Shown here piece by piece: positions 1 to 64,000 of a stretch of 64,000 nucleotides of DNA (positions within the stretch are counted from its first letter, which is position 1; each line of letters opens with the position of its first letter). The notes under the pieces were generated by a model. That model searched no databases and was not told the origin of the DNA. It was given only the letters and a program-made list of their open reading frames with translations. The stretch spans positions 297,491 to 361,490 of the IMG/VR virus record IMGVR_UViG_3300034073_005389; one strand, 5' to 3'. The position numbers and the translations under genes were made by a program.

Positions 1-2
1 CG

Positions 3-590
3 ACTTCAACAAAACTGCCGCCTAAATTTTATTTTAAAGGCTTAAGGCTACATGAATCTATGTGCGGTAAAAATCCGCATGGGAAATCAGTAATGTATCC
101 AACTAAACATTCAGATAAAACTATCGAAAAATTAAAAGAGTCAGGTAAAAAAAGAGTTTGGACTCAGGAACAAAAAATAAAACTTAGTGAAAGTATGAAA
201 AATGCTGTTAAAAAGCATCCGGAATCATACACAAATTCTAATAGAGGAAGGGTTAAACAAATAATATTTGATAATATCAAATTTCATGGTAAATGGGAAG
301 TTGCTTTCTATAAATGGTCAAAAGAAAACAATATTGAGATAAAAAAAAATATTGAAGGATTTAACTATTATTGGAGAGGTAATAGAACATATTTTCCTGA
401 TTTTTATCTTCCAAAATTAGAATTATTTATTGAAATAAAAGGATATGAAACATATCGAGACCAAGCAAAATGGTCTGCATTTCCTAAGAAACTTATAGTA
501 ATTAGAAAAGAACAAATTTTACAAATTAATAAAGGAATATTTCCTGGAATAGAAAGCATTCCTTTAACTAGTCCGACAAACAGGACTTGA
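3..590 (+). CDS. Free-standing homing-endonuclease-like protein (NUMOD3-like + PD-(D/E)XK), 5'-partial
   Basis: HSDKTIEKLKES/WTQEQKIKLSES NUMOD3-like repeats; YFPDFYLP...FIEIKG nuclease motif. The frame stays open upstream of the ATG at 60 (..GLRLHESMCGKNP), so the gene probably starts before the window. Confidence 0.7.
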   Translation, partial: TSTKLPPKFYFKGLRLHESMCGKNPHGKSVMYPTKHSDKTIEKLKESGKKRVWTQEQKIKLSESMKNAVKKHPESYTNSNRGRVKQIIFDNIKFHGKWEVAFYKWSKENNIEIKKNIEGFNYYWRGNRTYFPDFYLPKLELFIEIKGYETYRDQAKWSAFPKKLIVIRKEQILQINKGIFPGIESIPLTSPTNRT

Positions 591-883
591 ACCTGTAACC
601 ACGCGATTATGCTTACCACTACGATTTTCATCGCCTTTTTAAAGTTTGTGGTCTGGACTATACCTTCCCTCTCGGGTCTAACGTCTAGTCTCTACACCTT
701 CTCAAATTTATTGAGCTTGGCTCGGGATTAGCATATAAATTTCTTTACTTAGCTTTCCCCGAATTTGTCAGATTCTACCAAGATGTTTCACTTGGCAACC
801 CACGATAGTATATCATGAACATATATTGTTTTTAGATATACAATCTTCGAGTCGCATGCTCTAACCAATTGAGCTATTGTCGG
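572..883 (-). tRNA. tRNA with CAT anticodon (elongator Met or Ile2), interrupted by a group I intron
   Basis: 5' exon 883-850 CCGACAATAGCTCAATTGGTTAGAGCATGCGACT; 3' exon 611-572 CATAATCGCGTGGTTACAGGTTCAAGTCCTGTTTGTCGGA. Joined exons give a full cloverleaf; the C1-G72 pair argues against fMet. Confidence 0.92.
612..849 (-). ncRNA. Group I self-splicing intron (IC3-like), 238 nt, no ORF
   Basis: P AAATTCGGGGAA, Q AATCCCGAGC, R GTAGAGACTA, S AAGGTATAGTCC in order; preceded by exon U33 and ends in G. Confidence 0.92.
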
Positions 884-971
884 ATAAACTTTATTTCATC
901 ATCTCGATTTCGACGCTTACCTTGCCCCTCACTTATAGTCGGGCTGGTTGCCCGATGGGCAACCGCAAGCT

Positions 972-1352
972 TTAGCTATCGATTTGTTGTAGCTTTTCAA
1001 AAAACTTAATCACATTCTCTCTAGACAACTTATATAGATTACCTCCAAAATCTTTGGTATCCATATAATAATTATACTGAACCATATCGGTTATATTCTT
1101 AACCGGTCTATAATCTTTGTCAAGATTAAAAAGAAAACTAAAGTCTGGAGACTTTACTAAATTACGTGTCGTAAGGGCATATATCATACCCTCTCCTTGT
1201 TTTAAAGGAGAAAATTTTTCCACACCCATTAAAGAAACAAGATAATAATCTTGTTGTGCATTTTCTGGATTAGATGAATTATTATAATGAAATTCGGCAG
1301 GAGTCACCCAAGCCACATAATTTTTAAAATGTGTATGACCCAAACATAACAT
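972..1352 (-). CDS. Hypothetical protein
   Basis: 126-aa ORF co-directional with neighbours. Confidence 0.55.
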   Translation of the reverse strand: MLCLGHTHFKNYVAWVTPAEFHYNNSSNPENAQQDYYLVSLMGVEKFSPLKQGEGMIYALTTRNLVKSPDFSFLFNLDKDYRPVKNITDMVQYNYYMDTKDFGGNLYKLSRENVIKFFEKLQQIDS

Positions 1353-1378
1353 AAATAAATCTTTCTACTTCATCAAAA

Positions 1379-1675
1379 TCAATAATTTTCTACTTGCTCA
1401 ACAATTTCTAATTCTTGAAAAAATTCCTGCTCTACAGGGCGACCTTGGTCAATTGGTTCAATTCCACAATCTGTAGGAATTGCAATCAGCACAACTTGAT
1501 TATTAATCACTACTTCTTTGTAGTCAACAGGACAGCCCAATTCTTTAGGTAAAGATGATGAAAAATCCTCGGCAGAATCTTGAACAGTATCCTGCTCCAA
1601 CTCCTCTGATTCTGGTAACTCTTGGAAGTTATAACAACCAGTTAATACCAAACAAAGAATAAAAAAATGTCTCAT
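1379..1675 (-). CDS. Putative lipoprotein
   Basis: MRHFFILCLVLTGC signal peptide with lipobox-like LTGC. Confidence 0.6.
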   Translation of the reverse strand: MRHFFILCLVLTGCYNFQELPESEELEQDTVQDSAEDFSSSLPKELGCPVDYKEVVINNQVVLIAIPTDCGIEPIDQGRPVEQEFFQELEIVEQVENY

Positions 1676-1705
1676 GACTAAATACCAATTAATTAGTTAA
1701 CTTAA

Positions 1706-2194
1706 CTAATCTCCTTTATTATTTTTTAAAAATTCAGTAGCAGATTTATTAATACGCTCTTCTCTTTTATCTTCTTGCTCTCTATAATGATCTTTACATA
1801 GCGTCATGTACCAACTACCAAGAACTCTATTCTCTCCAGGAACACCACAAGTTTCACAAATATGAAAACTCATATTCTCTGCCATAGAAATGGCTCCAGA
1901 AATATAATCATTGGTGCAGCTAGTGTAAAACCTAAGACCACCAAATTTTTCTTTAACTTGAACCGCAGTAAATAAATCTAACAAACTCTTATTAGTTTTA
2001 TGATCAAAATCTTTATTTACTGGAGAATCTGGATTACTAACTCTCCACTCAATATGTTCAAGATGAGATTCAATTATTGAGCATAGATTATCTATTATCT
2101 TATACCAACCAGAACCACACTCTATGTGTGTTAGATTTTTAAACACTCTAGGATACTTTTCCAGTAAAGTAGAATACCAAACTTCTTTAGTCAT
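1706..2194 (-). CDS. Conserved phage protein with C-terminal Zn-binding motif
   Basis: GW...QVKEKFGGLRFY...CETCG...TLC..H pattern common in large phages. Confidence 0.7.
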   Translation of the reverse strand: MTKEVWYSTLLEKYPRVFKNLTHIECGSGWYKIIDNLCSIIESHLEHIEWRVSNPDSPVNKDFDHKTNKSLLDLFTAVQVKEKFGGLRFYTSCTNDYISGAISMAENMSFHICETCGVPGENRVLGSWYMTLCKDHYREQEDKREERINKSATEFLKNNKGD

Positions 2195-2355
2195 AAAAGC
2201 TCTTCTTTGTGTTCAGTATGAGTATCATCACAATGCTTCTCATGACATTTATGAGAATATTTTGTATGATACCATGTATGAAGTTTCTTAAACCATATTC
2301 CAACAAAAGGAATAAGAGACATAATTAAAAATAATTCATCAGCACAAAAATGCAT
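2191..2355 (-). CDS. Small His-rich membrane-associated protein (54 aa, not in ORF track)
   Basis: AGAGGAG RBS; MHFCADELFLIMSLIPFVGIWFKKLHTWYHTKYSHKCHEKHCDDTHTEHKEELL; ATGA overlap with next gene. Confidence 0.6.
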   Translation of the reverse strand: MHFCADELFLIMSLIPFVGIWFKKLHTWYHTKYSHKCHEKHCDDTHTEHKEELL

Positions 2356-2749
2356 ACTGGACTCCTCTTAAGAAATTTGCAACCGAGAATATATCACCTA
2401 CATATATTTTAGATATTAAAAATATATTTATAACTTTGTTAAAGCGGCAAAACTAGTAAGTCTACCACTGTAGTACAGCAACAAAGTTATAAATAATATT
2501 TTAAAGACTACCTTCTAAGTGATAAATCTCTCGACAAAAAATGGGATATATTATAGGGAAGAGTAGTTCTTTTATGATCTAAGAAGATCTGATCAAGTAG
2601 AAGAAAATAATATACAGTAAAATTAATACTATCTCCCAGAGTTTTTGGGAGAAGTTGACTTTCTCTTTAGAACTTCCATCAGGTGGATGGCAGGTAAAAG
2701 TCAATTAATATCCTAATTATTAGGGTTATACTAATATAAGATATTATTA

Positions 2750-3265
2750 CTATTTATTTTTAATTCTAGAAGTCTGGACAAACAGATCATTCATGCTCAA
2801 ATAGTAATCATTAACATCCAGCTCATAGTAACCACAATTTTTCAGCATTATGGCTGAGTTTTTCACATCTCCTGCATGAAAAAATGTTAATGCTCCTTTA
2901 CATCTATTTTTAATAACTTTCCAATAATTCCTAGCGCCTTCATGGAAGGAAAGGAAAGATCTAAATCTAGAACTAGCTACTTTGTAGTATGCCCTAGTGG
3001 CATGATTAACATGGGCTCCAATATTTCCTAAATTATAATTATATACTAATTTACCTTTACCATTTTCAAGTGCAATTTGTGACCAAGCCATATTTACAGT
3101 ATTTTTGGACGCTGGCTTATCAAAAACTTCTAAATAAGTTTCTTTTAAAACTTCTTTTAATTTTTCTTCTTGAATAGGTGTTTGGTGTTTTTTTATCTCA
3201 AAATTAGCAGAACATTCTTCAACAGGACCAAATGTTCCAAGTATAATACACAATGATTTTATCAT
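2750..3265 (-). CDS. Glucosaminidase/FlgJ-like peptidoglycan hydrolase
   Basis: QIALENG...YNLGNI...FRSF.SF.EG...GYY lysozyme-fold pattern. Confidence 0.65.
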   Translation of the reverse strand: MIKSLCIILGTFGPVEECSANFEIKKHQTPIQEEKLKEVLKETYLEVFDKPASKNTVNMAWSQIALENGKGKLVYNYNLGNIGAHVNHATRAYYKVASSRFRSFLSFHEGARNYWKVIKNRCKGALTFFHAGDVKNSAIMLKNCGYYELDVNDYYLSMNDLFVQTSRIKNK

Positions 3266-3327
3266 TATATTCTCCTTTTATGTTTGTTATGGTGGGAATA
3301 TAATATATAATTATGAATAGAAAATAG

Positions 3328-3400
3328 CTGAGGAAGAAGGATTCGAACCTTCAACTTACGGATTCAAAGTCCGTCATTCTGCCAATTGAATTATTCCTCA
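3328..3400 (-). tRNA. tRNA-Gln(TTG)
   Basis: Cloverleaf; ACGGA-CT-TTG-AA-TCCGT; GGTTCGAATCC. Confidence 0.93.
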
Positions 3401-3540
3401 ATGCACTAATTAAATTATTAGTGCAAAAATTTTAGTGCAAAACAATCTCTTCATCTGAACTATCAGCTGAATCTTCTAAGGAGATAAGAACTTCTCCATC
3501 TGGATAAATATATGTATACCATCCACGAGGAAATTTATCT

Positions 3541-3777
3541 TCACTCATCATCTTCTTCGTCCTCATCGCTATCAAAATCTTCTTCCTCTTCCTCTTCTTC
3601 ATCATCATCTGATTCAAATTCTACTAACTCACCATCTTCATCTTGCATAAGACCAGTAAGAATAACTATTTGACCATCGTCGTCAGTTGTAAGTTCAAAA
3701 CCATTTGGAAATAGTTCTTCCAATGCTTCTTCTAAATCTTCAAGAGTCATCATATGTATCTCCTTATTATTAAGCAC
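3541..3777 (-). CDS. Small extremely acidic protein
   Basis: 78 aa with D/E-only C-terminal tail. Confidence 0.65.
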   Translation of the reverse strand: MLNNKEIHMMTLEDLEEALEELFPNGFELTTDDDGQIVILTGLMQDEDGELVEFESDDDEEEEEEEDFDSDEDEEDDE

Positions 3778-3900
3778 TATTATAACAGTAGTTGTAAGAT
3801 TTTTACTTTTTAAGTAAAAATTTTGGCGCTATGTGATTGAACGTGATCTCACACACAGCAACCTGCTAACTATGGCAAATAGTTAGCAGGTGATTATCAT

Positions 3901-4239
3901 TCACTTCATATGAACGCGAACTACTCCGCCACCGTGACCACGAACCACAGTAAACTGAGTTCCAAGAGAAGTTTGAGCCTTAATATAGCTATGAACCTGC
4001 TTGCTAATTGCTGGGAACAAAGCTGGATCTTTAGAGATTGCAGTAGATACAGTGTAAACCAGCATAGTAGTTGGGATAGCAGAAGCACTATTATCAAATA
4101 CTGCGTGCATAGCGCGCTCAATATCTGTAGCTGGAACCTCATTTCGTGAAACCCAATCAGTTAGTGCCTTAGTATAAGCGGCAACTGAAGCGTTTACGTC
4201 AACTGAACCATCAACACCATGAACTGTGAACTTATCCAT
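3901..4239 (-). CDS. Winged-helix-like protein, paralog of 49469-49801 and 50578-50925
   Basis: DGSVD..A N-terminus and FTVVRGHGGGV wing-like C-terminus shared with paralogs. Confidence 0.6.
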   Translation of the reverse strand: MDKFTVHGVDGSVDVNASVAAYTKALTDWVSRNEVPATDIERAMHAVFDNSASAIPTTMLVYTVSTAISKDPALFPAISKQVHSYIKAQTSLGTQFTVVRGHGGGVVRVHMK

Positions 4240-4315
4240 TTTTAATTATATCTCCAATTATTATAATACTACTCAAACAATCTAAAATAGAACTATTCTA
4301 TTTTAGAAAACTAAA

Positions 4316-4648
4316 TCAATCTTCTGATACTGATTCAGAATTTGGGGCTACTTGAACCTCTACCTTTTTAGTGGGCTTCTTACTAGCATTTGGATCAGGC
4401 TTAAGAATACCACCATGAGCGCCACGCCTAACTAGTACACCAGGATATGACTCTAGCAAAAATCGAATTGTTGGATATAGTTGAGGACCAGTCATTCCGA
4501 ATTCTGCACCTAACTCAGCGGCAAGGGCAGTTGCAGGGATTTTATCTCCTGGATTTAGAGCTTCAATTCTCTCAGATGCCTTAACAAAAATTTCACGAAT
4601 CTTATTTAGAGAAGCCTCTACATGATCTACATTATGCATTTTATTCAC
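4316..4648 (-). CDS. Putative winged-helix DNA-binding protein
   Basis: PGDKIPATALAAELG helix and VRRGAHGGI Rrf2/GntR-like wing. Confidence 0.55.
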   Translation of the reverse strand: MNKMHNVDHVEASLNKIREIFVKASERIEALNPGDKIPATALAAELGAEFGMTGPQLYPTIRFLLESYPGVLVRRGAHGGILKPDPNASKKPTKKVEVQVAPNSESVSED

Positions 4649-4751
4649 TCCAATTTACTTTGTTACTAACTTGGTACAGGGTACCGCCTCTACTTATAAA
4701 AACCTAGGTTGCCCGATGGGCAACCCATATAATTACTTTATCTACAATAAC

Positions 4752-5078
4752 TCAATTTCGAGTTAAACCATTTTGGCGAATCCAAAGTCGAGCAGCCTTA
4801 ATTGCTCTAGTTGGTGCGTCTTTATAAGATACAATATCTTTCATTACCGCTTCTGAAATATCGTGCATAGTAGCTTCTCTATGCATGGAGATCTTTAGCG
4901 GTTCCTCCAAAAGACGACCAAGAGCAAGTTGTCGTGCTACTGCACGATTAAAACGATCTCTTGGATTTAAGACTGAAAGCTGATAAGTAGCTGTCCCACT
5001 ACTACGGTTCACTTGAATTGCAAGACAACCAACGGGATGACCATTTTCTGAACGAAGATACATAATACGACGTGACAT
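4752..5078 (-). CDS. Conserved hypothetical phage protein
   Basis: RBS; DRFNRAVARQLALGR motif. Confidence 0.6.
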   Translation of the reverse strand: MSRRIMYLRSENGHPVGCLAIQVNRSSGTATYQLSVLNPRDRFNRAVARQLALGRLLEEPLKISMHREATMHDISEAVMKDIVSYKDAPTRAIKAARLWIRQNGLTRN

Positions 5079-5152
5079 ATTTATTACTCCTTGTTAACTA
5101 AACTTGGTTTAATTAGGTATTGATATTAGACGATTAAGATAAGGATTAAGTT

Positions 5153-5854
5153 ATGAATAGAATAATTATTTGTGGAAAAGATTATAGCCTTGATTGCCCC
5201 ACTTTAACTTGGAAAGATAAAGGCGGATTTAATGCTTATCCTTACAAAAAGTTTAATTTAAGAAACTTAAAATTAGAAGATTTAAAGAAACAATCTTCTT
5301 GTTTTGTATTGCACCATTCAGTTACTTATACTGCGGCTACTTGCCAAGCCGTTTTAGTAAGCAGGGGTTTATCCTGTACTTTTCTAATTGATGATAATGA
5401 CGTAGATGGATATGCTACATTATATCAAACTTTAGATGTAAAAGAAGGTGCTTGGTCACATGGCGAAATGAATAATTTTGGTGCCGGAGTAGAAATTTGT
5501 TATATGCCCCAAGCATGGGAAAATAAAAATTTGTACTCCGAAAGTAATAGAAAAAAATTTAATGTTCCAGAACACTTTGTAGTGGATGATACAGTTCAAG
5601 GAAGAACATTAAAAGTCTTTGCGCCTACTGAAGCTCAAATAAAAACTTTAAAATGTTTAATTAAAACAGTATGTTCTGCTCTTGATATTCCTATGATTTT
5701 TCCTAAAAATCAGGAAGGAAATATTATTAAAAGTATTTTATCAGATCCTAAACAACATAAAGGATTACTGGGTCATTTTAATATTAGTAAACAAAAAAAC
5801 GACCCAGCAGGTTTAGATTTAGATTATCTTGAAAAATTTTTAAATGAAGAATAG
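5153..5854 (+). CDS. N-acetylmuramoyl-L-alanine amidase (Amidase_2-like)
   Basis: FVLHHS, AWSHG, GVEIC, GHF...KNDP zinc-amidase motifs. Confidence 0.8.
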   Translation: MNRIIICGKDYSLDCPTLTWKDKGGFNAYPYKKFNLRNLKLEDLKKQSSCFVLHHSVTYTAATCQAVLVSRGLSCTFLIDDNDVDGYATLYQTLDVKEGAWSHGEMNNFGAGVEICYMPQAWENKNLYSESNRKKFNVPEHFVVDDTVQGRTLKVFAPTEAQIKTLKCLIKTVCSALDIPMIFPKNQEGNIIKSILSDPKQHKGLLGHFNISKQKNDPAGLDLDYLEKFLNEE

Positions 5855-5934
5855 TTTTTTTATTTGGGGTTCGTTGCCTTACCCTCACTTCTAGTGAGGC
5901 GAGATGACCGATGGGAACCCCTCCTTGAATCACG

Positions 5935-7014
5935 CTATTTATTTAAATTATAGCCTTCTCCAACTAATTTTAGTTGCATTCTAGAATTTAATTTTGGTTC
6001 AAATCTTTCTTTTGTAGTTTTAACTACAAAACCTTCTCTAATATGCTTGCCGCCTAAGGTAGTCAATCCTTCAGCATAAGGATACATCTGATCTTTGCCA
6101 AGCCATTTCCCACGATACAACTCAGGGACCATATCTAATTGTAGATCGTTAATAATCTCAACAAATTTATCATAATCTAAATATCTTCCTGTTTTACGAT
6201 CCCAGATATCAAAAAATCTAATTCTTGACTGATACTTACCATTTACTGGTGTTGTATCGTACTTAAATCCTTTAACTAGTCCATATAGCTCTCCAAAGAA
6301 AACTAAATTAGGATATCTAGTTAATTTTTCTTCTAGATTATAACGGATAGCAATATCCCACCAAGAATCTCCACCATCTCTTCTTTTATAGAGATTTCTA
6401 GATTTTACCCAGAATTTTTCTCCATCAAAACAATAGGAAGAATTCGCCCCATGTATTTTTTCGTTAATTACTATTTCTTCGTCAGGAAGTAAGCAATTTG
6501 CATACTGTCTCAATCCAGATACATCATAAAATGGAATACTCCATCCTACAGGAGATTTTTCCGTTTTTCCTGGATTAAGTTTTGCTTGCTCAGTATGTTC
6601 TTCTTCATCTTCTTCCATCTTTTTAAGATTAAAGAATTCAACTACTGAATCCCCAACAGAAAAATTATATGGGGCAGGAACCAGCATTCCCTGACTATAA
6701 ATATTTCTAATTTTCTTTGCCTTGATAACTCTGTATTTATCGGGAACAGAACCTAAAGTATATTTAGTGCCAATTACTTTTACTTCTCCTGATTCTGTTT
6801 TTTGAGTAAGTTTTGGGCAAAGAAAATAAAATTGTTGAGTGTCAGGAACGATAGTATCAGTTGGAAAATAAGCCGCTACACTATTTACTTTAAATTCCCC
6901 AGTCTTAATTATTACTGGATAATCTCCAAGTACAGTTGCTATTTCTAAATTATCAGCATTAGGATGCTTTTCTATTTTTTCAATAATTACTACCTGTGGA
7001 TTCCATTCTGACAT
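5935..7014 (-). CDS. ATP-dependent RNA ligase (DRB0094/Rnl2-like with N-terminal OB domain)
   Basis: HPNADNL N-terminus, EKIHGAN motif I, FGELYG, FFDI, REGFVVK. Confidence 0.88.
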   Translation of the reverse strand: MSEWNPQVVIIEKIEKHPNADNLEIATVLGDYPVIIKTGEFKVNSVAAYFPTDTIVPDTQQFYFLCPKLTQKTESGEVKVIGTKYTLGSVPDKYRVIKAKKIRNIYSQGMLVPAPYNFSVGDSVVEFFNLKKMEEDEEEHTEQAKLNPGKTEKSPVGWSIPFYDVSGLRQYANCLLPDEEIVINEKIHGANSSYCFDGEKFWVKSRNLYKRRDGGDSWWDIAIRYNLEEKLTRYPNLVFFGELYGLVKGFKYDTTPVNGKYQSRIRFFDIWDRKTGRYLDYDKFVEIINDLQLDMVPELYRGKWLGKDQMYPYAEGLTTLGGKHIREGFVVKTTKERFEPKLNSRMQLKLVGEGYNLNK

Positions 7015-7108
7015 AATAATCTCCTTTAAGACTTAAAACTAAATATGGTCAGAAGAATACTAATACCTAGTATTATTTGTAATTTAAAAAATATTATATC
7101 CATAATTT

Positions 7109-7369
7109 TTACACAAACAAATCTAAACCATATTCAGTCAAGGTAATATACTCATCATATTTAGCTGTGCCACTTTTTAATTTATCTTTAAGATAAATTA
7201 AATGCTTACAAGTCTTGCTACCACGATGAATAAAAGAAGGACAATTACAAGACCACTTTACTCCCCTACCTCCTTCTTTTTTAGATTTGCCTGTCCTGCT
7301 AATTCTATAAGGAATATCTTTATTTTTATTACTAAAACTCCAAACTAAAGCTACAGTTTCTTGATCCAT
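7109..7369 (-). CDS. SWIM zinc-finger protein
   Basis: CNCP...CKHL. Confidence 0.75.
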   Translation of the reverse strand: MDQETVALVWSFSNKNKDIPYRISRTGKSKKEGGRGVKWSCNCPSFIHRGSKTCKHLIYLKDKLKSGTAKYDEYITLTEYGLDLFV

Positions 7370-8316
7370 TAATTTTTAATATCCTTAAAAAATTGTAACA
7401 AATTTGTTTCGGAAAAGTTTTTACGCTCTGATGAAGTACTAGATACTGCAAAATTTTGCTCTACTGCATCCAAATACATAGTAAATGTTCCATCAGAACC
7501 CATATAAAAAGTATTCCATGCTTCAGATGTAAAATACCTTTTGGCATTTAATTGTTGCAAAGCAAGGTTATCAAAAGATAAAATAATGTTATTATATTTG
7601 AAATATTTAACTAATTGAGTATACCACTCATATTTATTAGCTTCTACTTCTTTATTTTTTAAATAGTAATTTAAACCATTACCATATTTCTTATAGCCAA
7701 GAATTAATACCTTGCACTCTTTATTATTTTGTTGACAAAGTTGATATAATTGATCAATGTCGTCAACATGATTAATTCCCATTATTACATGAAATACTAG
7801 ATGATCAGTTAATGAAATAATAGGTTGAATATCGTTCAGATACTTCGAATCAGAATAAGAAATACCAATACCAAAAACTAAATTATCAGTAATTAATTTT
7901 TCAATTAAAGACTGATAATTTTTAACATGTTTTTGATTAATAGTAATATTAGGAATTAATCCTTGTTTTCTAACATTTTGTAGGAAGCTAATTAGCTTAG
8001 GATGAGCTAATGGATTACCTCCTCCAATTGCTATCTCTACACCAGCCGGTAGAACCGAAAGCTCTAATTCTAACCTCTCTAGGTCAGCATGTTTGCCTTT
8101 TAAATTAGACTTTTCATGGCAAAATGCGCATATAGGATTATCTGATGTTGGTTCGCAATAATTAGTGATCTTTACATCTAAAGATGATGGAAAGTCTACT
8201 GTTAATAGTTCTTGAGAACTATATTCTCTTTCAAGAGAGCCATCTTCAAATAATGTAACAGTAGTATTTCCATTTTGATACTTATGAAGAATTTGGCTCA
8301 TCTTTGATTTTATCAA
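7369..8316 (-). CDS. Radical SAM protein (variant CX8CX2C)
   Basis: DVKITNYC.......ICAFCHE, IAIGGGNPL; probable start MSQIL. Confidence 0.8.
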   Translation of the reverse strand: MIKSKMSQILHKYQNGNTTVTLFEDGSLEREYSSQELLTVDFPSSLDVKITNYCEPTSDNPICAFCHEKSNLKGKHADLERLELELSVLPAGVEIAIGGGNPLAHPKLISFLQNVRKQGLIPNITINQKHVKNYQSLIEKLITDNLVFGIGISYSDSKYLNDIQPIISLTDHLVFHVIMGINHVDDIDQLYQLCQQNNKECKVLILGYKKYGNGLNYYLKNKEVEANKYEWYTQLVKYFKYNNIILSFDNLALQQLNAKRYFTSEAWNTFYMGSDGTFTMYLDAVEQNFAVSSTSSERKNFSETNLLQFFKDIKN

Positions 8317-9079
8317 TAGTAAATTTAATATTTTCTATAGAATTTACTTTATAAGTGGGGATTTTATATCCAATAACAAAATCAGCATCATATAAAATAC
8401 AAATGCCATGCTCTATTAAAGAGAAACTATTTAGCTCTTTGCCATCTAAATCTTTAGACTTATTAAAGTTTGGATCAAATATTCTATAGTTAGAATAACT
8501 AATATTTTGATCAGATAACTTATAAGTCATAAGTTTAAGTGATTTTTTAATCTCTGATGTTTCAGGGTATCCTAAAAACTTTGTGACGAGATTTGTATTT
8601 TCTACTTTTAAGAAATGAGTATATTTACTTTCTGGATGATTATAAAATTCACAATCAGCATCTGAATTATCATTTCCAGTATACAGCCAGCAGCTTGGAT
8701 TAAAAATCCAATTTTTAAGAATTTCTTTAGATTGAAAGATTGTTTTTGCCTCACCATCTTCTGACCAAGAAGATTGGTGATCAATATTAGAATCTCTAAG
8801 ATCCCAATAAATATCTTTGGCTCCAGTTTGCTCTTTTAGCACTTCATTTAACATTTCCACTTCTTGTGGATGGTCTTGACAAAAGACGGCTGCATAATTT
8901 GCTTTTGTGGTAGCATCGTTATATTTTTCCCATTCCCAACCAAATAAGCCGCCAGTCAAAGTAATAATACCATTATCTGGTATAATAGAATCGTAAATGC
9001 CGCTAACATTGGACACAATGGAAACAGAATGAGTGCTAGATGAATTAGTTTCAAAAACTTTATTCCTAATATTTTTCAT
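8282..9079 (-). CDS. Conserved phage protein with N-terminal FETNSSS motif
   Basis: IRNKVFETNSSSTHS; overlaps radical SAM gene. Confidence 0.7.
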   Translation of the reverse strand: MKNIRNKVFETNSSSTHSVSIVSNVSGIYDSIIPDNGIITLTGGLFGWEWEKYNDATTKANYAAVFCQDHPQEVEMLNEVLKEQTGAKDIYWDLRDSNIDHQSSWSEDGEAKTIFQSKEILKNWIFNPSCWLYTGNDNSDADCEFYNHPESKYTHFLKVENTNLVTKFLGYPETSEIKKSLKLMTYKLSDQNISYSNYRIFDPNFNKSKDLDGKELNSFSLIEHGICILYDADFVIGYKIPTYKVNSIENIKFTIDKIKDEPNSS

Positions 9080-9101
9080 ATGTTACCTAATAACAATTTA
9101 G

Positions 9102-9183
9102 TGGGAAGTGATGAATTTGAACCACCGTAGTCTATGACAAAGCGTTTACAGCGCTCCCCCGTTAGCCACTTGGGTAACTTCCC
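9102..9183 (-). tRNA. tRNA-Tyr(GTA)
   Basis: GAGCG-CT-GTA-AA-CGCTT, long variable arm. Confidence 0.9.
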
Positions 9184-9770
9184 GAATACAGCATATGCAA
9201 GCTGACATATGCACTATATCTTTAAGGCATATATAGTTTGCCATTAAATCAATAATAATTCTGAGACCTAAAATTCATATACCGCTCTTGCTTTAAGAAT
9301 TTAATCTCATCTTCTAAAATTTTAATTTTTTTCTCTAGCTCTTCTATTTTAGCTAGTAAAATTTTTACATCTTCCAAAACTAATTTACCATTTTTTTATC
9401 AGATACCAAATGTTCTCCTATAGCATACCCAATATCTGTAAGTTGGTAATATACTGTACCATCTTTAATAAAAGAGCTAACCAAACCATTAGCTAGCATT
9501 TGCTCCATAGCAAGATGAAATTCAGTTAATGATAAATTTAAATCTTCAAAACAAAATGGAGATCGAGGACTCATTATATTCTCTTTCTATAATTTATTAA
9601 AAATTGTTTGTGATCGTTGCACAAAATTTGACCTGCTTTAATAAATAAAAAAGCATCTGCTTCAGACCAGCCTTTATAAATTAAAGCATCATGTATTGAT
9701 TGTATTGATTCTCCAATCAATATAGCTTGAGACACTATTGATATGATCTCATCAGCACGATCAATGCTGC

Positions 9771-10202
9771 TCATGGTCTACAGGCGTAGCAAGTATGCTT
9801 TCCGTCATTTGCGTCAGCAACTGCAAATTGATTATAGTTATTACATTTACGGCAAATAGCTCCGCTTTTATTTAAATTAATTTTAATCTGAGAAGAATTA
9901 GAAATTGACATTCCAATTGAATTAGGTTTACTAAGTTTTGTTGGGCAAATAATAAATCTCATTGTGTCTGAGAAATTCATCTCTAATACTGCTTGTTGAT
10001 AATTTCCTGTAGAAATTAAATTTTGAATATTATTTGATACAATAGGATCTAATTTTAAAAAATCTACTTCATTACAGTAGATGGCACAAGCTTGCTGATA
10101 TGCCTCTCTTTCAGAAGAATATATTGGGATAGGGGTAGATTCGTTTTTCCAAACAGAAAACCCCTCATCTTTATAACTGATCTTAATAAGATATTTATTC
10201 AT
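9771..10202 (-). CDS. Hypothetical protein with C-terminal CxxC-CxxC
   Basis: CRKC...CYAC. Confidence 0.6.
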   Translation of the reverse strand: MNKYLIKISYKDEGFSVWKNESTPIPIYSSEREAYQQACAIYCNEVDFLKLDPIVSNNIQNLISTGNYQQAVLEMNFSDTMRFIICPTKLSKPNSIGMSISNSSQIKINLNKSGAICRKCNNYNQFAVADANDGKHTCYACRP

Positions 10203-10358
10203 CTACTTTTCCTTTGGGGTAATACATATAACCTATGGCAGATAAATGTAAAATAATAAAAAAATAAAATAAATATTTTATATTATCATTGACAGTAAAA
10301 ACTACCATGGCGCATGTAATCAAATTCATAATTAGCGCTGGTAACAAGTTTTCATATT

Positions 10359-10730
10359 TCACTTAAAAACTTCCCATGTTCCATTAGAAAATAAATAAAA
10401 ATAATTCATAACAGAATCAGGAATTTTTTGTTTCATTTCAGAAACTGAAGAATAATTTATAGTTTCATAGATATCGTCTCCTTCTCTTCTATCTCTAGGA
10501 TAAGAGATTACCCAATTAGGAGTAGGACTATGGAAAGAGTGCGGCTCACCAATTTCATGGTTAAGCTCAGAAATTGGTCCTATTTTTATTAAATCTAACA
10601 CCTTATCTAATTTTAGATAAGATTTTTCTAAAATTGATAAGTGGTGCTTAGGATATCCATCCCAATGACAATAAATGCCTTCAATAGAATTGTCTAATTT
10701 AATATAGCCAATAAATGATCTGGTTGACAT
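10359..10730 (-). CDS. Conserved hypothetical phage protein
   Basis: MSTRS.IG...IYCHWDGYP motif. Confidence 0.75.
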   Translation of the reverse strand: MSTRSFIGYIKLDNSIEGIYCHWDGYPKHHLSILEKSYLKLDKVLDLIKIGPISELNHEIGEPHSFHSPTPNWVISYPRDRREGDDIYETINYSSVSEMKQKIPDSVMNYFYLFSNGTWEVFK

Positions 10731-10743
10731 AACTTTCCTTTAG

Positions 10744-10815
10744 AGCAGGCGACAAGACTTGAACTTGCAACATTTCGGATGGAAACCGAAGGCTCTGCCA
10801 TTGAGCTACGCCTGC
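10744..10815 (-). tRNA. tRNA-Gly(TCC)
   Basis: TTCGG-TT-TCC-AT-CCGAA; discriminator T. Confidence 0.9.
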
Positions 10816-10865
10816 AAATACTAAAAACAATATATCAAAACTATTAATAGTTGAATATAACTATT

Positions 10866-11354
10866 ATGAAATATAGTGTTCAAACAAGAATAAATTTTTT
10901 ACAAAAATTTGCTAATCAAAAAACATATTCAATTTATTCAGTAGAGCAATGGAAAAATATATTAAAAAGAGTAGCTGGAAATATTAACAACTCTTTTAAA
11001 GATAGCAAGACTCCTCCAGCTACTTTCTGGGAGAGAAACTATCTTACTGGAAAAGAAACACAATATTCTAATTGCATTATTAAATATGCTATTTTTGATA
11101 AAAATGAATTTCCGGCTATAGTTTTTATGTTTCCCAACCCAGACGTTTTTCGCTCTTGCTATTATAGGGCAGGTGATGGTCCTAAAAGAATGTCTTTAGC
11201 TAAGAAGCTGTTAGAAGAAGCTTTGCTTAAAGAAAATCCACCTATACCTGTTTCAGATTTTGAATATGACTTTAGTGGACAAATAAGTGAGGCAAAAGTG
11301 CCAATAAATTATGATATTCTTATTATCTGCCAACCTAAAGGCATTGGCAAATAA
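10866..11354 (+). CDS. Hypothetical protein (counter-oriented)
   Basis: ATG at 10866; N-terminus RINFLQKFA. Confidence 0.6.
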   Translation: MKYSVQTRINFLQKFANQKTYSIYSVEQWKNILKRVAGNINNSFKDSKTPPATFWERNYLTGKETQYSNCIIKYAIFDKNEFPAIVFMFPNPDVFRSCYYRAGDGPKRMSLAKKLLEEALLKENPPIPVSDFEYDFSGQISEAKVPINYDILIICQPKGIGK

Positions 11355-11361
11355 TTTGCTT

Positions 11362-12903
11362 TTATGCATAAAAACAAATTCTCGCCGCACCTTGCCGTCT
11401 AGCTTTTAGGATAATATCCTTAATATTTACCGGCACCGCACTTGTTAAGTAATTTTTGATATACCATTCTTCTGTTTCATCCGGGAACAGATGATGAATG
11501 AATTCATAAGTAGATTGATGAACAAAAGATGAATTAATTTCAAGCCAACGATCAAAACTATCAGTTACCATCCCACTGATATTTACTTCAGCCAACTTAG
11601 AAATATCAAAATTAATATCACTCATATTATTTTTTATTTCATCCTTCTGAACTTTGACACTCTTCAATTTCTTGATCAGCTTTATAATTTAGCCACTCTA
11701 ACCACTGATCTTCTAGATCATGTAGTGATACGAACTCTGTAAAGAGTTGAAGCATAGTATCTTCATTCCAACCAGTCTTTTCAGCAATATCGCTACCAGA
11801 AATATAATCAGGAATCATAGAAATATAATCCATAGTCTACAAAAATAAAAATTTAAAATAAAATTGGGGCATAGAGTTTCTATGCCCCAACCTTTTTTCA
11901 CATATGTCGTAAGTGCTCGGACCTCTGAGTCTCTGACATATTATTCCACTCGCACAACCCTTCATAAGTTGCATTTACTTCACGAACAATCTCCCAACCA
12001 TGAGAGACTTCAACCTCTTCTACTTGACCAATATCCTCATTAAAGATTTTGGCAGTATAAACTCTATCTCTCTTTTGCACAACAATCTTATGTACTTTTT
12101 CTCCAGGCTTACTTAGCCTGCCGCTAATTTGACAAACAAACATTTCAATCATCCTCCTCGTCTCGACGACGACGTTTAGATGGCAATTCAACTCCACTAA
12201 CAAAGTTATGTCTCTCTAAATCATCTCCATAAACAACGTAACTATCATCACCAAACTCTACCACGAAAGCATCTGCGTTCTGCACACGAGAAATAATTTC
12301 TCCAACTTTATTTAAAAGTTGAGACCTTCCAACATGCTTTACTCTATCACCAGGCATAAAATAATACTTATTAAACATAAATCTCCTACTTAAATACTGC
12401 CAGTTTTTCAAACTTAACTTTTTTAAAGCTCAATCCATTTAGCAACCATTGTGAACCAACTTCTACTCTAATAGATGATGGTACGTAAATCGGCTTACCC
12501 CAAGCTCTTTTATAAGCATTGGGGTGCCTAATAATGTCCCCTGATTTATTTGTATGATAGTAACTTTTACCTCGCAATTTAGGAGGTGAATCACCATCAA
12601 CAACTACAATTCGGCAATTATTTCTAGCACCGGCTACTTCTCTTATCCATTTCTTCAATAGTCGAGAAACATCTGTCTTTGCGCTTATTTTTTGCATAAA
12701 AATTTTTATTAGAACTTGATCTTTGTTTTAGATGCAGTTTGGTTATACAAACCCTTCTTCATATCAAACCAAGTAGTTGCCATGATATCTCCAGCATCTA
12801 CTAGCTTACGAGCAAATTGCTTTAGTGAAAGTCCCTTACCTTCTTTACGCCATCGTAGTTTAAGCTGCTGACCTGTTGTAAATTGCTCTGTTGCATTACT
12901 CAT
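11362..12903 (-). other. Run of six small hypothetical genes (11362-11667, 11639-11833, 11898-12203, 12145-12411, 12386-12697, 12709-12903)
   Basis: Abutting or overlapping co-directional ORFs. Confidence 0.55.
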
Positions 12904-13007
12904 ATTAACTTACTCCTTTTTATACTGATAAAATTATAAGAGCACCACGCCCTTATAAGAGTCTATTTTTTATAAATTACCTGTCAACCAGTCAGAAATT
13001 TTAAAAA

Positions 13008-13757
13008 TTAACTAACAATAAGTTGCTCAATAATTTGAATTGTAAATTCTGGACCAGAAGTCTGAATACACTCCACACCAGTAGAAGTAACCGGATAATC
13101 ATTTCCTCCAGGAAATAAAGCATCTCCCACAAATAACATATCTTCTACAGATAGATGTAGATATCTATCTAATTGTTGAATTCCAAATGCTTTATCAATA
13201 CCCTTCTTAGTTACATCAATAGATGTTGATCCACCAGTTTTAATATCAAACTCTGGTAAAAGTTCAGATATTTCTTTAATCAACACTAGTCTCTTTGAGA
13301 AATTTGGATCCCAACTCTTTTTTATTTCTACTGGTGCTTGTTGACCTAATGCAGAAAAAGTTACCTGAGAACCTCTGTTCTCTAACTTATCTCCCCAAGA
13401 TTCAGCGGGCAACACTACCTTAGTAGTGGAGAATACTTTTTCAAAAGCAGAGTATATTTTAGTAATTTCTTCTAAAGAAAAATTATCAGAATATAATTGC
13501 TCCCATAAATTACCAGTGGGATTACTATAAAAACTAGTTCCAGAAGTTGGAAGTAAAAATAATTTTTTATTTTCTTCATTTGAAGAATTTAAATTAGCTA
13601 GCAGCTGCGTTTGAAACTGATTCCAATTGCCGCCAGAAATAATAGCTACACTAAATTTTTGTAACAGCTTTTTTAAGCTGCTAGCCATAGATGTGCTAAT
13701 AGCTGATTTGCTTTCAGCCAATGTTCCATCTAAATCAAAAATAATTAACTTTTTCAT
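13008..13757 (-). CDS. HAD-IIB hydrolase, phosphomannomutase-like
   Basis: FDLDGTL, IISGG, ENRGSQVTFSALGQ, GDALFPGGND. Confidence 0.88.
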   Translation of the reverse strand: MKKLIIFDLDGTLAESKSAISTSMASSLKKLLQKFSVAIISGGNWNQFQTQLLANLNSSNEENKKLFLLPTSGTSFYSNPTGNLWEQLYSDNFSLEEITKIYSAFEKVFSTTKVVLPAESWGDKLENRGSQVTFSALGQQAPVEIKKSWDPNFSKRLVLIKEISELLPEFDIKTGGSTSIDVTKKGIDKAFGIQQLDRYLHLSVEDMLFVGDALFPGGNDYPVTSTGVECIQTSGPEFTIQIIEQLIVS

Positions 13758-14149
13758 TTACTTAAAAGCCAAGAAGATGACTGTACTTTTTCTCCTAAAC
13801 CATCTACTATAGATATTCCTAATTGTTTGCAAATTTTAGACTCAGGAATCTCTGACGAAAAACGATCTCCGCCCTTTGCAAAAATATTAGGCTTAATCGC
13901 AGCCAGACTTTCACAAACTGAAGTGTCTTGATCAATAGATAAAAATACTTCATCTACACATTTTAGAGCAGAAACAATAAACATTCTTTCCTGCTCATCC
14001 ATAAATTCTTTAGAATTTTTTAAAGCACGCTGCTTGTCATTATTAATGATAACAATTAAATAATCTCCAAGAGATTTTGCTTTTTGTAAATATTCTACAT
14101 GACCTTTATGTAATGGATTAAAATATCCGCTGGCTGCAACTTTTATCAT
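13754..14149 (-). CDS. Cytidylyl/adenylyltransferase family protein (TagD/RfaE-like)
   Basis: SGYFNPLHKGH (HxGH), KGGDR, SSS; start at MIKV. Confidence 0.88.
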   Translation of the reverse strand: MIKVAASGYFNPLHKGHVEYLQKAKSLGDYLIVIINNDKQRALKNSKEFMDEQERMFIVSALKCVDEVFLSIDQDTSVCESLAAIKPNIFAKGGDRFSSEIPESKICKQLGISIVDGLGEKVQSSSWLLSK

Positions 14150-14325
14150 AAACTTACCGCTCCCATGCGGTGCTATATAACATCTTAAGCATTTCTGGAG
14201 TAATAGGTCCGATAGTTGTAGGAGGTCCATTATGTGATGATGGAATCACAATAATATTGTAAGAATCAGTAGATGGATCGTACCTTAGAATTTTGTTAGG
14301 ACTAATTCTTGTAGAAGTAGTCCCG

Positions 14326-14586
14326 TTAATCTCTTTCCTGATCTCCATCTTCTTTGCTTTCATCAAATTTATCAAGTTCTACAGCTAACCAACCTTCTGC
14401 ATTTTCTAATGCTTCGTGAATGGTAGCGCATCCTTTAGTCTGTGGTAAAGATGTATCTCCTTCTACACATCCTACTAGCCACCATTTATTGGTAAAAAGA
14501 TCCTTGACCAAGGACACTTTGTGTGTTGGAGTAACACAAAGAGCCTTGGCTAAGGCAACAATTCTATTGTGAAGAGAATTTGTCAT
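14326..14586 (-). CDS. Hypothetical protein
   Basis: ATGA overlap with helicase stop. Confidence 0.55.
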   Translation of the reverse strand: MTNSLHNRIVALAKALCVTPTHKVSLVKDLFTNKWWLVGCVEGDTSLPQTKGCATIHEALENAEGWLAVELDKFDESKEDGDQERD

Positions 14587-16040
14587 TTACCACTCACCAA
14601 GAACAATTCTCTACGAGCCCTTGTATAAGCTACATAAGCCAAATTATTCTCTTCAATTCCTTTACCAACTTTGTAAGTATCTTTCAACATAAAGACTCGA
14701 TCTCTTTCTAGCCCCTTTGCCTTATGAGTAGAAGAAAGAATGACACGATCTTTATCGTCTCCATCCTTAAACAAGTGATTGATATTATCTTTCACTTCAT
14801 CCAAGGTCTTAGCTCCGTCACAAAGAACTCGCAAACATTCTGCCTTGTCAGAAACAATAGAAGAATCTCTACGAATATTTGCCAATCGAGCAACTTCCGT
14901 ATCTTCGTATTCTTCTAGCCAAGAAAGAAATCCAGCAACAGTCTTACTACTTGACTTTTTAATCAAAGAAGAAAGCTGCTGACCCATATCCCGACCTTGA
15001 ATATTAGCAGGAACTCTAGCCTTAAGCAAAGCCAAACACCACTTAATCAGTGGTGCATTAACTCTACTCAAAATAAAATCTCCAGGCTTAACCAAATTTT
15101 CCATCTGATTGACTGGAATCTCAGTTACTGAACCCTCTTCTGCATTAGGGGCAGCTTCAATTTCTGGAACCAGAGTTTGTGCTAGCTCTACAATGTTCTT
15201 AGCACAACGATATGTTACACTAAGAGGCATACGCTTGGAGCCAAGACGTTCTACAATATTGTCAATAGCGTTACTATCTGCTCCCCTGAATGAGTAGATT
15301 GCCTGATTTTTGTCACCAACGGAAATAATACGACCATTATCAGAAACTGAATTAAGCGCCAAATTAATTTGTGCGCTATTCAAATCCTGAGCTTCGTCAA
15401 TAAATACCATTCCGTATTTATCAAGTCTAAGATTCAAAACATTAGGAAGCCAAATCATATCATCAAAATCAACACGACTTGTATCTTTCTTAGTTGCTTC
15501 CATTACCTTGAGAACAGTAGTGGTAAATTGTTCACGAGTATCAGAACAAATATCTACCTGATGACGATCAATAATCTCATCAATTTGTTCAGTAGTATTA
15601 GCCAAATATCCCTTAGCCAAAGAGATTGCCTTAGCAAGATTAGTTCGCAGCTCGTAGTTATCTTCATCGCCACGATCTGCTTTAATATAAGCATCTAGCT
15701 TTTTGCTATCAGGTTGACTAAGCTTAGGAAATGCCCTGCGACAAGCAGCATATCCCAAACCATGCAAAGTCTTTACACTAACTTCAGAAGGCGCACGAGA
15801 TTCCAATTCAGTTTGAATAGACTTATTGAAAGCGCACATAAGGCTATTTTTGTTCTTAGGAACATGATAAAAACCTTCTACAATAGTAGAAGTTTTTCCA
15901 GTTCCTGCAAGAGCATCTACTTGAGTATTTCCATTTCCCTTGGCAATATCAGAAAAAATATCTTGCTGATATACAGACCAATTACGAGTTACTCGATTTT
16001 GCTTAATCGTCTGAGGATTATTAAAACGACGATAAGTCAT
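14583..16040 (-). CDS. UvrD/Rep-like superfamily 1 helicase
   Basis: ALAGTGKT, IDEAQD, GDKNQAIYSFRGA, HKAKGLE, YVAYTRAR. Confidence 0.93.
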   Translation of the reverse strand: MTYRRFNNPQTIKQNRVTRNWSVYQQDIFSDIAKGNGNTQVDALAGTGKTSTIVEGFYHVPKNKNSLMCAFNKSIQTELESRAPSEVSVKTLHGLGYAACRRAFPKLSQPDSKKLDAYIKADRGDEDNYELRTNLAKAISLAKGYLANTTEQIDEIIDRHQVDICSDTREQFTTTVLKVMEATKKDTSRVDFDDMIWLPNVLNLRLDKYGMVFIDEAQDLNSAQINLALNSVSDNGRIISVGDKNQAIYSFRGADSNAIDNIVERLGSKRMPLSVTYRCAKNIVELAQTLVPEIEAAPNAEEGSVTEIPVNQMENLVKPGDFILSRVNAPLIKWCLALLKARVPANIQGRDMGQQLSSLIKKSSSKTVAGFLSWLEEYEDTEVARLANIRRDSSIVSDKAECLRVLCDGAKTLDEVKDNINHLFKDGDDKDRVILSSTHKAKGLERDRVFMLKDTYKVGKGIEENNLAYVAYTRARRELFLVSGK

Positions 16041-16400
16041 ATAATTTTATCTTTATGTAAAAGATTACAGGTTGTTATTAAAGCTTACGGCGACTTCAAA
16101 AAAGATTTCAGGGATATTATCCTTGTCATATGCATCCATCATATGGCAAGTTTCTTCTGCCAATCCAGTATAATTAACTTCATTGGTAAAGGGATCAATG
16201 TGATTTCGAATCAAAGTACGCATCATCTTCTTAATCTGAATCTTGTTCGGCTTCATTTTGTTCTTTCTTGATTTCTTTATAGGGACAGTGTTTACAGTTA
16301 GAATTACAACAAAATCCGCGAGATAAAAGAAACTCGCGAGTAAAAATCATCCTATGATTTTCCCAATAATAATCAATACCTTCAACTAATTTCATATTTG

Positions 16401-16471
16401 CGCCTCACCCCCGAGTCGAACGGGGTAAACTGAGATTAGAAGGCTCTGTTGGGTAATCCGACCCGTGAGGC
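16401..16471 (-). tRNA. Atypical tRNA-Arg(TCT)-like gene
   Basis: Acceptor GCCTCAC/GTGAGGC and T arm perfect; no 8-9 linker; extended imperfect anticodon stem; loop CTTCTAA. Confidence 0.6.
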
Positions 16472-16649
16472 AAATAAATTGTTTTTTTATCGTCCCCCTA
16501 CTATAAACCATCAAGGCTGACCGATGGGAAAGCCTTTCTAATCTAGAAAAGAGAATAGAAGAGTTAATAAAAAAACAAAACTAACCCATAAAAAATATAT
16601 AGTTATATGTTCTTTTTTATATTTCCTGTAAATCATCCAGCATAATATA

Positions 16650-17786
16650 TCAGAACATATATCTAATATTACTATAAGGAGTATATCTGCTAATAATATC
16701 TTTCATTGTATTTTTTAAGTTTGATTTATCAGATTGAGAGTAGCTCAATACATTTGGCTTATTCCATTTAGGAACTAACTTTAGTGGACCATTAACCATT
16801 AAATTATGTGCCTTTGGTACACACTGAGAAATTGGCTCAAACATCTTCTCACTGTGAGTAAGAAAAATAATTTCATACGCCATTTGCTTTTTAGCCTTAT
16901 CTGATAAGGTGTCGTTAACTAGCGACAATAATTCACTATATTCATTTTTAAAATGATTTGTAATCACAATGGGGCTAAGATTAATATGCACCTCAAACCC
17001 AGCATCTACCAATTTATTGGCGGCATGAAGTCGATCAATAATCTTACTAGTATTTTGTTCTAGTATTTGTCGGTGATGCTCTGGCATTAATGACAATCTA
17101 ATTCTATGTTTATCAGGAAATTTGCAACCCTCAATAAAAACATCAATTTTAGATGATTTAGTAGCGAAACTAGTCATCACATGATGAGTATTATCAGCTA
17201 CCAAATTCATTACTTCTACCATATGACCGTGGTAGCTAGAATGCATAGTGGTACTATTACTAGTAACTACATCGCTATCACAACCTAAATCAATGGTAAC
17301 CATTTTATTATGGTGTTGATTTCTTTCTCGCTCGAATCTCTTCTTAGTTTCTTTAAAGAACTTTTCTTCACAAACTTCTTGATTTTGATCAATATAGATT
17401 GATAAATCTACCAATTTAAAAAGATCGTTATAAATCTTCAAGAAATTATTAGGATAATTTCTTTCTGTATAGCAGTAGCTACATCCAAATTTATAACAAC
17501 CTTGTTCCATCATTTGAGAAGGAAGAAAGTCTGTAGACCTACCATTACAATCTAAACTCCATTTAGCTTCTCTTTTTAAGAGTCCAACAAATCGTTTCTT
17601 TTGTAAGAAACGATCTTTAGGATGCAAGGAAATTAAATTGTAATTAGGATTGGTTAGCTCTGTATTCTTCTTGATAATAACTACTTGGCTAGTTGGATTA
17701 GCTGTCTTTAGATTTTGTGCTAAAGGAGAATTAATACAATCTTTATGCAAGAATAAAGTATTTTTCATTTTATTGTCTGTATTCAA
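16650..17786 (-). CDS. Spore photoproduct lyase-like radical SAM protein
   Basis: GCYKFGCSYCY, FATK, RIRLSLMP, GFEVHINLSPI. Confidence 0.75.
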   Translation of the reverse strand: MNTDNKMKNTLFLHKDCINSPLAQNLKTANPTSQVVIIKKNTELTNPNYNLISLHPKDRFLQKKRFVGLLKREAKWSLDCNGRSTDFLPSQMMEQGCYKFGCSYCYTERNYPNNFLKIYNDLFKLVDLSIYIDQNQEVCEEKFFKETKKRFERERNQHHNKMVTIDLGCDSDVVTSNSTTMHSSYHGHMVEVMNLVADNTHHVMTSFATKSSKIDVFIEGCKFPDKHRIRLSLMPEHHRQILEQNTSKIIDRLHAANKLVDAGFEVHINLSPIVITNHFKNEYSELLSLVNDTLSDKAKKQMAYEIIFLTHSEKMFEPISQCVPKAHNLMVNGPLKLVPKWNKPNVLSYSQSDKSNLKNTMKDIISRYTPYSNIRYMF

Positions 17787-18180
17787 AATCGTGCCTAGCC
17801 TCTTCTAAAGAAGAAAAATACCTGCCCAAATAAAAAGAATAATGATGCAATTCATCATTCTCTACTTTAAGATTTTCATAATGAGTTGAATATGGAGCCT
17901 TTGAATCTGGTAGATATCTTAGTACAATTCTATGAGGAAACTCTCCTGGTCTCATACGAAAAGACTTTGAATCAATAATAGATGACTCATCAACTATTTT
18001 CAATCATCATCTCCTAAAGAAAAAACAGATAAGAACTCCCACTCATTATTAGGAATTCCAATCCAATTAACTTCATTATTTTTAATTTTTTGAGCAGCAA
18101 TAAGAATTGCATCTCTTTGATGCGATGCATCAAGCACAATTCTTGCTTCTGCATCACCAGAAACAATATTTACTTCGTAC

Positions 18181-18543
18181 TTATTTTGTTTCATTTTCTC
18201 TACCAAAATCATCTTGAATACGAACTACATCATCTAATTCAGGCGTAGAAACTTCAATTACTTCTGTATCTTCAATTCCAGACATACGATGTACCATATT
18301 TGTTTTAATATGGTATGCGTCTCCTGGTAGCAATACAATTTGTTGTAATTGATTCTTATCTGAACCAATTTCTAATAAAAGTTTTCCAGATTTTACTAAA
18401 ATTGTCTCGTCTTTCTTTTCGTGGTACTGAAGCGATAGTCGCTTTCCAGCTTCCACAAAAAGAATTTTGCCCACATATTTATTGGTTTCTGCCCAAATTT
18501 TTTCATGCCCCCAAGGCTTGGGGATATATTTAATATTGTTCAT
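18181..18543 (-). CDS. Cupin domain protein (type II mannose-6-phosphate isomerase-like)
   Basis: KPWG, RLSLQYH..K.E, HR, DVVRIQDDFGR. Confidence 0.85.
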   Translation of the reverse strand: MNNIKYIPKPWGHEKIWAETNKYVGKILFVEAGKRLSLQYHEKKDETILVKSGKLLLEIGSDKNQLQQIVLLPGDAYHIKTNMVHRMSGIEDTEVIEVSTPELDDVVRIQDDFGRENETK

Positions 18544-18552
18544 TCACTCTCC

Positions 18553-18900
18553 TTAAGAGTGAATATAACCATCCTGCTCAATACCGAACGTAATATTATT
18601 CCATCGAAAAGTCCAGTAATCTCCCAAAGTATGGTAAATCATATTACCAAAAATAGACTTATCTGTAATATTATGAAATTCTGAAAACTTATTAATAGCT
18701 TCATTAATTTGAGGCAGGGGCTTCATTTTCCAATGCTCAAGCATTAGCAGCTCGCTAAAATGCTCTTTACAAATAGGAATAGGTTGACAACCAACCTCTC
18801 CAAAACTCTTTGGATCATAACATACAGCCATTCCAACTGCTTCATTATTATCAGGAGTAGGATTGCCATGGTTATCAACCCATTGAATACAACACTTCAT
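18553..18900 (-). CDS. Hypothetical protein
   Basis: 115-aa ORF in operon context. Confidence 0.55.
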   Translation of the reverse strand: MKCCIQWVDNHGNPTPDNNEAVGMAVCYDPKSFGEVGCQPIPICKEHFSELLMLEHWKMKPLPQINEAINKFSEFHNITDKSIFGNMIYHTLGDYWTFRWNNITFGIEQDGYIHS

Positions 18901-18902
18901 AA

Positions 18903-19466
18903 TTATCTCCTACAATAAATTTGAACTGAATCGTTAATGCCATTCCAACGAGGAATAAATATCTCTTTTACAAGAGAATAGTGCTGCTCTACATAGTCAA
19001 ACATCTTATCATTACCGGTACAACCATACTTACTTTCTCCAATCAGAATAAGATTCTTACCCTGATGAGCGGTAATATGATCATATCCCATATCTGTGTT
19101 ATATGGTGCCCAACACAACATTAAAGTTTTATCATGATGATTTTTCATGATTTCTGCATCACCAAGATGCACTCTATGATATTGAGCTTTATGCTGATAA
19201 ATATTATGAGTTTCTCCAGGAGGAGCGATATCATAACAAATAATATCTCCTCCAGCCTGGTGAATTAAACTAGCCCAATATCCAGTACCGGCTCCGCCTT
19301 CTACAATTGGGCTATACTTAACAATTTCTTTGATTGCTTCTTCGTTAGGAATTGCCCAACTATATTTAGTAGTAAGCTCTGTCCTTGCAGGATTAAATAA
19401 TCCTACATTTAGACGACGGCACCTTGCAATTTCTTTACTAGCTAATTCAAGGTACGGATTATACAT
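18903..19466 (-). CDS. SAM-dependent methyltransferase-like protein
   Basis: YSWAIP, VEGGAGTGYW glycine loop, LMLCW.P. Confidence 0.7.
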   Translation of the reverse strand: MYNPYLELASKEIARCRRLNVGLFNPARTELTTKYSWAIPNEEAIKEIVKYSPIVEGGAGTGYWASLIHQAGGDIICYDIAPPGETHNIYQHKAQYHRVHLGDAEIMKNHHDKTLMLCWAPYNTDMGYDHITAHQGKNLILIGESKYGCTGNDKMFDYVEQHYSLVKEIFIPRWNGINDSVQIYCRR

Positions 19467-19470
19467 ATAA

Positions 19471-20010
19471 TCACTCTGTAGGAATAATTTCCAGTCGCTC
19501 TACAGTAATCTTTTCTACTTGATTTGGCGTAATCTTAAATTGTCTAAAAGAATTAATTGGTGTCATTTTTCGGAGCTTATCCTTAGCAAGCGATAGAGGC
19601 GACTTATTGGTTTTCTTATACTTACCAGGAGCAAGTGTCTTTTTACTTACTACTGCTCCATAAAGATGAAGAGTGTCTGTTTTCTTATGAAGCTTTACAC
19701 CTTTGATTAGGGAGCCGTCAGCATCATAAAAATGATGATATGAATTTTCATCCAGAAAGGATGCCATCCTTGTAAGAGACGATTGATATCCATCAATAAG
19801 TTCAGACTTAGCTTGAAACTCTAGATCATTTAGAGGCTTATAACTTTGAAGTGCAGTAATTGATCGCTCCAAAGCAGATTGATAACTAATATGAAAAACA
19901 ATATTATAATCAGCAACTTCTCCAGCTAGATTGCGATAATGATGAAGCTGAAGAAAAGTAGCAGAAGGACGAATAGTAGCTAGAGTTCCAACAATATCAA
20001 ACTTGTTCAT
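19471..20010 (-). CDS. Hypothetical protein
   Basis: 179 aa, RBS, downstream of motif copy 20071. Confidence 0.65.
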   Translation of the reverse strand: MNKFDIVGTLATIRPSATFLQLHHYRNLAGEVADYNIVFHISYQSALERSITALQSYKPLNDLEFQAKSELIDGYQSSLTRMASFLDENSYHHFYDADGSLIKGVKLHKKTDTLHLYGAVVSKKTLAPGKYKKTNKSPLSLAKDKLRKMTPINSFRQFKITPNQVEKITVERLEIIPTE

Positions 20011-20206
20011 AAGTTTCCTTTTATTTAAAAATATTCGGTGAGATATGCACCCTTACTGTTAATCCTGCAAGATGACCGATGGGCACGTAGAATTATTTAT
20101 AAAAATTAAAAAAAAGTTAATAAAAATAGCAATATGCTTATATATTAATTGCTACCGTCACAATTTCTTTCTTTTAGAAAGAAAGAACAAAGAAGGCATA
20201 AATTTT

Positions 20207-20821
20207 ATGAAAAAAATATCTGCTCAACAAAAAATTAAAATTTTAGATAAGTTTGCCAAACACTTAGGGCATTTTACCAGCAAATTTGCTGCTGGACCTA
20301 ATGATATGTATGTCACAGATGCTTCTATGGAAGTAGCTAAAGTTTTAGAAAAACTAGTAAATGAAGATCAATACAAGGCTGTCAGATATGTAAAATCTCA
20401 GTTTCCTGGAGTAGATTTGGCGGAAGAACCAATGCCAGATACTTATGGCGGTATTAGTGCCAAGGCTGCTGGCGTAGGAATGATGAAAGCACTAAAGAAA
20501 ATAAGAAACTCTATACCTGCATTTAGTATGCCTTTTGAAAATGTTCAAAAATTTAGATCTAAATTAGAAGAAACTCTTTTAGATATTTCACAATTTGAAC
20601 TAAACTTTCCTACATCTTTTGAGGATATAGAAAAAGTAAAAGCTTATACTGATAGATTAAAAGAAATTAAAAATAAAAATATTACAATAGATCCTTATGC
20701 TTCAGATACTGAGCTTGATACTGAGCTTAAAAAGATCGAAGAAAGATCTAAAGAAATGGGTGATGTTTTACGATCACCTGGTTTTGGTAGCGCAACAGAA
20801 ACTGTCTTATCTAGAAGATGA
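20207..20821 (+). CDS. Hypothetical protein (counter-oriented)
   Basis: Probable start MKKISAQQKIKILDKFA after GAAGG. Confidence 0.6.
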   Translation: MKKISAQQKIKILDKFAKHLGHFTSKFAAGPNDMYVTDASMEVAKVLEKLVNEDQYKAVRYVKSQFPGVDLAEEPMPDTYGGISAKAAGVGMMKALKKIRNSIPAFSMPFENVQKFRSKLEETLLDISQFELNFPTSFEDIEKVKAYTDRLKEIKNKNITIDPYASDTELDTELKKIEERSKEMGDVLRSPGFGSATETVLSRR

Positions 20822-20847
20822 TAGATATTTAACAATCAAAAAATTAT

Positions 20848-20873
20848 TAAAACCGGCATCATGCCGGTTTTTA
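20848..20873. terminator. Bidirectional intrinsic terminator
   Basis: AAAAACCGGCAT-C-ATGCCGGTTTTT between convergent genes. Confidence 0.65.
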
Positions 20874-21215
20874 TTTGTCTAATTCACAAAGACTCCAAAA
20901 ATCTTCACAAGCATACCAATCAATGCTTTCAGCGCAAGATGGCTCTAGATAATCTAACCATCCACAATTATTGGGACAGTTATCAGAAGTGTGGCATTGA
21001 CAATTTGATAATAGATTAGCAATCTGCTTAGCAGCAGTACAAGCAAACTGATAATCTTCAGGTCGTCTAAGCTCCGAACAATGTAAACAATCAGGTTCGT
21101 CACCCTCTATCTCATGCGGATCAATTAAATCTAGCCAGGTGGATTCATTTTCTGAATCAGGAGAATATTCCTGGCAATTAACTAGAATAACTAGTACAAT
21201 CAAAAATTTCTTCAT
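20871..21215 (-). CDS. Cys-rich secreted or lipoprotein-like protein
   Basis: MKKFLIVLVILVNC signal; about 11 Cys. Confidence 0.6.
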   Translation of the reverse strand: MKKFLIVLVILVNCQEYSPDSENESTWLDLIDPHEIEGDEPDCLHCSELRRPEDYQFACTAAKQIANLLSNCQCHTSDNCPNNCGWLDYLEPSCAESIDWYACEDFWSLCELDK

Positions 21216-21479
21216 ATTAATTTTTAATATTTAAACCAATAATTAAACCTGTGGTAAAACAGATCCACATATTTAATATAATGAAAAACATTTAAAAGTT
21301 TTTATAAAACTCTGATTTATGTTTATTTAACGTTTCAAAATATTCTTGAGGAGTCCAGCCAGAATCTTCAATCATTTTAGTATGAGATTGTTCACTTTCA
21401 GCGAGCACCTCACTAATTTTACTAGAATAATAAGAAGTCAATTTGTTTATACAAACAATTAATTCTACAAATTGAAGTT

Positions 21480-21827
21480 TCATGCCTTGCCTTTATGGTT
21501 GGTTGGCTTAAACCCTTGAATAGTCTCAAACTGAATTCCAGGAGTAGTAGATAAATGTGCTCCTAGTTGACAGCTTTTAGACTTATGATACCCACTATTG
21601 TTCTGCCAAAAAGAAATATATGCTTTTTTGTCTTGTTCTGAGTTAAACTTTAGAATAGTGGCTTGTGATTGTTTCCCATCTGCTGCTTGAAAGCCAGCAT
21701 ATCGAATGGCTGTTTCTACAGAACAATCAGGGCAATTATTAATTTTTCCTCCAGCCCTATTCTTTTCTGAAGAATGCAAATCGAACTCTTCCCCACATTC
21801 AACACAAACTTTGATCATCATAATCAA
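21480..21827 (-). CDS. Zn-ribbon hypothetical protein
   Basis: CVEC...CPDC. Confidence 0.6.
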   Translation of the reverse strand: MIMMIKVCVECGEEFDLHSSEKNRAGGKINNCPDCSVETAIRYAGFQAADGKQSQATILKFNSEQDKKAYISFWQNNSGYHKSKSCQLGAHLSTTPGIQFETIQGFKPTNHKGKA

Positions 21828-22359
21828 AAAGGCAGATCGTCAAAAACATCCATTGTACGATAAGGGTAATTATCTGTTGGAGCAACTTGCATAGCATACT
21901 CTTGCTTGCTAAGCAAATGCCTAACATGCTCTAACTGCTCCAGCTTATCCATTTCAATACAACATTGATCGTCAAAATGATTACTAATAATAGTCTTTGC
22001 TTGCATTCTTCCCTCCAATAAAACCAATTTGTGAAGGATATAGTAGAGGAATTATTTCTTCAGAAATAAGCTCTTCCTCTGAATCAAAAGCTTGAACCTG
22101 CTCTTTATCATTGTCTGATTTGACCAGACGATGATAATCAAACAAATTCATATGAACTCTAAAAGAGTGCTTTAATACTCTTTTATATAGAGTACCTCTA
22201 CTTGAAACGCCAAGATAATATTCTACAGATCCATCTTGCCCAACCTTATAAAAGGTAATGCCCTTGTGTGTCTCGCCAAACAAATGATCTCGATAATGAT
22301 TAAAATCACCATTATCACCAGCAATATATTTGGTGGCTAGCTTATAAACTAAATCTTGA

Positions 22360-22761
22360 TTACTCATTCTCTTTCGCATTCCAAAAAGCAGTTGACCATT
22401 TTTGAAAAATATCTTCGGCATTATCACGATACCAACTATTGATCTCCTGCTGAAGATAAAAGTAAATAGCTGCCATACCATCATTCTGCATCGGATTATC
22501 ACCGACTCCAGCATCTTCATAAGCTTGAATAAAATCATTCTTATAAAGATACCAAAGATCTTCGATCTCCTTAGTATAAATAGGAACCGCAGAATCTACA
22601 ATCTCATGAATTGATCCATTGTAGTCTAGATCATTCCAAAGGTCTGGGCAACTAGATGGAGTATTAGCGTCAAGATACTCTGTTAGAGTATTCTTTACAT
22701 CTTCAATTGCAGACTCAACACGATCATTGAGAGTATCATTAACTTCAATGGTGCGCATCAT
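22360..22761 (-). CDS. ocr: Ocr (T7 gp0.3)-like DNA-mimic antirestriction protein
   Basis: IHEIVDSAVPIY..EI / YEDAG / AAIYFYL / AEDIF align in order with Ocr IHMAADNAVPHYYADI / FEDSG / ARIYEQL / AEDLL (Ocr recalled from memory); acidic. Confidence 0.7.
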   Translation of the reverse strand: MMRTIEVNDTLNDRVESAIEDVKNTLTEYLDANTPSSCPDLWNDLDYNGSIHEIVDSAVPIYTKEIEDLWYLYKNDFIQAYEDAGVGDNPMQNDGMAAIYFYLQQEINSWYRDNAEDIFQKWSTAFWNAKENE

Positions 22762-23786
22762 AAATCACCAATCAGTAGAAGAATTTTCCCAACGATTCTT
22801 GTTTGGATTGTTTTGACGCTTATCTCGACGATTCTTCATTGGTCCTCCCTTATGGCTAGAACCCATATCTTTTGCAATAAAATTACGAGGCAACTTTTGT
22901 TGACGAGGCTTAATCTTAGATCCCATGATACATTCTTTCAAGAAAAATTTTGCTTGTTAACTTCCCGAGTAATTTCTTCGTTAATTACAAAACTACCATC
23001 TAAATAAATACCATCTGGTAAATCATCAGTAGAAGATTCTACTATCTTTATAGCTTCTTGCATAGAAGAAGCTTTGACTTCAACAAAATCATGCATAATC
23101 CATTCAACTGCAATTTTATACTTTGTCATTTTCTCTCTGAGGCTTGCCCTCACTTATAGTCGGGCTGGTTAACCGATGGGAGCCCTTCATCATTACCTGA
23201 TAGCTTTTTAAGCTGTTCAATACAACGTTCAAACAAATAAAAGCTATTCTTATAAGGACCAACAGAGTCCCAAGTTTTTTGTTCCTGCTTTATTTCTTCA
23301 ATCAATTGCTTAATTTCTAAATTAATATTATTCATTTAAACTACTAAATTTTTCTTCTAGTTAAGAACTGTATTTAACATCTAAAAAACTTAGATAATGG
23401 TTACAACCTGTACAGGGGAATCAAAGTTAAAAACTTTACTCACTTGGGGTAATTGTATTTTTACAATCTTAGTGTCTTTATTTGTTCTTACTACATGTTC
23501 ATGCTGTAAGCTTCTAACTTGATGATATTGCCAAGTAGTCGCAATAACCATATTTGTGTCGTACTCTACAATACAATACATTGAATTGTCATCGTTATTT
23601 ATCATAAATATATTTTAACGCTGAGTAATTATTTGTAATAAATTTAAAATTATTGTAAATATAAGAATAACGTTTGTAATGTGTACTTTAGTTTCGAAAG
23701 TCATATACCTATCCTTTATAGAAAAAAGTTGTTCCCCTTTTCTACCTATCAATAGCCAATTGACCATCTCTCCCTGATAGATATTG

Positions 23787-23870
23787 TGCGGTTGACCAGA
23801 CTTGAACTGGTACGCTCTAACGAGCAGGAGATTTTAAGTCTCCGGTGTCTGCCGATTCCACCACAACCGC
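23787..23870 (-). tRNA. tRNA-Leu(TAA)
   Basis: GGAGA-CT-TAA-AA-TCTCC, long variable arm. Confidence 0.93.
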
Positions 23871-24195
23871 TAACTTTTTAGTTATAACTCTTCTTCAAAT
23901 GCTTGTCAAGCACTTGCTGCTTTGCTTTAGCAATTGCAGCCGCCCGCTGCATTTCATATAACATTTCTTTTCTATAATTTTCATCTTTCAATAATTCTTC
24001 TACCGTTCTATCATCAAAATCATTTTTCATAGGCTTGATTCCCAGTATCCATTAATAGGAAGATCAAATTTATTTTTTTCTTCTTCAGAAAAGAGATCGG
24101 CTTCTGATTGATTTACCCAACCCCACTGGTTATTCCAGTACAATGGAATTCCATCATCATCCATCTCAAAAGAATTTCGAATATAATATTCCATA

Positions 24196-24624
24196 TTACT
24201 CCAGAGAATTAATTTCTTCACAACTACAATCAAAATCAGGAGGATCCATATAAGATCCGCTATAGTGCGTCTCAGTATACTTTAACCACCTAGCCTTATT
24301 ATCGTTGCAATTCACTTTGCAAGTGAAACTAGTAGAATTGCTGCGACTACTAATACGTACCACGGCATCACGAACCTCTAATACTTCTACAGGTAGAAAT
24401 TCAATGGTATCAGGATCAGCTTCATAATACTGCTTCAACATCTCCAAAACTTGATCTTTGTTTTGAAGAATTTGATTGGCAGAATCTTTTTCTTCTTGAG
24501 CAAGAGATTGATAAAAATCTTCCATCAAATCAGAAGCATCAATTCCTTCTCTTTCAGATTCTGACTTCCAGAATTCAGAAGTTGTCATACAAGAAACGCC
24601 CAAAACATTATGATTGTACGGCAT
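24196..24624 (-). CDS. Hypothetical acidic protein
   Basis: 142-aa ORF. Confidence 0.6.
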   Translation of the reverse strand: MPYNHNVLGVSCMTTSEFWKSESEREGIDASDLMEDFYQSLAQEEKDSANQILQNKDQVLEMLKQYYEADPDTIEFLPVEVLEVRDAVVRISSRSNSTSFTCKVNCNDNKARWLKYTETHYSGSYMDPPDFDCSCEEINSLE

Positions 24625-24642
24625 AATTATATACTTTCATTA

Positions 24643-25257
24643 TCAATTCATTTTTTTTAATTCTAATAATTTTTGAAAAGATGAAGAAGTTAATAAGAAT
24701 GATTTAGAGTTATTTAACAAATCTCTTATTCGAGGCTCTAAATCTAAATCAGTAAATGATATTTGAATTTTATCTAAATTATATTTTTTTAAATCTTCAT
24801 CAATCTCTGAAAATTTATACTTCCATTTTAATGGAATTAATAATCCATTTTCTTGGATAAGACCATGAAGTCTTACATAGTCATCTGTTTTGGGATCTGT
24901 TTTTTCTACTAAAACTTGACCTTGAGGACTTCTACCAATAGAAGATTTTGCTAAATCACTCCACTTTTCTTGCCATTGTAAATCATCCCAATGATTAAAC
25001 AAATTTTGTGCATACTTAACTGGTAAAGTTTCTGGTACTGGAGGCTCATCAAAAGGCTCAAAAGTATAGTAAATACTTAAGTCAGGAAGAATAGATATTT
25101 TGTAATTTAAATAAGATAATAAATTTTCTCTGTATATTTCTTTTATAGAAAAATTTTTAATTTTAACAAGAGTTGGCTCATCATCTGATGACCCAAGGCT
25201 ATACTTAAATTTAAATTTATTAGCAAGTTTAAATATTCTATTGTAGAAATATTCCAT
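24643..25257 (-). CDS. Hypothetical protein
   Basis: GAGGTG RBS, 204 aa. Confidence 0.6.
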   Translation of the reverse strand: MEYFYNRIFKLANKFKFKYSLGSSDDEPTLVKIKNFSIKEIYRENLLSYLNYKISILPDLSIYYTFEPFDEPPVPETLPVKYAQNLFNHWDDLQWQEKWSDLAKSSIGRSPQGQVLVEKTDPKTDDYVRLHGLIQENGLLIPLKWKYKFSEIDEDLKKYNLDKIQISFTDLDLEPRIRDLLNNSKSFLLTSSSFQKLLELKKMN

Positions 25258-25526
25258 AATATCACCTCAATATTATTGATATGATATTATCATCCATATG
25301 ATTAGTTATCTCGTACAATATAATATTTATTTCCAAATTTATCAAATGCCCAGGTCCAACCATCTACCTCTAAAGAGGTAAATGACTTCTCTGGCACCAA
25401 CATCATTAGATTAGCATTATCAATACCAATTCTTTGCAGACCGGCAACCAAAGCCCCATGCTGATAAACTGTAAATTTCTTATCCATAATATTTATTTTG
25501 TTGAGGTTAATAGTTAATTAACTTAG

Positions 25527-25600
25527 CGTCCCCGATAGGATTTGAACCTATAACCTACGGATTAGAAGCCCGTTGCTCTATCCAATTGAGCTACGAGGAC
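25527..25600 (-). tRNA. tRNA-Arg(TCT)
   Basis: Canonical cloverleaf ACGGG-CT-TCT-AA-TCCGT. Confidence 0.93.
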
Positions 25601-25605
25601 TCAAT

Positions 25606-26130
25606 CTATTCTTTCTCTACGCCTAGTAGATGCTCTTTATATAGAGATTCTAAGTCTCGATCTGATAAATCAACGATCTTTTTTCTTCTAGGAGAATTAG
25701 GCATCGCTCTAGTTAATTCATCTATTAAAGGAGAAGATGGATCTTTCCTCTCTAATCTTCTAATTTTATACTCTAATGAGAGAATCTTTAGATCATTCTC
25801 GTGAAGTATTAAATAACTATAATCTTTTTCTTCTTCTGGCTCAGGCTCTACCAGAACTTTTTCTTTTTTAGAAACATTAGCAACTGGTTTTTCAACCGGC
25901 TCTATTACAGGAGCTTTAGGTTTTGGCTTTTCACTTTCAACAGGTTTGCTCTTAGGTCTCTTAGCTATTTCTTCATCTAAAATTTTATTAGCTAATCTTT
26001 TTCCCTCTGCAATACCATCCCCACCTAACATCATTTTTTCAAAACCACTTAGCTCAGACTCTATCAAAGATTCTGTGGTAGAGTTTACCTGCTCTTTAGC
26101 TTTATACAACTCTCCTAAACTAAGTTGCAT
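25606..26130 (-). CDS. Hypothetical protein with Pro/Lys/Glu linker
   Basis: 174-aa ORF. Confidence 0.55.
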   Translation of the reverse strand: MQLSLGELYKAKEQVNSTTESLIESELSGFEKMMLGGDGIAEGKRLANKILDEEIAKRPKSKPVESEKPKPKAPVIEPVEKPVANVSKKEKVLVEPEPEEEKDYSYLILHENDLKILSLEYKIRRLERKDPSSPLIDELTRAMPNSPRRKKIVDLSDRDLESLYKEHLLGVEKE

Positions 26131-26320
26131 TAAAGTTCTACCAGTTTTTTTTTAGAATATTCTTCCATTTTGCCACGAACTTGATCTTCACTTGGCTTCA
26201 TGGCTAAAGAGTATAAACTAATTTTATCTATATTGCTATTTTTTCTAATAGTAGAAGATCTAGACATAATATCACCCGTATTATATATGTATATATTACA
26301 AGCAATACTATTTTAAGTTT

Positions 26321-26914
26321 TCAATCATCAGAATTATTCTGATCTTCTTCTGCTTCCATTTCTCGAAGATACTCTACTTCTGATTCAGCTAAGAAATGCT
26401 CTAGCTCATTAACGTATTCTTCCAATTCATCAGCATTAGAATAATCACGATATTCATCGTGAAAACTACCATCTGTAGTATGAGCTACGCCCATAAAACG
26501 ATTACCTGACTCTAAATACTCCAGACGAATTCTAAGACCACGATCCTTATATTTATCATAAATATCTTCAAAAGCCGCTACTGGTGGTCCCCAAGCACTA
26601 TCAAAGTTTGATCTAAGTTCAAACTTATCGTGATCTTCTTCGAAAATTTCCAAATCATCAACTGGACCAACATCCCATTTAGTTCCCCAATTCTCTACAC
26701 ACCAATCATACCAAGATTTATATCCATATTTCTCTTGGTTTTGCTGCATCTTACTAGGCATATCGCCAGCTTCATTAGCATAAACTGCTTCAGTTTCAAG
26801 CAATTCTTGCGGGCATGGAACTAACTTTTGCAAAGACAATTTAGTCTCTGCAATCTCCTGAATTACATCTTTAGGTCCAGACAAAAATAAACTGTTTTGA
26901 CACCAATTAGGCAT
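26321..26914 (-). CDS. DUF1281/YubB-like ferredoxin-fold protein
   Basis: MPNWC, WCVENWGTKW, FDSAWGPP. Confidence 0.75.
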   Translation of the reverse strand: MPNWCQNSLFLSGPKDVIQEIAETKLSLQKLVPCPQELLETEAVYANEAGDMPSKMQQNQEKYGYKSWYDWCVENWGTKWDVGPVDDLEIFEEDHDKFELRSNFDSAWGPPVAAFEDIYDKYKDRGLRIRLEYLESGNRFMGVAHTTDGSFHDEYRDYSNADELEEYVNELEHFLAESEVEYLREMEAEEDQNNSDD

Positions 26915-27227
26915 TGCTGTTTTCCTTTACTCCAAAACGATCTTCGAACTCATTGCAAAGAAAAAAGTAATCAGGATGATCAGAAGAATTTCTCTTACAG
27001 AATAAATCTTTTTGACCATTTCCAATATAAACATATCCCACTTCAAATTCTTTACCAGTATTCTGTGCAATACGATACTGCCAAAAAATCTTATAATTAT
27101 TATCCTCTGCAATCTGATTCAATTCAGAACGTGAATAATATTGCCTCATGCCCTCTTACTTCCTACTACTAAACTCTTAGATTGACCGATGGGAAGCCTC
27201 ACGATATCTCTATTTGTCGAGAGATAA

Positions 27228-27719
27228 TTAGCCTCCACGATAACCGCGATAATCTTCTCGAAGATCACGAAGAATTTTGCCGCCCTTTATCTCAAAAATT
27301 CCTTTGAATTGAGCACCTCGCTCATAATATTTGAGCAAAAATCTAACCGCAGGGTACTTGTCACTCATCTTATGAATTACTGGAATCGGAGGACTCCATG
27401 CAGAATCAAAATAATATGTGGCACGACTACGAGAACCAGACAATCTAGAACTAACTAGCTTAGATCGATAAATTCCCCACTTAGTCCCCCAATTATCAAT
27501 ACACCATTGATAACCGCCAGAATTAAATCCATCTTTAATATAATTGCCCTGCTCACGAGCAAGAGCTGCCATTTCATCCATTTTCTTAAAATTTTCAGGG
27601 TATGGAATGTACTTATTAGCACTTAAAACTTCCAAACCTTCTTGCGAAAATTCCATGAAATCTATCACAAAGATTTCTTTACCATAAACAAACAAATCTT
27701 GTGAACAATGATTAGGCAT
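27228..27719 (-). CDS. DUF1281/YubB-like protein (paralog of 26321-26914)
   Basis: MPNHC, WCIDNWGTKW, FDSAWSPP. Confidence 0.75.
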   Translation of the reverse strand: MPNHCSQDLFVYGKEIFVIDFMEFSQEGLEVLSANKYIPYPENFKKMDEMAALAREQGNYIKDGFNSGGYQWCIDNWGTKWGIYRSKLVSSRLSGSRSRATYYFDSAWSPPIPVIHKMSDKYPAVRFLLKYYERGAQFKGIFEIKGGKILRDLREDYRGYRGG

Positions 27720-27949
27720 ACATCACTTCTTTTCCGAATGATCAGAACATTCACCCTGACAATAAATAGTACAATCAGGATAATTAATTAGTTGAGCAAA
27801 TTGCTCTCTAGTAGTGCTATTTTGAAACAATCTTCGCCATGCAACAGTTGCAGCACCAAGATCGCTTCCCCACCTACGGAAAATAGCTCTTGCCAAAATA
27901 ACATGATCAATATGAGAAAAATCTTTCATAGAATATCCTATGTTAATTG

Positions 27950-28384
27950 TTAATCTTTAGTGTAGTAAATGTATCCGGTCTTACCCATTGTGTCATACGA
28001 CAATCCTAAATCAATTAGGTTCTGACCCAACTCTGAATCAGGATCTGCCTCAGTACGAATAGCAAAACTGCTTTTCTTGCCAAACATTCCACGACCAGAA
28101 TAATCTAAATCAACCGTATAGTCAAGGTCTGAGCCAGAAAACAATTCATATACTTGATCTTCAAGATCCTCAGTATCAGGACCAAACTTATCAGAATAAT
28201 TATCTTCTGCCCAATTATAAATTGCCTCAATCGCCCCAGGATTATCCTCTAGGAAATTAACCAATGAAGCCAGATTAGCCCCACTAGATCCAATTCTAAA
28301 AAACCTATTCCGATCTGTATAGCCCAAATGCTCTGACAAACAGATTAGATCATTTACAGAGGAATTTAAATCTTCAATCTTCAT
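27950..28384 (-). CDS. Hypothetical acidic protein
   Basis: FLEDNPGAIEAI and YSGRGMFG motifs. Confidence 0.6.
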   Translation of the reverse strand: MKIEDLNSSVNDLICLSEHLGYTDRNRFFRIGSSGANLASLVNFLEDNPGAIEAIYNWAEDNYSDKFGPDTEDLEDQVYELFSGSDLDYTVDLDYSGRGMFGKKSSFAIRTEADPDSELGQNLIDLGLSYDTMGKTGYIYYTKD

Positions 28385-28415
28385 AAAATCTTTCTTCTAA
28401 GGAAAAAGTAAATAA

Positions 28416-28631
28416 TTATCCTTTACGACTAACAGTTCCATAACCGTCACCGAAACCATTACCGTAACGGTCACTATAATTATAACCGTAACCATAACCG
28501 TCACCGTCACCGCCACTGTAACCGTAACCGTTACCGTAACCTTCACCGCCAAAGCCACTGTAACCGTAACCGTAACCATTACCGTAACCGTAACCGTCAC
28601 GGCTTCCAACTAGCATAAAATATTCTTCCAT
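28416..28631 (-). CDS. Gly/Tyr-repeat protein, copy 5 (71 aa)
   Basis: MEEYFMLVG-(GX)n-TVSRKG. Confidence 0.75.
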   Translation of the reverse strand: MEEYFMLVGSRDGYGYGNGYGYGYSGFGGEGYGNGYGYSGGDGDGYGYGYNYSDRYGNGFGDGYGTVSRKG

Positions 28632-28635
28632 ATAT

Positions 28636-28965
28636 TTACCTCTTACGACTAACAGTTCCGTAACCGCAACCGTCACTGTCACCATAACCGTAACCGTAAC
28701 CGTAACCGTAACCGTCACCACGACCATTACCGTAACCATTACAATTACCGTAACCATTACCGTAACCGGAACCGTCACCGGAACCGTCACCGGAACCATT
28801 ACCATTACCATTACCATTACCGTAACCATTACCGGAACCATTACCGGAACCATTACCGGAACCATTACCGGAACCATCACTGTAACTGTAACTGTAACCG
28901 TAACCGTAACCATTACCGTAACCGTAATGGTCACGGCTTCCAACTAACATAAAATATTCTTCCAT
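28636..28965 (-). CDS. Gly/Tyr-repeat protein, copy 4 (109 aa)
   Basis: MEEYFMLVG-(GX)n-TVSRKR. Confidence 0.75.
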   Translation of the reverse strand: MEEYFMLVGSRDHYGYGNGYGYGYSYSYSDGSGNGSGNGSGNGSGNGYGNGNGNGNGSGDGSGDGSGYGNGYGNCNGYGNGRGDGYGYGYGYGYGDSDGCGYGTVSRKR

Positions 28966-28969
28966 ATAT

Positions 28970-29242
28970 TTACCTCTTACTAACAGTTTCGTAACCGTAA
29001 CCGTCACCGTAACCGGAACCATCATCATAACCGTAACCATAACCGGAACCATAATCGTTACCGTAACCATTACCGTAACCATAACCGTTACCGTAACCAT
29101 TACTGTAGCCGTAACCGTAACCGTCACCATAACCACGACCATTACCGTAACCGTAACCATTACCGTCACCGCAACCGTCACCATTAAAGGAAACGTCACC
29201 GGAACCATAACCATTACCGACTAACATAAAATATTCTTCCAT
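28970..29242 (-). CDS. Gly/Tyr-repeat protein, copy 3 (90 aa)
   Basis: MEEYFMLVG-(GX)n-ETVSKR. Confidence 0.75.
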   Translation of the reverse strand: MEEYFMLVGNGYGSGDVSFNGDGCGDGNGYGYGNGRGYGDGYGYGYSNGYGNGYGYGNGYGNDYGSGYGYGYDDGSGYGDGYGYETVSKR

Positions 29243-29246
29243 ATGT

Positions 29247-29492
29247 TTACCTCTTACGACTAACAGTTCCGTAACCGGAACCGCCACCGTAACCGTTACC
29301 GTAACCGTAACCGCCACCGTAACCGTTACCGTAACCGGAACCGCCACCGTAACCGTAACCGTAACCGTAACCGCCACCGTAACCGTAACCGTCACCGTAA
29401 CCGTTACCGTAACCGTCACTGTAACCGTAACCGTAACCGTAACCGTAACCGTCACCGGAACCATTACCGACTAACATAAAATATTCTTCCAT
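29247..29492 (-). CDS. Gly/Tyr-repeat protein, copy 2 (81 aa)
   Basis: MEEYFMLVG-(GX)n-TVSRKR. Confidence 0.75.
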   Translation of the reverse strand: MEEYFMLVGNGSGDGYGYGYGYGYSDGYGNGYGDGYGYGGGYGYGYGYGGGSGYGNGYGGGYGYGNGYGGGSGYGTVSRKR

Positions 29493-29496
29493 ATGT

Positions 29497-29676
29497 TTAC
29501 CTCTTACGACCAACAGTTTCGTAACCGTAACCGTCACCGTAACCGGAACCATCATCATAACCGGAACCATAACCGGAACCATAATCGTTACCATAACCGT
29601 TACCGTAACCATAACCATTACTGTAGCCGTAACCGTAACCGTCACCATTACCAACTAACATAAAATATTCTTCCAT
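29497..29676 (-). CDS. Gly/Tyr-repeat protein, copy 1 (59 aa)
   Basis: MEEYFMLVG-(GX)n-ETVGRKR; GAAGGA RBS. Confidence 0.75.
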   Translation of the reverse strand: MEEYFMLVGNGDGYGYGYSNGYGYGNGYGNDYGSGYGSGYDDGSGYGDGYGYETVGRKR

Positions 29677-29703
29677 ATATAAGTCCTTCAATGGAAGGTA
29701 AGA

Positions 29704-29737
29704 TAATCCCCATCATCATTATGATGATGGGGATTAT
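29704..29737. other. Strong hairpin between the DUF6948-like gene and the Gly/Tyr array
   Basis: TAATCCCCATCATCAT-T-ATGATGATGGGGATTA; no U tract on the minus strand. Confidence 0.6.
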
Positions 29738-29742
29738 TAGTT

Positions 29743-30069
29743 TCAAAGCCCCCAGTCAGAAGAAACTGGAACCCTGAAAATTTCAGATTCCTTAGGAAAA
29801 TCTACAACATGATCCATCTTCCTAAGAGTAACGCTCTTACTCTTAGGATCTTTAAGCACACCGTCGAATCCACAAGATTCCCACTTAAAAACCCAAACTG
29901 CATTACTCAGTCGAACTCGACCATTTTCTTCTGTTACATCACCTGCAAAAACCCAACCACGATCTACCACAACAACACAACGATTACCAGAAGGAACTAC
30001 AGTTCCAACAGAATCCTTACGAACATAATCAACGCCATTAATCGAAATAGTTTCAACAATAGTATTCAT
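29743..30069 (-). CDS. Sm-like/DUF6948-like phage protein
   Basis: INGVDYV, VVVDRGWVFAG, L.NA..V.KW pattern; family name from memory. Confidence 0.55.
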   Translation of the reverse strand: MNTIVETISINGVDYVRKDSVGTVVPSGNRCVVVVDRGWVFAGDVTEENGRVRLSNAVWVFKWESCGFDGVLKDPKSKSVTLRKMDHVVDFPKESEIFRVPVSSDWGL

Positions 30070-30123
30070 AACTTTCTCCTTTAAAAAATAGTAAAAATTT
30101 ACTTCCTGATATCAATCTTAATC

Positions 30124-30555
30124 TTAACCCTGAACCTCTACCACATAATAAAAATTAAAATTAAAACAATTAAGCAATCGAGCCCAATCACTATCAGATG
30201 GCTCAACCACAGATTGACCTCCTTGGTTATCATCAAAATAAGTAACGTTATCCCACCACTCTGATGCCGTCTTTCCAAATAGCTTCATAAAGATTCCATC
30301 TTTACCATCTAGCTCATCACTAGAACCACGATGATCCAAAACTTCATCTAAACTATAACCATAATCTTTAATACTTCCATCTTCAAGAATATTTCTAAAT
30401 TGCTCAATATTCTTTTGAAGCATCACTTTTTCAGCAGCCTCTTTACTAGTAAAGACTCTACTAGGATTACCTCCCTCACTAGGAAGATAAACCTCATCGT
30501 TATAATCAAAACCAGCTTCCATCAACACAAAATAACTCATTGTTACCTCAATCAA
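30124..30555 (-). CDS. Hypothetical protein
   Basis: FDYNDEVY motif. Confidence 0.6.
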   Translation of the reverse strand: MIEVTMSYFVLMEAGFDYNDEVYLPSEGGNPSRVFTSKEAAEKVMLQKNIEQFRNILEDGSIKDYGYSLDEVLDHRGSSDELDGKDGIFMKLFGKTASEWWDNVTYFDDNQGGQSVVEPSDSDWARLLNCFNFNFYYVVEVQG

Positions 30556-30904
30556 CTTTAATTGTTAGGTTTTTATTTTGCTTACGCTGTGAACCTAACA
30601 TCCAATCTTGGATGTTAATATTTTGCATCCATTGATCTAGACTAGGAATAAATCCTAAATCTTCAATCACATGATCTTCAGCAATATCCCGAACAGAAAC
30701 TAACTTACCATCAGAATTAGTAATTGTAATTCCGTAAGTTTTCTCTACAATAAAAATTCCAAATGCAGAATGGAAAATAGCTCGGTGCTGCATCGAAGCA
30801 CATGCTGCTTTACTACTATCCATGAAATTATGGATGTCAATATAATCTTCCCACTTACCGCCATGCTTTTTAGCAGAATTCTTAGCGTGAATCAAAGGCT
30901 TCAT
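30548..30904 (-). CDS. Conserved His-motif phage protein (DUF6915-like)
   Basis: HAKNSAKKHGG, IHNFMDSSK, HRAIFHS, EDHVIEDLG. Confidence 0.7.
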   Translation of the reverse strand: MKPLIHAKNSAKKHGGKWEDYIDIHNFMDSSKAACASMQHRAIFHSAFGIFIVEKTYGITITNSDGKLVSVRDIAEDHVIEDLGFIPSLDQWMQNINIQDWMLGSQRKQNKNLTIKVD

Positions 30905-31397
30905 ATATTCACTTATAAAGTTTTACAATATGTTCAGCAATTTCTCGTCGATGACATTCTGCCACAATCTCATACAATTCTTGATTGTCTTTGTCTTGCA
31001 CGCAAACATGATACTCGCCAAACGGAGTCTTGCGAAGCAAAACATTCCCAAAACTTTCATCGGTAGATAGTTTGCGATAAAAACAACCTACCGAACCATT
31101 AGGAACTTGAATCATATTCACCTCGTACGAGCCGAACTTTCGGCGTAAAAGATTTCTTCCAATTCTTCAATAGAACGATCTAGCATCAATAAAGCATTGA
31201 CTAGTTTAATACAAACTCCGCTTCGATTGTATTTATTAGTAATAACCTCAACTGCCGATAAAGCGGCATCAGCCAAATCGTTATGCTTACAATATTCATC
31301 TGCTGCATCAGGCGCAAGATCATTCAGAATAAGATACAATGTTTTACGAAGTCTTTTTTGAGAATTAATATCCATTTTCAATCCTTAATAGGATAAG

Positions 31398-31481
31398 TGC
31401 CGCCAACAAGACTCGAACTTGTACGCTTGCAATAAGCAGAAGATTTTAAATCTTCGGTGTCTGCCATTCCACCATGGCGGC
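31398..31481 (-). tRNA. tRNA-Leu(TAA)
   Basis: GAAGA-TT-TAA-AA-TCTTC. Confidence 0.92.
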
Positions 31482-31526
31482 TAATAAAGAACTCTTTACT
31501 TAAGTTACTAACTAATAAAGAACTCT

Positions 31527-34500
31527 TTACTTAAGAGAGTTCTTGTTTTCAATTTCTTTCTTATGCTGATTTGTATAACTTCTAACGATGCTAGAGATAT
31601 CAACAACAGAGCAATCATTAGCCGTTACAAACAAACAGCCACCACCAAATTCTCCAGACCTCATTTTACTACACACACTTGCCCAAGTCATACTAAAATA
31701 ACCTTCTGCATCAAACTTAGACAAAAAGACCTTCATAATCTCAATGAGATGCTCAATATCACCACCAGAAAAACTATGCTCGTCTGCGTAGAATGTTACC
31801 TCATCTTTATGAAACTGATAATCAAAATTAGGAAAATTAGTACAATCACTAATATCTTCCAGATTAAAACCAAGCTGGACTAGCTTTTCCTGCTTAAGTT
31901 TAAGATCATTTTCATCGCTCAAGAAAAGAACTTCATACATCCAATCACTTTCCTCTGGAGTGTTAAGAGATACTGATTGAGCCCAAAGATTATAATTATT
32001 TGCCATATCAAAACACCTCTACGTTATCAGGATGAGCCAACAACATCCTAACATAGATTTTTTGCTTATCACCTCGATGCAAATAACCAGCCTCCTCCAA
32101 CTCTACTACATAATAAAGAGATGGATTTTCTACCCCAATATTATTGGTAATGGCTGTACCAATAATTCTTCCAATAGACTCGCTTTCATAATCCTTGTCA
32201 ACATACACTTTTGTTCCAATCGGAATCATATCAATCTCCAATAGAGATAGAGGCAGTGACCCAAGAGAGAGTAACATTATTTTTCATATCACTCTCATCA
32301 AATTGCTTACTAGCAGTCTTACAAAAGAGACTATTCAATCCTCGCTCAAACATCTCAACAGCCGCCTTCATCTTACTAGATGAAGAATACAGTGGATGAC
32401 GACGATAGGTTACAAAATATCCAGTATCATCAGTCCAGCTATTTTGGCGCACAGTAGTTCCAAAATCTTCAATAATCAAGACATCATAATCCAAACCAGC
32501 CGACTTACCCGAATCAGCAGCCAACTTTCCAACCTTATTCAAAAGGCTCCGCACATAAGAGTTATTGATATCACGAATTTGAAAAGATTGCTTGATCATA
32601 TCTTACCTCTCAATAATCATCATAACGATGCGCCCGATCATATGCCATATCTTCATACCGATTATCATCATAGTGGGATGATGAACTGTCATAAATAATC
32701 TGATCTAGCTTAGCTCCAATCTCATTCAATTCAGAATCCGAAACTTTCTCCATCCAATTATTGCCGTCAATATCTTGAATAGATGTAATCTCTGAATCCA
32801 AATCCTCTGGATAACAATCTTCTGGAAGTCGATGAAGGCAGGCTGGAGTGTAACTACCATTACCCTCTACATAAAGAGTAAATCCTTCACAATCCAAAAA
32901 TTTAATATCAAGACCTTGCTTTTCAGCTTCTTCTTTGGTCAAAAGCTGCTTTGTCTTAGGATGCACATAACGATTGATTTCATATTGAAAATCGAACATA
33001 ATTAATCTCCTAACAATGATTAAAATGACAAGCTACTTGCTCCGCCTTCTCTCGACAATCAAAAAAACCAATCAAACATCCGTTAAATATAATATACCAC
33101 TTACCAATATCTTCTTCCTCCAAAGAAGAAAAACACTTCAAATCTTCTTCAGAAATTTGAAAGATTCTCATAGTTATTCATTCCTTGGATTGTCAATCAA
33201 TCTTGCCCCTCACTTATAGCTCGGCAAGTTGACCGATGGGAACACCCAACATTAACAACTACTCTGAAATATTCTTATACCTAACACCCGACAACCTAAC
33301 CCTTTTGACCGACAACTTAATTTACTCTGATGGAATATTTACAAAAATTGGCTTTTGTACCGTCAAAGGCTGATAAACCCACTGATCACCATATCGAACT
33401 AATCGAATAGGCTCCATGCCAAAAGAAAAAGAAATCTTATAAATAGAAGAATCTTTTTCAGCTGCAATCATAGCATCAGAAAGTTGCTGAAAATATCGAA
33501 TACCATTTATTTCAGAACGAGTTTGAACTTGCATTTTTAACCTAACAGTTTAACATTGAATCCAAGAAAGCCATTCACACTTCTTTTTAATCGAAATGTT
33601 GGCTCTAACATCATCTGCCACTTCCATCATAATAAGTGACAATACTCGATGCGCCTTTTCTGGATCAAGATCGCTAGGCAATTCAGTACAATATGAACTA
33701 TTGTCTACCTCTACCCACTCGTTATTTTCAAATTTAAATACGTCAAACCGCATCAACAACTTATCCTCAGGATCGTCTGGATTATAATCTCCATTATATC
33801 CTTCGTTGGTTTCGTCATGCAATTCAACCTTTACATCATTGTCAATCAATTTGTAATTCATTATTCACCACTCAAATCACTGAGTCTAAACTTCTTCCAT
33901 AAAAACTAGTCGGAGTCGGCACCATAGGCGGATTGATATTGTAAATAAATACAATATCCGGCTCCGTAATCAACTTCAACTTTTCCACTGGGAAAGTTTC
34001 TATCTCAGTACCATAAGACTTCTCAAAAAATGATTTCTCATTCAATTGAATCCTAGCTGGATAAAATGATCCTTGGTAAGTAACAAATACTCCACCAAAC
34101 AAATCATACAAATAATCACCAGATTGCAAAGTAATCTTCTTATACTGATTACCTAATACATTCGCCCGACCTATATAATGCTCAGTCTTATAACATCCAA
34201 CCAAAATAAAAATATCAAAACTTTCCACTACCTCAAAATAAGAGTTAGTAGAAACTTCTGATAGATTATTGCGATACTTCATTTTTTTTCTATGCCTTAT
34301 CATTTACAGCAAACACAATTTGCTTTAATACCACCCCACAAGGATCTTTAAAAGAAAGAGTTGGTGGTGTCGGAATAATATTTGGCGTTTGATAATGCCC
34401 TAAACTCTGAGTAAGATGCACAATCAATTGACATGCTTCTTCCCTGGAAAGAACTATTCCTTGAATATTATTTGAGATTTTTTCTGTTGCCATTACCTAA

Positions 34501-35085
34501 TAATCCTTATTAGACTCTGCCTTATCTAGATTGCTAATAATCTGATTGATATCATTAACAATCTTCTCAGCAGAAGAAGTGCTTACATTCTTTCCATTAC
34601 TAAGAAATGACTGTATCAGAAAAGTCATTGCCTTTAGCTTAGTAACATCTTCTACCGCAATTAAATAGAATCCATCAGGAATATTAGCTTCCATTTCAAT
34701 AAAATCCAGCTTCTTTGGCAGCCCCACAGCCATCAAACAAAATAATATCATCACAATAATCAATATTATCTCCATAAGTTTCTCCAGCTGCCAATAAAAT
34801 TACACTATTCCTCAGTTGAATCTTATTCATAAACCTATGACTGTTTTCCCAGCCAGCCTGGCAAGAAAATAAAGCATCCATAAATGCCTTCTTGGCATTC
34901 TCAATCTCAAGAGGAATATCTTCCAAATCCTCCTCGGTATATTCATCTCCCAACTGTAGAATATCCGAATATGTATTTACTGCTACCAAATCATCCATGT
35001 TTTGGATGTACATTTCTGCTTTCTTCCAATCAGGATTAATGTTCTTTTTGATTTCCAAAACAGCAGAAATTAGTTCAGCACCCAT
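31527..35085 (-). other. Run of about ten small, mostly acidic hypothetical genes
   Basis: 31527-32006, 32008-32277, 32231-32599, 32610-32999, 33322-33534, 33550-33861, 33872-34303, 34290-34493, 34497-34775, 34696-35085; co-directional, mostly with RBS. Confidence 0.55.
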
Positions 35086-35119
35086 TGTTTACTCCAGAAG
35101 TAATTTGGTCATTCATAAA

Positions 35120-35554
35120 TCACCAACTAGATTGGTAATAAATACTTCCACCCTCTGTAACCAATTCCAATGCCTTCTTGCAAATCTTTACAGTATTTGC
35201 CAAATCATCCAAGTAATAATCATCATACTCTGTGCTACCAAAGAAAAATCCACTAGCAGTAGGCAAAATATCCCTACCACTCTTAGGATCATTCAAGACA
35301 GTCTCACAATCAGTAATCAATTCCTTCAACATATCAGGAGATACATAATAATTCCCGCAATCATCCTGCCCATCCTGAACATGCTGCACAAACCAATTGT
35401 GAATTGCATTTGCCTTGCGCCAATATCCAATTTCCTCTACTACATGAGAAATCTTACTGCAATCAATATCAGCAGGTTGACCATTCTTAGTAATGGTGAC
35501 AGTATATCCAGGATCAATATAAGTCTTACGAGTCAAAAACATATCAAGTCCCAT
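35120..35554 (-). CDS. Conserved hypothetical phage protein
   Basis: MGLDM, YWRKANAIHNWF, GFFFGSTEYD, YQSSW. Confidence 0.8.
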   Translation of the reverse strand: MGLDMFLTRKTYIDPGYTVTITKNGQPADIDCSKISHVVEEIGYWRKANAIHNWFVQHVQDGQDDCGNYYVSPDMLKELITDCETVLNDPKSGRDILPTASGFFFGSTEYDDYYLDDLANTVKICKKALELVTEGGSIYYQSSW

Positions 35555-35823
35555 AATGCTTCTCCTTCAAAATTTCTTCTACCAACTTTTCAGGCTCATT
35601 TTGCCTATAACTACTACGCCAAGGCAAAATGCCTTTTTCAATTGGTAACAAATCTGTTACATTATTAATTTGTTCCACTGAATCTAAATCAGTAATCTCT
35701 TGGTGCTGATGCAATTTGGCAATATCAATTGCCTGATTTGCATCCTCAGCTTCTACTAAAAGCTGTGTAAGAAAAGAAACTCTGTATAACTTCATAATTA
35801 CTCCACAAATATTTTATATAAAG

Positions 35824-35899
35824 CGCGCCTGGCAGGACTCGAACCTGCATGAATCCAATTAGCTTTCTCCTGCTTAGAAGGCAGGCGGCATACAGACGC
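35824..35899 (-). tRNA. D-armless tRNA-Arg(TCT)-like gene with enlarged variable region
   Basis: Acceptor GCGTCTG/CAGGCGC, anticodon arm CCTGC-CTTCTAA-GCAGG, perfect T arm; D arm replaced by 7 nt. Confidence 0.65.
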
Positions 35900-36113
35900 C
35901 TATCAAGCAAAAATAATTACCGCAAACTACTTTTGCCAGTCAATTGCATAATTGCCATATCAGCTTGGTCAATGGTCTTATACTCTCCAAGACAAACCGG
36001 AAATGGCGAAACATCCTCATAAAAATCATTTTCATCATCACATGCCTCAATCTGAATCCAAACCTTAAACTTTAAACTACCATTTTTATTAAGCTTCAAC
36101 GGCTCATCTTTCA

Positions 36114-36638
36114 TCAGCTTACCTCCAATTTTCCATTGTAATCTTCCAAAGCCTCATTCCCAGCTTCTTCGGCATCCTTCTTAAAATAAAATCCATAACA
36201 ACTATCTACCACCTGATCATCATCAATCACTTGATAACCATATACCTCGCCAGATAGATAGTGAGAAAATACCTCTACCTCAACCTTAAGAAAATCAATT
36301 ACCCTTTGCTTCAAAGCAGCAGTAATTCTCTTTACATCAAAATGCTCTCGAACTTGCTGCTTGCTAATATAAATAATTCCACACTTACCACTATCCCAAG
36401 GACAACTAAACCCAACCGTATTTAGCACTACCCCACTGTGAATATAAGCATATACCGGGACTACAATATTGTCACCGTCTTTCTCAATCTTGTCAATCTC
36501 CTCCCAACTAACTTGCTTATCTCCCAGATTATACCTAGAAGAAGTATATAGCATAGTTCCAAGATTGCAATACGCAACCCGAGGAGACATAGGATCGTTA
36601 TCCATTACAATCTCAAGATGTGCCATTTTATTCCTCAC
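36114..36638 (-). CDS. Conserved hypothetical phage protein
   Basis: VYAYIHSG, WDSG..G.IY, GEVYGY, DSCYGF. Confidence 0.75.
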   Translation of the reverse strand: MRNKMAHLEIVMDNDPMSPRVAYCNLGTMLYTSSRYNLGDKQVSWEEIDKIEKDGDNIVVPVYAYIHSGVVLNTVGFSCPWDSGKCGIIYISKQQVREHFDVKRITAALKQRVIDFLKVEVEVFSHYLSGEVYGYQVIDDDQVVDSCYGFYFKKDAEEAGNEALEDYNGKLEVS

Positions 36639-36880
36639 AGATTAGAATTGCTTATTAGCCACAACTTCTGGATTATCCAACTCTACCACAAAACAATTCT
36701 TCAAATTAAATAAATTAGCATACTCTGCCGCCAAATCCGCATTGGTAAATGGTCCGTAAAACTTATACCCAGTCACCAAATTGCCAATTACCAAAATAGC
36801 CATTTTGCTCATTTTTTTATCCCCTCAACCAACACCCTCACTACTAACTATCTCAGTTAACCGATGGGAACCCCCTCCCA

Positions 36881-37315
36881 TCACTCCAAAAGATATTGCT
36901 CAATCAAGCTCAACATCTTCTTAGAAAGAAAGTTATTATATACCTCTTGAGCAAAATCTTCCGCAAATTGTTCTTCATCCCATGGTCGATTATATGACCG
37001 ACCAGGATAACTATCCCTCAATAAAGAAAACATTTTGTCATTATTCACATAAGCACTTTCTGCCATCACATGACCATATTCATGCAATACAGAAAGTATA
37101 AACTCTGGCTTATTCTCCAATAACATTGGAGCAAGCCAAAAAATAGGTCCCCTGCCACCATTCTTATATTGAGAATAACTACGATACATAGCAACAAAAT
37201 TATTATTTGGTTGCTTGATTTTGATCATAAACTTATCCTCAATACCAACGGAGGCAAGCTTATTCAAAGCCAATTGCTTATAATCAAGTAATTTATTGAT
37301 AATAGTTGAGTTCAT
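36881..37315 (-). CDS. Zincin-like metallopeptidase
   Basis: LHEYGH...EEQFAEDFA. Confidence 0.6.
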   Translation of the reverse strand: MNSTIINKLLDYKQLALNKLASVGIEDKFMIKIKQPNNNFVAMYRSYSQYKNGGRGPIFWLAPMLLENKPEFILSVLHEYGHVMAESAYVNNDKMFSLLRDSYPGRSYNRPWDEEQFAEDFAQEVYNNFLSKKMLSLIEQYLLE

Positions 37316-38066
37316 AAAAATAAACCCGACGCAAATATCCTAGATTCTCAGCAAGATCGCAAGCATCAAGAAAACGAAAATAATTTTTATTGTTTTCTGA
37401 AGGAGGATCATAAATGTGAAAATGATAACGCAATTTGGGCTTCTTCCCGCCCCAACCCCGTAAATCTCCATCCGAAGTTAAAAACCAAACAATATTATCA
37501 ATCTCTCCAAGATAATCTATTTGTTTCATTATTAACCTCGCTAGTTAAACCTAAGATTATTATCTTAATAATCTATTTATTAAAAATAAGATTTTAGTAG
37601 TATAATCAACCTTCAACTTGATTCATTCGCAAACCATGATCCATATCCAATACAGATTCCACAATCTCACTAATCTCAAATCCTTGATCCAACAAAATCT
37701 TTACCTGCTCAAGAATCTCATTGGAACTAATCTCTCGTTCAAATGGTCCCCTATCACAAGATACAAGAATCTCGTCAACCTGCTTCTCTACATGATTAAC
37801 AATCTTTTGCAACATCTGATCTTGCGTAATCATTTTACCTATCTCCCAATACTAAATAGATTATTCCTTGCCTAGATATTGAAACCTATGCTGCTCTCCA
37901 TCTACTTCTAAAACTAGAGCTTTATCATCCCAATAACATTTAGCGGTCTTTAACGAATCGCTGCCTCGTAAAGCGTAATACCTATCCTGGGATATCCCTA
38001 GGTTAAGCCAATAAGCAGCAGTACTAATAGCTTTGCTAGGTCTCATTATTTCTCCTATTATATTAG

Positions 38067-38149
38067 TGCTCAGAGGGGGACTTGAACCCCCACGACCATA
38101 AGGTCCGCAGATTTTAAGTCTGCTGCGTATGCCATTCCGCCATCCGAGC
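38067..38149 (-). tRNA. tRNA-Leu(TAA)
   Basis: GCAGA-CT-TAA-AA-TCTGC. Confidence 0.93.
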
Positions 38150-38526
38150 TAAACTAAAAACTAAATCCAAACCCATGTCTGATATTGATGAAAATCTCGC
38201 ACCATCTCCAAATATTCCACTTGGTCAATGGTCAATTGCGGCTCCTGCTTTTGCAAAATCTCAATGTTGTGCTTATATTCCTTCTCAGAAATAGGACTCA
38301 GAATAATATTCTCCTCAATCATTGCAATCATCCTCCCCATCTTCCTCATCCACAATAAACTCATTGCACTCTGCCATATCCTGAACATCAGATTCACTCA
38401 TATAGTTCAAACATGCCAGAATCAAGGTATCCTTATCCAGAATACCCTCCTCCACCATTTGCAACAACTGATTGGTAAACTTACGAGTCATAACTATCTC
38501 CCTTTACTAAAATATTTATATTCTGA

Positions 38527-38991
38527 TCAGAATGGAATATGATTATCCTCAATCCTATCATCCATTGATGCAATAGATACCGGCATACTAACTTTCACAA
38601 AAGTCTTATGCTCCACCGGCATCTCATTCCAAGCAATCAACAATTGCTGATCCTGTTGGCTCATCTCAACCAATCTCTTAGCGAAATCCTCAATATAATT
38701 GTTCAAATGATATTGATAATACTCACTATCAGTCATCATGCTTTCCGCCGCACCAAAACTCCATCCCTCTCCATCAGGATTACTATTATAATCACTAATC
38801 ACCTGATTCAAATGCCGCGCAGCCAAAGCATAAACAACTTGCTCTAGCTTATCCAAATAAGCAGTATTCTCGTCTACTTCTCCAGTCCCACGACAATGAT
38901 AACAATCTTCCTGAAAATATCGACCATCTTCGTAATCTTCATGGTAGCCAATGCCATAACAGCTAGAACAAATAGCCATAATACTCCTCAA
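38527..38991 (-). CDS. Protein with DnaJ-type Zn-finger repeats
   Basis: CSSCYGIG...CYHCRGTG; ends in IPF. Confidence 0.6.
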   Translation of the reverse strand: MRSIMAICSSCYGIGYHEDYEDGRYFQEDCYHCRGTGEVDENTAYLDKLEQVVYALAARHLNQVISDYNSNPDGEGWSFGAAESMMTDSEYYQYHLNNYIEDFAKRLVEMSQQDQQLLIAWNEMPVEHKTFVKVSMPVSIASMDDRIEDNHIPF

Positions 38992-39074
38992 AAGATTAGG
39001 AATCCAATCTATCAGGGGCTAAACAAACCCCTCACCTATAACCCTACAGGTTAACCGATGGGTAACTCCTCACC

Positions 39075-39782
39075 TTACCCCAATAACCTTACCTTGCTAC
39101 CAGATGCCATACTCTGCCCCAAATGAATGGACTTTCCCCTATCCATCCCAGCATTATATGCCCCAAGATCAAATCTGCTCGAACTAGTTACCTTACTAGT
39201 ACGCAAAGTATGCATCTTGTTCATAAATGCAATTGCCTCATTCTCACGAGAGTTAATCTTAATAATAGAACTCTCACTGGCATTTGCCTTAGCTTCTTCT
39301 CTAGACTTATTCAACTGTTGCCTAATGCCAGCCACAAATCCCTGACAATAAGAAGCTGCAAAAATATTTCCTTTTCCACGAGCCTCTTTCTCAGAAAGAC
39401 GCTGACATTCCATCACCAACCAATTAAACATATAATTGGTAATATGAATATCACTGGTCCTACCAATTAGCTTATACCGGCTTACCTTGCGACCATTAGG
39501 ATAATATGCAGAATTAAATACCGCACATCCATAATGCTTGGCAAGCACTACCACCAAAGAACTCTTCCAAGGTACAATCCGACCAGTCTCATAAATAAAT
39601 CCATCATCCTCAACCAATGGATCAAGATCCTTCTCCTCAGTAGAATAATCCGCCTCAGACAAACGATATTGGTCAATTAGCTTATTGGCAGCAGCAGCCG
39701 CCGCCGCTGCCTCATTCGCATTACTGCTATTAGACAAACTCAATAGCTTCTGGACTTTGCTGATAACTGTAGATAGTTCCAT
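39075..39782 (-). CDS. DUF2786-domain protein
   Basis: KVQKLLSLS...NEAAAA..AANKLI. Confidence 0.75.
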   Translation of the reverse strand: MELSTVISKVQKLLSLSNSSNANEAAAAAAAANKLIDQYRLSEADYSTEEKDLDPLVEDDGFIYETGRIVPWKSSLVVVLAKHYGCAVFNSAYYPNGRKVSRYKLIGRTSDIHITNYMFNWLVMECQRLSEKEARGKGNIFAASYCQGFVAGIRQQLNKSREEAKANASESSIIKINSRENEAIAFMNKMHTLRTSKVTSSSRFDLGAYNAGMDRGKSIHLGQSMASGSKVRLLG

Positions 39783-39783
39783 C

Positions 39784-40131
39784 TCAAACCTCCTCTACAA
39801 ACTGAGCCTCAAAATCCTTAATGTACTTTCGCTCTCCATTCAAATAATGAATCACCGTCACATTATGATCAAACCTAAATGTAGAATAATCTTGAGTAGG
39901 AACTTCATTAGCATGGTCTAATGAAAATGTAATCTCATCCCCACCATACCAACGATCCCCGCAACAATCACAATCTTTCCCGTTCAAAACCCCATCAAAA
40001 TAAATGCCAATCTTCTGGGCTCGCTGATAACAATCATCTTCATCAACTCCCTCCACTACCACAGTAGAAGAAATGTCATCATCCAAATCATAAGAACCAC
40101 CGGAATTATTCTGACGAAATTGATAAAACAT
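39784..40131 (-). CDS. Conserved hypothetical phage protein
   Basis: QNNSGG, GIYFDGV, DCDCCGDRW. Confidence 0.75.
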   Translation of the reverse strand: MFYQFRQNNSGGSYDLDDDISSTVVVEGVDEDDCYQRAQKIGIYFDGVLNGKDCDCCGDRWYGGDEITFSLDHANEVPTQDYSTFRFDHNVTVIHYLNGERKYIKDFEAQFVEEV

Positions 40132-40420
40132 AATACTCCTTACTTATTAGGATTAACTTTCAACAGCTCCATAGCCTTATGGAAAGAATAATACTTTCCA
40201 TTCACCATCATACTGTGATCTAATACATCAGCAAAAGCTAAATACAACGTACTAGGATAACTAGTAGTTTGATACAAACTCATCAATTGCTGATATTTAG
40301 TCTCATCTACTCCTTCTTCTAACCAATCAAAAAGAGTAATAGCTAACTGATCTTCAAAGTTTTTCATAGATATTACTAATATTTATTTATATATTTTATT
40401 TTCAACCTTATAGGAATACT

Positions 40421-41038
40421 ATGAATAAGTATAGTTCTCTACTAAATAAAGTAAATTTGTTCTATAAATTAGCCAATCAAAGTAGTAAAGTAATAGACCC
40501 AGAAATCCAAAAGATTCTTGGAGTAGCAGCTGATGGTCAATTAGGTCCTCAGACTAGAAAAGCTATTGACGCTAAAAAAGCTGAATTGGCAAAAAAATTC
40601 AATATACAACCTAGCTCTATATCAGATAGTACTTTGTTTAGTCATCTTCTTACTGGAAGCCCTATAACTCAAAGTTTTCAACAAGCAGAAAAAACTACTG
40701 GTCCAACAACTAGTACCATTCCAAGTGAATTAAAAGGCTTTATTCCAGAAAGCACTGTTGAAAGCTTTCAACAAGCAGCACCAACAACCACTCCAGCAGT
40801 AGATTTTAATACTGCTTATGAAGCATACATAAAAGGCTTGCAATCACCAGTTACTAGCTTCCAACAAGCACAACCAACTACTGCCCCAACAACTACTACT
40901 ATTCCTCCAGGGCTTCAAGGATTTATTCCATCAACCCAAACTCAAAGCTTTCAACAAGCACAACCATCTACCACTCCAGCAGTAGATTTTAATACCGCTT
41001 TTAATGAGTATATGAAAAAACTACAACAAAAGCCTTAA
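40421..41038 (+). CDS. Peptidoglycan-binding-like domain protein with T/P/Q repeats
   Basis: QKILGVAADGQLGPQTRKAI; SFQQA x4, PAVDFNTA x2. Confidence 0.65.
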   Translation: MNKYSSLLNKVNLFYKLANQSSKVIDPEIQKILGVAADGQLGPQTRKAIDAKKAELAKKFNIQPSSISDSTLFSHLLTGSPITQSFQQAEKTTGPTTSTIPSELKGFIPESTVESFQQAAPTTTPAVDFNTAYEAYIKGLQSPVTSFQQAQPTTAPTTTTIPPGLQGFIPSTQTQSFQQAQPSTTPAVDFNTAFNEYMKKLQQKP

Positions 41039-41066
41039 TCTACCAACCTAAAACAGTAAAGTAAAC

Positions 41067-41100
41067 AAGAAGCAGAATATATTTATATTCTGCTTCTTTT
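41067..41100. terminator. Intrinsic terminator
   Basis: AAGAAGCAGAATAT...ATATTCTGCTTCTTTT. Confidence 0.65.
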
Positions 41101-41106
41101 ATTTAT

Positions 41107-41182
41107 TGGTCCGGAGAGGGAGAATCGAACTCACCAATGGGAGCTTTATAAGAACTCCTGCCATAACCAATGACTTCTCCGG
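41107..41182 (-). tRNA. Atypical tRNA-Ile(TAT), CCA encoded
   Basis: CCGGAGA/TCTCCGG-A-CCA; GGAGTT-CT-TAT-AA-AGCTCC; short D loop. Confidence 0.7.
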
Positions 41183-41241
41183 GTATCTTACTTTAAGCTA
41201 AGTAAATTACTTCTTATTTACCAATTGCATTAAAGAAAATC

Positions 41242-41562
41242 CTATGAGTGCATGACGTCTTGTATCTTGAGCAGGGGCACTTTCCGAGCCCAATCCTCAT
41301 CAGTCTTTATGTCAGGATACTGAGTCCCATTCCACCAATAATAATGGGACTTAATTGCGCCAGATTCGTAATACCAGATGGATGCAGGACCGTCCTCACG
41401 ATGCCGATTGCCGTTGAGGTCCCATTCCTGGCGCATGACGGCGCCGGATTTGTAATAATGGATAAGTGCGGGACCGTCCTCACGATGCAACTTGCCTTTG
41501 AGGAACCATTCCTGGGACCTGATGGCGTTGGATTTGTAGTACATAAAGATCTTGGGTTCCAT
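41242..41562 (-). CDS. MORN-variant (HREDGPA) repeat protein
   Basis: Two HREDGPA repeats; higher GC than flanks. Confidence 0.75.
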   Translation of the reverse strand: MEPKIFMYYKSNAIRSQEWFLKGKLHREDGPALIHYYKSGAVMRQEWDLNGNRHREDGPASIWYYESGAIKSHYYWWNGTQYPDIKTDEDWARKVPLLKIQDVMHS

Positions 41563-41570
41563 AATTCCTC

Positions 41571-43004
41571 CTACGAATTCATCGTATCTTCTATCAGGAA
41601 TAGTCTTAAAGAAAATCCCGTGATTTCCTCAATCATAAAGTCTAGATCCGAAATAAACAACTGATCCCGCTCGTCAAGCCCCTTCAATAAAGCAAATACA
41701 AGCTTCTTCGCCTCCAAATAAGGTATCTCACATTTGTCCTCTCCAAGAATAAAAATAATACTTTCCCCAAATGAAGATACATCTAATCCATTATACTCAA
41801 ATAACTTCATTTCCTAATAAGATCCCTAACCGCCCATAAAGGCAAAGTCACTACCTTATCTCCAGCAAGAAACTGCAAATCAGGATCAAATGCCACCAAC
41901 TTCCATCCTGTCTTTTTACAAAGACTATTAGCTTCTGCTTTCCAAGCCTTACTATATTCTGTAGTGTTATTGGTAAACTTGCCATTAGGCAAACGTCGAA
42001 TAGTGCTCATTTCGCCTCCAACCTAATAACCTCATTCCGCCAATAACGAAACAAAGTCCTATACTGAAAATAAGTCTCAAACGTACTAGTGCAATACTGC
42101 TTGTACTTATCTCCATACTCCTTACGCATATTCTTGAGCAATAGCTTCCAATCAAGATATCCTTGCCGATAACTATTCAACATAGACTTGGCAAATACCA
42201 ACTTTACATTATCTTCCCACGACAAATACCTATCTGCCATGTCATTATCCTCAGAATAAAAAATAGGCTTCATACTTTCTCCTTACCTACAATCACCAAG
42301 ATTGACCGATGGGAAACACTGACCATTATCAAGAATCCCATAAGACTTCTTGATAAAATATCTCACTGGAAAACCAACCTCAAGCTTCGCTCTTTCTCCA
42401 GCTTCTCCAACTCGCTCTGGTAATAAAGCAGATCCGACTTGCAAGCTTTCATCCTTTGCTTACAGCCACGCACATATGCCACCGCATAGGTATCCAGCCT
42501 TCCACGGTGCTGCTCAATGTGACTCAAATACATCTGAATGGATTTCTGACAACCCTCGATTTTCATTTGCAAAAATGACATTTTGTTATCCAAACCCATT
42601 TGTTGCCACATAATACCGCTCCTGTATAAGTGTATACAAAAAACTAAATAACTTCAATCAACAAATGTGTCGTGAAGATCATCCAACATATTCTCAATCT
42701 CATCACGAGGAACATCTGCCGCCACATTATCAAAACTAGACCAATACTTGGACCAAGTAGTCTTGGAAAATCTCTTATCCCTCTCTGGATGAAACCACTC
42801 ATCATTCAGAATAAGAGCCACCTCAAAACGATCATAATAATCCGATTCCATGCCATCCCTCCGAGGGGAACAATAATGAGTTTGACTTGCTTGAATGGAA
42901 ACCGTCAAATCCCCAATCTGAATAGGCTGAAAATGAGTATAGCTGCCAGGAACCCGCGTCAATACAAAATCAATCATGGCTATTCTCCTATCAAATAGGG
43001 TCAA
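41571..43004 (-). other. Run of five small hypothetical genes
   Basis: 41571-41810, 41807-42010, 42007-42273, 42363-42611, 42654-43004 (last has SIQAS.THYCSPR motif). Confidence 0.55.
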
Positions 43005-43429
43005 ACAGGATCAATCAATTTCCCGTTTACGTAGTATTGCTCATAGGTAACCTTCCCACTATTATCATAATGAATAATAGCAGGTCCATTTTCTCTATGA
43101 AAATTGTTATTCTGCCAATATTCTTCAACACTTACCTGTCCATCCTCATAATAAGAGGTGCAAGTAGGTCCATCTTCTCGATGAATCATCCCATGATGAT
43201 AATAATATTCCAATATCTTATTGCCACTCTCGCTCCAAGCAATACAAGCAGGTCCATTATCCCTATGCCGTTCCCCATTCATATAATACCACTCATAATA
43301 AAGAACGCCATTAGAATGATAAGTAAAAATCTTACAGCTCTTTTGGCTAAGCTCAATCTCAGCATAGCGAATAGCATCGCTTACATACTTGAAAGTAGTC
43401 GTCTGCCCTTCACATTCTACCATATACAT
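43001..43429 (-). CDS. MORN-variant (HREDGP) repeat protein
   Basis: HRDNGPA, HREDGPT, HRENGPA. Confidence 0.75.
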   Translation of the reverse strand: MYMVECEGQTTTFKYVSDAIRYAEIELSQKSCKIFTYHSNGVLYYEWYYMNGERHRDNGPACIAWSESGNKILEYYYHHGMIHREDGPTCTSYYEDGQVSVEEYWQNNNFHRENGPAIIHYDNSGKVTYEQYYVNGKLIDPV

Positions 43430-43432
43430 AAA

Positions 43433-43708
43433 TCACCTATAAAGATATCCACCATATGGATCGCATTCTTGCAATAGACGATCTATGTCATTATATAGAT
43501 TATATCTTATTCCTTTTGCTGGTGCTTTCCAACTAGCGGGCTTATAAATATCCCCAGTATTGTTATCCACAAAGGCATGTGAACTATTTTGCCCATTATA
43601 TTGACGAATAACCTTGGTATATTTATAGCCAGTCTCACTGAAAAACTTGGTATGTTTATCAGCTTTACTCTCCAAAGCTGATAGCCATCTATCCATGTAT
43701 AGATTCAT
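43433..43708 (-). CDS. Conserved hypothetical phage protein
   Basis: HAFVD..TGDIYKPASWKAPAKGIRYN. Confidence 0.75.
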   Translation of the reverse strand: MNLYMDRWLSALESKADKHTKFFSETGYKYTKVIRQYNGQNSSHAFVDNNTGDIYKPASWKAPAKGIRYNLYNDIDRLLQECDPYGGYLYR

Positions 43709-43783
43709 TATATCTTTGCCCTATCAAGAAAGATAAACAATCTTGCCCTTCACTTATAGTCGCCTAAGTTGACCGATGGGTAG

Positions 43784-44920
43784 CTACCATAAAGGAACAA
43801 CTCTGCCTTTTATATATTCTAATTGATTACTTAAAGTCTTATCATACTCTCTAGCATAATCTAAAAATACTTTTTTAATATTAGGAATATCTTTTTTGGG
43901 AGCTATTTTGTATATCTTATACGAAAGATTTCTTAACCAATCATATTTCGTGGGGGGAATGTTAGCAATAGATTTATTAATATTATCTATCAGACGTTGA
44001 GGATTAGTTGCCATCACACCCCCCATATCAGTATAATATATATCTATAGGAGATAAACTGTCTACAAACTTAGATATCCCACCTTGTTTCCTATGATATA
44101 ACATCATATCAGGAAATAAATCTTGTAAAGAAGATTCACTTATATTCTTAGTAGAAATAGCTCCAGGTATTGGATTATTAATAAAAAATAGAGACATGAT
44201 TATGGTGTTCCATAAATCAACTTTATATTCCAAGAAAGATGATACATCATCCAATAATGGATGATATTCTTTCTCTGTATATACTTTTACCGATATCTCA
44301 TAATCTTTAGAAATTGCATCTATTATTTTTTCTGGAAGTGAATCCGAAAAAAATTGATCAAATAATTCAGTTGGACCACCAAGTAAGTGATGACCTATAT
44401 CGTGATCAAGTGCTAATGGATTCTTAGCATCATTAATATCTAAATCGTTAGCTAATATCGTAACGCTATTCTCAGCATTACTAAATAACTTATTCCAATT
44501 ATCTAATAAATACTCTGCCTTTTCCTTCACACGTTGATCTACATCCTTTGAATCAGGTCTTAAAAGACCTTCAAGTTTCTCTTTGAAATCTTCTACCGGT
44601 AAACCATATTTTCCTAGATCAAATGTATAATTGGTAAATATAATGTGATATGGTATGTCGGTCCCACCAAAATAACTCCTATATTCCTCAATAGGAGATA
44701 TATTAGCTCTTCCACCAGTAGAAGGTATTTCCTCTTTTGTAGAAGGAATACCCTCTAAAATAGGCTCCTCGCCCTCATCACCCTCATCACCCTCATCACC
44801 CTCATCACTATAATGTATTAGATTTCCACCTAGATCTCCACCTAGATAATCAGGTAATACTGTAAGCCTAGCTATCTTATAATAAAAATCTATTTTTCTT
44901 AGTAATCTCTTATCCAACAT
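43784..44920 (-). CDS. Hypothetical protein, possible HDxxH metal site
   Basis: 378 aa; DEG x4 repeat; LDHDIGHH. Confidence 0.65.
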   Translation of the reverse strand: MLDKRLLRKIDFYYKIARLTVLPDYLGGDLGGNLIHYSDEGDEGDEGDEGEEPILEGIPSTKEEIPSTGGRANISPIEEYRSYFGGTDIPYHIIFTNYTFDLGKYGLPVEDFKEKLEGLLRPDSKDVDQRVKEKAEYLLDNWNKLFSNAENSVTILANDLDINDAKNPLALDHDIGHHLLGGPTELFDQFFSDSLPEKIIDAISKDYEISVKVYTEKEYHPLLDDVSSFLEYKVDLWNTIIMSLFFINNPIPGAISTKNISESSLQDLFPDMMLYHRKQGGISKFVDSLSPIDIYYTDMGGVMATNPQRLIDNINKSIANIPPTKYDWLRNLSYKIYKIAPKKDIPNIKKVFLDYAREYDKTLSNQLEYIKGRVVPLW

Positions 44921-45253
44921 ACTAAGAATAAGTATTTATTAGCTGGCGGCTACTTATAAACAATAAAACTAAAATATTATCCAATGTAGCCCCATGTACA
45001 AATAGATATCACTTCTCCAGTTCCTTTACCAATCTTTCAATCTGATTCCATTCTCTTTCAGATAAATGAACCCTAAACTCACCTTCATTGGAATCAGAAC
45101 AACTAGATCGTAGAACCCTTATTCGGGATAACCTAAGAACTAATTCATTTGCGATTGGAACATTGAATCCAAATAATGGATCATTATCTTTTGTCTCACA
45201 CTTATTACTGCAATCACACATATAGGCGCGCTCCTATTGTCAAAATATAATAG

Positions 45254-45337
45254 TGCTCAAAGTGGGACTCGAACCCACACGGTTATTATAACCCGCAGAT
45301 TTTAAGTCTGCTGCGTATGCCATTCCGCCATTTGAGC
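45254..45337 (-). tRNA. tRNA-Leu(TAA)
   Basis: GCAGA-CT-TAA-AA-TCTGC; closely related to the 38067 copy. Confidence 0.93.
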
Positions 45338-45424
45338 AATATACCCACTTTTATACCATAAGGGATTAGTGGGAACACCTGCCGTTTTTTATCTAGGAGG
45401 ATAACGGTCAACCTAAATCTCTAC

Positions 45425-45865
45425 TCAATAATCATCATACGATGAGTACCGACTCTCCATATAATCGTAATACGATTCCATCTCATTGTGATGCTCATAT
45501 GGGCGCGCAAGTCGAACACCCAACACATTCAACATCTCCTCAATCACATTCATGCGAATGAGTGGTTCATTTTTCTTCTCATCTACTTCTTTATAGAAGT
45601 TCTCAATAGCCTCTTCTCGAAGCTCTGCAATCTCATCCTTAGAAAGATTAGGATTCTTCTCCAAAGCCGCGTATTCTGCCTCATACGCAATCTCATCTGC
45701 CAAATCGCCCAACATATCATGTTCTTCATCAGCAGGACAAATATAATCCGTACTACGATCCAAACGATTCCATTCATCAACCAACTTACTAATCATCTCA
45801 AGCTTGATACGCGATTGCATGCTTTCGTCATTGAGAGAATCATCCAAAATCACATAGCTTCGCAT
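45425..45865 (-). CDS. Acidic hypothetical protein, paralog of 54281-54739
   Basis: RPYEH.NE.E.Y..YME C-terminal motif. Confidence 0.7.
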   Translation of the reverse strand: MRSYVILDDSLNDESMQSRIKLEMISKLVDEWNRLDRSTDYICPADEEHDMLGDLADEIAYEAEYAALEKNPNLSKDEIAELREEAIENFYKEVDEKKNEPLIRMNVIEEMLNVLGVRLARPYEHHNEMESYYDYMESRYSSYDDY

Positions 45866-45899
45866 ATATATACCTCTGTGTGAATGTTTGTTTACAGTA

Positions 45900-45985
45900 T
45901 GGTGCCGCCAACAGGACTTGAACCTGTATGCTCAATGAGCAAAAGATTTTGAATCTTCCGTGTATGCCGATTCCACCATGGCGGC
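45900..45985 (-). tRNA. tRNA-Leu(CAA), CCA encoded
   Basis: GAAGA-TT-CAA-AA-TCTTT; body resembles Leu-TAA at 31398. Confidence 0.92.
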
Positions 45986-46166
45986 TTATTTAGGGTAAGT
46001 AACAACCTACCCTTCACTTCTAATGAATTAGGTTAACCGATGGGAAACCCTGTTCATAACAATAGGCAGTTTAGACACATGCCCAGGTGTATCTTACTAT
46101 AATCACCATGCTACCAAATGTCAACTCTCAAGTATTTTATAAATATATAGGCTGTCAATGGCAAGA

Positions 46167-46400
46167 TTAGATTTCCACCATTGCCAAACGCACATTGGTA
46201 AACGTATACGGAACACCATCCGGCGTCTTATCAGGAAGATAGGAAAGCAGCTTCCTAGCCGCTTCATCCCTATTAGGAGAAGTACGAATACACTCAAGCA
46301 TCAGTCGATACAAGGGTTCATCATTACCCAGCCAAAGACACACATTCCAAGCGTTGTAGTTCTTATGCCCGTTATACTTCTTAGACATTTGTGCCTCCAC
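46167..46400 (-). CDS. Conserved hypothetical phage protein
   Basis: YNG..NY..WNV.LW..NDE.LY, TPDG. Confidence 0.75.
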   Translation of the reverse strand: MEAQMSKKYNGHKNYNAWNVCLWLGNDEPLYRLMLECIRTSPNRDEAARKLLSYLPDKTPDGVPYTFTNVRLAMVEI

Positions 46401-46413
46401 TAGACTTGAGTAG

Positions 46414-46734
46414 TTAGACCCACATTCCTTCGTGGAAAGGAACTACATTTCCATCCTTTTTCCGAAAAAACCATTTGAACTTTCGCTGAAAAAGATCTCC
46501 ACGAGAACCAATAGCCTGATTGATTCTCCTCTTGGTGGTTACACCCCTATAGTTGTTTGTAAGCAACTGAACATCCCCGTTCTTATTCCAAGTCACCACT
46601 GGAGTATTATGGTAAAACAAACCAATGGCATCAGCGGTAATACGAGCAACCCTCGTTGCCTTCTTACCACGAACATTCTTGCTATTCTTGCCATTCAAGA
46701 ACTGTTCCGCCGAAACATAGCTACAAGGAATCAT
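46414..46734 (-). CDS. Hypothetical basic protein
   Basis: TTKRRIN motif. Confidence 0.65.
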   Translation of the reverse strand: MIPCSYVSAEQFLNGKNSKNVRGKKATRVARITADAIGLFYHNTPVVTWNKNGDVQLLTNNYRGVTTKRRINQAIGSRGDLFQRKFKWFFRKKDGNVVPFHEGMWV

Positions 46735-47087
46735 AAATACCTCTTCAACTATTAGAGTAATAGGTTACAATAACTGCTTGATATTCACCAGCAGTATTTA
46801 CCACAACTCCAAGTACCGCTCCCATTCCTCCAGGAAAAGAACTTCTCTCATAAGCAATAACATGCTTACGACCATGCATATAAGCATCTTCAGCAGAAGA
46901 AAATAGTTCTGGCAAAACCACAGGTTCTCTAGGAAACGGATTATGAAAACTATAAAAGGGAAGCCCATTAGAATAATGACCCTTTGGATTTAGGTCTAAA
47001 ACCTGAATGTTCATTGTAAACCTCTTATAAGAAAACTTCTTGATTATAAGATTAGGTATTTCAGAATAAGCCCCTGGCTACTTCCAC

Positions 47088-47150
47088 TACAGAAGCGCGG
47101 AATCGAACCGCACGCAGTTTCTAGTTTCGTGCACAAAACTATACTTCTGC
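47088..47150 (-). ncRNA. Reduced tRNA-like RNA (acceptor + T arm + one hairpin)
   Basis: GCAGAAG/CTTCTGT, TGCGG-TTCGATT-CCGCG, TAGTTTTG-TGCA-CGAAACTA. Confidence 0.5.
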
Positions 47151-49067
47151 TTATTCAGATAAGTTAGCTACTCTTACCTTGAAATACCTAATCTTATAAA
47201 CAAAAATATTAGGCAGTTTATACACATGCCCAGGTGTCAACATGATTGACTCCTTCATTCCAGAAACTATTTTACCACTTATACAAACACATAACAAAAA
47301 CAATACCACCCGAAACAAACCAAGAGCCAACCATAACCAAAAACCCAGTTTGTGCCGACATACTAACCTCTATAGTTATGTGATTTGTTGAATACAAAAA
47401 GGCAGTTTATACACATACCCAGGTGTATAAACTACGCTCAGTCTTCGATCCCGCCTTTGCGGAAGGCTTGGAAGACTTTACCAATGAAATAAGCGGGGAT
47501 GCAGATGAGCTTGGGGGGATTATGCGCCTCGGGTCCGGCGAGAACCAAGATTTCGTATTCGTCAGTCTCCGTGTTGTATCCAACAAGAACGTCATCGTTC
47601 AGAACGAGTTTGTTTTTCATGTGCTATCCTTTCAGAGTGAACTTTGAACCGCCATGTTTAGAGCAACAGAACAATCCATTCAGGAGTAACTTTGCACTAG
47701 ACACTTTGCCGCATTACGAATGATCCTCATCACAGCCTCCTTGTAGAATCACACACATTTGTGTATTATAATAAACCAACAAGCCGAGAGACTAAATAAA
47801 AATATGTCTCTCTTTCTTGCTGCAACAAGCAAACGATTATAGCTTATCTACTTGCAGGTAAATAAACCTTATCGTTTCTTTATAATCACTTGTTGGCTTA
47901 TTGTAATACACAAGGCAGTTTATACACTTGCCTAGGTGTTTGGGTTATTTGGTAAAAATAAGTGGGGCATTTGGTAAAAATAGGATTTGCACCTATTTCT
48001 CCCTATCCAGGGCGAGTTAGCTATACTCCTTTACCACTATCCCCGGTCCTATTAGATTGATAGGTAATCTCACTAATAGGTATTAGGTAGTTTAGACACT
48101 TGCCTAGGTGTGTATGGCTATTCTCTGAAAGGCTCCCAGGTTACTATCCTCGGTCCTATTAGATTGACTAAGAGGTAATAAAAATGGCAACCATCCAAAC
48201 ATCTTTATCCACGGTTGCCATCACCGGATAAAGAAATAGCAACCATCTCAACATACTTTACCCACGGTTGCCATCACCGAGTAAAGCTGGAACGGTTTCA
48301 GGTAAATCCGCCAACCAAAACTATTAGGCAGTTTATCCACTTGCCCAGGTGTATTCCTCACGGCAAGAAATACCTTCCATCCACCGCATCAACCTTATCC
48401 AGCATATCCAGAATCTTGTTCTTCTCCTCGCCTTCCGACAATCCTCGAACCACCAACATCAGATTGTCCCAGGCATCCTGATCAATGCCGTATTCATCAT
48501 CCAAAAGAGACTCAATGAAGTTGAACATTGTGCTTACCTCCAATCCAACCCAACCTTGTCCCCTACCTACAATCTCCCAAGTTTACCGATGGGAACCCCC
48601 ACTTATTGCCAACAAAGCCGAAACCTTGTTGGCAATCCTGTCAATCCTCTACCCGCTCCAAATAACTCTCCTCCTCATTAGAGGTTTTTTTGTAACCCGT
48701 AGCCACCACAATCTCTCCCGAACTGTCCTCCGAGAATACCGCATCAGGACAAACTTGCAACACCAGTTGCACCATTTCCGCAAAAGTGATCTTCATCACC
48801 ACCCAACCTTGTCAGGAGATACCACCAAACAAAAATACGGATTCCCAGGTTTCATCAATCGCAACTTGTTTCCCAGCTTTCCCATAAAACAATACACGCC
48901 AGCATAACCAGAAACACTTGCATACACCAAATCACCAATCCGCAAGTTCATTATGCCTCCTGTTTTATCTCCAACCAACCGCTCCCCCCACCTCTAATCA
49001 CCCAAGTTGACCGATGGGAGCCGTTTGCACTTACCAGGAAGCCCATTACAGGCTTCCCAGTAAATAA

Positions 49068-49394
49068 TCACTTTTGAAGCGCCTTCTTTTCCATATTCTC
49101 CGTGGCAACTTCCACCAGTTGCCGAACATACTTATACATCATCACTCTGGCTTTATTCAAATGATTTCCCGTCAACTTCTTACCACTCATTAGCCATTTG
49201 GCATAATAAGTGCCAAGCCTGGCATCAGGTCCATTGAAGCCTTTGCCATTCGTGTGCAATGTGGTATTGCTGGTTTGCTCATCCATGGTTTGACGAGCAA
49301 AAATAGCCAATACCGCCCTCTCCACCGCATAATCATTGCAAAGCAACAAATAACGAATGTAATCCGGACTATTCTTTTCCATCTTTTCCTCCAA
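49068..49394 (-). CDS. Conserved hypothetical phage protein
   Basis: RQT.DEQ...T.H.NG.GF...DA, KY..QL. Confidence 0.75.
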   Translation of the reverse strand: MEEKMEKNSPDYIRYLLLCNDYAVERAVLAIFARQTMDEQTSNTTLHTNGKGFNGPDARLGTYYAKWLMSGKKLTGNHLNKARVMMYKYVRQLVEVATENMEKKALQK

Positions 49395-49413
49395 AAAAAG
49401 ATTTTCAAGAACT

Positions 49414-49459
49414 TGGACGGAGGGAAAGGAATCGAACCTTTCCTACAACCATTCTCCGT
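49414..49459 (-). ncRNA. tRNA-minihelix-like element ending in CCA
   Basis: CGGAG-AATGGTTGTA-GGAAAGG-TTCGATT-CCTTTCC-CTCCG-T-CCA, intergenic. Confidence 0.5.
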
Positions 49460-49468
49460 ATTCTCTAA

Positions 49469-49801
49469 CTACTTGCGCGAAATACCACCATTCTGCCCAC
49501 GACTCGCCACAAACTTATTGCTCCCAGCAAGATAATCAGCAATCCGCTTGCTCAATCGACCATAATCCTCATACCGATTGCTAATCTTAGCAAACACCTG
49601 CCCAATCAGCAATGGCTTCACCACCTTTGCGTTATTGTTCTCATCAAAAATACTATTCAAAGCATTCTCAATCAGAATATCCTCCGAAAGATTGACATTC
49701 TCCCATTCCACCAAATCCCCCATAAACTTATTCAGCGTAGCCTCATGATCAATCGCACCCGCGTCATTACGAATAACATAGGAAACAAAATCAATCTTCA
49801 T
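49469..49801 (-). CDS. Winged-helix-like protein (AT-rich copy)
   Basis: SYVIRNDAGAIDHEATL.KFM.DL...IADYL...RGQNGG. Confidence 0.65.
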   Translation of the reverse strand: MKIDFVSYVIRNDAGAIDHEATLNKFMGDLVEWENVNLSEDILIENALNSIFDENNNAKVVKPLLIGQVFAKISNRYEDYGRLSKRIADYLAGSNKFVASRGQNGGISRK

Positions 49802-49869
49802 AATCTTTTTTTCCTTTCAGCAACCAACCATTCCCCCCACCTCTAATCACTCAGGTTGACCGATGGGCT

Positions 49870-50300
49870 AACCCATACATACTTATCTGCCTATTTACCC
49901 ATTCACACATACATACATTTTTTCTGCCCGCTTACGCACACCCGTATACCCACCAACCATAAACATACTCTCCCATTCATACACACCCCTACTTACACTC
50001 CCCCAATAACCTATAAACTATAATAAATACATTCCACCCAAACTAACTACCCAATATCTCAATACCTACACCCCCACACACATCTATATGCAAAATTTAT
50101 TCTACCTATACCTTATACAATACCACTATTCCTTATTTCCATAACTTACATTTCTCCCGCCCCCATTCTTTATTTCCCTAAATCTGCACCCCATTTCTTT
50201 CTTATTTCTACTTATTTATAAAATAGATTATGTAGTTTAGTGTATATGTGTATTGATGTGTCTATGTTTGTGTGCAGTATAATAAATAAAAAAAGTTTGT
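49870..50300. other. Non-coding strand-skewed boundary segment
   Basis: About 350 nt nearly G-free (C/A/T) on +, flipping to C-poor G/T-rich at about 50225; no ORFs. Confidence 0.7.
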
Positions 50301-50451
50301 TTTTGGCTAGGGCAAAAACCATTGTGTGCAGTTGTTTGAATCTATGCCTAAATGTGTTTTGCGCCCTAGCCAAAAAGCATTTTTTTTAGGGCTAGGGCTT
50401 ATGCCACACCCAATTGCCAACCGAATGCATTTATCCAAAAACACAAACACA

Positions 50452-50557
50452 AAAAAAAAAGCCAATGGCGGGATTTCCGCCATTGGCTTTCACACACGCA
50501 AAAAAAGACAAAAAAAAAGACAAAAAAAAAGCCCCAGCGCATTGGCGCTGGGGCTTT
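50452..50557 (-). terminator. Two tandem intrinsic terminators closing the GC-rich cassette region
   Basis: GCCAATGGCGG..CCGCCATTGGC and GCCCCAGCGC..GCGCTGGGGC, each preceded on + by long A runs. Confidence 0.8.
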
Positions 50558-50577
50558 GGGAGACGGTCAGTCAGGTT

Positions 50578-50925
50578 TCACCGAGCGATGCGCTCGACTC
50601 CGCCATTCTGACCACGCTGGGCGTGGAATCGCGTCTTGTCTCCCAAGTAATCCGCGATCTTCTTAGAGAATTCCCCGAACTGAGTGAACGAAACACCCTT
50701 TCCGAGAAGGTACTGGAACGCTTCGCCCACCACCAGGGGCTTGGGCATGCGTTTGTTATCGTGACGGTCAAAGACCGAGTTGACGGCTTCGCGGATGAGT
50801 TCGAACTCATCCGCCGAAGCGGACTCGAAAGCGATGAGGTCTTGCATGAACTTGTGGAGCGTTTGCTCGTGATCGATGGAACCATCATCCGAGCGAACCA
50901 CGTAGCTAGCGAGATTGATCTCCAT
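50578..50925 (-). CDS. Winged-helix-like protein (GC-rich copy)
   Basis: SYVVRSDDGSIDHEQTL.KFM.DL...IADYL...RGQNGG; GGAGG RBS. Confidence 0.7.
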   Translation of the reverse strand: MEINLASYVVRSDDGSIDHEQTLHKFMQDLIAFESASADEFELIREAVNSVFDRHDNKRMPKPLVVGEAFQYLLGKGVSFTQFGEFSKKIADYLGDKTRFHAQRGQNGGVERIAR

Positions 50926-51222
50926 GACTGTATCCTCCGAAGGGCGTTGCGGCGTGATTGCCTGCCCTCAATATTGGTTCTGCAGGTTGACCGATGGGTG
51001 CAACCGGGACAAAAAAACCTTTACTCAGGGGCATGTTGACCGATGGGTACAATCCATCTAAAAAACCAAAACCCCCGTTGAATAGCAGAGGTTGACCGAT
51101 GGGCGCTTTGACGCGCAGGTACATTGTAGATTAGAGGTTGACCGATGGGAACCCGATTGCACTTGGCAAAAAAAAATCCCAGGTGCCTAAGCACCTGGGA
51201 TAAGATAAGACTCACTTTAGTA

Positions 51223-51396
51223 CTAGCTGGTTCGCACCTGGTAACCCACCGCCTTCTCCAGGCTCTTGTCGGTTTGGCTCAGGTTCAGCTTGAGCGCTTC
51301 CTTACGAGCCGTAAGCAAACACTCGTACACCTTCACCACCGACTCAGACAAGGAGTTGCTTTCCAGGTCCAGCTGCAGACGAACGATCTTGTACAT
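51223..51396 (-). CDS. Cassette hypothetical protein
   Basis: AGGAGG RBS, start MYKIV. Confidence 0.6.
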   Translation of the reverse strand: MYKIVRLQLDLESNSLSESVVKVYECLLTARKEALKLNLSQTDKSLEKAVGYQVRTS

Positions 51397-51518
51397 AGAG
51401 CCTCCTATCAGGAATGACCCTGACACAGTAGTATTGCCTGGTTGACCGATGGGTGCGATCCATTAAAACTTGCTCAGGTACAGATGTACCTGAGCAAGTT
51501 AGGCTAAGCTACTACCTG

Positions 51519-52079
51519 TCAGCCGTGAGAGAAGCTGACCTTGGTGGGTCGGGTTGCCATCAGCTTGAAGTCGCTGGTGAACGTACGCTCCTTCATCACA
51601 GGTCCAGAACGCTTACCCATCACCCTGGCGATTGCCTCGTCACGGTCCACTTCCATCGTGATGTGATTAGTGGAGCCGTCTTTGTTGGTGATCTTGGAGT
51701 CAATCACCCCTCGACAACCTGGCGGTCCAGCATCTAGCTTGCGATCCACCCACCTGGACGCTTCCCCACTCATGTAGAAACCCATCTCCTCCAACACTCC
51801 ACCCTTCGCATCGTAGATGCAGGCGTTGATGGGCTTCTGCACCTTCTCACGCTGGCGTGTAGCCTTGGCTTCCTGCTTCTTCTCAGGAACCCTGAGAAGG
51901 TCTTGCAAGACCGCCTCTTGCACCAGCTTGAGCGCTGGCGTCGGATACAGCTCTCCCTTCTCCAGGCGAGCCAGAATCGAGACAGCCTCGGGAATCCCCG
52001 AAAGGAACTCCCTTTGAGCCTGCAAGAAAGCGGCAGCGGAAACCTTACCAGCGGACTGACGCAGGAACTTCTTGTGCAT
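51519..52079 (-). CDS. Cassette hypothetical protein
   Basis: GGAGG RBS, start MHKKF. Confidence 0.7.
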   Translation of the reverse strand: MHKKFLRQSAGKVSAAAFLQAQREFLSGIPEAVSILARLEKGELYPTPALKLVQEAVLQDLLRVPEKKQEAKATRQREKVQKPINACIYDAKGGVLEEMGFYMSGEASRWVDRKLDAGPPGCRGVIDSKITNKDGSTNHITMEVDRDEAIARVMGKRSGPVMKERTFTSDFKLMATRPTKVSFSHG

Positions 52080-52189
52080 AGGAACCTCCAAACAAAGCCG
52101 TGATTGGCTCACCTATGTTTGTGCAAGTTGACCGATGGGTTCAAGCCACTGAAAACGCTCTTGAGACCATGTGGTCTCAAGAGCCTAGA

Positions 52190-52399
52190 CTAGAAGCTCA
52201 AAGGCGATCCATCCTCGTGTTCAGACTCCTCCGGCAACATGTCAATGAATGGGGCTGCCGTCTCCCAATCATCCTCACAGGCACCTCCCCTGAGGTTGAG
52301 CGTGTGAATACGCTCAAAATCAGGAATATAGCTGTCCATCTCATCTTCCAACATGGGGACGGATCGAGGAACGTATTGCTTTCCCATAACTACCTCCAT
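52190..52399 (-). CDS. Cassette acidic hypothetical protein
   Basis: Between motif 52432 and 3' hairpin. Confidence 0.55.
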   Translation of the reverse strand: MEVVMGKQYVPRSVPMLEDEMDSYIPDFERIHTLNLRGGACEDDWETAAPFIDMLPEESEHEDGSPLSF

Positions 52400-52528
52400 G
52401 AACCATGATTGGTTCACAATAGGTTTAGCAAGTTGACCGATGGGCTACCTGGATTGCACTCAACAAAAAAAAACGCCCTAGTACTCGTGTGTGAGTACTA
52501 GAGCGTTTAGGTGTGTGAGACTGTTTAG

Positions 52529-53110
52529 TTACACGCCGAGAGCAGCAAGCCGCTCATCGATGTTATTGATGCGTTCTTGTTCCCACGCTTCCGCACCAGG
52601 ATCATCTTGGTTGTGAGCGTGTAGCAGTGCTTCCACTGCCACTCGACGCTGAGCAATCAAGTTGTCAATCTCTCGCTGCCTGGGATTGGGCATACCTTTG
52701 ACGTAGCCCTGCAAGGTAGCTTGAGCGGTTGGTGCTGGAGACTTGCCGTATCGCTCTTGTTGGATCAAGTACCTGGCTCGTTGCCTGGCACGATCCAACT
52801 GCAAGCTGTACAGCTCACCAGTGTATGCGCCCGTGAACTTCTCAATGGCTCTGATGATTTCTTTCTTTGTCTCCGCTTCGGACTTTTCCTTGTTTGCCAG
52901 ATTGCACTCATGGATGAACGTTTTAGCGTCCTCCAAGGTTGCAACCTTGGTCGGCATGGGCGGAGGCGTTTGAGCAGGCTTGACAGGCTTGCTTACCACC
53001 TTTCGCTCCTCGGGAATGGTCCGGATTTGGATTGTCTGACGCTTCTCTTGCAACTTGGCAAGAGACGCAGCATACAACGCAATCATTTCGCGGAGATCGA
53101 CTTTGTTCAT
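52529..53110 (-). CDS. Cassette hypothetical protein
   Basis: GGAG RBS, start MNKVD. Confidence 0.7.
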   Translation of the reverse strand: MNKVDLREMIALYAASLAKLQEKRQTIQIRTIPEERKVVSKPVKPAQTPPPMPTKVATLEDAKTFIHECNLANKEKSEAETKKEIIRAIEKFTGAYTGELYSLQLDRARQRARYLIQQERYGKSPAPTAQATLQGYVKGMPNPRQREIDNLIAQRRVAVEALLHAHNQDDPGAEAWEQERINNIDERLAALGV

Positions 53111-53231
53111 GTTTACTCCAATCCACTGACAAGTGCCAGTAGACACCTATGGTTGTGCTGGTTGACCGATGGGTGTGAGCCGCTGAAACAAAATGCTCAG
53201 GTCTATATAGACCTGAGCACCTGTCAACTCG

Positions 53232-53480
53232 TCACCTCTCGTCAGTGAGAACCATCACGAACTCCTTGTCAAGCAAGATCTTGAGCGCATCATCCTGTTC
53301 GGATGGATGCAGCTGTACTTCCAAGGGGAAGAATCGGCTCCAATCATAGGCTCGAACCCGGTATTCTTCCGGCTCACCTGCACAGTCCCAAGTAGGACCT
53401 TTGGCTGGAACATAGTCCAGCTCCAGGTCTACGGTAATGGTTTTGTGGTTGCGTACGATCTGCATCTGAATGTCTTTCAT
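53232..53480 (-). CDS. Cassette hypothetical protein
   Basis: AGGAGG RBS. Confidence 0.65.
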   Translation of the reverse strand: MKDIQMQIVRNHKTITVDLELDYVPAKGPTWDCAGEPEEYRVRAYDWSRFFPLEVQLHPSEQDDALKILLDKEFVMVLTDER

Positions 53481-53574
53481 AAAACCTCCTGGGTCAATGG
53501 TGGTGTAGTAAGTTGACCGATGGGTGCATACAACTGAAAACGCTCATGGAACCATATGGATCCATGAGCATAAA

Positions 53575-53820
53575 CTAGATGATGTTGAGCCTGCTCCAAA
53601 ACCTTTGGCTTTCTTTCCCTACCTCACACAGAGGCAAAGGAGCGACTTCATTTTGAGCAAGCATGCGCCTGACTTTACGCCCTTCCTGGTCCTCCTTGAA
53701 ACCAGGAAGGCAAATAAAGTCTCTGGAAACGGCTTCAGAGAATGCGTCCTCCAACGCAATCTCGAACTGTTTCTCAGACTCGAACTTATAGCCACTGATA
53801 GTGTAAATGCACTGTGCCAT
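53575..53820 (-). CDS. Cassette hypothetical protein
   Basis: GGAGG RBS, start MAQCI. Confidence 0.6.
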   Translation of the reverse strand: MAQCIYTISGYKFESEKQFEIALEDAFSEAVSRDFICLPGFKEDQEGRKVRRMLAQNEVAPLPLCEVGKESQRFWSRLNII

Positions 53821-53939
53821 AAATAGCACCTCCGTAACCTACTTACTGCTTGTTGACCGATGGGTTACCTGGATTGAACTTAACAAAAAAACCCAGGCTT
53901 ACATGGACTCATTAGAATCCACATAAACCTGGGCTCTCA

Positions 53940-54167
53940 CTACCTCACCAACACGAAGGTGTTGGGTTGACCCAGCCAGCTGTTGAGCTGGGTCGCCATC
54001 TGCCTTGCATCTTGGTATGTGTACTCTTGTACACGAGTTATGCCGTTGCGAGTGTCTCGCAACTTCCAACCTTTCTCCTCGAACAATGCCAGGAAACAAT
54101 CCTGGCAAATCGGCTTGCAGTTGAACTTGCATGTGCTTGCGCTTTTATCACACATCTGGCAGTTCAT
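53940..54167 (-). CDS. Cassette Zn-finger-like protein
   Basis: CQMC...CQDC. Confidence 0.6.
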   Translation of the reverse strand: MNCQMCDKSASTCKFNCKPICQDCFLALFEEKGWKLRDTRNGITRVQEYTYQDARQMATQLNSWLGQPNTFVLVR

Positions 54168-54280
54168 AATGCCTTTCCATCTACTCTGTTTGGTGAGTAG
54201 ACACCTATACCTATCTATGTTGACCGATGGGTGCACACAACTGAAACGTTGTGCAGGAGTTGCCTCCTGCACAACCTTTC

Positions 54281-54739
54281 TCAGTAGTCGTCGCGACCCG
54301 ACCACCGATCCTGTTCCATGTACTGCATGTACCTCTCCTCCTCGTTCCAGTGCTCGTAGGGTCGCATCATACGAGCGTTGTAGTCTCTGAGTACCGACTC
54401 CAGCGCCTCCCGCTTGGCGTGGAGCCTGTTGATGTAGGCGTCTCGCTGCGCCTCCATCTCTTCGTTCACCTGCTCTCGTAGGTGATCGCGCTCCTCCTTG
54501 GTCAAGTCGCGACCAAGAGCAGACTCACGACTACAGAACTCCTCATACGCACGCTCTTGGAAGAGGTCATCCTCCATCTCACGTGCGTGGTCGTCCCAGT
54601 GGTAACGCTCGATCTGAGCATTGGTATCATTCCACTGAGAGGCGAGACCCTTGATGATCTCCTCCTTTGCCTGAGCGATCAGGCGCTCGTGGTCCGTAGC
54701 GTTTTCGGGGCACTCGATGTTGATCACGTATCCACGCAT
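54281..54739 (-). CDS. Cassette acidic protein, paralog of 45425-45865
   Basis: RPYEHWNEEERYMQYME. Confidence 0.7.
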   Translation of the reverse strand: MRGYVINIECPENATDHERLIAQAKEEIIKGLASQWNDTNAQIERYHWDDHAREMEDDLFQERAYEEFCSRESALGRDLTKEERDHLREQVNEEMEAQRDAYINRLHAKREALESVLRDYNARMMRPYEHWNEEERYMQYMEQDRWSGRDDY

Positions 54740-54867
54740 ATCAGCCTCCAGACAAGCCTTGATTGGCTCACTTATGTTTTTGCATGTTGACCGATGGGTA
54801 CAGCCCACTGAAAAAAAACCGTGTCAGGAAATTCCTGACACGGCTAGGTATGTACGCTAGTTGGCGA

Positions 54868-55074
54868 TCACTTGACCTTGATCACCAGACCGTTTTGCAC
54901 GGTCACCTCTGCGTACCAGGTATGGGGCTGCGGGTAGTGCGGTCCACCTACCGCAGTAGTCCCATTCTCTGGCGGGTTGCCGAGACCAGGTGCGTAAATA
55001 TGCACCGGTTTCCCGGCAGCCACATCATCCTTGAGTTGCTTCTTGGTCTTGTAGTTCTTGGTGGTGTAGAACAC
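54868..55074 (-). CDS. Cassette conserved small phage protein
   Basis: KTKKQLK...GPHYPQPHTWYA. Confidence 0.75.
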   Translation of the reverse strand: MFYTTKNYKTKKQLKDDVAAGKPVHIYAPGLGNPPENGTTAVGGPHYPQPHTWYAEVTVQNGLVIKVK

Positions 55075-55202
55075 TGAACCCTCCTAGACAAAGCCGTGAT
55101 TGGCTCAATGGTAGTTGTGCAGGTTGACCGATGGGTACGGACCACTGAAACATGCTTGGAAGCATTCGCTTCCAAGCACGTTTTGTTGAGAGTGTTGTTA
55201 GA

Positions 55203-56827
55203 TTACTTCTTGTTGCTCTCCTTGTAGAGTACGATCAGCTGTTCGTATACCTGGCTGTGATGGTACAATCCTTCCTGCCATTCCAGCAGGAGTTTTTTCA
55301 CCCTTTCCTGCTGAATCTCGTTGAGAGCGTTGTACAGGTACAGACCTGGCAGTTCCCCATCCCACAGCTGGGTGAGAAGCCTCTCCTCTTCCATGACCAG
55401 AGCCTTGATCTTCTGGTCGTACGCCAACTGCTTGCGCAGCTTGGCGATACGGTTTTTGATCTGGTGTACGGTGTTGCGGTTGCGGTTGCTCATGTGAGAC
55501 TCCGAGAAAGCCGTGTGTGGAGTTGTACGGCTCACATACAGTTATGCGGGTTGACCGATGGGTTAACTTGTTTGCATTTAACAAAAAAAACCCTTGGCTT
55601 GCTTGCGCAAACCAAGGGCTTTATCACTGCAACGAAAGCAAGAACATCTCTCCTTTCTGAGTGAAAGACTTGAGAATCATACCGCCAGCCATGGAGTAAA
55701 CTCCAAGGTCTGTGCCAGGATGAACTTTGCTGTTGAACTTTGCCACACGATCTCCATTGGGAGCCATGTAGGCAATGGTCAGCCCTTGCTCCAGGGCTTT
55801 CTCGAACTCAACGTGGCTAATCTGCATAGCTACCTCCTCGTATTGAAGTATGTATATTGACCGATGGGTGCAAACAACTAAAACTGCAAGCACCTGATTG
55901 CTCAGGTGCTTGCAAGAGTCAGTACATGCTGATGCTGTTCTCAATCTCTTGGTCTTGGCTCAACCGAGCCGCCTCCTTCCAGCGGCGCTGAACCATCCAA
56001 CGGGTGACCAGCCCGTTGTACTTGAATGCTTTTTCGCACGCTTCTACGGTTTTCCGCCATGCCTCTGCCGCCTTTTGGTTACCGGTGGCGGCAGCGAACT
56101 GCCCCTCCACCGAAGCCAGGATGGAGAGAGAGATGAAAGGCGTGCTGGATCGCATGATCTTCATGTTTATCTCCTAGAGCCATTGGTTGATTGGCTCACT
56201 TGTAGTTGTGCAGGTTGACCGATGGGTACATACCACTAAAACTGCAAGTACCTGATTGCTCAGGTACTTGCGTGTTTCATGAGTTCACGTATTCCTCCTC
56301 TGCCTTATTGATGATGCGGTGCGCCAAGTTGTCAATCTCATCCATCTCTGCCTCGGTGGCTTGGTCGAGCGCACCCGCAGACACAAGCTCCATCACCTTC
56401 AGATGAAGGTTGCCGATGTTATGGCAACCATTCACGTAGTTGTATTCTCCTCGGATCTTTCCGAAATGGTTCTTGTTACAAGCAAACCCGTTGTTACGGA
56501 GATGCTTGATGACCAGGGGGATCAGCCTACCCAGTTGCATAACTTGCCTTTCCGAGCCATAGTGGCTCACTTATGTTTTTGGAAGTTGACCGATGGGTAC
56601 AACCAACTGAAACATGCTCAGGATTGCTCCTAAGCATGCTTGTCTCAGAGAGATAGGCGAGATACCACCCTGCACCCCTGACGAACCAACGAGGCAAACA
56701 TGCGCTCCCAGTTGTCCTCAGAGACGAGCATGGTTGCCTCGTCTCCTTCTTTGGTAATGTACCACAGGCGTACATTACATTTTTCTTTGATCCCAGGGCT
56801 AACTGCCCTGGGTTTTAGCTTACTCAC
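55203..56827 (-). other. Five single-gene cassettes with small hypothetical proteins
   Basis: 55203-55493, 55624-55827, 55919-56164, 56277-56540, 56645-56827; each between a motif copy and a 3' hairpin. Confidence 0.6.
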
Positions 56828-57039
56828 GTCTACTTATCCTTTCTTGCGTGAACAATAGTCCAACGCAAAGAAAAAGAACCCCATAGAACATGAAGTCAAA
56901 TAACTCCATAACTATGTTTGTACATGTTGACCGATGGGTGCGAACCATTGAAACAAGAACCCAGGATTGCTGTTGCAATCCTGGGTTCTTATCTGCTCAC
57001 CCACCGGAATCCGTTAGGACTCAACAGTGGGTGAGTGTG

Positions 57040-57900
57040 TCAACCGAGCGCCAGCTTCGCCAGGGCGATTGCGCCCTCCCGACTGCGGGCGCCGCCGATG
57101 AACCGTGCGTTGTGGCAGAATACGGAATCATGAACTCCAGTCACTGCCGCCAGCTGTTCGTTTCGTAGCCCCGCCCATGCCTCGGGGAGCGGTCGGCGTT
57201 GCCCGAAGCTCCCCATGCTGGGCGGAACGCACTGGACCAGCCAGTCGTCCGCTTGGGGGAACACGAGGAAGAGCGCGTGGGTGCTCTCCTCCACCACCGT
57301 CTGCATGACCGGCATGAACCGGTCCAGAACGATGATCTTCCCCTCGATTGCGTTGGAGATGGCGTGGCGAGCGCCCTCCAACGCGAGCATCCGACCCTGC
57401 GCAGAGGCGATCACCCTGCGCAGGTGTGCCTCTGCAAACTCGACGGCGCGGGCGAATGCGTCGTCGAAGTTTTGCGCCTCGTGCCAGCAGGGGTTGAACC
57501 CGCTGACCACATCAGAGAAGGTGTGGTGATCCACACCTTCAGTAATGCTGCGGGTGCCGTACCCGCAGTCGAGGGCGTCAACCGCCCAGATGAGGTCGCT
57601 TTCGACCTCCCCCTCCACGCCGGGGGCGATGGAAGCACCAAAGTGCTTCCACACGAGACCGGCGCTGCTGTAGGGCACCCCATTGGGGCGCACGCCAGCG
57701 CCCCCCTTCTGGTGGTGGTCGAATCGTAGCGTGGTGGGGTCATAGACCCCTCCCACGTCCACAACAACCATCCCCATCTCGATCACCTTGGGATCGCGGG
57801 TCCGGATAACCGGACCCTCGAACCCCGCCATGCGCAAAATAGCGCAGGCGAGAACGTCGTCGGCGTGGAAGGGACCATTGTGAGTGACAATACTGCTCAT
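57040..57900 (-). CDS. MYG1/UPF0160-family DHH exonuclease
   Basis: THNGPFHADD, RTRD, DVGGVYD, FDHHQ, SSAGLVW, FCH. Confidence 0.9.
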   Translation of the reverse strand: MSSIVTHNGPFHADDVLACAILRMAGFEGPVIRTRDPKVIEMGMVVVDVGGVYDPTTLRFDHHQKGGAGVRPNGVPYSSAGLVWKHFGASIAPGVEGEVESDLIWAVDALDCGYGTRSITEGVDHHTFSDVVSGFNPCWHEAQNFDDAFARAVEFAEAHLRRVIASAQGRMLALEGARHAISNAIEGKIIVLDRFMPVMQTVVEESTHALFLVFPQADDWLVQCVPPSMGSFGQRRPLPEAWAGLRNEQLAAVTGVHDSVFCHNARFIGGARSREGAIALAKLALG

Positions 57901-58032
57901 GTGAGCCTCCTAGAAAGCCGTGTGTGAAGTTGTACGGCTCACATACAGTTGTGCAAGTTGACCGATGGGTACAAGCCATGTAGAAAATCGGTGAGTCAGA
58001 ATCTCGAAAGACTCAATGACTCACCGAGTGTG

Positions 58033-58506
58033 TCAACCGTAGAGCGTTCGGAGGGTCGCGCAAACGCGCGTCGCCTCCGATTGTTGGAACCGCTCCACTT
58101 TCTGGAGCAGTTCGATTGACTCTTCCCGGTCCATGCCGGGAAGCTGACGGAGTGCCAGCAACAGCAGTTTGCTGCTGGCGGTGGGTGCGCCGTCGAAGCG
58201 CACCACCTCACCGTTGAGGGTGAGGGAGAAGGGCTCATCGCCCTCCTCGCCCTCGCCCTCGCCCTCATTGCCGAGTGCCTCACCGAGTGACCATGCGGTC
58301 ACTCGGTGGGAGGAGGTGCCTGAGTGCCCGTCAAGGCGCACCGACACCCCCTCCTCGTGGGTGAGGGTAAGAACTGCGGGGAGGAGTAACGTACTCCTCC
58401 CGATGTGGTGCCTGAACGAGCCGAGGACAATCGCCCCCAGCTCGTTCAGCACCACCTGGCGGGGTTCAAACCCCGCCATGGCTGCGAAACCAGTTGCAAT
58501 AATCAT
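58033..58506 (-). CDS. Cassette hypothetical protein
   Basis: AGGAGG RBS, start MIIAT. Confidence 0.6.
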   Translation of the reverse strand: MIIATGFAAMAGFEPRQVVLNELGAIVLGSFRHHIGRSTLLLPAVLTLTHEEGVSVRLDGHSGTSSHRVTAWSLGEALGNEGEGEGEEGDEPFSLTLNGEVVRFDGAPTASSKLLLLALRQLPGMDREESIELLQKVERFQQSEATRVCATLRTLYG

Positions 58507-58680
58507 TGCAACCTCCTTGCAGAGTCTATCCACTACCCGTAATAGATCAGCATGACCTGTCATCAGGTAACAGCTTCGACTCTCACATACAGTTGTGCAA
58601 GTTGACCGATGGGTACAAGCCATGTAGAATCAGTGAGCCGGAATCCCGAAGGACTCAACAGCTCACTGATTCCGGGACAC

Positions 58681-58911
58681 CTACAGATCGTAGACGCCCC
58701 GTTGTCCCACGATTGACCAAGAGGAGTACTCCTCTTGGTCAATCATGGTTGTGTGTCCGACGATGAGGTTTTCAAACCTCTCGTCGGTCACCAGTTTGTA
58801 GGCGTCGCCACGTAGCAACGCCTTTGCCGCCCGCATGGCGAGCGGCAGAGGGAGACCCGTCTTTCGACGGATCTCCCTCCCCAAAACCACACGTCTTCGT
58901 TTCAGTGTCAT
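58681..58911 (-). CDS. Cassette basic hypothetical protein
   Basis: GGAGG RBS, start MTLKRRR. Confidence 0.6.
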   Translation of the reverse strand: MTLKRRRVVLGREIRRKTGLPLPLAMRAAKALLRGDAYKLVTDERFENLIVGHTTMIDQEEYSSWSIVGQRGVYDL

Positions 58912-59059
58912 TTGACACCTCCACTTACTTGTTTGCAAGTTGACCGATGGGTGCGTGCCAGTTAGATTGACCAGCCGGAATCCCGAAGGACTCAACAGCT
59001 GGTCAATACTACCCCCTCACTGAAGCTCAACCCTCTCAGGGAACTTCAGTGAGGGACCT

Positions 59060-59407
59060 TCACACCTCACACCAGGGAATAGTCTCCCTGGTGAAATCCT
59101 CCTCCACCTCATGCCAGCCGAACTGGTCGGCATGAGGTGAAACCCTCCCCACGTAGCGGACCAAACGAAATGGTCCGCTGTGGGGGTAGTCCGTATCGTA
59201 CGCGGCGGACTCTTCGTCCACCTCGTACGCCACCACCCACGCCATTCCGGCGTGGAAGCCACGCGCCCACGGGGGCGCGTCGTCGCCCCGAAGAGCCCAG
59301 AGCCCTTCGGGGTGGGTATAGAGGAGGTCACGGACCTCCTCCATGGTGGGGATGGGGAGGTCCGTCTCCGGAACCTCCCCATCCCAATCAGGAAACATCA
59401 CCCTCAT
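59060..59407 (-). CDS. Cassette acidic hypothetical protein
   Basis: AGGAGG RBS, start MRVMF. Confidence 0.65.
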   Translation of the reverse strand: MRVMFPDWDGEVPETDLPIPTMEEVRDLLYTHPEGLWALRGDDAPPWARGFHAGMAWVVAYEVDEESAAYDTDYPHSGPFRLVRYVGRVSPHADQFGWHEVEEDFTRETIPWCEV

Positions 59408-59575
59408 GGTGACCTCCTTGTAGAGTCTATCCACTACCCGCAACAGATCACCACGATCTATTATCAGGCAGTAGCTTCGACCCTCACATACAGTTATGCA
59501 AGTTGACCGATGGGTGCACGCCAGTTAGATTGACCAGCCGGAATCCCGAAGGACTCAACAGCTGGTCAATCTCAC

Positions 59576-59797
59576 TCACTGCGGGAGGAAGCTCCGAAGA
59601 GCCTCCATCGCCACAGCGAGGGTTGCGCCCCCGCCCGTGCGGTCCCACGCCCCTCGGGCGTGGTTCTCCGCTGCTGGCACGTAGGTGACGTGCCAGCAGC
59701 GCCCGCAGGCGCACCCATCCGGGGAAGGTGGCGTGATCTCCACCTTCCCCGGACCCCAGGCGGCACAAGCCGCCTGTACCAGAGATTCGAAGTCCAT
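59576..59797 (-). CDS. Cassette hypothetical protein
   Basis: AGGAGG RBS, start MDFES. Confidence 0.6.
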   Translation of the reverse strand: MDFESLVQAACAAWGPGKVEITPPSPDGCACGRCWHVTYVPAAENHARGAWDRTGGGATLAVAMEALRSFLPQ

Positions 59798-59972
59798 GTG
59801 GACCTCCTCAGAGAGCGTATCCACTACCCGCAATAGATCACCACGATCTATCATCAGATAGAGGTTTCCACCCTCACATGCAGTTATGCAGGTTGACCGA
59901 TGGGTGCGAGCAGTGTAGAAACTCGGCAAGCCGGAATCCCTTACGGGACTCAACAGCTTGCCGAGGGGGGAG

Positions 59973-60185
59973 TCAATGAAGCTTGAAAAGCTTCATTGCC
60001 TCCCCCGCTGTCATTTTTTGCGGGAAGTCGTATTCATATACGACCCCCGCTACGTCGTACGTGAGTCCGAGGTACACAAGTACCTCGGACTCTGGGGGGA
60101 GGACTGCCAGCCTCTGGCAGTCCTCCCCGTGCAAATATGGATAGCCCCATAAATCGGGGCTCATCCACTCGTAGAATTCCTCCAT
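59973..60185 (-). CDS. Cassette protein, paralog of 61286-61489
   Basis: M.EFYE...LP..SEV.VY.G..Y...G.VY....P..MTA.EA.K.F. Confidence 0.7.
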   Translation of the reverse strand: MEEFYEWMSPDLWGYPYLHGEDCQRLAVLPPESEVLVYLGLTYDVAGVVYEYDFPQKMTAGEAMKLFKLH

Positions 60186-60447
60186 GGAATTCTCCTTAGA
60201 GAGCGTATCCACTACCCGCAATAGATCACCATAATCCATTATCAGGTAACAGCTTCAACTCTCACATACAGTTACGCAGGTTGACCGATGGGTGCAAGCC
60301 ATGTATATTAACAAAAAAATTGAAATACTCATATACTCTTGTGTGAAAAGAAATAAGTAACTTATACAAGTTGACCGATGGGTGCAAGCCGTGTAGAGTA
60401 ACGAGCCGGAATCCTTTGCAGGACTCAACGACTCGTCACTCGCATTG

Positions 60448-61110
60448 TTACTTGCGATTTTTCTTGCCACCAAAGTGGCTCAGAAAACTCGCAATCGCAC
60501 CCGCCGATGCGGGCTCACCTCGCACCGGAGGCGGAGGGGGAGGAGGAGGGGGAGGAGGAGGAGGGGGAGGGTATTCTGAATAATACCTCTCCTTATAATA
60601 CTCCTCCTTCAATCCCCCTGCACTCATGACAAAGCGCGAATACGCGATTTTGTCATGAAAGTTCTCCCAAGAGACCGACCAATCAGCCTCAATTGGGAGA
60701 ACCAGCCACTCTTTGCTGCGGTTTCCATACCGGGACGTGCTCAAATCCCGGTGAAGTTTACACCCCCGGAACACCGGGTCCCCCAGGGTGTAGCGTTTCC
60801 CCCCTTGGGGGATTGCCCTGACCGTGACGCATTGCGCCACGATCAGATCGTCGGCAGCCTTTTCAGCTGCCTTGCGTGCGGCTTCTTCAGCCGCTTTGGC
60901 TGCTTGCGCAGCCTCCCGCGCAGCTGCCTGCGCCGCCCGCTCCGCCCGCTCCTCCGCCAGACGAGCCTCTACCTGGGCGGCAAATGCCGGGTCCAGGTAG
61001 CTCCTTCCCGCCGCCCCGATAGGCGGCGGAGCCGCTTGCCCCCACGGATCGTAGGAGCCGCGCTGCGTGCCGGGCTCCTCCCCGTTGAGATAACGGTTCC
61101 AGTCACCCAT
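60448..61110 (-). CDS. Cassette protein with Ala/Glu/Lys helix and poly-Pro tract
   Basis: GGAGG RBS; AAEEAARKAAEK; run of about 14 Pro. Confidence 0.7.
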   Translation of the reverse strand: MGDWNRYLNGEEPGTQRGSYDPWGQAAPPPIGAAGRSYLDPAFAAQVEARLAEERAERAAQAAAREAAQAAKAAEEAARKAAEKAADDLIVAQCVTVRAIPQGGKRYTLGDPVFRGCKLHRDLSTSRYGNRSKEWLVLPIEADWSVSWENFHDKIAYSRFVMSAGGLKEEYYKERYYSEYPPPPPPPPPPPPPPPVRGEPASAGAIASFLSHFGGKKNRK

Positions 61111-61285
61111 AGGTGACCTCCTTGTAGAGTCTATCCACTACCCGCAATAGATCACCATGATCTATTATCAGGTAGAGGCTTCCACTCTCACATGCAGTTA
61201 TGCAGGTTGACCGATGGGTGCGAGCAGTGTAGAAACTCGACAAGCCGGAATCCCTTGCGAGACTCAACGGCTTGCCGAGCGACGG

Positions 61286-61489
61286 TCAGAGGAAGGCTTT
61301 TTGAGCCTCCTCTGCCGTCATTACTTCCGGGGCGCCGTGTTGGTACACGTACCCCGACATTTCGTATTCAATTCCGAAGTACACGCGTACTTCGGAATCG
61401 ATCGGGAGGGCGCGGAGGCGGACTTTATCCGCCTCCGCGAGCCAGGCGCGACCTACGTCGCCCCCCCCGCACTCGTAGAATTCCTGCAT
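61286..61489 (-). CDS. Cassette protein, paralog of 59973-60185
   Basis: See paralog alignment; AAGGAG RBS. Confidence 0.7.
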   Translation of the reverse strand: MQEFYECGGGDVGRAWLAEADKVRLRALPIDSEVRVYFGIEYEMSGYVYQHGAPEVMTAEEAQKAFL

Positions 61490-61804
61490 GGAATTCTCCT
61501 TAGAGAGCGTATCCACTACCCGTAACAGATCACCACGATCTATTATCAGATAGGGGCTTCCACTCTCACATATAGTTGTGCAGGTTGACCGATGGGTGCA
61601 GACCATGTATATTAACAAAAAAATTGAAGCAATCAACCGCTACTCGGTATTACTTGCGTGCCTTGTCGAGAAAATAATAAGTAAATAAATAAATACAAAA
61701 CAATAACTTGAATAGCCATAGATTCAAATAAGTTGACCGATGGGTGCAAACCACCAAAACTTGAACCCCCGGACTCACCTATACAGATGAGCCGGGGGTC
61801 CATC

Positions 61805-62035
61805 TCAGTCGGCACCTCCTTTCTCGGTTGCGGTGGCGGCGGTGGCGTACCCGTGGAACCACGGGTCGCCACCACCGATGAGGTGGGCGTCGGAGGCTGC
61901 CCAGTCAGCCTCCGACATGTTGTTGAGGGCGCGGGGACCCCAGTAGGGTCCCGCCCCCGAACCAAAGGTAAAGGCGTCACCTGGGGACGCCTCTACCTCC
62001 CAGGTTTTACCCTGGAAAACAACGACGCACTTCAT
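61805..62035 (-). CDS. Cassette hypothetical protein
   Basis: Between motif 62096 and 3' hairpin. Confidence 0.55.
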   Translation of the reverse strand: MKCVVVFQGKTWEVEASPGDAFTFGSGAGPYWGPRALNNMSEADWAASDAHLIGGGDPWFHGYATAATATEKGGAD

Positions 62036-62259
62036 GTGCGCCCCTTTCTGAGAGCCTCGGCGGGATTGCCATAGCTCTCACATACAGTTACGCAGGTTGA
62101 CCGATGGGTGCGAACCATGCAAACAAAAAAGTGGATGGTCTTTCGACCATCCACTCATCTAGCTGCGGTCTCGCTCCAGATTGGTGGAGTCCCCGCTCAG
62201 GACTGCTAGAGTCCCCTCAGGTTACGCCTGAGGACGTTCCCTCGTCACCACCGAGAAGA

Positions 62260-62619
62260 TCAGACGATCTCTCGGAAAGCGACGAACCCGAATACGGCGG
62301 TCTTGGTGACCGAACCGTCAGGGTTCGTCACTTCGACGGAGCGTCGCTCCGTCGTGGTGACGACCACCCGTCGCCCCTTGGAGAGCAGGCTCCGGATGGT
62401 GGTGTAGACCAGGGAGGTTTCTCCCATGATCATCACCACGTCTCCGGGAGCGCATTGCTCCACCAAAGTGGCGGCGAGGGTGGCAACTTCCGCCATGGTG
62501 GCGGAAGCGGGGACGTTCGGGAACGCGATGTCCCTGATGTCCCCGCCGAGCGCCTTGGCGGCGCTCAGCTGGTCCTCGCCCCACTTCTGGGACGGGTGGT
62601 TAGAAATGTTCACAAACAT
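62260..62619 (-). CDS. csx20: Csx20-like CRISPR-associated (putative ring nuclease) protein
   Basis: FVNISNHPS.KW...Q..AA..G.I.D..FP.V, MGE, TTER, K...F.FV.FRE pattern recalled for Csx20-type proteins. Confidence 0.65.
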   Translation of the reverse strand: MFVNISNHPSQKWGEDQLSAAKALGGDIRDIAFPNVPASATMAEVATLAATLVEQCAPGDVVMIMGETSLVYTTIRSLLSKGRRVVVTTTERRSVEVTNPDGSVTKTAVFGFVAFREIV

Positions 62620-63149
62620 TTCCAACCTTCCTATCGGCTTGATCGGGCTCCTCTATCAAGCCCAGCCGATAACCCTACCACAAGCGATGAATCAACATGA
62701 CTCATCATCAAGCGGCAGGCTCACTTATAGTTGTGCAGGTTGACCGATGGGTGCAGACCCCTGAAATAAAAAACCCCCCGGTCACTCCTGCCCACTATCA
62801 CCCGGTGCCTTTCAGCGTTGGTGAAGTGTTTTTATGGCAATAATTGGAGGGACCGGGGGGGATGCTAGGTCATAACAGCATCCTCCTATAACTGTCACTT
62901 CACTTAGTAACAGTTACACTAATAGATAAGTATGTTGACCGATGGGTGCGGACCCCTGAAATAAAAAAACCCCGCCACGCTGCAAAGCGTGGCGGGGCAC
63001 AACAGGGCATAGAGATAACCCTTTCCGTAGCCTATAGTAGTAAGATAACTCCTTCCGGCAAAATGCTCCGAAGTTATCTTCGTACCTTAGCTACACTAAT
63101 AGATAAGTATGTTGACCGATGGGTTAACTTGTTTGCATTTAACAAATAA

Positions 63150-63468
63150 AAAAACCCTGACCAGCTTTCGCCAGTCAGGGTTTGTATGAACGGCGTAGGG
63201 ACTCTGCCTCCCTCTTTCACCCTCTAAGTCACGGGCTCCGTTCTACTTGGTCCTTTGAGCATCGCAATGGTGTGCGTGCTCGTTTTTCCTCCGCGCCGAC
63301 CCCAGGGTAGGACTCTTTGCCCCGTATCGGGTTTGCGTGTGCGCTTATCCCGCCCTGTCTATCCAGGTTTCAGGCGGTTCTTTCCCGGCGCGCACAATGG
63401 GTCCTATAAAGGACCGTCAGTAGGGGAACACATAAGTGTCCGAGATCCCCAGATGCAACTAGCATCCT
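63150..63468 (-). ncRNA. Candidate structured non-coding RNA (~320 nt)
   Basis: Between motif 63484 and a terminator; no RBS-led ORF; nested long-range stems. Confidence 0.5.
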
Positions 63469-63616
63469 ACTATAACTCAGTATGTTGACCGATGGGTACA
63501 AACCATGTAGAATCTCGACAAGCCAGAATCCCTTGCGGAACTCAACAGCTTGTCGAGTCTCTCTCCCCACCTCTACCAGAATCCGTTAGGACTCGATGAT
63601 AGAGGTGGGGAGGTGT

Positions 63617-63859
63617 TTACTTGCGGCGGCTAAGCTGGTGGGCTCGCGCCCAGCCAGCCGCCGACGCCGCCCATGCCGCCACCGCCGCCGTGAGGCAGGC
63701 GATGGCGAGCAGGGCGATTCTGGCGGGGGCGTTTTTCGCCCCCGCCGCCCTCGCCGCCCAGTGGGCGGCGAGGGCGCGCCAAAGCGCGCTCCTCTCCGCC
63801 GCCCAGGCGGCGCGCGCCGACCTGAGGTCGGCGCGGATTCGAAAGAGGGACTTTTCCAT
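63617..63859 (-). CDS. Cassette Ala/Arg/Trp-rich small protein
   Basis: Purine-rich RBS, followed by conserved 3' hairpin. Confidence 0.55.
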   Translation of the reverse strand: MEKSLFRIRADLRSARAAWAAERSALWRALAAHWAARAAGAKNAPARIALLAIACLTAAVAAWAASAAGWARAHQLSRRK

Positions 63860-64000
63860 GGTCCCTTCCCTTCAAGCCCCATTGACACCCATAGACAATC
63901 GTCTCTCACCATGAGAGATTGGACTTCTCTGGCATGCCATGCGGCTCATGTATGGTTTGCTAGGTTGACCGATGGGTACAAACCATGTAGAAATTCGACA

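What the first reader, a model, noticed from the sequence alone, without database searches (positions are those of the whole stretch)
947..63976. Window-wide, strictly oriented 13-bp motif (~50 copies) with a fixed-distance second element
Seen: CCCATCGGTCAAC-N9-Y(A/G)(T/G)A(A/G)GT(G/A)(A/G)G is conserved across both AT-rich and GC-rich DNA, and leader hairpins begin right after the GT, as expected for a start site. The core is pseudo-palindromic and a perfect inverted repeat at 947 and 4708 (GGTTGCCC-GAT-GGGCAACC). Copies at 947, 23168, 33228 and 43768 share ~38 bp. Inference: a promoter for a phage-encoded or virion-packaged RNA polymerase or sigma factor, or a dimeric activator site; density rises about eight-fold to the right.
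Basis: partly seen in the sequence, partly recalled or inferred. Interest (0 to 1): 0.78.

Follow-up and report, generated by a model that had tools for sequence, protein, structure and literature searches.

The report
Jumbo-phage promoter repeated 52 times
A 13-letter DNA word repeated about 50 times, always in the same direction, is most likely the on-switch placed before each early gene of an uncultured 371-kb bacterial virus, and no known type of polymerase or sigma factor explains how it is read.

Summary
CCCATCGGTCAAC occurs 50 times in the window (37 exact, 13 with one mismatch), always on the minus strand, against 0.74 expected. It occurs nowhere else in the 361-kb record. The record is a trimmed copy of a circular ~371-kb jumbo-phage contig, and two more copies lie just past the window's right end.

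Each copy sits between the 3' hairpin of one minus-strand gene and the ribosome site of the next. A second element, TAtAAGTG, follows at a fixed 9 nt.

In related metagenome contigs the 13-mer shows 0 changes in 533 aligned positions, against 7.4% elsewhere. In freshwater relatives, gene cassettes are gained and lost exactly at motif copies.

My reading: a phage-specific promoter built into terminator-promoter cassettes, like the PeSLs of T4-type phages. Ribosome-site positions and the onset of leader pairing put the RNA start 15-17 nt after AAC. That geometry fits neither sigma-70 nor sigma-54.

No T7-type, multisubunit or DxDxD RNA polymerase gene was found. The phage has a 209-aa sigma (best matched by NCBIfam's generic sigma-70/ECF model) and ordinary sigma-70-type promoters elsewhere.

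The first 14 kb of the array is 55% GC and avoids the codons read by the phage's own tRNAs.

There is no transcript evidence.

The parts
947..63976 (-). Whole array inside the window: 50 copies of the 13-mer, all on the minus strand. Two more copies lie beyond the right end, in L295.
947..49867 (-). AT-rich part (32-40% GC), 16 copies. Motif starts: 947, 4708, 5903, 16516, 20071, 23168, 27181, 33228, 36856, 39050, 42301, 43768, 46032, 48581, 49006, 49855. Ten of the 13 one-mismatch variants lie here. Strong second element TAtAAGTGAGGG; G-run and TT just upstream.
50986..63976 (-). GC-rich part (49-59% GC), 34 copies, 33 of them exact, one about every 410 bp. Each stands before one small gene. 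Upstream context is tGyA, TGG and a T-tract; downstream is yTGCAnAAcTaTAtGTGaG.
57936..57981 (-). Example of one complete promoter unit, before the MYG1-family gene: upstream tGyA, the 13-mer (57957-57969), a 9-nt spacer, the second element, then the first leader bases.
50986..51149 (-). Four copies in tandem (spacings 46, 56 and 49 nt). Only the last one (50986-50998) has a recognisable second element and a gene behind it.
946..964 (-). Variant copy that forms a perfect 8-3-8 inverted repeat. A second such copy lies at 4707-4725.
58625..58675 (-). Class R hairpin (example): about 20 bp with a 2-nt bulge, followed by (A/T)TTCTA and then the motif. Others lie at 57981-58031, 58963-59013, 59526-59576, 59916-59966, 60394-60444, 61230-61280 and 63508-63558. 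G.U pairs show that it folds on the minus-strand RNA.
52157..52184 (-). Intrinsic-terminator-like hairpin plus T-run directly upstream of copy 52127 (example). Similar ones lie at 52471-52508, 53891-53934, 55587-55622 and 62969-62998. By my reading of the output, at least 30 of the 34 GC-rich copies are preceded by a stable hairpin.
57043..57900 (-). Largest cassette gene (286 aa, MYG1/UPF0160 family). The other cassette genes encode 57-220 aa proteins; the ten scanned have no family match.
3327..45985 (-). Eleven tRNA genes inside the AT-rich part of the array: Leu-UAA x4, Arg-UCU x2, Ile-UAU, Leu-CAA, Gln, Tyr, Gly. Copy 46032 lies 59 nt before a tRNA-Leu.
12960..12987 (-). One promoter of the other, sigma-70-like class (TTGACA, A/T-rich spacer, TAnnnT). 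This class is otherwise found at 195-276 kb of the genome.

Best explanation
The 13-mer is the upstream recognition element of a phage-specific promoter. With the second element (TAtAAGTG, 9 nt further on) it directs minus-strand transcription that starts about 15-17 nt after AAC, at positions 27-29 counted from the first C as 0. In the GC-rich 14 kb nearly every small gene is a self-contained cassette: 3' hairpin (intrinsic terminator or class R hairpin), promoter, short structured leader, ribosome site, gene. Because the promoters are identical, they also act as recombination points at which cassettes are lost, gained or swapped, as described for the PeSL elements of T4-type phages.

Shown here: the copy number, orientation and confinement to one 64-kb segment; the placement relative to hairpins and genes; the perfect conservation in relatives; and the cassette indels at motif copies.

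Inferred: that it is a promoter, where the RNA starts, and the timing. I take the array to be an early class because it consists of small orphan genes next to an origin-like region, and because its first genes do not need the phage tRNAs.

My preference, about 0.45, is host core RNA polymerase carrying a phage-made specificity factor: the 209-aa or 146-aa sigma-like proteins, or an unknown one. The confidence value given below (0.72) is for the promoter role only.
For: Abundance and orientation:
- 50 copies against 0.74 expected, all on the gene strand, and none elsewhere in 361 kb.

Position relative to genes:
- A Shine-Dalgarno site plus start codon opening an ORF of at least 25 codons lies downstream of most copies, 40-110 nt downstream in the GC-rich part.
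- One copy lies 59 nt before a tRNA gene.
- The GC-rich region holds 33 terminator-like sites against 12.2 expected, mostly on the minus strand just upstream of copies.
- The class R hairpin has 11 of 20 pairs with compensatory changes and invariant G.U pairs, so it folds on minus-strand RNA.

Start-site inference:
- In the shortest leaders the ribosome site begins exactly at position 29-31 in both phages.
- Positions 14-27 pair with the leader no more than shuffled sequence does (mean z -0.2 and -0.4). Positions 29-36 pair far more (mean z +1.35; 42% of sites above 1.64).
- The commonest hairpin start is position 28-29.
- Positions 17-28 form an A/T-rich island inside 55% GC DNA.

Conservation and shuffling:
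- Related contigs show 0 differences in 533 aligned 13-mer positions against 961 in 13,006 elsewhere; positions 22-33 show 3.4%.
- A freshwater contig whose flanks are only 68-89% identical carries 42 copies, all in one orientation.
- One deletion runs from one motif copy to the next with 14 shared letters. Another spans one copy-to-copy distance, one cassette is replaced, and several loose ends start at the upstream edge of copies.

For a host-core reader:
- No phage RNA polymerase was found.
- The phage has sigma-70-family genes.
- It has canonical sigma-70-type promoters elsewhere.
Against: - There are no transcript data: no RNA run was listed, so the start site and even the promoter role are indirect.
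- With a start at positions 27-29, the 13-mer lies at -29 to -17 and TATAAG at -7 to -2. No sigma-70-family holoenzyme is known to use this geometry, which weakens the host-core reading.
- Neither sigma-like gene lies in or next to the array.
- The -35 position is not conserved across the AT-rich and GC-rich sets.
- Three tandem copies lack the second element.
- A few leaders in the relative can pair from position 13-14. If that pairing is real, it would need an earlier start.
Confidence: 0.72

Rival explanations
1. It is a promoter, but it is read by a phage-encoded, possibly virion-delivered, RNA polymerase of a kind that sequence searches do not recognise. That enzyme uses a two-part promoter: a binding element at -29 to -17 and an initiation element TATAAGT|G.
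For: - The architecture looks like single-subunit or phage polymerase promoters: a long exact upstream element, an A/T-rich TATA-like stretch right at the start, a purine-rich first transcribed sequence, and one promoter per gene.
- It fits neither sigma-70 nor sigma-54 spacing.
- Ten ORFs of 728-2377 aa have no functional assignment. Four of them lie next to the portal gene, where injected proteins are often encoded.
Against: - Pfam models for T7-type and for both large multisubunit subunits give nothing in six frames.
- phmmer --max with T7 RNA polymerase gives nothing below E = 0.2.
- No DxDxD metal site occurs in the unassigned large ORFs apart from an acidic run and one odd hit. No T7 motif B/C pair was found.
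- The cassettes end in bacterial-type intrinsic terminators.
- The phage keeps sigma genes and sigma-70-type promoters, so it clearly uses the host enzyme.
Confidence: 0.27
2. It is a promoter read by the phage's 209-aa sigma on host core enzyme. The 3' half of the 13-mer (GTCAA C/T) would be an ECF-type -10 element, and CCCATCG an upstream extension of it. RNA would then start at about position 19-20, and the second element would lie in the transcript at +3 to +10.
For: - The 209-aa ORF has sigma regions 2 and 4. Its best NCBIfam match is the generic sigma-70/ECF superfamily model (58.9 bits, cut-off 42.9).
- E. coli sigma-E reads GTC as its -10 element (PMC6648896; PMC7598289), and the motif contains GTC at positions 7-9.
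- Positions 19-20 are mostly purines.
- Single-element promoters are common for phage sigmas (my own knowledge).
Against: - No GGAAC-like -35 element is conserved 16-17 bp upstream.
- Twelve invariant contiguous bases are more than a sigma region 2 normally reads.
- The strongly conserved second element would have no role in initiation.
- Leader structure starts at position 29, not 20.
- The sigma gene is about 270 kb away, among late-looking genes (ribonucleotide reductase, tail genes).
Confidence: 0.18
3. The 13-mer is an operator. A phage DNA-binding protein (repressor or activator) binds it on top of weak host-type promoters, to switch the whole early block off or on together.
For: - It is far better conserved than its flanks.
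- It is weakly symmetric, and perfectly so at 947 and 4708.
- In the GC-rich set a TTGyA lies just upstream, at about the -35 position if RNA starts near position 29.
- A 146-aa region-4-type helix-turn-helix protein exists.
Against: - No acceptable -10 hexamer lies at positions 17-22.
- TTGyA is absent from the AT-rich set.
- Strict one-way orientation and a second element at fixed distance are not expected of a symmetric operator.
- No MotA or AsiA homologue was found.
Confidence: 0.08
4. It is not a promoter. The conserved word would act in RNA (a processing, antitermination or protein-binding signal in long transcripts), or only as a DNA site for cassette recombination, packaging or partition.
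For: - It lies on the same strand as all genes, so it would be present in read-through RNA.
- Class R hairpins resemble RNase III-type sites.
- Cassette indels have their ends at the copies.
Against: - Strong intrinsic terminators stand directly before most GC-rich copies, so new initiation is needed.
- The 13-mer has no conserved pairing partner.
- The very first copy follows 1 kb of non-coding DNA and precedes the first gene.
- There is no tyrosine recombinase.
- Orientation-biased words such as Chi or KOPS are spread genome-wide and lie within genes, whereas this motif is intergenic and confined to 64 kb.
Confidence: 0.1

Closest known systems
PeSL (promoter-early stem-loop) composite terminator/promoter cassettes of T4-type phages (PMC2839356, PMC4122927)
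   Same: A conserved stem-loop plus early promoter stands between small, mostly orphan genes in a plastic region. The repeats serve as points of exchange, so related phages differ by insertion, deletion or replacement of whole cassettes. That pattern is seen here.
   Different: PeSL promoters are host sigma-70 early promoters. This one has no sigma-70 hexamers at usable positions. It is a 13-bp G+C-rich word with a second element at the start site. The phage is not T4-like: it has a DnaE-type polymerase, and the array of 52 copies is confined to one 64-kb block.
T7-group single-subunit polymerase promoters, and the yeast mitochondrial ATATAAGTA promoter (from memory)
   Same: A long, almost invariant, strictly oriented promoter occurs in many copies. 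It has a 13-bp specificity part, a TATA-like stretch directly before a purine start, and a purine-rich first transcribed sequence. TATAAGT(G/A) nearly equals the mitochondrial nonamer.
   Different: The specificity part lies one helical turn further upstream (-29 to -17 instead of -17 to -5). No PF00940-type polymerase gene is detectable.
Early promoters of jumbo phages with their own multisubunit polymerases (phiKZ, AR9; PMC7598289)
   Same: A conserved motif can be found by eye upstream of presumed early operons of a jumbo phage. The motif is phage-specific.
   Different: Those motifs are about 10 nt long, A/T-rich and centred at -10, and they are read by a virion polymerase whose beta/beta' genes are recognisable. 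Here the motif is G+C-rich and lies further upstream, and no such genes exist.
T4 middle promoters (MotA box plus sigma-70 -10 element), from memory
   Same: A phage-specific box replaces the -35 element in a delayed-early promoter class, in a phage that also has plain host-type promoters.
   Different: No TAnnnT lies at -12 to -7. No MotA or AsiA homologue was found.
SPO1 host-takeover module (from memory)
   Same: A terminal block of many small genes, each with its own strong promoter and terminator, is expressed first.
   Different: The SPO1 promoters are host sigma-A promoters.

Membership tests
Sigma-70 (housekeeping) promoter | TTGACA-like -35 and TAnnnT -10 hexamers, 17+/-1 bp apart, with the -10 ending about 7 nt before the start | tested here: not met
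   No such pair lies on the minus strand at the copies. TATAAG ends 1-2 nt before the inferred start. The phage's real sigma-70-like promoters look quite different.
Sigma-54 promoter | GG and GC elements with a fixed GG-N10-GC spacing at -24/-12 | tested here: not met
   The motif reads GG-N7-GC. The GC is not conserved in the AT-rich set.
ECF sigma promoter | GGAAC-type -35 element about 16-17 bp upstream of a GTC-type -10 element | tested here: inconclusive
   GTC is present at positions 7-9 and a 209-aa sigma best matched by the generic sigma-70/ECF model is encoded. No conserved -35 was found. The implied start at 19-20 disagrees with the pairing test.
T7-type (single-subunit polymerase) promoter | A cognate PF00940-family polymerase gene in the same genome | tested here: not met
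   Pfam six-frame scan and phmmer --max with T7 gene 1 were both negative, including the 9.6 kb missing from the record.
T7-type (single-subunit polymerase) promoter | Contiguous conserved block from about -17 to +6, with TATA before a purine start | tested here: inconclusive
   A TATA-like stretch and a purine start are present, but the specific block lies at -29 to -17 with a variable 9-nt spacer. The start is inferred only.
Jumbo-phage virion-polymerase early promoter (phiKZ/AR9 type) | Split beta/beta'-like polymerase genes, and an A/T-rich motif of about 10 nt centred at -10 | tested here: not met
   PF00623 and PF00562 scans were negative and no NADFDGD-like site exists. The motif is G+C-rich.
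N4 virion-polymerase promoter | Promoter hairpin (5-7 bp stem, 3-nt loop) at every site | tested here: not met
   Only copies 947 and 4708 can form such a hairpin.
PeSL-type composite terminator/promoter cassette | A stem-loop terminator fused to an early promoter, repeated between small genes | tested here: met
PeSL-type composite terminator/promoter cassette | Indels and replacements between related phages have their ends in the repeats | tested here: met
   Joints 53511/53852 (14 shared letters) and 54749/55086, a replacement at 54813-55091, and loose ends at the edges of copies.
PeSL-type composite terminator/promoter cassette | The promoter part is a host sigma-70 early promoter, in a T4-type phage | tested here: not met
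Integron cassette array (attC sites) | IntI-type tyrosine recombinase, and promoterless cassettes | tested here: not met
   No PF00589 match. Cassettes carry their own promoter-like and terminator-like signals.
Orientation-biased chromosomal words (Chi, KOPS) | Genome-wide spread, also inside genes | tested here: not met
   Confined to 64 of 371 kb and intergenic.

The most novel reading that the evidence does not exclude
A jumbo phage with no recognisable RNA polymerase gene drives a 64-kb block of 52 transcription units from a two-part promoter: a 13-bp box at -29 to -17 plus an initiator at the start. No known bacterial sigma family uses that geometry. That implies either a polymerase or an initiation factor of a kind not yet described. 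The same block begins with 14-16 kb recoded to 55% GC that avoids the codons read by the phage's own tRNAs, as if it were made to be translated before the phage has rebuilt the tRNA pool.
Probability: 0.3. Interest if true: 0.85.

Novelty: new variant of a known kind. Interest (0 to 1): 0.6.

Why it matters
If this is a promoter of an unknown reader, the phage offers a short, exact, orthogonal promoter with a matching factor still to be found. It would also be a new case of how huge phages take over transcription without their own polymerase.

The cassette array shows PeSL-like shuffling outside the T4 group. It gives a ready marker for the early gene set of an uncultured phage lineage present in groundwater and lakes.

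The split in codon usage between the first genes and the rest, together with the phage tRNAs, gives a testable model of staged translation takeover.

Tried and rejected
- Nucleotide search of the phage collection with both ends of the window: no match.
- Pattern scans of viral contigs: only single chance hits.
- Two metagenome loci with three copies each (L167, L212) are an unrelated 26-bp tandem repeat.
- RNA runs: none listed.
- Protein-DNA complex prediction of the 209-aa sigma with a promoter: not folded by the tool, so it is no evidence either way.
- Polymerase hunt: Pfam and PHROGs on 30 large ORFs, PDB sequence search on four, Atlas search on three, regex for DxDxD and for T7 motifs B/C, and phmmer with T7 gene 1. 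All were negative. A RADIDGD site in the 1338-aa ORF lies in a dockerin-like calcium-binding region.
- MotA/AsiA: negative. Tyrosine recombinase: negative.
- Host guess from the MYG1 gene: the best relatives are only 38-47% identical and are spread over many phyla.
- Search for another long conserved word in the other 297 kb: none.
- Idea that copies 947, 23168, 33228 and 43768 head a repeated RNA gene: rejected, because similarity ends about 12 nt after the GT.

Full report
**What the window is**

The window is the last 64 kb of an IMG/VR record of 361,490 bp labelled 'provirus'. The record is about 32% GC, and almost all its genes lie on the minus strand. It encodes a portal, a tail sheath, a baseplate wedge, a DnaE-type polymerase and a TubZ-like tubulin with an intein. 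It is therefore a jumbo myovirus-like phage.

No cultured phage is close. The polymerase is at most 33% identical to any phage record. The DNA comes from subsurface metagenomes, and relatives occur in freshwater metagenomes of several studies.

A look-up of the rightmost gene found the untrimmed JGI contigs, 371,048 and 371,226 bp. They are circular permutations of each other. L295:250 is genome position 1 and L295:9860 is position 361490, so 9,609 bp are missing from the record. No integrase gene was found. The 'provirus' label is therefore most likely an artefact, and the map is a circle of about 371 kb.

**The observation**

CCCATCGGTCAAC has 50 matches in the window, all on the minus strand, against 0.74 expected. 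Of these, 37 are exact and 13 have one mismatch, and there are none elsewhere in the record. Two more copies follow in the missing piece, and the first of the whole array is at L295:8621.

Sixteen copies lie in the AT-rich 50 kb and 34 in the GC-rich last 14 kb.

Positions are counted from the first C as 0. On that scale the second element is real:
- In the AT-rich set, T22, G27 and T28 are invariant and G31-33 nearly so.
- In the GC-rich set the element is weaker.
- Conservation also reaches upstream. The GC-rich set has tGyA, TGG and a T-tract. The AT-rich set has a G-run and gTAAT at -16 to -12.

**Anatomy**

In the GC-rich part each copy sits in a short gap between genes. Upstream there is either an intrinsic-terminator-like hairpin with a T-run, or a 'class R' hairpin. 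The region holds 33 terminator-like sites against 12.2 expected.

The class R hairpin has about 20 bp and a 2-nt bulge. Eleven of its pairs show compensatory changes, and its invariant G.U pairs show that it folds on minus-strand RNA.

Downstream, 40-110 nt away, there is a Shine-Dalgarno site and a start codon opening a gene of 57-286 codons. Ten of these proteins have no family match. One is a MYG1-family protein.

In the AT-rich part the copies stand before operons and tRNA genes.

**Conservation**

A pattern scan of metagenome contigs found four contigs with many copies, all in one orientation:
- Two contigs are 93-96% identical to the window.
- A freshwater contig of 19.2 kb has 42 copies in flanks only 68-89% identical.
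- A fourth contig (L192, 9.8 kb, 23 copies) gives the same alignment to the window as part of the 19.2-kb contig.

I aligned three of these loci to the window and kept the best non-overlapping alignments. The 13-mer positions show 0 differences in 533. Elsewhere there are 961 in 13,006 (7.4%). Positions 22-33 show 3.4%.

I also laid contigs of four freshwater runs on 6 kb of the window. This showed:
- a deletion running exactly from copy 53512 to copy 53852, with 14 letters shared at the joint;
- a deletion of one copy-to-copy distance (54749/55086);
- a replacement of one cassette (54813-55091);
- loose ends that begin at the upstream edge of copies.

The copies are therefore also the seams at which cassettes are exchanged.

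**Where the RNA would start**

No RNA run was listed, so this is inference from three lines of evidence.

1. In the shortest leaders of both phages the ribosome site begins at position 29-31 (window copies 58939, 55856 and 42301; relative L182 1604 and 2626, L166 9502). The start therefore cannot lie further downstream.
2. In 59 leaders, 8-nt blocks at positions 14-21 and 20-27 pair with the downstream leader no more than their shuffles do (mean z -0.2 and -0.39). The block at 29-36 pairs much more (mean z +1.35; 42% of sites above 1.64). The commonest hairpin start is position 28-29.
3. Positions 17-28 are an A/T-rich island in 55% GC DNA.

Together these put the start at about position 27-29.

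**Which enzyme reads it**

With that start, the 13-mer lies at -29 to -17 and TATAAG at -7 to -2. This does not fit a sigma-70-family holoenzyme, which needs its -10 element at -12 to -7. The GG-N7-GC spacing does not fit sigma-54 either.

The phage does have ordinary sigma-70-type promoters: an A-rich upstream part, CTTGACA, an A/T-rich 16-nt spacer and TAnnnT. All of them are on the minus strand. They lie mainly at 195-276 kb, with one in the window at 12987. The host enzyme is therefore used, and the host is likely to have a standard sigma.

The phage also encodes two sigma-like proteins:
- a 209-aa sigma with regions 2 and 4, best matched by the generic sigma-70/ECF superfamily model;
- a 146-aa protein with region 4 only.

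The 3' half of the motif contains GTC, the -10 core of E. coli sigma-E (PMC6648896). This gives a second model, with a start at position 19-20. That model leaves the second element and the missing -35 unexplained.

No RNA polymerase gene of T7, multisubunit or two-barrel type was found. The search used family models, PDB sequence search, Atlas look-alikes, motif patterns and a filter-free phmmer search that included the missing 9.6 kb. MotA and AsiA are absent.

- host core enzyme with a phage specificity factor: about 0.45;
- an unrecognised phage polymerase: about 0.27;
- no promoter at all: about 0.1-0.2.

**Context that bears on timing**

Directly upstream of the first copy lies about 1 kb of non-coding DNA. 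It has a G-poor, C-rich part with several TATAAT boxes, purine-rich 11-bp repeats, and about twelve iterons that contain DnaA-box-like TGTGGATA(A/G). It looks like an origin.

The cassette genes have GC3 of 0.70 and use TTA, AGA and ATA at 1-2%. The AT-rich genes of the same window have GC3 of 0.22 and use those codons at 39%, 44% and 20%. These are the codons read by the window's own tRNAs: Leu-UAA four times, Arg-UCU twice and Ile-UAU.

This fits an order of events in which the GC-rich cassettes are expressed and translated first, then the tRNAs, then the AT-rich genes. That order is an inference, not a result.

**Comparison and verdict**

The closest described kind is the PeSL of T4-type phages: composite terminator/promoter repeats that flank small genes and mediate shuffling (PMC2839356, PMC4122927). 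This array meets those two features. It differs in promoter type and in phage lineage.

It works like the phage-specific promoter families of T7 or of phiKZ and AR9 (PMC7598289), but it fails their membership tests.

It is a real feature, a new variant of a known kind, and its reader is unresolved.

Noticed in passing
L295:7584-8620 (beyond the window's right end; missing from the IMG/VR record): About 1 kb of non-coding DNA lies directly upstream of the first motif copy. It has a terminator, a G-poor (6% G) C-rich stretch with 5-6 TATAAT boxes, purine-rich 11-bp repeats, and about 12 iterons with DnaA-box-like TGTGGATA(A/G). It is a candidate replication origin. One of the two assemblies breaks inside it (L295:7702).
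   Followed up: partly
whole record; L295, L296: The 'provirus' record is a trimmed copy of circularly permuted contigs of about 371 kb, and 9,609 bp were cut away. No integrase gene was found. The label is most likely an artefact of the jump in GC content.
   Followed up: yes
window 50000-64000 versus 1-50000: There is a sharp split in codon usage. Cassette genes have GC3 of 0.70 and almost no TTA, AGA or ATA. AT-rich genes have GC3 of 0.22 and use those codons heavily. The eleven tRNAs in the window read mainly those codons.
   Followed up: partly
window 58602-58630, 58940-58968, 59503-59531, 60281-60309, 60371-60399, 61585-61613, 63485-63513 (+ strand): On the plus strand, seven copies near the right end read as near-consensus sigma-70 promoters (TTGACC, 17 nt, TAGAAT, TAGATT, TAGAGT or TATATT) pointing against the genes. 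Five of the seven are class R copies; 60281 and 61585 are not. The class R arrangement is kept in the freshwater relative. These are either antisense promoters or a by-product of the hairpin tail.
   Followed up: partly
genome 195-276 kb; window 12960-12987 (-): There is a second promoter class: an A-rich upstream part, CTTGACA, a spacer with TTTATAAAAT, and TAnnnT. All copies are on the minus strand, with at least 13 clear cases.
   Followed up: partly
window 630-824 (-): A group I intron match (RF00028, 52.1 bits, gathering 50) lies about 135 nt downstream of motif copy 947-959. The interrupted gene was not identified.
   Followed up: no
window 57981-58031 and seven further places (-): The class R hairpin is a conserved 20-bp stem with a UU bulge and a tetraloop, with covarying outer pairs, followed by a short U-poor tail. 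It could be a weak terminator, an RNase III-type site or a 3' stabiliser.
   Followed up: partly
window 53511-53852, 54749-55091: Whole cassettes are deleted or replaced in freshwater relatives that are roughly 95% identical in the aligned pieces. The joints lie at or at a fixed offset from motif copies.
   Followed up: partly
genome 34305-37076 (L021) and 118554-123302 (L012): Inteins with LAGLIDADG domains interrupt a TubZ-like tubulin and a large ORF that also matches a head maturation protease.
   Followed up: no
genome 263-275 kb, 241.8-243.7 kb, 294.1-295.7 kb: Cell-like genes are present in the phage: PrkA, DUF444 and SpoVR in a row, isocitrate lyase, a Kelch-repeat protein, an NAD-dependent DNA ligase, and a class II aminoacyl-tRNA synthetase.
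   Followed up: no
window 51035-51149; L166 5730-5786; L182 8618-8644: Tandem 13-mer copies lack the second element and have no gene behind them. They are either decayed duplicates or extra binding sites.
   Followed up: no

What the first reader, a model, noticed from the sequence alone, without database searches (positions are those of the whole stretch)
28416..30069. Five translationally coupled Gly-X repeat mini-genes with constant ends and variable cores
Seen: five tandem genes (59, 81, 90, 109, 71 aa), each MEEYFMLVG-(G-Y/N/D/S/G)n-TV(S/G)RK(R/G), separated by exactly 4 nt. The next gene's RBS (AAGAGG) is built into the previous gene's last codons and stop, so the frame shifts at each junction. 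Cores differ in length and repeat flavour, and copies 1 and 3 share a 3' block. They follow a DUF6948-like gene and a strong hairpin. Inference: a diversifying array with a constant leader for a partner (the upstream Sm-like protein?) and a low-complexity core that could form amyloid, condensates or polyglycine-II bundles, or act as a decoy or modification substrate.
Basis: partly seen in the sequence, partly recalled or inferred. Interest (0 to 1): 0.75.

Follow-up and report, generated by a model that had tools for sequence, protein, structure and literature searches.

The report
Amplified Gly-Tyr mini-genes beside Sm-like gene
A giant freshwater phage carries five tandem copies of a tiny glycine-tyrosine repeat gene that, in every related phage examined, sits directly behind one conserved Sm-like protein gene, which defines a widespread two-gene phage module that has not been described and whose function is unknown.

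Summary
Five minus-strand genes (59, 81, 90, 109 and 71 aa) share the start MEEYFMLVG, a (Gly-X)n core and a TV(S/G)-basic end. They are joined by TAA plus 4 nt plus ATG, and AAGAGG lies in the last codons of each preceding gene.

The main new result is that this is an amplified form of a conserved pair. A ~105-aa protein of predicted Sm/LSm-like fold (window 29743-30069, near but below Pfam DUF6948) is followed directly by a Gly-Tyr gene in all 48 informative loci examined. These include the cultured Rheinheimera phage Barba18A and Eggerthella phage PMBT5. Most loci have one copy, close relatives have at least two, and this window has five.

The Gly frame is under selection:
- The end motifs persist across GC contents.
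- Natural isolates differ by in-frame 6-nt indels.
- Codon usage is reversed relative to neighbouring genes (GGY and NAC codons).
- The Barba homologues are transcribed with the replication genes.

The Gly-Tyr proteins are predicted to be disordered. Their 2-residue period argues against polyglycine-II bundles, and no modifying enzyme is linked to them. My best reading is a co-expressed Sm-like protein and a Tyr-rich low-complexity partner that act on nucleic acid early in infection. That function is inferred, not shown.

The parts
29743..30069 (-). Partner gene. A 108-aa, strongly conserved protein with a predicted Sm/LSm-like beta-barrel, structurally nearest to DUF6948 but below its Pfam threshold.
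   Evidence: The family has more than 340 proteins at 90% clustering and 318 clusters at 50% identity. There are 14 invariant residues. The AF2 model has pLDDT 89. Foldseek and VIA-align hits are nearly all Sm/LSm/Hfq, best Z 8.1. BFVD and Atlas neighbours carry DUF6948. Pfam gives no hit for this protein and at best 14 bits in relatives. The gene is single-copy in the genome.
29703..29737 (-). Hairpin with a 16-bp stem between the partner gene and the first Gly-Tyr gene. No U-run follows it.
   Evidence: The 81-nt stretch folds at -30.5 kcal/mol, z -4.6. The hairpin is identical in L034. L039 has a 15-bp hairpin of different sequence at the same place. It is absent where the two genes overlap, for example L038.
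29685..29698 (-). Small stem (CCTTC/GAAGG) that contains the SD-like GAAGGA of copy A.
   Evidence: Found; sequence read. Any regulatory role is inference only.
29497..29676 (-). Gly-Tyr gene A, 59 aa. It shares exact 52-nt and 37-nt blocks with copy C.
29247..29492 (-). Gly-Tyr gene B, 81 aa, with a GGG-containing core. AAGAGG of gene A lies 7 nt before its ATG.
   Evidence: With a family alignment, AF2 gives pLDDT 31 throughout.
28970..29242 (-). Gly-Tyr gene C, 90 aa.
28636..28965 (-). Gly-Tyr gene D, 109 aa, with a core rich in G-S and G-N. Its first 75 nt match copy E.
28416..28631 (-). Gly-Tyr gene E, 71 aa, the last copy. Its tail is RKG and the SD-like motif has decayed to AAAGGA.
   Evidence: In related strains this last gene is much shorter (loose end at 28468).

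Best explanation
The five genes are a tandem amplification of the second gene of a conserved two-gene phage cassette.

Gene 1 encodes a ~105-aa Sm/LSm-like beta-barrel protein. Gene 2 encodes a small, intrinsically disordered protein with three parts:
- a short N-terminal cap (here MEEYFMLVG; in most relatives hydrophobic-[KR]-P-[VI]-G);
- a (Gly-X)n core in which X is mostly Tyr, Asn, Asp or Ser;
- a G-T-[VIPA]-S end followed by a basic cluster.

Shown:
- the pairing of the two genes and their order;
- the tight spacing that implies translational coupling;
- selection on the Gly frame;
- growth and shrinkage of the core in 6-nt units;
- copy number ranging from 1 to 5;
- early, replication-phase transcription of the homologous pair in Barba18A.

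In this window each copy has its own ATG. Copies B to E take their SD from the last two codons of the preceding gene, so the array is most likely read by coupled termination and re-initiation. This yields five separate proteins with identical ends and different core lengths.

Inferred: the Sm-like protein, probably as an oligomer, and the Gly-Tyr protein act together on nucleic acid during the early or replication phase. The cap and basic tail would anchor the protein to the partner or to nucleic acid. The Tyr-rich low-complexity core would provide multivalent self-association, as a condensate, gel or fibril. Amplification and core-length diversity would then tune the dose and material properties.
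For: Pairing:
- A strict (G-X)>=8 run starts within 200 nt after the partner's stop codon in 42 of 48 informative loci. The other six, this window among them, fail only the strict criterion; five have irregular or short Gly-Tyr genes seen by inspection.
- No such run occurs anywhere else in 377 kb of strand in the same loci.
- The run most often starts 14-17 nt after the stop, so the cap must begin at or over the stop codon.
- No other neighbouring gene is conserved.

Range:
- The pair occurs in viral contigs of GC 37-59% and in contigs of MAGs assigned to Alpha- and Betaproteobacteria, Planctomycetota, Verrucomicrobiota, Chloroflexota and Thermoleophilia.
- It occurs in three GenBank phages: Barba18A gp018/gp017, PMBT5 gp37/gp38 and MW202566.1.

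Context:
- In PMBT5 the pair lies between the SSB and DnaD/DnaI genes. In Barba it lies beside the DNA polymerase and exonuclease genes.
- Barba gp017 and gp018 both peak at the first or second time point in the replication cluster (PMC9305737 Table S2).

Coding of the Gly frame:
- The end motifs are conserved across GC contents.
- Two independent in-frame 6-nt insertions occur among Barba isolates.
- Codon bias is reversed relative to neighbours. In the window, TAC/TAT is 64/21 against 23/130 (p 2e-20) and GGY/GGR is 151/6 against 107/84 (p 1e-19). The same holds in Barba, PMBT5 and L034.

Folds: the partner has an Sm/LSm-like fold. The Gly-Tyr protein is predicted disordered.

Variation: copy number and cores vary among relatives.
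Against: - No experiment or prediction shows that the two proteins bind. The co-fold gave 'no answer'.
- No protein-level evidence (proteomics or ribosome profiling) exists for any family member.
- The Sm-like assignment rests on a predicted model with middling scores (Foldseek E about 4e-3, best Z 8.1), and Sm-like folds also serve as pure protein scaffolds.
- The distant members (Barba, PMBT5, MW202566.1) lack the cap and basic tail, so those motifs cannot be essential to the general function.
- The strong GGY-NAC codon pattern could reflect an RNA- or DNA-level role instead.
- Condensate or fibril formation rests purely on analogy with other Gly/Tyr-rich sequences.
Confidence: 0.4

Rival explanations
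1. Anti-defence or host-takeover decoy. The Gly-Tyr proteins, delivered or held by the Sm-like protein, would titrate or mimic a host factor such as a defence sensor, a tyrosine-modifying enzyme or a protease. An arms race would then drive the copy-number and core variation.
For: - The pair is transcribed in the early/replication cluster in Barba18A.
- The pair is a self-contained cassette that moves between unrelated phages with no fixed neighbours.
- It varies between closely related strains.
- It is amplified in this jumbo phage.
Against: - The partner is unusually conserved (55% mean column identity across very different hosts), and the core is compositionally uniform from Actinobacteria phages to Proteobacteria phages. 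This fits a generic physical role better than a host-specific target.
- No defence or anti-defence family matched any of the proteins in Pfam or PHROGs. PADLOC was not searched.
Confidence: 0.2
2. The functional element is the nucleic acid. The GGY-NAC hexamer array, as RNA or DNA, would be a periodic binding platform for the Sm-like protein, or an iteron-like element of the replication module. The peptide would be secondary.
For: - Codon choice is nearly fixed (GGY and NAC) even in AT-rich phages.
- X residues are mainly those of the NAY codon box.
- Sm/Hfq-type proteins bind short periodic RNA motifs (established knowledge).
- The pair sits in replication modules.
- Four of the six reading frames are open across the array.
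Against: - Peptide-level motifs outside the repeat (cap, G-T-V-S, basic tail) are conserved while the DNA differs.
- Gly codons are GGT in the window's clade but GGC elsewhere, so the hexamer itself is not conserved.
- Every copy has a start codon; copies B to E have AAGAGG and copy A has GAAGGA ahead of it.
- Indels are always whole codon pairs.
- The codon bias is the classic pattern of translational selection.
Confidence: 0.1
3. Ribosomally made secreted or modified peptides: a RiPP precursor array, or glycine-rich bacteriocin or antimicrobial-like peptides.
For: - The layout is a constant short N-terminus with a variable core, in several tandem precursor-like genes.
- Glycine-rich microcins and Gly/Tyr-rich animal antimicrobial peptides exist (established knowledge).
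Against: - The leader is only 9 aa, and 5-7 aa in most relatives.
- The only conserved neighbour is the Sm-like protein. No conserved modifying enzyme, peptidase or exporter lies nearby, and no enzyme family was found among the window's neighbours.
- There is no signal peptide or membrane segment.
- The cores are acidic, not cationic.
Confidence: 0.03
4. One polyprotein made by programmed +1 frameshifting at each junction.
For: - Each next gene lies in the +1 frame.
- An SD-like AAGAGG directly precedes each stop codon, loosely recalling the prfB frameshift site.
- The +1 (Val-Thr) frame is open through each core.
Against: - Every copy has its own ATG at canonical spacing from the SD-like motif.
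- Most relatives have a single gene and nothing to fuse to.
- AGG in the P site cannot re-pair in the +1 frame (reasoning from the sequence).
- The open +1 frame follows trivially from the GGTTAC repeat.
Confidence: 0.02
5. The five-copy array is an assembly artefact or a neutral slippage expansion with no function of its own.
For: - Short-read contigs from four runs all break inside the array.
- No record spans the array, so the order of the copies is unverified.
Against: - Exact unitigs of the distinct cores and of at least two junctions are present at about phage depth in two samples: X1 150-180 against flanks 125-143.
- The five cores differ from one another.
- Relatives independently carry at least two copies.
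- All five copies keep intact starts, ends and the Gly phase.
Confidence: 0.03

Closest known systems
Pfam DUF6948 (PF22253) and other Sm-like proteins of tailed phages
   Same: The partner is a small viral beta-barrel protein. DUF6948 proteins are its nearest named structural neighbours in BFVD (E 4e-4). The nearest ESM Atlas clusters carry DUF6948 in 16-49% of their members.
   Different: The window protein has no Pfam hit, and the best relative scores 14 bits against a cut-off of 27. I found no paper mentioning DUF6948, and no function or Gly-Tyr neighbour has been described for it.
Eukaryotic and archaeal Sm/LSm proteins and bacterial Hfq, including members with low-complexity tails (Sm B/D1/D3 and LSm4 RG-rich tails; Acinetobacter Hfq with a Gly-rich GGFGGQ tail, the last from my own knowledge)
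   Same: The predicted fold is shared: nearly all top PDB matches are Sm/LSm/Hfq. So is the theme of a small nucleic-acid-binding barrel combined with a Gly-rich disordered element.
   Different: There is no sequence-level Sm motif match. The N-terminus is a beta-hairpin rather than the Sm helix. The low-complexity part is a separate, translationally coupled gene and is Gly-Tyr/Asn/Asp rather than Arg-Gly. Ring formation and RNA binding are untested.
Gly/Tyr-rich low-complexity domains of RNA-binding proteins (FUS-type; plant GRP7/AtGRP2; PMC11239674, PMC13261584, PMC9534829)
   Same: Composition (Gly about 45%, Tyr about 24%), predicted disorder, and association with a nucleic-acid-binding fold. 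In those proteins Tyr drives phase separation.
   Different: Those domains are covalently attached and irregular. Here there is a strict 2-residue period, an acidic core, conserved end caps, a separate gene and tandem amplification, and the context is a phage.
Designed (X-Tyr)n 'prion-inspired' heptapeptides such as GYGYGYG, which form amyloid fibrils (PMC8163036, PMC10510724)
   Same: The identical alternating Gly-Tyr motif, shown to self-assemble into cross-beta fibrils.
   Different: Those are synthetic 7-mers. Nothing is known about 40-100-residue natural versions interrupted by Asp, Asn and Ser.
Compositionally similar structural proteins: sulphur globule proteins (PF17228) and keratin-associated high-Gly-Tyr proteins (PF11759)
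   Same: Sub-threshold compositional matches. These are Gly/Tyr-rich self-associating matrix proteins.
   Different: All scores are below the curated cut-offs. There is no homology, no signal peptide, and the biology is different.

Membership tests
Pfam DUF6948 (partner protein) | HMM score at or above the gathering threshold of 27 bits | tested here: not met
   The window protein has no hit even at E<=10. Only 2 of 44 family members hit, at E 0.05, and the best score is 14.1 bits. A genome search with PF22253 finds nothing.
Pfam DUF6948 (partner protein) | Same fold and neighbourhood in structure or embedding space | tested here: met
   BFVD DUF6948 proteins match at E 4e-4 to 1.5e-3, TM 0.5-0.66. 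The top Atlas clusters carry DUF6948 in 16-49% of members, score 0.95-0.96.
Sm/LSm/Hfq superfamily (partner protein) | Strongly bent five-stranded antiparallel beta-sheet barrel | tested here: met
   The AF2 model has pLDDT 89. In VIA-align, most of the top 50 chains are Sm/LSm/Hfq-type, best Z 8.1 over 64 residues. Foldseek PDB gives TM by target of 0.55-0.70. The scores are middling, so this is a fold-level statement only.
Sm/LSm/Hfq superfamily (partner protein) | Sm1/Sm2 sequence motifs and an N-terminal alpha-helix | tested here: not met
   There is no LSM, Sm_like or Hfq Pfam hit. The model begins with a beta-hairpin (strands 7-10 and 13-16), not a helix.
Sm/LSm/Hfq superfamily (partner protein) | Ring-shaped homo-oligomer that binds RNA | not testable with these tools
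Tandem double-domain fusions exist (P0183, P0184), which is compatible with oligomerisation but is not proof.
Tyr/Gly-rich low-complexity (prion-like, phase-separating) domains | Low-complexity Gly/Tyr composition with predicted disorder | tested here: met
   The cores are 45% Gly and 24% Tyr. AF2 pLDDT is 31 with a family alignment, and ESMFold2 pLDDT is 31-32.
Tyr/Gly-rich low-complexity (prion-like, phase-separating) domains | Demonstrated self-association (droplets, gels or fibrils) | not testable with these tools
   This needs purified protein.
Polyglycine-II helix bundles (snow-flea antifreeze protein, T-even gp38 adhesin type) | Three-residue periodicity (G-X-X or G-G-X) | tested here: not met
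   The period is 2. Gly occupies 149 of 187 even positions and 8 of 183 odd positions. The DNA unit is 6 nt.
RiPP precursor arrays | A leader long enough for a recognition element, plus a linked modifying enzyme, peptidase or exporter | tested here: not met
   The leader is 9 aa (5-12 in relatives). The only conserved neighbour across 31 loci is the Sm-like gene. Pfam and PHROGs annotation of ten neighbouring genes in the window found no enzyme.
Translationally coupled tandem paralogue array | Each gene has its own start codon and an SD within or next to the preceding stop codon, on the same strand, with short fixed spacers | tested here: met
   All four junctions read AAGAGG-TAA-(A[CT]AT)-ATG. 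Coupling itself is inferred from the sequence and has not been measured.

The most novel reading that the evidence does not exclude
Tailed phages of many bacterial phyla carry a dedicated two-protein system that builds a Tyr-driven condensate, gel or fibril on nucleic acid during replication. It would consist of an Sm-like ring and a trans-acting, length-tunable (Gly-Tyr)n protein. That would make it a bacterial-virus counterpart of eukaryotic LSm and prion-like RNP granule scaffolds. This jumbo phage would have amplified the scaffold gene five-fold to tune its dose and material properties.
Probability: 0.2. Interest if true: 0.85.

Novelty: new variant of a known kind. Interest (0 to 1): 0.66.

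Why it matters
The finding turns an odd local repeat into a defined and widespread phage gene pair. The pairing rule is near-absolute, and one member belongs to no Pfam family and appears in no paper I could find.

Two cultured, sequenced phage-host systems carry the pair: Rheinheimera sp. BAL341 with Barba18A, and Eggerthella lenta with PMBT5. Its function is therefore directly testable.

If the Gly-Tyr proteins self-assemble with the Sm-like partner, this would be a simple, naturally length-variable model for how alternating Gly-Tyr low-complexity sequence behaves in bacterial cells. It might also be a new kind of phage replication-phase organiser.

The reversed codon usage (GGY and NAC) is a useful signature for finding and validating such mini-genes, which gene callers often miss or call in the wrong frame (as in L037).

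Tried and rejected
- Exact degenerate-pattern scan for the MEEYFMLVG leader in viral contigs: no hit. The leader is specific to this clade.
- Pfam and PHROGs on the five mini-proteins and five relatives: only sub-threshold compositional matches (TrAA12, KRTAP, keratin head, SGP, and Gly/Tyr-rich stretches of larger PHROGs). I rejected these as evidence of homology.
- Profile search of the partner family against PDB sequences: nothing meaningful.
- Co-folding of the partner with copy A: 'no answer', score 0.01. I do not use it as evidence either way.
- AF2 of copy B with a family alignment: no fold.
- Literature searches for Gly-Tyr phage proteins, for the repeat strings and for DUF6948: no relevant phage paper. 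The Barba genome paper does not mention the gene.
- RNA runs holding this window: none served, so transcription of this particular array is unverified.
- Search for a natural partner/Gly-Tyr fusion protein among family representatives: none. I found only partner-partner tandem fusions and unrelated extensions.
- Intrinsic terminator reading of the big hairpin: rejected for the window because no U-run follows. The L039 version is followed by UUUUC.
Full report
**What is in the window.** All of the genes in question are on the minus strand. A 108-aa gene (29743-30069) is followed by a 66-nt spacer that holds a hairpin with a 16-bp stem (29703-29737; the 81-nt stretch folds at -30.5 kcal/mol, z -4.6). 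Five small genes follow:
- A, 29676..29497 (59 aa)
- B, 29492..29247 (81 aa)
- C, 29242..28970 (90 aa)
- D, 28965..28636 (109 aa)
- E, 28631..28416 (71 aa)

Every copy begins MEEYFMLVG. The 26-nt leader pattern occurs exactly five times in the window and in the whole 361-kb record, and never in shuffles. Every copy ends T-V-(S/G)-(R)-K-(R/G). The four junctions all read AAG-AGG-TAA, then ACAT or ATAT, then ATG. The SD-like hexamer of each next gene is therefore made of the last two codons of the previous one, the spacer is 4 nt, and each gene lies in the +1 frame of its predecessor. In the last copy, which has no follower, the motif has drifted to AAAGGA. Gly fills 149 of 187 even core positions and 8 of 183 odd positions. 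The X positions are Tyr 80, Asn 33, Ser 29, Asp 28 and a few others. Copies A and C share exact blocks of 52 and 37 nt, and D and E share their first 75 nt.

**Where the window comes from.** The window is the last 64 kb of a 361,490-bp IMG/VR record that is classed as a provirus and estimated to be 97% complete. About 347 kb of the record has 30-35% GC and looks like a jumbo phage. The window alone holds many small minus-strand genes, 11 tRNA genes, a UvrD-type helicase, an RNA ligase and a spore-photoproduct-lyase-like gene. The last ~14 kb has 50-59% GC. Near-identical DNA occurs in subsurface and freshwater metagenomes.

**Is the array real?** Independent short-read contigs of four runs stop inside the array, at 28586 and 29619, as expected for a repeat. 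Even so, exact unitigs of the distinct cores and of at least the E/D and D/C junctions are present at about the depth of the flanks. In X1 they are at 150-180 against flanks of 125 and 143, and X3 behaves similarly. The five cores therefore exist at roughly one copy per genome. Their order rests on the original assembly alone. Related strains at roughly 95% identity have other cores and a much shorter last gene. One of them has a 369-nt tandem duplication of the upstream gene, and the same duplication appears in contigs L033-L036.

**The main result: a conserved gene pair.** A search with copy A returned weak hits, but several had the same layout: a short cap ending in P-V-G, a (G-Y/D/N)n core, then G-T-V-S and a basic tail. 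In the first contig I opened, the gene just upstream was a clear homologue of the window's 108-aa protein.

I then collected loci by searching with that protein:
- 25 viral contigs
- 16 genome or MAG contigs
- contigs of its closest relatives
- three GenBank phages

A strict test asked for an uninterrupted (G-X)>=8 run starting within 200 nt after the partner's stop codon. It is met in 42 of 48 informative loci. The other six, the window among them, fail only the strict criterion. L012 (about 29 aa), L028, L029, L039 and L055 have short or irregular Gly-Tyr genes by inspection. In the window, the hairpin spacer and irregular copy A push the first strict run beyond 200 nt. No such run occurs anywhere else in 377 kb of strand in the same loci.

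The run most often begins 14-17 nt after the stop codon. The 5-7-residue cap must therefore start at or across the stop codon, which is the classic arrangement for translational coupling. Clustering the neighbouring genes of 31 loci (the 2-5 kb held for each) found no third gene shared by more than 6 of them. The pair is thus a self-contained cassette.

Most loci have one Gly-Tyr gene. L020, L034 and L039 have at least two. The window has five, the most seen.

**Is the Gly frame translated?** Four of the six frames are open across the GGTTAC repeat, so openness proves nothing. Five other lines of evidence support translation of the Gly frame.
1. The cap, the G-T-[VIPA]-S motif and the basic tail are conserved as peptides in loci from 37% to 59% GC.
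2. Gly positions are held while X positions drift among one-step neighbours of TAC.
3. Among near-identical cultured Barba isolates there are two independent insertions of exactly 6 nt (one Gly-Tyr unit) at different sites, plus one Asn-to-Tyr change.
4. Codon use is reversed relative to neighbouring genes. In the window, TAC/TAT is 64/21 in the array against 23/130 in twelve other genes (p 2e-20). GAC/GAT is 21/7 against 24/208 (p 5e-13), and GGY/GGR is 151/6 against 107/84 (p 1e-19). The same reversal holds in Barba18A (TAC/TAT 15/0 against 21/33), PMBT5 and L034. GGY plus NAC is the usual signature of translational selection. It could instead mark a constraint on the RNA or DNA, which I keep as a rival.
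5. In the published Barba18A infection transcriptome, gp017 (Gly-Tyr) and gp018 (partner) both peak at the first or second time point and fall in the cluster of replication and nucleotide-metabolism genes. Their values at the first time point are 10.1 and 13.0 in average log cpm (PMC9305737, Supplementary Table 2).

No RNA or protein data exist for the window's own array.

**The partner protein.** The family has more than 340 members at 90% clustering and 318 clusters at 50% identity. It is unusually conserved, with 55% mean column identity. Fourteen residues are invariant, including D36, G38, W39, D44, W63, G67, F68 and W106.
- AF2 gives a confident all-beta model (pLDDT 89).
- Foldseek against the PDB returns mostly Sm/LSm proteins. 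The top hit is 3by7, a metagenomic 'Sm/LSm-like' protein (E about 4e-3, TM by target 0.55-0.70).
- An independent VIA-align sweep of 48,161 chains gives a top-50 list that is nearly all Sm/LSm/Hfq, best Z 8.1. Each score is middling, but the consistency is convincing at the fold level.
- Among viral models, the nearest are the Barba and PMBT5 proteins, followed by DUF6948 proteins. The nearest ESM Atlas clusters carry DUF6948 in 16-49% of their members.
- By HMMER the window protein has no Pfam hit, and the best relative reaches 14 bits against a cut-off of 27.

So 'Sm-like' is supported, and 'DUF6948-like' is fair as a resemblance but not as family membership. Some family members are tandem double-domain fusions. 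I saw no fusion of the partner with a Gly-Tyr segment.

**The Gly-Tyr proteins.** They are predicted to be disordered, with AF2 pLDDT 31 using a family alignment and ESMFold2 pLDDT 31-32. They have no signal peptide or membrane segment. The core is acidic and, in the main clade, the tail is basic. The distant members (Barba, PMBT5, MW202566.1) keep the (G-X)n core but lack the P-V-G cap and the basic tail. Their nearest Atlas clusters are unnamed viral clusters. The 2-residue period fits an alternating beta-strand or silk-like arrangement, not a polyglycine-II helix, which needs a 3-residue period.

**Genomic context.** In PMBT5 the pair lies between the SSB gene and the DnaD/DnaI genes. In Barba it lies between the DNA polymerase/HNH genes and an exonuclease gene. 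In MW202566.1 it lies near RecT and a DNA methyltransferase. Another contig places it near an SNF2 helicase and an integrase. This association with replication and recombination modules, together with the early transcription, is the only functional clue beyond the folds.

**How it most likely works.**

Shown:
- a co-oriented and usually overlapping gene pair;
- selection on the Gly frame;
- expansion and contraction of the core by 6-nt slippage;
- tandem duplication and recombination between copies, seen as mosaic blocks;
- a start codon for every copy, with an embedded AAGAGG for copies B to E and GAAGGA upstream of copy A.

Inferred:
- Ribosomes finishing one copy re-initiate on the next, giving five separate proteins with the same ends and different core lengths.
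- The Sm-like protein and the Gly-Tyr proteins act together on nucleic acid early in infection. The ends would serve as anchors, and the Tyr-rich core would provide multivalent self-association.

In this clade a hairpin separates the partner gene from the array. It is identical in L034 and has a different sequence but the same position and stem length in L039. It may uncouple the expression levels of the two parts, but this is speculation.

I put about 0.4 on this overall reading. The genetic anatomy is close to certain, and the biochemical role is not.

Rivals:
- a decoy or anti-defence role (0.2)
- a nucleic-acid-level role of the GGY-NAC hexamer array (0.1)
- RiPP or bacteriocin-like peptides (0.03)
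- a frameshifted polyprotein (0.02)
- an artefact or neutral expansion (0.03)

**Comparison with what is known.** The closest analogues are nucleic-acid-binding folds joined to Gly-rich low-complexity tails. Examples are the Sm B/D1/D3 and LSm4 tails, the plant GRP7/AtGRP2 Gly/Tyr domains in which Tyr drives phase separation (PMC11239674, PMC13261584), and FUS-type domains (PMC9534829). From my own knowledge, the Gly-rich tail of Acinetobacter Hfq is another. Synthetic GYGYGYG peptides form amyloid fibrils (PMC8163036).

The present case differs in several ways. The low-complexity part is a separate, coupled gene. Its period is strictly two residues. It has conserved caps and varies in length and copy number. 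The whole unit is a mobile phage cassette.

I found no paper describing it. The Gly-Tyr protein matches no Pfam or PHROG family above threshold.

**Verdict.** The thing itself is a new variant of a known theme, and its function is still open. Two cultured phage-host systems make it testable.

Noticed in passing
window 46000-64000: GC content rises from about 35% to 50-59% over the last ~14 kb of the record, which IMG/VR classes as a provirus. This stretch also holds small ORFs and a MYG1/UPF0160-family gene (57040-57900). It could be a host flank, a second higher-GC virus, or a chimeric join. No integrase was found among the ORFs I scanned.
   Followed up: partly
window 3327-45985: There are eleven minus-strand tRNA genes: four tRNA-Leu(TAA) at roughly 7-kb intervals (23786, 31397, 38066, 45253), two tRNA-Arg(TCT), tRNA-Tyr(GTA) at 9101-9183 and tRNA-Gly(TCC) at 10743-10815. 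The phage tRNA-Tyr reads the TAC codons that dominate the array. The phage tRNA-Gly reads GGA/GGG, which the array avoids.
   Followed up: no
window 28416-29676; L040 2807-3016; L062 1788-2114; L034 3748-4044: Gly-Tyr genes use almost only GGY and C-ending NAC codons, the reverse of their neighbours' usage, even in AT-rich phages. The favoured X residues (Tyr, Asn, Asp, and rarely His) are exactly the NAY codon box, which is read by queuosine-family tRNAs.
   Followed up: partly
L033 5001-5577; L034 2967-3681; L036 431-1145; run X9 joint 30109>29741: In strains about 95% identical to the window, the Sm-like partner gene itself is tandemly duplicated (114-aa and 108-aa copies) ahead of the Gly-Tyr genes.
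   Followed up: partly
L037 3707-4036: The gene caller of a public metagenome called the Gly-Tyr gene in the wrong (Val-Thr) frame. Such mini-genes are probably often mis-annotated or missed.
   Followed up: no
window 26321-26914 and 27228-27719: Two paralogous genes with the DUF1281_C ferredoxin-like domain of Api92-like proteins lie just downstream of the array.
   Followed up: no
window 30548-30904: A DUF6915 protein (E 1e-42) lies two genes upstream of the partner. The same arrangement occurs in the closest relatives (L033-L035) but not in other phages that carry the pair.
   Followed up: partly
P0183 (209 aa), P0184 (247 aa): Some members of the partner family are single proteins with two tandem partner domains, which hints that the domain works as an oligomer.
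   Followed up: no
L041 1007-1222, L043 1007-1222 versus L040 2807-3016: Near-identical cultured Barba isolates carry two different in-frame Gly-Tyr unit insertions and one Asn-to-Tyr change in gp017. The repeat therefore changes on the timescale of a single phage population.
   Followed up: yes

What the first reader, a model, noticed from the sequence alone, without database searches (positions are those of the whole stretch)
46064..48352. Six copies of a 27-nt H-type pseudoknot-like element, some directly after genes
Seen on minus: ACAC-CT-(G/A)GGCA-(T/A)-GTGT-(A/C)TAAAC-TGCCT. ACAC/GTGT forms stem 1 and the loop GGCA pairs with the downstream TGCC. Most variants keep pairing (GGGCA, AGGCA, GGGTA); one copy has a mismatch in each stem. 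Copies directly follow the stops at 48358 and 47438. Confined to 2.3 kb. Inference: a 3' exonuclease block, a termination/antitermination signal or a protein-binding site.
Basis: partly seen in the sequence, partly recalled or inferred. Interest (0 to 1): 0.6.

Follow-up and report, generated by a model that had tools for sequence, protein, structure and literature searches.

The report
Widespread phage RNA pseudoknot, six copies
The six 27-base repeats are real copies of a tiny knotted RNA fold found between genes in several hundred phage sequences (hosts of the named phages include staphylococci, lactobacilli, cyanobacteria and marine roseobacters); it is in no RNA-family catalogue I could search, and its job is still unknown.

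Summary
Observation confirmed. Six minus-strand copies of ACACCTRGGYANGTGKNTAAACTRCCT lie at window 46064-48352. None is expected by chance, and there are no others in the 361-kb phage record.

I found 298 non-redundant related copies in 240 stretches fetched from IMG/VR contigs, plus copies in named phages. Both stems covary heavily. The two-base loop CU, the loop UAAAC and the A11-U23 pair are invariant or nearly so. G-U pairs far outnumber A-C, so the fold belongs to the sense-strand RNA.

The element matches no Rfam 15 family, and its sequence appears in no searchable paper.

It sits between genes:
- at least 5 nt after the upstream stop codon;
- mostly 20-33 nt before the next start codon, or 3-7 nt before a tRNA;
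- sometimes directly after a promoter -10 box or after a terminator;
- followed by a G-poor leader.

Related phages share only these copies, and the cassettes between them are exchanged.

Function is inferred, not shown. My best reading is a fast-folding, mechanically tough RNA knot that marks cistron boundaries and blocks RNA decay or structural interference. Rivals are a translation enhancer, an RNA-polymerase-modifying element, a protein-binding site, a ligand sensor and a ribozyme.

The parts
48326..48352 (-). Pseudoknot copy 1 (ACACCTGGGCAAGTGGATAAACTGCCT). It starts 5 nt after the stop of the 61-aa ORF 48543-48358. It is followed by two tandem hairpin repeats.
   Evidence: One search shows an alternative hairpin with the end of the upstream ORF.
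48085..48111 (-). Pseudoknot copy 2 (stem-2 C-A mismatch, TACCT). It is followed by a tRNA-like, terminator-like element at 48039-47954.
47913..47939 (-). Pseudoknot copy 3 (matches the commonest ACAC-type sequence exactly). It is followed by a hairpin with 25-nt arms and then the ORF 47620-47438.
   Evidence: (inverted repeat I3)
47400..47426 (-). Pseudoknot copy 4 (GGGTA, a U-G wobble in stem 2). It starts 11 nt after the stop at 47440-47438 and lies 38 nt before a 29-codon hydrophobic ORF whose ATG is at 47361.
47402..47435 (-). Alternative 13-bp hairpin plus U-run that competes with copy 4. The flank GTAGTTTAT pairs with ATAAACTGC.
   Evidence: terminator-like site; -20.3 kcal/mol, z -3.8. 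This is not a general feature of the family.
47211..47237 (-). Pseudoknot copy 5. It begins 3 nt after an AAGGAG-N6-ATG (ATG at 47243-47241). It is followed by a hairpin with 34-nt arms that encloses a T-arm-like sequence.
   Evidence: (inverted repeat I1)
46064..46090 (-). Pseudoknot copy 6. It is followed by a motif-B copy (46044-46031) and tRNA-Leu(caa) at 45985-45900.
46096..46124 (-). Near-consensus sigma-70-type promoter TTGACA-17-TATAGT that ends 5 nt before copy 6. The predicted start falls on the first bases of the pseudoknot.
   Evidence: 11 of 12 matches. This is a consensus match only.

Best explanation
The six repeats are members of a large, uncatalogued family of 27-nt H-type RNA pseudoknots carried on the sense strand of phage transcripts. 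Its parts are stem 1 (4 bp), loop CU, stem 2 (5 bp), one junction base, and the loop NUAAAC. That much is shown. The working model is inferred. The invariant loops would lock the two stacked stems into a compact, fast-folding knot that needs no partner encoded nearby. Placed at cistron boundaries, the knot would act as a barrier. It would stop exonucleases that arrive from an RNase P or endonuclease cut on either side. It would also keep flanking sequence from pairing with the G-poor leader and ribosome-binding site that follow. Each gene, tRNA or small-RNA cassette would then be a separately stable, context-independent unit. In this jumbo phage, six such units are stacked in 2.3 kb. They sit near the upstream end of the long leftward gene array, about 2 kb inside the point where GC content steps from about 55% down to about 33%. 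The repeated knots also serve as recombination points where cassettes are exchanged.
For: Structure: with stem 1 left free in the search, 126 of 129 copies pair at all 3 core positions, using 16 different cores. With stem 2 left free, 104 of 131 pair at all 5 positions, using 18 different strands. On an 80-sequence alignment, 97% of cells are paired against 72% in shuffles and 27-44% in slid controls, and all 9 pairs show double changes. That alignment was pre-filtered for pairing. G-U cells number 127 and A-C cells 19. Named phages show compensatory stem-2 changes.

Boundary role: the distance from stop codon to knot has a sharp floor at 5 nt (61 cases at 5 nt, 26 at 6 nt, 5 below 5 nt). The distance from knot to start codon is mostly 20-33 nt. 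Flanks never extend stem 1. The base after the knot is A in 63% of copies, and the next 13 or so nt are 6-14% G. A tRNA follows the knot in 14 of 298 copies, 7 of them at 3-7 nt, and never precedes it. A promoter -10 box lies 5 nt upstream of copy 6 and of several other copies. Terminators lie just upstream in phiEF-1.1, D6E and 19 of 271 copies. The knot precedes genes expected to be highly expressed: scaffold and major capsid genes in S. aureus, Lactobacillus and Geobacillus phages, and the SSB gene in cyanophage S-EIVl. No protein family is shared by all the fetched stretches. Joints between related phages fall at the edges of the knots.
Against: There are no RNA data. No RNA run holds the window, so no 5' or 3' ends, half-lives or protection have been seen. 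A 4+5 bp knot may be too weak to stop RNase R or RNase J. A plain hairpin would serve as a barrier, so the invariant loops may instead mark a binding site for a host factor or a ligand. The evidence on direction is mixed. The tRNA asymmetry and the closeness to stop codons favour a 3' role, whereas promoter and terminator adjacency favour a 5' role. Copies within one phage share the same stem 1, which could hint at a specific recognition partner. Copies 1 and 4 have strong competing hairpins, and copy 5 overlaps a possible small ORF.
Confidence: 0.4

Rival explanations
1. Translation element. The knot docks on or positions the 30S subunit, or acts as a standby or insulator site, for the start codon that lies a fixed distance downstream. 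This would matter most for leaders without a Shine-Dalgarno sequence.
For: Within one phage the knot-to-AUG spacing is very tight: 20-23 nt in 7 of the 8 copies of L214 (33 nt in the eighth) and 32-34 nt in 5 of the 6 copies of L061 (41 nt in the sixth). The leader is G-poor and CA-rich. The knot precedes genes expected to be highly expressed, such as scaffold, capsid and SSB genes.
Against: 14 of 298 copies directly precede tRNAs. In the window, copies 1 and 2 precede non-coding RNA. 61 of 292 copies have no start codon within 80 nt. The tight spacing may only reflect duplicated cassettes.
Confidence: 0.17
2. Transcription element. The nascent knot binds RNA polymerase and changes pausing or termination, working like the put RNAs of phage HK022.
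For: The target would be universal, which fits a host range spanning Firmicutes, cyanobacteria and alphaproteobacteria. Copy 6 sits right after a promoter. Window copies 1-3 are each followed by terminator-like hairpins. Copy 4 can switch between the knot and a terminator hairpin.
Against: Many copies lie after terminators rather than before them. Up to 8 copies occur in one operon. The knot/terminator alternative is seen only in copy 4. At 27 nt the element is much smaller than put RNA (about 65 nt, from memory).
Confidence: 0.12
3. Binding site for a conserved host or phage protein, such as an RNase (RNase P, E, Y or J), an RNA chaperone or a regulator. That protein would cut or regulate at the site.
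For: Nine positions (C5, U6, A11, U18-C22, U23) are invariant or nearly so across distant phages. Copies within one phage share the same stem 1. There is a fixed 3-7 nt gap to tRNA 5' ends, where RNase P cuts. U is invariant at position 6 and A is common after stem 2.
Against: No protein is shared by the flanks of the 240 stretches. The Firmicutes copies are not followed by an ACCA-like tail. No binding data exist.
Confidence: 0.15
4. Minimal riboswitch or ion sensor. A ligand would slot in at the stem junction, as in preQ1-I or fluoride riboswitches, whose layout it resembles.
For: The architecture is similar: a 4-5 bp stem, an 8-nt loop whose middle pairs downstream, and an A-rich AUAAAC-type linker (from memory of published structures). 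G is almost excluded at junction position 12 (2 of 298). Copy 4 has a knot-versus-terminator alternative.
Against: There is no match to any Rfam riboswitch model at E<=10. There is no conserved expression platform. The downstream genes are unrelated to each other and include tRNAs. Unpaired positions are G-poor in general.
Confidence: 0.05
5. Very small self-cleaving ribozyme, or the remnant of one. It would be related to the hairpin-pseudoknot-AAA module of pistol ribozymes or to the HDV-like 'theta' ribozymes found next to phage tRNAs.
For: It has the same module order as the 5' part of pistol (from memory). The setting is phage-borne and tRNA-adjacent, as for theta ribozymes (PMC10879173, abstract only). 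Loop nucleotides are invariant.
Against: The P2 and P3 stems and the G-U cleavage site of pistol are missing, as is the P3/L3/P1.1 core of HDV-like ribozymes. There are no Rfam hits. 27 nt is below the size of any known self-cleaver.
Confidence: 0.04
6. DNA-level promoter. TAAACT would be the -10 box, and one subgroup has TTGACA 3 nt upstream. This is how BPROM annotated the site in Staphylococcus phage B236.
For: T18, A19 and T23 are invariant or nearly so and fit TAnnnT. 25 copies carry TTGACA 3 nt upstream, which gives an 18-nt spacer to TATAAA. The sites are annotated as 'promoter' in phages B236, B166 and B122.
Against: Double-stranded promoters do not need two covarying helices, and G-T pairs on one strand only (127 against 19) point to RNA. 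Five of the six window copies lack any -35 box. The motif is nearly absent from bacterial genomes: the ACAC-type pattern gave 1 hit in 185,579 species genomes.
Confidence: 0.04

Closest known systems
Compact H-type pseudoknots with an A-rich loop 3, such as the luteovirus (BWYV) frameshift stimulators (recalled from memory)
   Same: About 27-28 nt long. Two short stacked stems, a 2-nt loop 1, one junction base and a 6-7 nt A-rich loop 3. The knot sits about 5-6 nt downstream of the codon in the ribosomal A site.
   Different: Here the upstream codon is a stop codon, not a slippery heptamer. There is no overlapping reading frame. The element is intergenic, and it also precedes tRNAs and follows promoters.
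preQ1-I (RF00522) and fluoride/crcB (RF01734) riboswitch cores
   Same: A short stem, a loop whose central bases pair with a downstream strand, and an AUAAAC-like linker after stem 1.
   Different: No Rfam match. There is no L2 cytosine pocket and no P3 insertion. There is no expression platform and no link to queuosine or fluoride genes.
Pistol ribozyme (5' hairpin-pseudoknot module) and HDV-like theta ribozymes next to phage tRNAs (PMC10879173)
   Same: Phage-borne. A hairpin loop forms a pseudoknot, followed by UUAAA. Some copies abut tRNA genes.
   Different: The remaining stems and the cleavage site are absent. Theta ribozymes are reported adjacent to viral tRNAs, whereas here the knot is always upstream of the tRNA.
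Exonuclease-resistant RNAs (xrRNA) of flaviviruses and plant viruses
   Same: The proposed logic is the same: a small knotted fold as a mechanical block to a processive RNase.
   Different: There is no sequence or fold homology. Those RNAs are larger ring-like folds that block eukaryotic Xrn1. The function here is untested.
PeSL promoter-terminator cassettes of T4-type phages (PMC2839356, PMC4122927)
   Same: A short, conserved regulatory repeat that flanks small, variable gene cassettes and serves as a recombination point.
   Different: A PeSL is a terminator stem-loop plus a sigma-70 promoter acting as DNA. This element is a covarying RNA pseudoknot.
T4 gene 32 leader pseudoknot; Rfam GP20-a/b motifs upstream of scaffold genes
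   Same: A 5'-UTR pseudoknot followed by an unstructured leader. Some copies lie upstream of GP20-type scaffold genes.
   Different: It is not tied to one gene family. cmscan finds no GP20-a/b match at the knot sites in phages 80, phiEF-1.1 or D6E.

Membership tests
H-type RNA pseudoknot (structural class) | A hairpin stem, plus pairing of its loop with a downstream strand, both kept by compensatory changes | tested here: met
   both helices covary and slid controls collapse
H-type RNA pseudoknot (structural class) | The structure belongs to the transcribed (sense) strand | tested here: met
   G-U cells 127 against A-C 19. Every window copy is on the strand of the flanking genes, and in the inspected homologues the next ORF or tRNA lies downstream on the same strand. 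No direct RNA data.
Any Rfam 15 family | Covariance-model match | tested here: not met
   Gathering scan of the window. E<=10 scan of 45950-48450. E<=1 scan of five named-phage loci. None hits the element.
preQ1-I riboswitch | Conserved ligand-pairing C in a multi-base L2, the Shine-Dalgarno sequence or a terminator inside the fold, and queuosine-related genes downstream | tested here: not met
   L2 is one variable base. There is no platform. The downstream genes are unrelated to one another.
Pistol / HDV-like (theta) ribozymes | Further stems (P2 and P3, or P3/L3/P1.1/P4) and a defined cleavage site | tested here: not met
   Nothing is conserved beyond the 27 nt. No Rfam hit. Self-cleavage itself is not testable here.
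Frameshift or read-through stimulator | A slippery heptamer or leaky stop 5-9 nt upstream, with a continuing or overlapping ORF | tested here: inconclusive
   The spacing fits (5-6 nt in 87 of 298 copies). However, the upstream codons I inspected show no slippery pattern, a new start codon follows, and many copies have no upstream ORF.
Sigma-70 promoter / PeSL cassette | -35 and -10 hexamers with a 16-18 bp spacer, acting as double-stranded DNA | tested here: not met
   Five of six window copies lack a -35 box. The 'spacer' covaries as two helices. A separate promoter lies upstream of copy 6.
T7-type phage-RNAP promoter | A single-subunit RNAP gene in the phage, and conservation without internal complementarity | tested here: inconclusive
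   PF00940 was not found in five carrier records, but the control genomes did not ring either. The element occurs in Staphylococcus siphoviruses, a group not known to carry such a polymerase (from memory; locus annotations). The internal covariation argues against this class.
Type III toxin-antitoxin RNA repeats (ToxI-like) | Head-to-tail repeats next to an endoribonuclease toxin gene | tested here: not met
   Copies are 172-1147 nt apart with genes and RNAs between them. Most of the fetched stretches hold a single copy (173 of 232), as do the four carrier records read in full.
Exonuclease-resistant RNA | Halts a processive exonuclease in vitro and in vivo | not testable with these tools
   Only positional evidence is available.

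The most novel reading that the evidence does not exclude
A 27-nt triple-helix-type pseudoknot is a universal, protein-independent 'punctuation mark' of phage transcripts. It would be the first bacterial-virus counterpart of exonuclease-resistant RNAs. It would halt host RNases (and possibly ribosomes) at cistron boundaries in hosts from Firmicutes to cyanobacteria. It would also be the portable joint at which phages swap gene cassettes.
Probability: 0.25. Interest if true: 0.9.

Novelty: new variant of a known kind. Interest (0 to 1): 0.8.

Why it matters
This would be one of the smallest strongly conserved RNA folds known, and one of the most widely spread among phages. The fold also occurs in about 88 Staphylococcus aureus phage records and in phages of Lactobacillus, Geobacillus, Moorella, Nostoc, Synechococcus and roseobacters.

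It sits in front of genes that phages probably need at high dosage (scaffold, capsid, SSB, tRNAs), so it probably bears on how a single operon yields unequal product amounts.

It can be tested directly in tractable systems such as S. aureus phages 80 and phiETA.

If it is an autonomous barrier or insulator, it would be a ready-made 27-nt part for synthetic operons. It would also be a new marker for annotating phage transcription units.

Tried and rejected
- Chance or assembly artefact: rejected.
- Host-derived element: the strict ACAC-type pattern hits only one 12-kb MAG contig among 185,579 species genomes.
- Megablast of the region against named phages: no match.
- Known RNA family: Rfam gathering and permissive scans were negative. 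This includes the GP20-a/b motifs that lie upstream of scaffold genes.
- Literature: six full-text searches by sequence fragment or by topic found no description. The supplements of the 10,006-candidate phage RNA survey (PMC10690425) are not held, so I cannot exclude that the motif is among its unnamed candidates.
- Partner protein encoded nearby: all-against-all clustering of 7,629 ORFs from 240 stretches gave no family present in more than 50 of them. The top families are a DNA polymerase A and other proteins specific to one cyanophage-like lineage.
- T7-type RNAP search (PF00940): uninformative, because the control genomes did not respond.
- Extension of stem 1 by the flanks, as a general riboswitch-like alternative: absent, and in fact depleted.
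- RNase J-specific barrier: hosts of the confirmed named phages all belong to groups that have RNase J (from memory), but the BLAST sampling is too biased to support this.
- RNA evidence: no RNA run holds the window. Read laying could only lay DNA contigs.
- Pfam and PHROGs scans of ten neighbouring ORFs: only a MYG1-type exonuclease domain.
Full report
**1. The observation**

On the minus strand, the pattern ACACCTRGGCANGTGTNTAAACTGCCT (up to 3 mismatches allowed) occurs six times. The copies lie at 48352-48326, 48111-48085, 47939-47913, 47426-47400, 47237-47211 and 46090-46064. One hundred dinucleotide-preserving shuffles gave no match.

The window is the last 64 kb of a 361,490-bp IMG/VR virus record. 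A degenerate search of the whole record finds only these six.

Copy 1 begins 5 nt after the TGA of ORF 48543-48358. Copy 4 begins 11 nt after the TGA of ORF 47620-47438.

The two mismatches are in two different copies: a stem-1 end mismatch in copy 1 and a stem-2 C-A mismatch in copy 2.

Logan contigs from run X2 (one contig spanning the whole stretch, no differences) and run X4 (three identical contigs) carry the same array. Both runs are subsurface metagenomes from one study. X2 may be the sample the window was assembled from, so this is not fully independent support.

**2. It is a family, and the pseudoknot is real**

The exact degenerate 27-mer occurs in 29 other IMG/VR contigs. I estimate about 0.003 chance hits for a pattern with this many fixed bases; that is my own arithmetic, not a tool result.

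I then left stem 1 free (pattern CTRGGCANNNNNNTAAACTGCCT). In that unbiased set:
- the three core stem-1 pairs are all formed in 126 of 129 non-redundant copies;
- they use 16 different core sequences, including ACAC/GTGT, CGTC/GACG, AGAC/GTCT, ACTG/CAGT, TGAG/CTCA and CGCC/GGCG.

Next I left stem 2 free (pattern CGTCCTNNNNNNGACGTTAAAC). All five stem-2 pairs form in 104 of 131 copies, using 18 different strands such as TGATA/TGTCA, GAGCA/TGCTC, GGACA/TGTCC, GGTCA/TGACC and AAACA/TGTTT.

On an 80-sequence alignment, the structure ((((..[[[[[.))))......]]]]] gives:
- 97% paired cells, against 72% in shuffles and 27-44% when the partners are slid;
- double-sided changes at all nine pairs;
- a covariation score of 0.685 against 0.234.

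This alignment was pre-filtered for pairing, so the two unbiased sets above carry the argument.

G-U cells outnumber A-C cells 127 to 19. The pairing is therefore on the sense strand, as expected for RNA.

The invariant or nearly invariant positions are C5 and U6 (loop 1), the A11-U23 pair, and U18 A19 A20 A21 C22 (loop 3). Positions 12 and 17 vary and almost never hold G.

A regex for the fold finds 329 copies in 2.0 Mb of fetched DNA (240 stretches; 298 copies after removing duplicates). It finds 1 copy in the same DNA read backwards.

**3. Where it occurs**

Named phages that carry it:
- Synechococcus phage S-EIVl: about 5 copies, one of them 21 nt before the SSB gene.
- Nostoc phage NMeng1: 4 nt before a tRNA.
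- Moorella phage MTATph1.
- Lactobacillus phage phiEF-1.1 and Geobacillus phage D6E: between an intrinsic terminator and the scaffold and major-capsid genes.
- About 88 Staphylococcus phage records, including 80, phiETA, phiMR11, 55, 29, 88, 92 and X2. The two loci I inspected (phages 80 and B236) place it between the minor-head gene and the scaffold and capsid genes.
- Other Lactobacillus, Anoxybacillus and Streptococcus pyogenes phages. These are BLAST matches in unannotated intergenic DNA whose fold I did not check individually.
- Roseophages SIO1 and Celeribacter P12053L.

Looser variants in a Pasteurella phage and in Rhizobium phages are uncertain.

The strict ACAC-type pattern hits one MAG contig among 185,579 species genomes. 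At least that type is therefore phage-borne rather than a host element.

The element matches no Rfam 15 family under either threshold. Its sequence appears in no searchable paper.

**4. Context rules (298 non-redundant copies)**

- The distance from an upstream stop codon to the knot has a sharp floor: 61 cases at 5 nt, 26 at 6 nt, 14 at 7 nt, and only 5 below 5 nt.
- The distance from the knot to the next start codon is mostly 20-33 nt.
- The base after the knot is A in 63% of copies. The following 13 or so bases are only 6-14% G.
- Flanking sequence never extends stem 1, and such extension is rarer than in mixed controls.
- Fourteen copies are followed by a tRNA, seven of them at 3-7 nt. No copy is preceded by a tRNA within 220 nt.
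- Terminator-like hairpins are commoner in the 80 nt upstream (19) than in the 80 nt downstream (4).
- -10-like hexamers peak 5 nt upstream of the knot.
- A fetched stretch holds one to eight copies. In the whole records searched, multiple copies cluster within one part of the record. Copies within one phage share the same stem 1.
- 153 copies have genes on both sides. 61 have a gene only upstream and 50 only downstream.

**5. The window's six copies**

The record is transcribed almost wholly leftward. It is a jumbo myovirus-like phage with a DnaE-type polymerase and a baseplate J protein.

Its right-hand 14 kb is 50-59% GC and the rest is about 33% GC. The knots lie about 2 kb inside the point where GC content drops.

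- Copy 6 is preceded by TTGACA-17-TATAGT, which ends 5 nt before the knot. The transcript would therefore start on the knot.
- Copies 1-3 and 5 are followed by structured non-coding stretches: tandem hairpins, two tRNA-like pieces, and hairpins with 25- and 34-nt arms.
- Copy 4 can instead form a 13-bp hairpin plus U-run (-20.3 kcal/mol, z -3.8).
- Copy 1 can pair with the end of the upstream ORF.
- Copy 5 starts 3 nt after an AAGGAG-N6-ATG.

In a second contig of run X2, and in the freshwater and marine runs X5 and X13, only the knots (or the cassettes they delimit) match the window. The joints fall at the edges of the knots: 46095 to 47213, 47240 to 47396, 48111 to 48319 and 47905 to 47211. 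The knots therefore bound exchangeable cassettes.

**6. How it most likely works**

Shown: a conserved sense-strand pseudoknot placed between expression units.

Inferred:
- The 5-nt floor after stop codons matches the reach of a ribosome whose A site holds the stop codon. This rests on general knowledge of ribosome footprints. It suggests that the knot must stay folded and that unwinding it is costly.
- The roughly 20-nt floor before start codons matches the footprint of an initiating 30S subunit.
- Together with the G-poor leader, the avoidance of stem extension and the lack of a shared neighbouring protein, this points to an autonomous, sturdy boundary element. It would act as a barrier to exonucleases and to structural cross-talk between units.
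- The tRNA asymmetry and the closeness to stop codons favour protection of the upstream RNA's 3' end after RNase P or endonuclease cuts.
- Copies at transcript starts and copies after terminators favour a 5' role. I therefore state the model without a direction, at about 0.4 confidence.

The rivals are listed with their tests in the rival explanations. They are a translation enhancer, an RNAP-modifying RNA, a protein site, a ligand sensor, a ribozyme and a DNA promoter.

**7. Comparison with known systems**

The fold resembles several known RNAs: luteovirus-type compact pseudoknots, the cores of preQ1-I and fluoride riboswitches, and the first module of pistol ribozymes. These resemblances are recalled from memory and are leads only.

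Every membership test that I could run failed: no Rfam hit, no ligand-pocket loop, no expression platform, no extra stems, no slippery site.

Its behaviour in genomes recalls the PeSL cassettes of T4-type phages (PMC2839356, PMC4122927). Those are DNA-level terminator-promoter units.

**8. Verdict**

The repeat is real and the structure is right (about 0.95 confidence). The family is large and, as far as I could check, undescribed. The function is open.

Noticed in passing
window 946-63963, minus strand (about 50 sites, e.g. 46031, 48580, 49005, 49854, 50985-51136 and densely through 51440-63963): A second, much larger repeat family: CCCATCGGTCAAC[CTA]-TGCACAACTATAAGTGAG. All copies are on the minus strand and lie in the last 63 kb or so of the record. 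Each sits about 30-60 nt before a ribosome-binding site and start codon, often just after a terminator-like GC hairpin plus T-run. It looks like a phage-specific promoter class. The ACTATAAGTGAG part recalls T7-type promoters. It is absent from four other phages that carry the pseudoknot.
   Followed up: partly
window about 49000-51000 (record about 346-348 kb): GC content steps from about 33% (347 kb of the record) to 50-59% in the terminal 14 kb. That terminal part still consists of small minus-strand ORFs with motif-B sites. IMG/VR labels the record 'provirus'. I did not resolve whether the high-GC end is the phage's early region, acquired DNA or an assembly join.
   Followed up: partly
window 45900-48600, compared with runs X2, X5 and X13: Related phages share the pseudoknot copies, but different sequence lies between them. 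Contig joints fall at the edges of the knots, so the knots act as cassette-shuffling points.
   Followed up: partly
window 47037-47206 and 47954-48039, minus strand: There are two tRNA-like fragments that ARAGORN does not call. One is a T-arm-like GGTTCGATTCC enclosed by a hairpin with 34-nt arms. The other is a T-arm-like hairpin plus T-run that gave a weak hit (E 0.16) to an unrelated sRNA model.
   Followed up: no
window 48190-48290, minus strand: A tandem repeat of about 53 nt. Each unit forms a GATGGCAACC...GGTTGCCAT hairpin followed by a T-rich run, so each unit looks like a terminator. The repeat lies between pseudoknot copies 1 and 2.
   Followed up: no
window 47241-47243 and 47361: Copy 5 begins 3 nt after a strong AAGGAG-N6-ATG that opens a 30-codon frame running through the knot. 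Copy 4 is followed by a 29-codon hydrophobic mini-ORF.
   Followed up: no
window 630-824, minus strand: Group I intron (Rfam RF00028, 52 bits, just above the gathering score).
   Followed up: no
window 3327-45985, minus strand: Eleven tRNA genes with repeated specificities: four Leu(taa), two Arg(tct), and Ile(tat), Leu(caa), Gln, Tyr and Gly. These fit an AT-rich phage supplying its own tRNAs for rare codons.
   Followed up: no
window 57040-57900, minus strand: A 286-aa ORF with a full-length MYG1/UPF0160 exonuclease-family domain (E 6e-76) lies in the high-GC end region.
   Followed up: no
G000 118554-123302 (locus L280); G005 10408-13071 (within locus L263): Intein and LAGLIDADG insertions occur in a large ORF of the window's phage and in the terminase of an unrelated carrier phage.
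   Followed up: no

What the first reader, a model, noticed from the sequence alone, without database searches (positions are those of the whole stretch)
49469..51149. Winged-helix paralog pair straddling the GC boundary, with four motif copies stacked upstream: candidate cognate regulator
Seen: 50578-50925 and 49469-49801 encode clearly homologous proteins, one in GC-rich and one in AT-rich codons, on either side of the non-coding boundary. A third homolog is at 3901-4239, next to another wing-bearing protein (4316-4648) that follows a palindromic motif copy. Only the 50578 gene has four motifs (50986, 51035, 51091, 51137) within ~165 bp upstream. The RGxxGG C-terminus resembles the Rrf2-type wing. 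Inference: an autoregulated motif-binding factor relaying expression from the early to the later region.
Basis: partly seen in the sequence, partly recalled or inferred. Interest (0 to 1): 0.72.

Follow-up and report, generated by a model that had tools for sequence, protein, structure and literature searches.

The report
New phage winged-helix family; promoter link unproven
Two (in fact at least three to five) small paralogous proteins of an uncultivated 361-kb phage fold as winged helices and form a new, unnamed phage family, but the repeated DNA motif stacked in front of one of them is the phage's general promoter core, and nothing found here shows that these proteins read it.

Summary
Genes A (50578-50925) and B (49469-49801) are 46% identical paralogs on either side of a 776-bp non-coding GC boundary. 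C (3901-4239) is a weaker homolog, and four exact motif copies lie within 164 bp upstream of A. The winged-helix guess also holds: AlphaFold2 with a 78-sequence alignment gives pLDDT 95, and every fold match over residues ~35-110 is a winged-helix domain. The family has about 97 clusters at 50% identity, all metagenomic. It has no Pfam, PHROG, PDB-sequence or GenBank-phage match and is not Rrf2.

The "cognate regulator" inference is not supported. CCCATCGGTCAAC occurs 50 times in the window, always on the coding strand. It stands before nearly every early gene, often 25-30 nt after a terminator, so it is a general promoter core. Only the copy nearest A carries the usual downstream element; the other three are bare 13-mers. 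Relatives carry variants of CCCATCG. One relative has the family behind canonical TTGACA-N17-TATATT promoters with no CCCATCG, and another lies in 12.6 kb without it. The four-copy stack is not seen upstream of the family gene in the five other lineages where that region could be read. What binds the motif, and what the proteins bind, remains open.

The parts
50578..50925 (-). Gene A: 115-aa family member in GC-rich codons (GC3 70%). It is the last gene of the GC-rich early block.
   Evidence: A GGAGGA ribosome-binding site lies 7 nt before the ATG.
49469..49801 (-). Gene B: 110-aa paralog and first gene after the boundary. Its coding strand is C-poor.
   Evidence: AlphaFold2 model with pLDDT 95 shows a winged helix.
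3901..4239 (-). Gene C: 112-aa distant paralog. It belongs to a C-type subfamily, 44-47% identical to the member in L151.
4316..4648 (-). Gene D: 110-aa protein with the same RGxxGG wing. It is a remote winged-helix relative and lacks the family's N-terminal module.
50986..50998 (-). Motif copy nearest A. It is the only one of the four with the usual downstream element, so it is the complete promoter of A.
   Evidence: Downstream position-weight score 15.5, against a median of 15.2 for the other copies.
51035..51047 (-). Bare 13-mer with no downstream element, followed by a T-run.
   Evidence: score -11.8, like random sequence.
51091..51103 (-). Bare 13-mer, followed by a weak hairpin and a T-run.
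   Evidence: score -7.9.
51137..51149 (-). Bare 13-mer, lying about 27 nt after the terminator of the upstream gene.
   Evidence: score -13.4.
51176..51201 (-). Intrinsic terminator of the preceding gene, immediately upstream of the four-copy stack.
50457..50557 (-). Two strong intrinsic terminators directly after A (50528-50557 and 50457-50491). They end the early block.
   Evidence: Their position is conserved in L010.
49802..50577 (-). 776-bp ORF-free boundary between A and B. It is G/T/A-rich and C-poor on the coding strand.
50389..50420 (-). 32-nt element that is unique in the 361-kb genome and 100% conserved in L010, while the rest of the gap has diverged.
49855..49867 (-). Complete promoter motif of B (13-mer plus TTAGAGGTGGGGGG).
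4708..4720 (-). Motif variant CCCATCGGGCAAC before the D-C pair. With the preceding GTTG it forms a 7+3+7 inverted repeat.
   Evidence: The same variant occurs at 947-959.

Best explanation
A, B and C are paralogs of an unnamed family of 110-135-aa proteins found so far only in uncultivated phages.

Shown:
- Each protein has an acidic N-terminal module (a short beta-hairpin and a long helix) and a basic C-terminal winged helix. The wing carries the invariant (K/R)-G-x-x-G-G...R turn.
- The 13-mer CCCATCGGTCAAC is separate from these genes. It is the conserved core of this phage lineage's early and middle promoters.
- The core sits on the coding strand before nearly every gene of the last 64 kb of a genome that is coded entirely on one strand. 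It commonly lies 25-30 nt after a terminator.
- It is normally followed 8-9 nt later by TAtAAGTGAG.
- Gene A has one such complete promoter plus three bare 13-mers upstream.

Inferred:
- The proteins bind nucleic acid through the wing and act early in infection.
- The A-type copy is kept as the last gene of the GC-richer early block, before a long non-coding boundary.
- The bare 13-mers act as extra docking sites for whatever reads the core, which would raise expression of A.

A specific protein-motif pairing is not needed to explain the layout and is, on balance, disfavoured.
For: Homology.

Family: 97 representatives at E<1e-3, all 100-160 aa but one, with invariant G102, G105 and G106.

Fold: pLDDT 95, pTM 0.77, topology H-beta-H-H-beta-hairpin. 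All fold hits over residues ~35-110 are winged-helix domains, with Z 6.5-8.8. The best viral match is an uncharacterised protein of an uncultured phage, TM 0.76, E 5e-7.

Charge: N-terminal half -4.9, C-terminal half +4.7, wing +3.2.

Motif as promoter:
- 50 copies, all on the minus strand, against 0.02 expected.
- No exact copy elsewhere in the 361-kb genome.
- Terminators lie just upstream of at least 12 copies.
- The downstream element is conserved.

Lineage-wide core: CCCATCG variants on the coding strand in L010, L012, L014-16, L149 and L150.

Only one of A's four copies is complete.

Position: the family gene is followed by a 280-776-bp gap, and GC falls in or beyond that gap, in this phage, L010, L012, L014-16 and L150.
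Against: No binding data of any kind exist. No transcription start has been mapped, because no RNA run was listed.

The RNA polymerase or factor that reads the core was not identified. A role for the family in reading it therefore cannot be excluded.

Three of the five clearly bare 13-mers sit in front of A. That could mean something specific to this gene.

Winged-helix matches are at fold level only, at Z values where common arrangements also score.
Confidence: 0.6

Rival explanations
1. One reading: A-type (and B-type) proteins bind the 13-mer itself. One version is a shut-off repressor or relay factor, made from the last early gene. It would occupy the perfect 13-mers of the early block, spare or activate the imperfect copies of the later region, and be buffered by the three bare copies at its own gene.
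For: - The fold is a winged helix with a basic wing.
- 33 of 34 copies in the GC-rich block are exact, but only 4 of 16 in the later region are. The later copies have a stronger downstream element instead.
- Three of the five clearly bare 13-mers lie before A.
- Family and CCCATCG-type motifs occur together in 5 of 7 lineages examined.
- L012 has two motif copies before its second paralog.
Against: - The motif fronts about 30 genes transcribed before A, so something else must read it first.
- L147 has the family, with all its conserved residues, behind canonical TTGACA-N17-TATATT promoters and no CCCATCG. L151 has none in 12.6 kb.
- The stack is not conserved in the other lineages.
- Helix 3 is near neutral and poorly conserved. 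Its ERIADY-like core is shared by phages whose motifs differ in the variable half.
- Co-occurrence is confounded by shared ancestry.
Confidence: 0.17
2. The family acts at the boundary rather than at promoters. The A-type protein would bind the non-coding region that follows its gene, for example the unique conserved 32-nt element. It might control the passage from the first-entering early block to the rest of the genome, loosely like the small DNA-binding pre-early protein A2 that phage T5 needs for second-step DNA transfer. The T5 comparison comes from general knowledge and was not tested.
For: - The A-type gene is the last gene before a long ORF-free gap, and GC drops in or beyond that gap, in several lineages.
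- The 32-nt element is unique in the genome and 100% conserved in L010 while its flanks diverge.
- The whole genome is coded in one direction from this end.
Against: The 32-nt element was not found in L012, L014-16 or L150. B, C and D lie elsewhere. Genome ends and entry polarity are unknown, and the record may be incomplete at this end.
Confidence: 0.1
3. The winged helix is a protein-binding module rather than a DNA-binding one. It might dock on host RNA polymerase, like the HARE-HTH N-domain of the Gram-positive delta subunit, or on another host protein. The acidic N-terminal module would be the effector part.
For: RNA polymerase delta / HARE-HTH domains and cullin WHB domains, which bind proteins, are among the best fold matches. 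The most conserved residues lie in the N-terminal module rather than in helix 3. Overall pI is near neutral, median 6.6.
Against: The wing is strongly and conservatively basic (+3.2; K/R at positions 101, 103 and 109 in 74-94% of members). That is typical of nucleic-acid contact. The fold matches do not discriminate between subtypes.
Confidence: 0.1

Closest known systems
Winged-helix (wHTH) domains in general (forkhead, linker histone H1/H5, cullin WHB, TFIIIC eWH, HARE-HTH of RNA polymerase delta)
   Same: The C-terminal ~75 residues have the H1-beta-H2-H3-beta-hairpin topology. They superpose on these domains at Z 6.5-8.8 and TM about 0.5.
   Different: There is no detectable sequence relationship to any of them. 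The family adds a conserved acidic N-terminal beta-hairpin and long helix, and it ends exactly at the wing.
Rrf2-family regulators (IscR, NsrR, CymR; Pfam PF02082)
   Same: The wing carries an R-G-x-x-G-G turn. An Rrf2-type structure (3k69) is among the fold matches at Z 7.1 and has the highest identity of the winged-helix hits, 18%.
   Different: No PF02082 match for A-D or for any of 78 members. In Rrf2 proteins the wHTH is N-terminal and followed by a long dimerisation helix; here it is C-terminal with nothing after it. A and B have no cysteines.
T4 MotA (activator of middle promoters, reading a box that replaces the -35 element)
   Same: As an analogy only: a small phage early protein with an acidic N-terminal part and a basic DNA-binding C-terminal part, in a phage whose promoters carry a non-host upstream box.
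   Different: MotA's DNA-binding domain is a 'double wing', not a winged helix (general knowledge). There was no sequence or fold match to MotA. Ribosome-binding sites as close as +29 to +35 from the motif start rule out a -35/-10 geometry here.
Phage-RNA-polymerase promoter arrays (T7-like: near-identical promoters before each transcription unit)
   Same: The motif is a near-invariant core repeated before each gene on one strand, with terminator-promoter punctuation. The start site is forced to lie at or just after the conserved block. The L149 variant ends in GGGAGA, like the T7 initial transcript (the T7 comparison is from general knowledge).
   Different: No single-subunit or multisubunit RNA polymerase gene was detected in the 361-kb record. 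The single-subunit search had a silent control. The core is shorter than a T7-like promoter and has a separate downstream element.

Membership tests
Winged-helix fold | Topology H1-beta1-H2-H3-beta2-wing-beta3 in a confident model | tested here: met
   AlphaFold2 with the 78-sequence alignment gives pLDDT 95: helix to residue 54, beta 60, H62-73, H77-93, hairpin 97-100/106-109. All top structural matches are winged-helix domains.
Winged-helix fold | Sequence-specific DNA binding through helix 3 and/or the wing | not testable with these tools
   The protein-DNA complex job was not folded. The only indirect evidence is a basic wing (+3.2) and a near-neutral, poorly conserved helix 3.
Rrf2 family (PF02082) | Match to the family profile | tested here: not met
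   No Pfam hit at E<=1 for A, B, C or D. None of the 78 family members matches it at E<=0.1.
Rrf2 family (PF02082) | N-terminal wHTH followed by a C-terminal dimerisation helix, often with Cys ligands for an Fe-S cluster | tested here: not met
   The winged helix is C-terminal and the protein ends at the wing. A and B contain no cysteine.
Rrf2 family (PF02082) | R-G-x-x-G-G turn in the wing | tested here: met
   G102, G105 and G106 are invariant, with K/R at 101 in 87% of 78 members. This is a shared local feature and does not establish membership.
Sigma-70-type bipartite promoter (for the motif) | A -35 box, a 16-18-nt spacer and a -10 box, with the start about 7 nt further on and upstream of the ribosome-binding site | tested here: not met
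   If CCCATC were the -35 box and TAAGTG the -10 box, the start would fall at about +35. However, ribosome-binding sites lie at +29 to +35 (copies 55856, 58939, 42301), and start codons at +31 to +33 in L150.
Phage-polymerase-type promoter array (for the motif) | A near-identical core before each transcription unit, on the coding strand only | tested here: met
   50 of 50 copies are on the minus strand. 33 of 34 in the early block are exact. Terminators lie 25-30 nt upstream of at least 12 copies.
Phage-polymerase-type promoter array (for the motif) | A phage-encoded RNA polymerase in the genome | tested here: inconclusive
   PF00940 gave no match, but its control genomes were silent too. PF04997 and PF00562 gave none. 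Giant ORFs have no PDB or Pfam polymerase match. One sigma-70 region 2 ORF lies at genome 28.3 kb.
   The family occurs without the motif in L147 (canonical TTGACA-N17-TATATT promoters) and in L151 (12.6 kb, none). The converse, motif without family, could not be tested because no complete relative genome was available.

The most novel reading that the evidence does not exclude
The A-type winged-helix protein is the factor, or a modulator of the factor, that reads the CCCATCG-type promoter core. That would define an unrecognised phage transcription-control system in a clade of uncultivated large phages. In this reading, the last early gene makes a protein that docks on the perfect 13-mers of the early block to shut them off or hand over to the imperfect later promoters, and the three bare 13-mers at its own gene act as an autoregulatory buffer.
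Probability: 0.15. Interest if true: 0.75.

Novelty: new variant of a known kind. Interest (0 to 1): 0.45.

Why it matters
The proteins define an unannotated phage family: about 100 clusters at 50% identity, with no Pfam or PHROG model and no cultured-phage member. The family now has a confident fold and a conserved position at the end of the early gene block, which makes a Pfam-style family definition and a simple binding test possible.

The surrounding system is of more general interest. It is a 361-kb genome coded on one strand, whose last 14 kb are 50-60% GC against 32% elsewhere. That region is punctuated by terminator plus near-identical promoter core before almost every small gene, and the CCCATCG core is shared by distant relatives of quite different base composition. 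It is an uncharacterised phage transcription programme with no identifiable polymerase or specificity factor.

If the family turned out to read that core, it would be a new transcription factor class. If not, it is one more early winged-helix protein of unknown target.

Tried and rejected
- **Single-sequence AlphaFold2 of A:** poor (pLDDT 53) and not used.
- **Protein-DNA complex prediction (A plus a 27-bp motif duplex):** not folded by the tool, so it is no evidence either way.
- **The search for related loci:** With B alone it found no relative in IMG/VR.
- **Scan of viral contigs for the 14-mer ACCCATCGGTCAAC:** gave only single, chance-like matches.
- **tblastn of B and P0047 against GenBank phages:** no match.
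- **blastn of the region against GenBank phages:** no match.
- **Literature search for the motif:** nothing.
- **RNA runs:** none was listed, so transcription starts could not be mapped.
- **Search for the polymerase or factor that reads the motif:** PF00940, PF04997 and PF00562 were negative. Pfam, PHROG and PDB searches of the giant ORFs were uninformative.
- **Weak PDB-sequence similarity of the family's N-terminus to MS2 coat protein:** E 5e-4 only for a tandem-dimer construct and 0.3 for the single chain. Treated as chance.
- **ESM Atlas feature search:** only scores below 0.9.
- **Motif as a sigma-70-type -35/-10 promoter:** rejected on geometry.
- **Motif as a purely RNA-level processing site:** considered less likely, because terminators sit directly upstream of many copies.
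- **GC-rich block as host flank of a provirus or an assembly chimera:** rejected. The motif, the strand bias and the paralogs run across the boundary, and independent contigs span it.

Full report
**Setting.** The window is the last 64 kb (297491-361490) of a 361,490-bp virus record that CheckV rates 97% complete. About 345 kb of the genome is near 32% GC, and the last 13-14 kb (window 50.3-64 kb) is 50-60% GC. Nearly all long ORFs of the whole genome lie on the minus strand, so transcription runs from the GC-rich end inward. Contigs from two other sequencing runs are 100% identical to window 45302-55579 and span the GC boundary. The junction is therefore not an assembly chimera. The phage occurs in subsurface and freshwater metagenomes.

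**Checking the observation.**
- A (50578-50925, 115 aa) and B (49469-49801, 110 aa) align end to end at 46% identity, E 1e-38.
- C (3901-4239) is a real but distant homolog: phmmer E 5e-6 to B and family-profile E 3.7e-31.
- D (4316-4648) has the same wing but aligns to the family profile only over the winged-helix part (hhalign 62% probability, E 7.5e-5).
- A further winged-helix-only relative lies at genome 290763-291191.
- A has GC3 of 70%. B has GC3 of 48% and is C-depleted on the coding strand (C 11%, G 31%).
- A and B are separated by a 776-bp ORF-free gap that starts with two strong terminators.
- Four exact motif copies lie at 50986, 51035, 51091 and 51137.

**The motif.** CCCATCGGTCAAC, allowing one mismatch, occurs 50 times in the window. 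All copies are on the minus strand, against 0.02 expected by chance. All 37 exact copies in the genome lie in this window. In the GC-rich block 33 of 34 copies are exact, roughly one per small gene. In the lower-GC part only 4 of 16 are exact.

Most copies are followed 8-9 nt later by TAtAAGTGAG(G/C), which is especially well conserved in the lower-GC part. Strong intrinsic terminators end 25-30 nt upstream of at least 12 copies. This is terminator-promoter punctuation, so I read the motif as the core of the phage's early and middle promoters.

It is not a sigma-70-type -35/-10 pair. Ribosome-binding sites lie as close as +29 to +35 from the motif start (copies 55856, 58939, 42301), and start codons lie at +31 to +33 in the relative L150. 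The transcription start must therefore sit at or just after the 13-mer.

I could not identify what reads it. No T7-like polymerase match was found, but that search's control genomes were silent too. No multisubunit polymerase match was found, and the giant ORFs gave nothing informative. One sigma-70 region 2 ORF lies far away at genome 28.3 kb.

**The four-copy stack.** I scored the 24 nt downstream of every copy with a leave-one-out weight matrix.
- Only the copy nearest A (50986) has the usual downstream element (15.5, against a median of 15.2).
- Copies 51035, 51091 and 51137 score like random sequence (-8 to -13).
- The only other clearly bare copies, 60370 and 61732, each lie 90-150 bp upstream of a complete promoter.

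A thus has one complete promoter preceded by three bare 13-mers. The cluster is the densest in the window. As a pure density event, though, it arises in about 19% of random placements of 34 copies in 13.7 kb.

**The protein family.** An exhaustive HMMER search with B found 97 representatives at E<1e-3, nearly all 100-160 aa. In a 78-sequence alignment, three glycines of the wing (G102, G105, G106 in B numbering) are invariant. K/R at positions 101, 103 and 109 is present in 74-94% of members. The N-terminal half is the best-conserved part (V10, R11, G15, D18, A21, T22, K25, F26, L30, I44, A47, V48, V51, F52, D53).

There is no Pfam match for any member and no PHROG match for A, C or D (B has only marginal ones, best E 0.003). 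There is no meaningful PDB-sequence match and no GenBank-phage match.

AlphaFold2 with the alignment gives pLDDT 95 and pTM 0.77. The model has a short beta-hairpin, a long helix to residue 54, then beta-H-H and a beta-hairpin wing. Foldseek against the PDB, an independent all-against-all structural search, AlphaFold DB clusters and the ESM Atlas all return winged-helix domains over residues ~35-110. These include cullin WHB, TFIIIC eWH, forkhead, linker histone, RNA polymerase delta / HARE-HTH, an Rrf2-type protein, MukF, Fur and IclR, at Z 6.5-8.8. The best full-length match is an uncharacterised protein of an uncultured phage (TM 0.76, E 5e-7).

The N-terminal half carries a mean charge of -4.9 and the C-terminal half +4.7, of which +3.2 is in the wing. 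Helix 3, the usual recognition helix, is near neutral and poorly conserved. The winged-helix fold is therefore well supported. Rrf2 membership is not: there is no profile match, the domain order differs, and there are no cysteines.

**Relatives.**
- **L010** (53% identity to B) reproduces the layout: a GC-rich copy ending ...ERIAR, terminators, about 650 bp of non-coding DNA, the motif, then a lower-GC copy followed by the same downstream gene.
- **More distant members** lie in one-directional arrays of small ORFs, each with its own variant of the core on the coding strand. L012 has CCCATCGTGCAA (12 copies). L014-16 has CCCATCG-NN-TAACGG (up to 31 copies). L149 has CCCATCGGGAGA (7 copies). L150 has CCCATCGGTCAAT (10 copies, plus single TGCAAT and ATCAAT variants).
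- **Position:** in this phage, L010, L012, L014-16 and L150 the family gene is followed by an unusually long gap (280-776 bp), and GC falls in or beyond that gap.
- **L147** carries a family member with all the conserved residues among 13 canonical TTGACA-N17-TATATT promoters and has no CCCATCG.
- **L151**, a C-type member, lies in 12.6 kb of 19-34% GC DNA with no copy.
- **The stack is not conserved.** L149 and L150 have a single copy before the family gene. L012 has one before its first copy and two before its second. L014-16 has one before the gene and three in the gap after it. L147 has none.

**Interpretation.** The layout is explained without a protein-motif pairing. The motif is the general promoter core, and A is the last and probably strongly expressed early gene. 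The family is a lineage-specific early winged-helix protein that most likely contacts nucleic acid through its basic wing.

Four points argue against the cognate-regulator idea:
- The motif fronts about 30 genes that are transcribed before A.
- The family exists where the motif does not.
- The stack is not conserved.
- Helix 3 is similar (ERIADY-like) in phages whose motifs differ in the variable half, while the conserved protein features are unchanged in the motif-less L147.

Three points keep it alive at about 15-20%:
- Three of the five clearly bare 13-mers are concentrated before A.
- The early block has perfect copies while the later region has imperfect ones.
- No alternative reader of the motif was identified.

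Two further readings each get about 10%. In one, the protein acts on the non-coding boundary, which contains a 32-nt element unique in the genome and 100% conserved in L010. In the other, the winged helix docks on a protein such as RNA polymerase.

**Limits.** No binding, expression or start-site data could be obtained. The protein-DNA complex job was not folded, and no RNA run was listed. All relatives are short metagenomic contigs, so the test "motif present, family absent" could not be run.

Noticed in passing
window 49415-49462 (-); also 47099-47109 (-); L010 about 1370-1425: Directly after the stop of B lies a tRNA-like minihelix: an acceptor-like stem ACGGAG/CTCCGT, a T-arm GGAAAGGTTCGATTCCTTTCC, then CCA. 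L010 has one at the same place with different stem letters (CAGAAT/ATTCTG), which looks compensatory. ARAGORN does not call either as a tRNA. It may be an RNA 3'-end processing signal.
   Followed up: partly
window 50389-50420 (-): A 32-nt element (TTGGCAATTGGGTGTGGCATAAGCCCTAGCCC) in the A-B gap is unique in the 361-kb genome. It is 100% conserved in L010 while the surrounding gap has diverged. It was not found in L012, L014-16 or L150.
   Followed up: partly
window 58531-61531 (-): leaders after motif copies 58601, 59502, 59892, 60280, 61206, 61584: Six promoters are followed by a shared leader of about 55 nt ending GATCTATTGCGGGTAGTG. This could be a repeated gene family, a structured 5' leader or a small RNA.
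   Followed up: no
window 58602, 58940, 59503, 60281, 60371, 61585, 63485 (+): Read on the opposite strand, the motif supplies TTGACC. In these copies it is followed after 17 nt by TAGAAT, TATATT, TAGATT or TAGAGT. These are good sigma-70-like sites pointing antisense to all the genes.
   Followed up: no
window about 26000-50000: The coding (minus) strand is strongly C-poor and G-rich here (GC skew -0.3 to -0.45 on the plus strand). This forms a third compositional zone between the GC-rich early block and the ordinary AT-rich genome.
   Followed up: no
window 630-824 (-) and 947-959 (-): A group I intron (Rfam, 52 bits) lies just downstream of a palindromic motif variant (GTTGCCCATCGGGCAAC). 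The same variant precedes the D-C gene pair.
   Followed up: no
whole genome G000; window 1-64000: Nearly all long ORFs of the 361-kb genome are on one strand, and the promoter core is confined to the last 64 kb. The window also holds 11 tRNA genes, including four tRNA-Leu(TAA), an RNA ligase, a radical SAM protein, a UvrD-like helicase, a spore-photoproduct-lyase-like protein and DUF2786/DUF7168.
   Followed up: partly
window 57040-57900 (-): A MYG1/UPF0160 exonuclease homolog (Pfam E 6e-76) sits in the most GC-rich part of the early block (58-62% GC), behind its own motif copy.
   Followed up: no
L014 10484, 10667, 10812; L014 6864-7121: In a distant relative, three motif copies stand in the ORF-free gap after the family gene. 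Four more lie within 260 bp before an unrelated 63-aa gene. Stacking of the core is therefore not peculiar to the family gene.
   Followed up: partly
L014 1695-2225 and L150 3132-3716: Two relatives encode a ribosomal protein L7/L12 homolog (PF00542) in the early block, a few kb upstream of the family gene.
   Followed up: no
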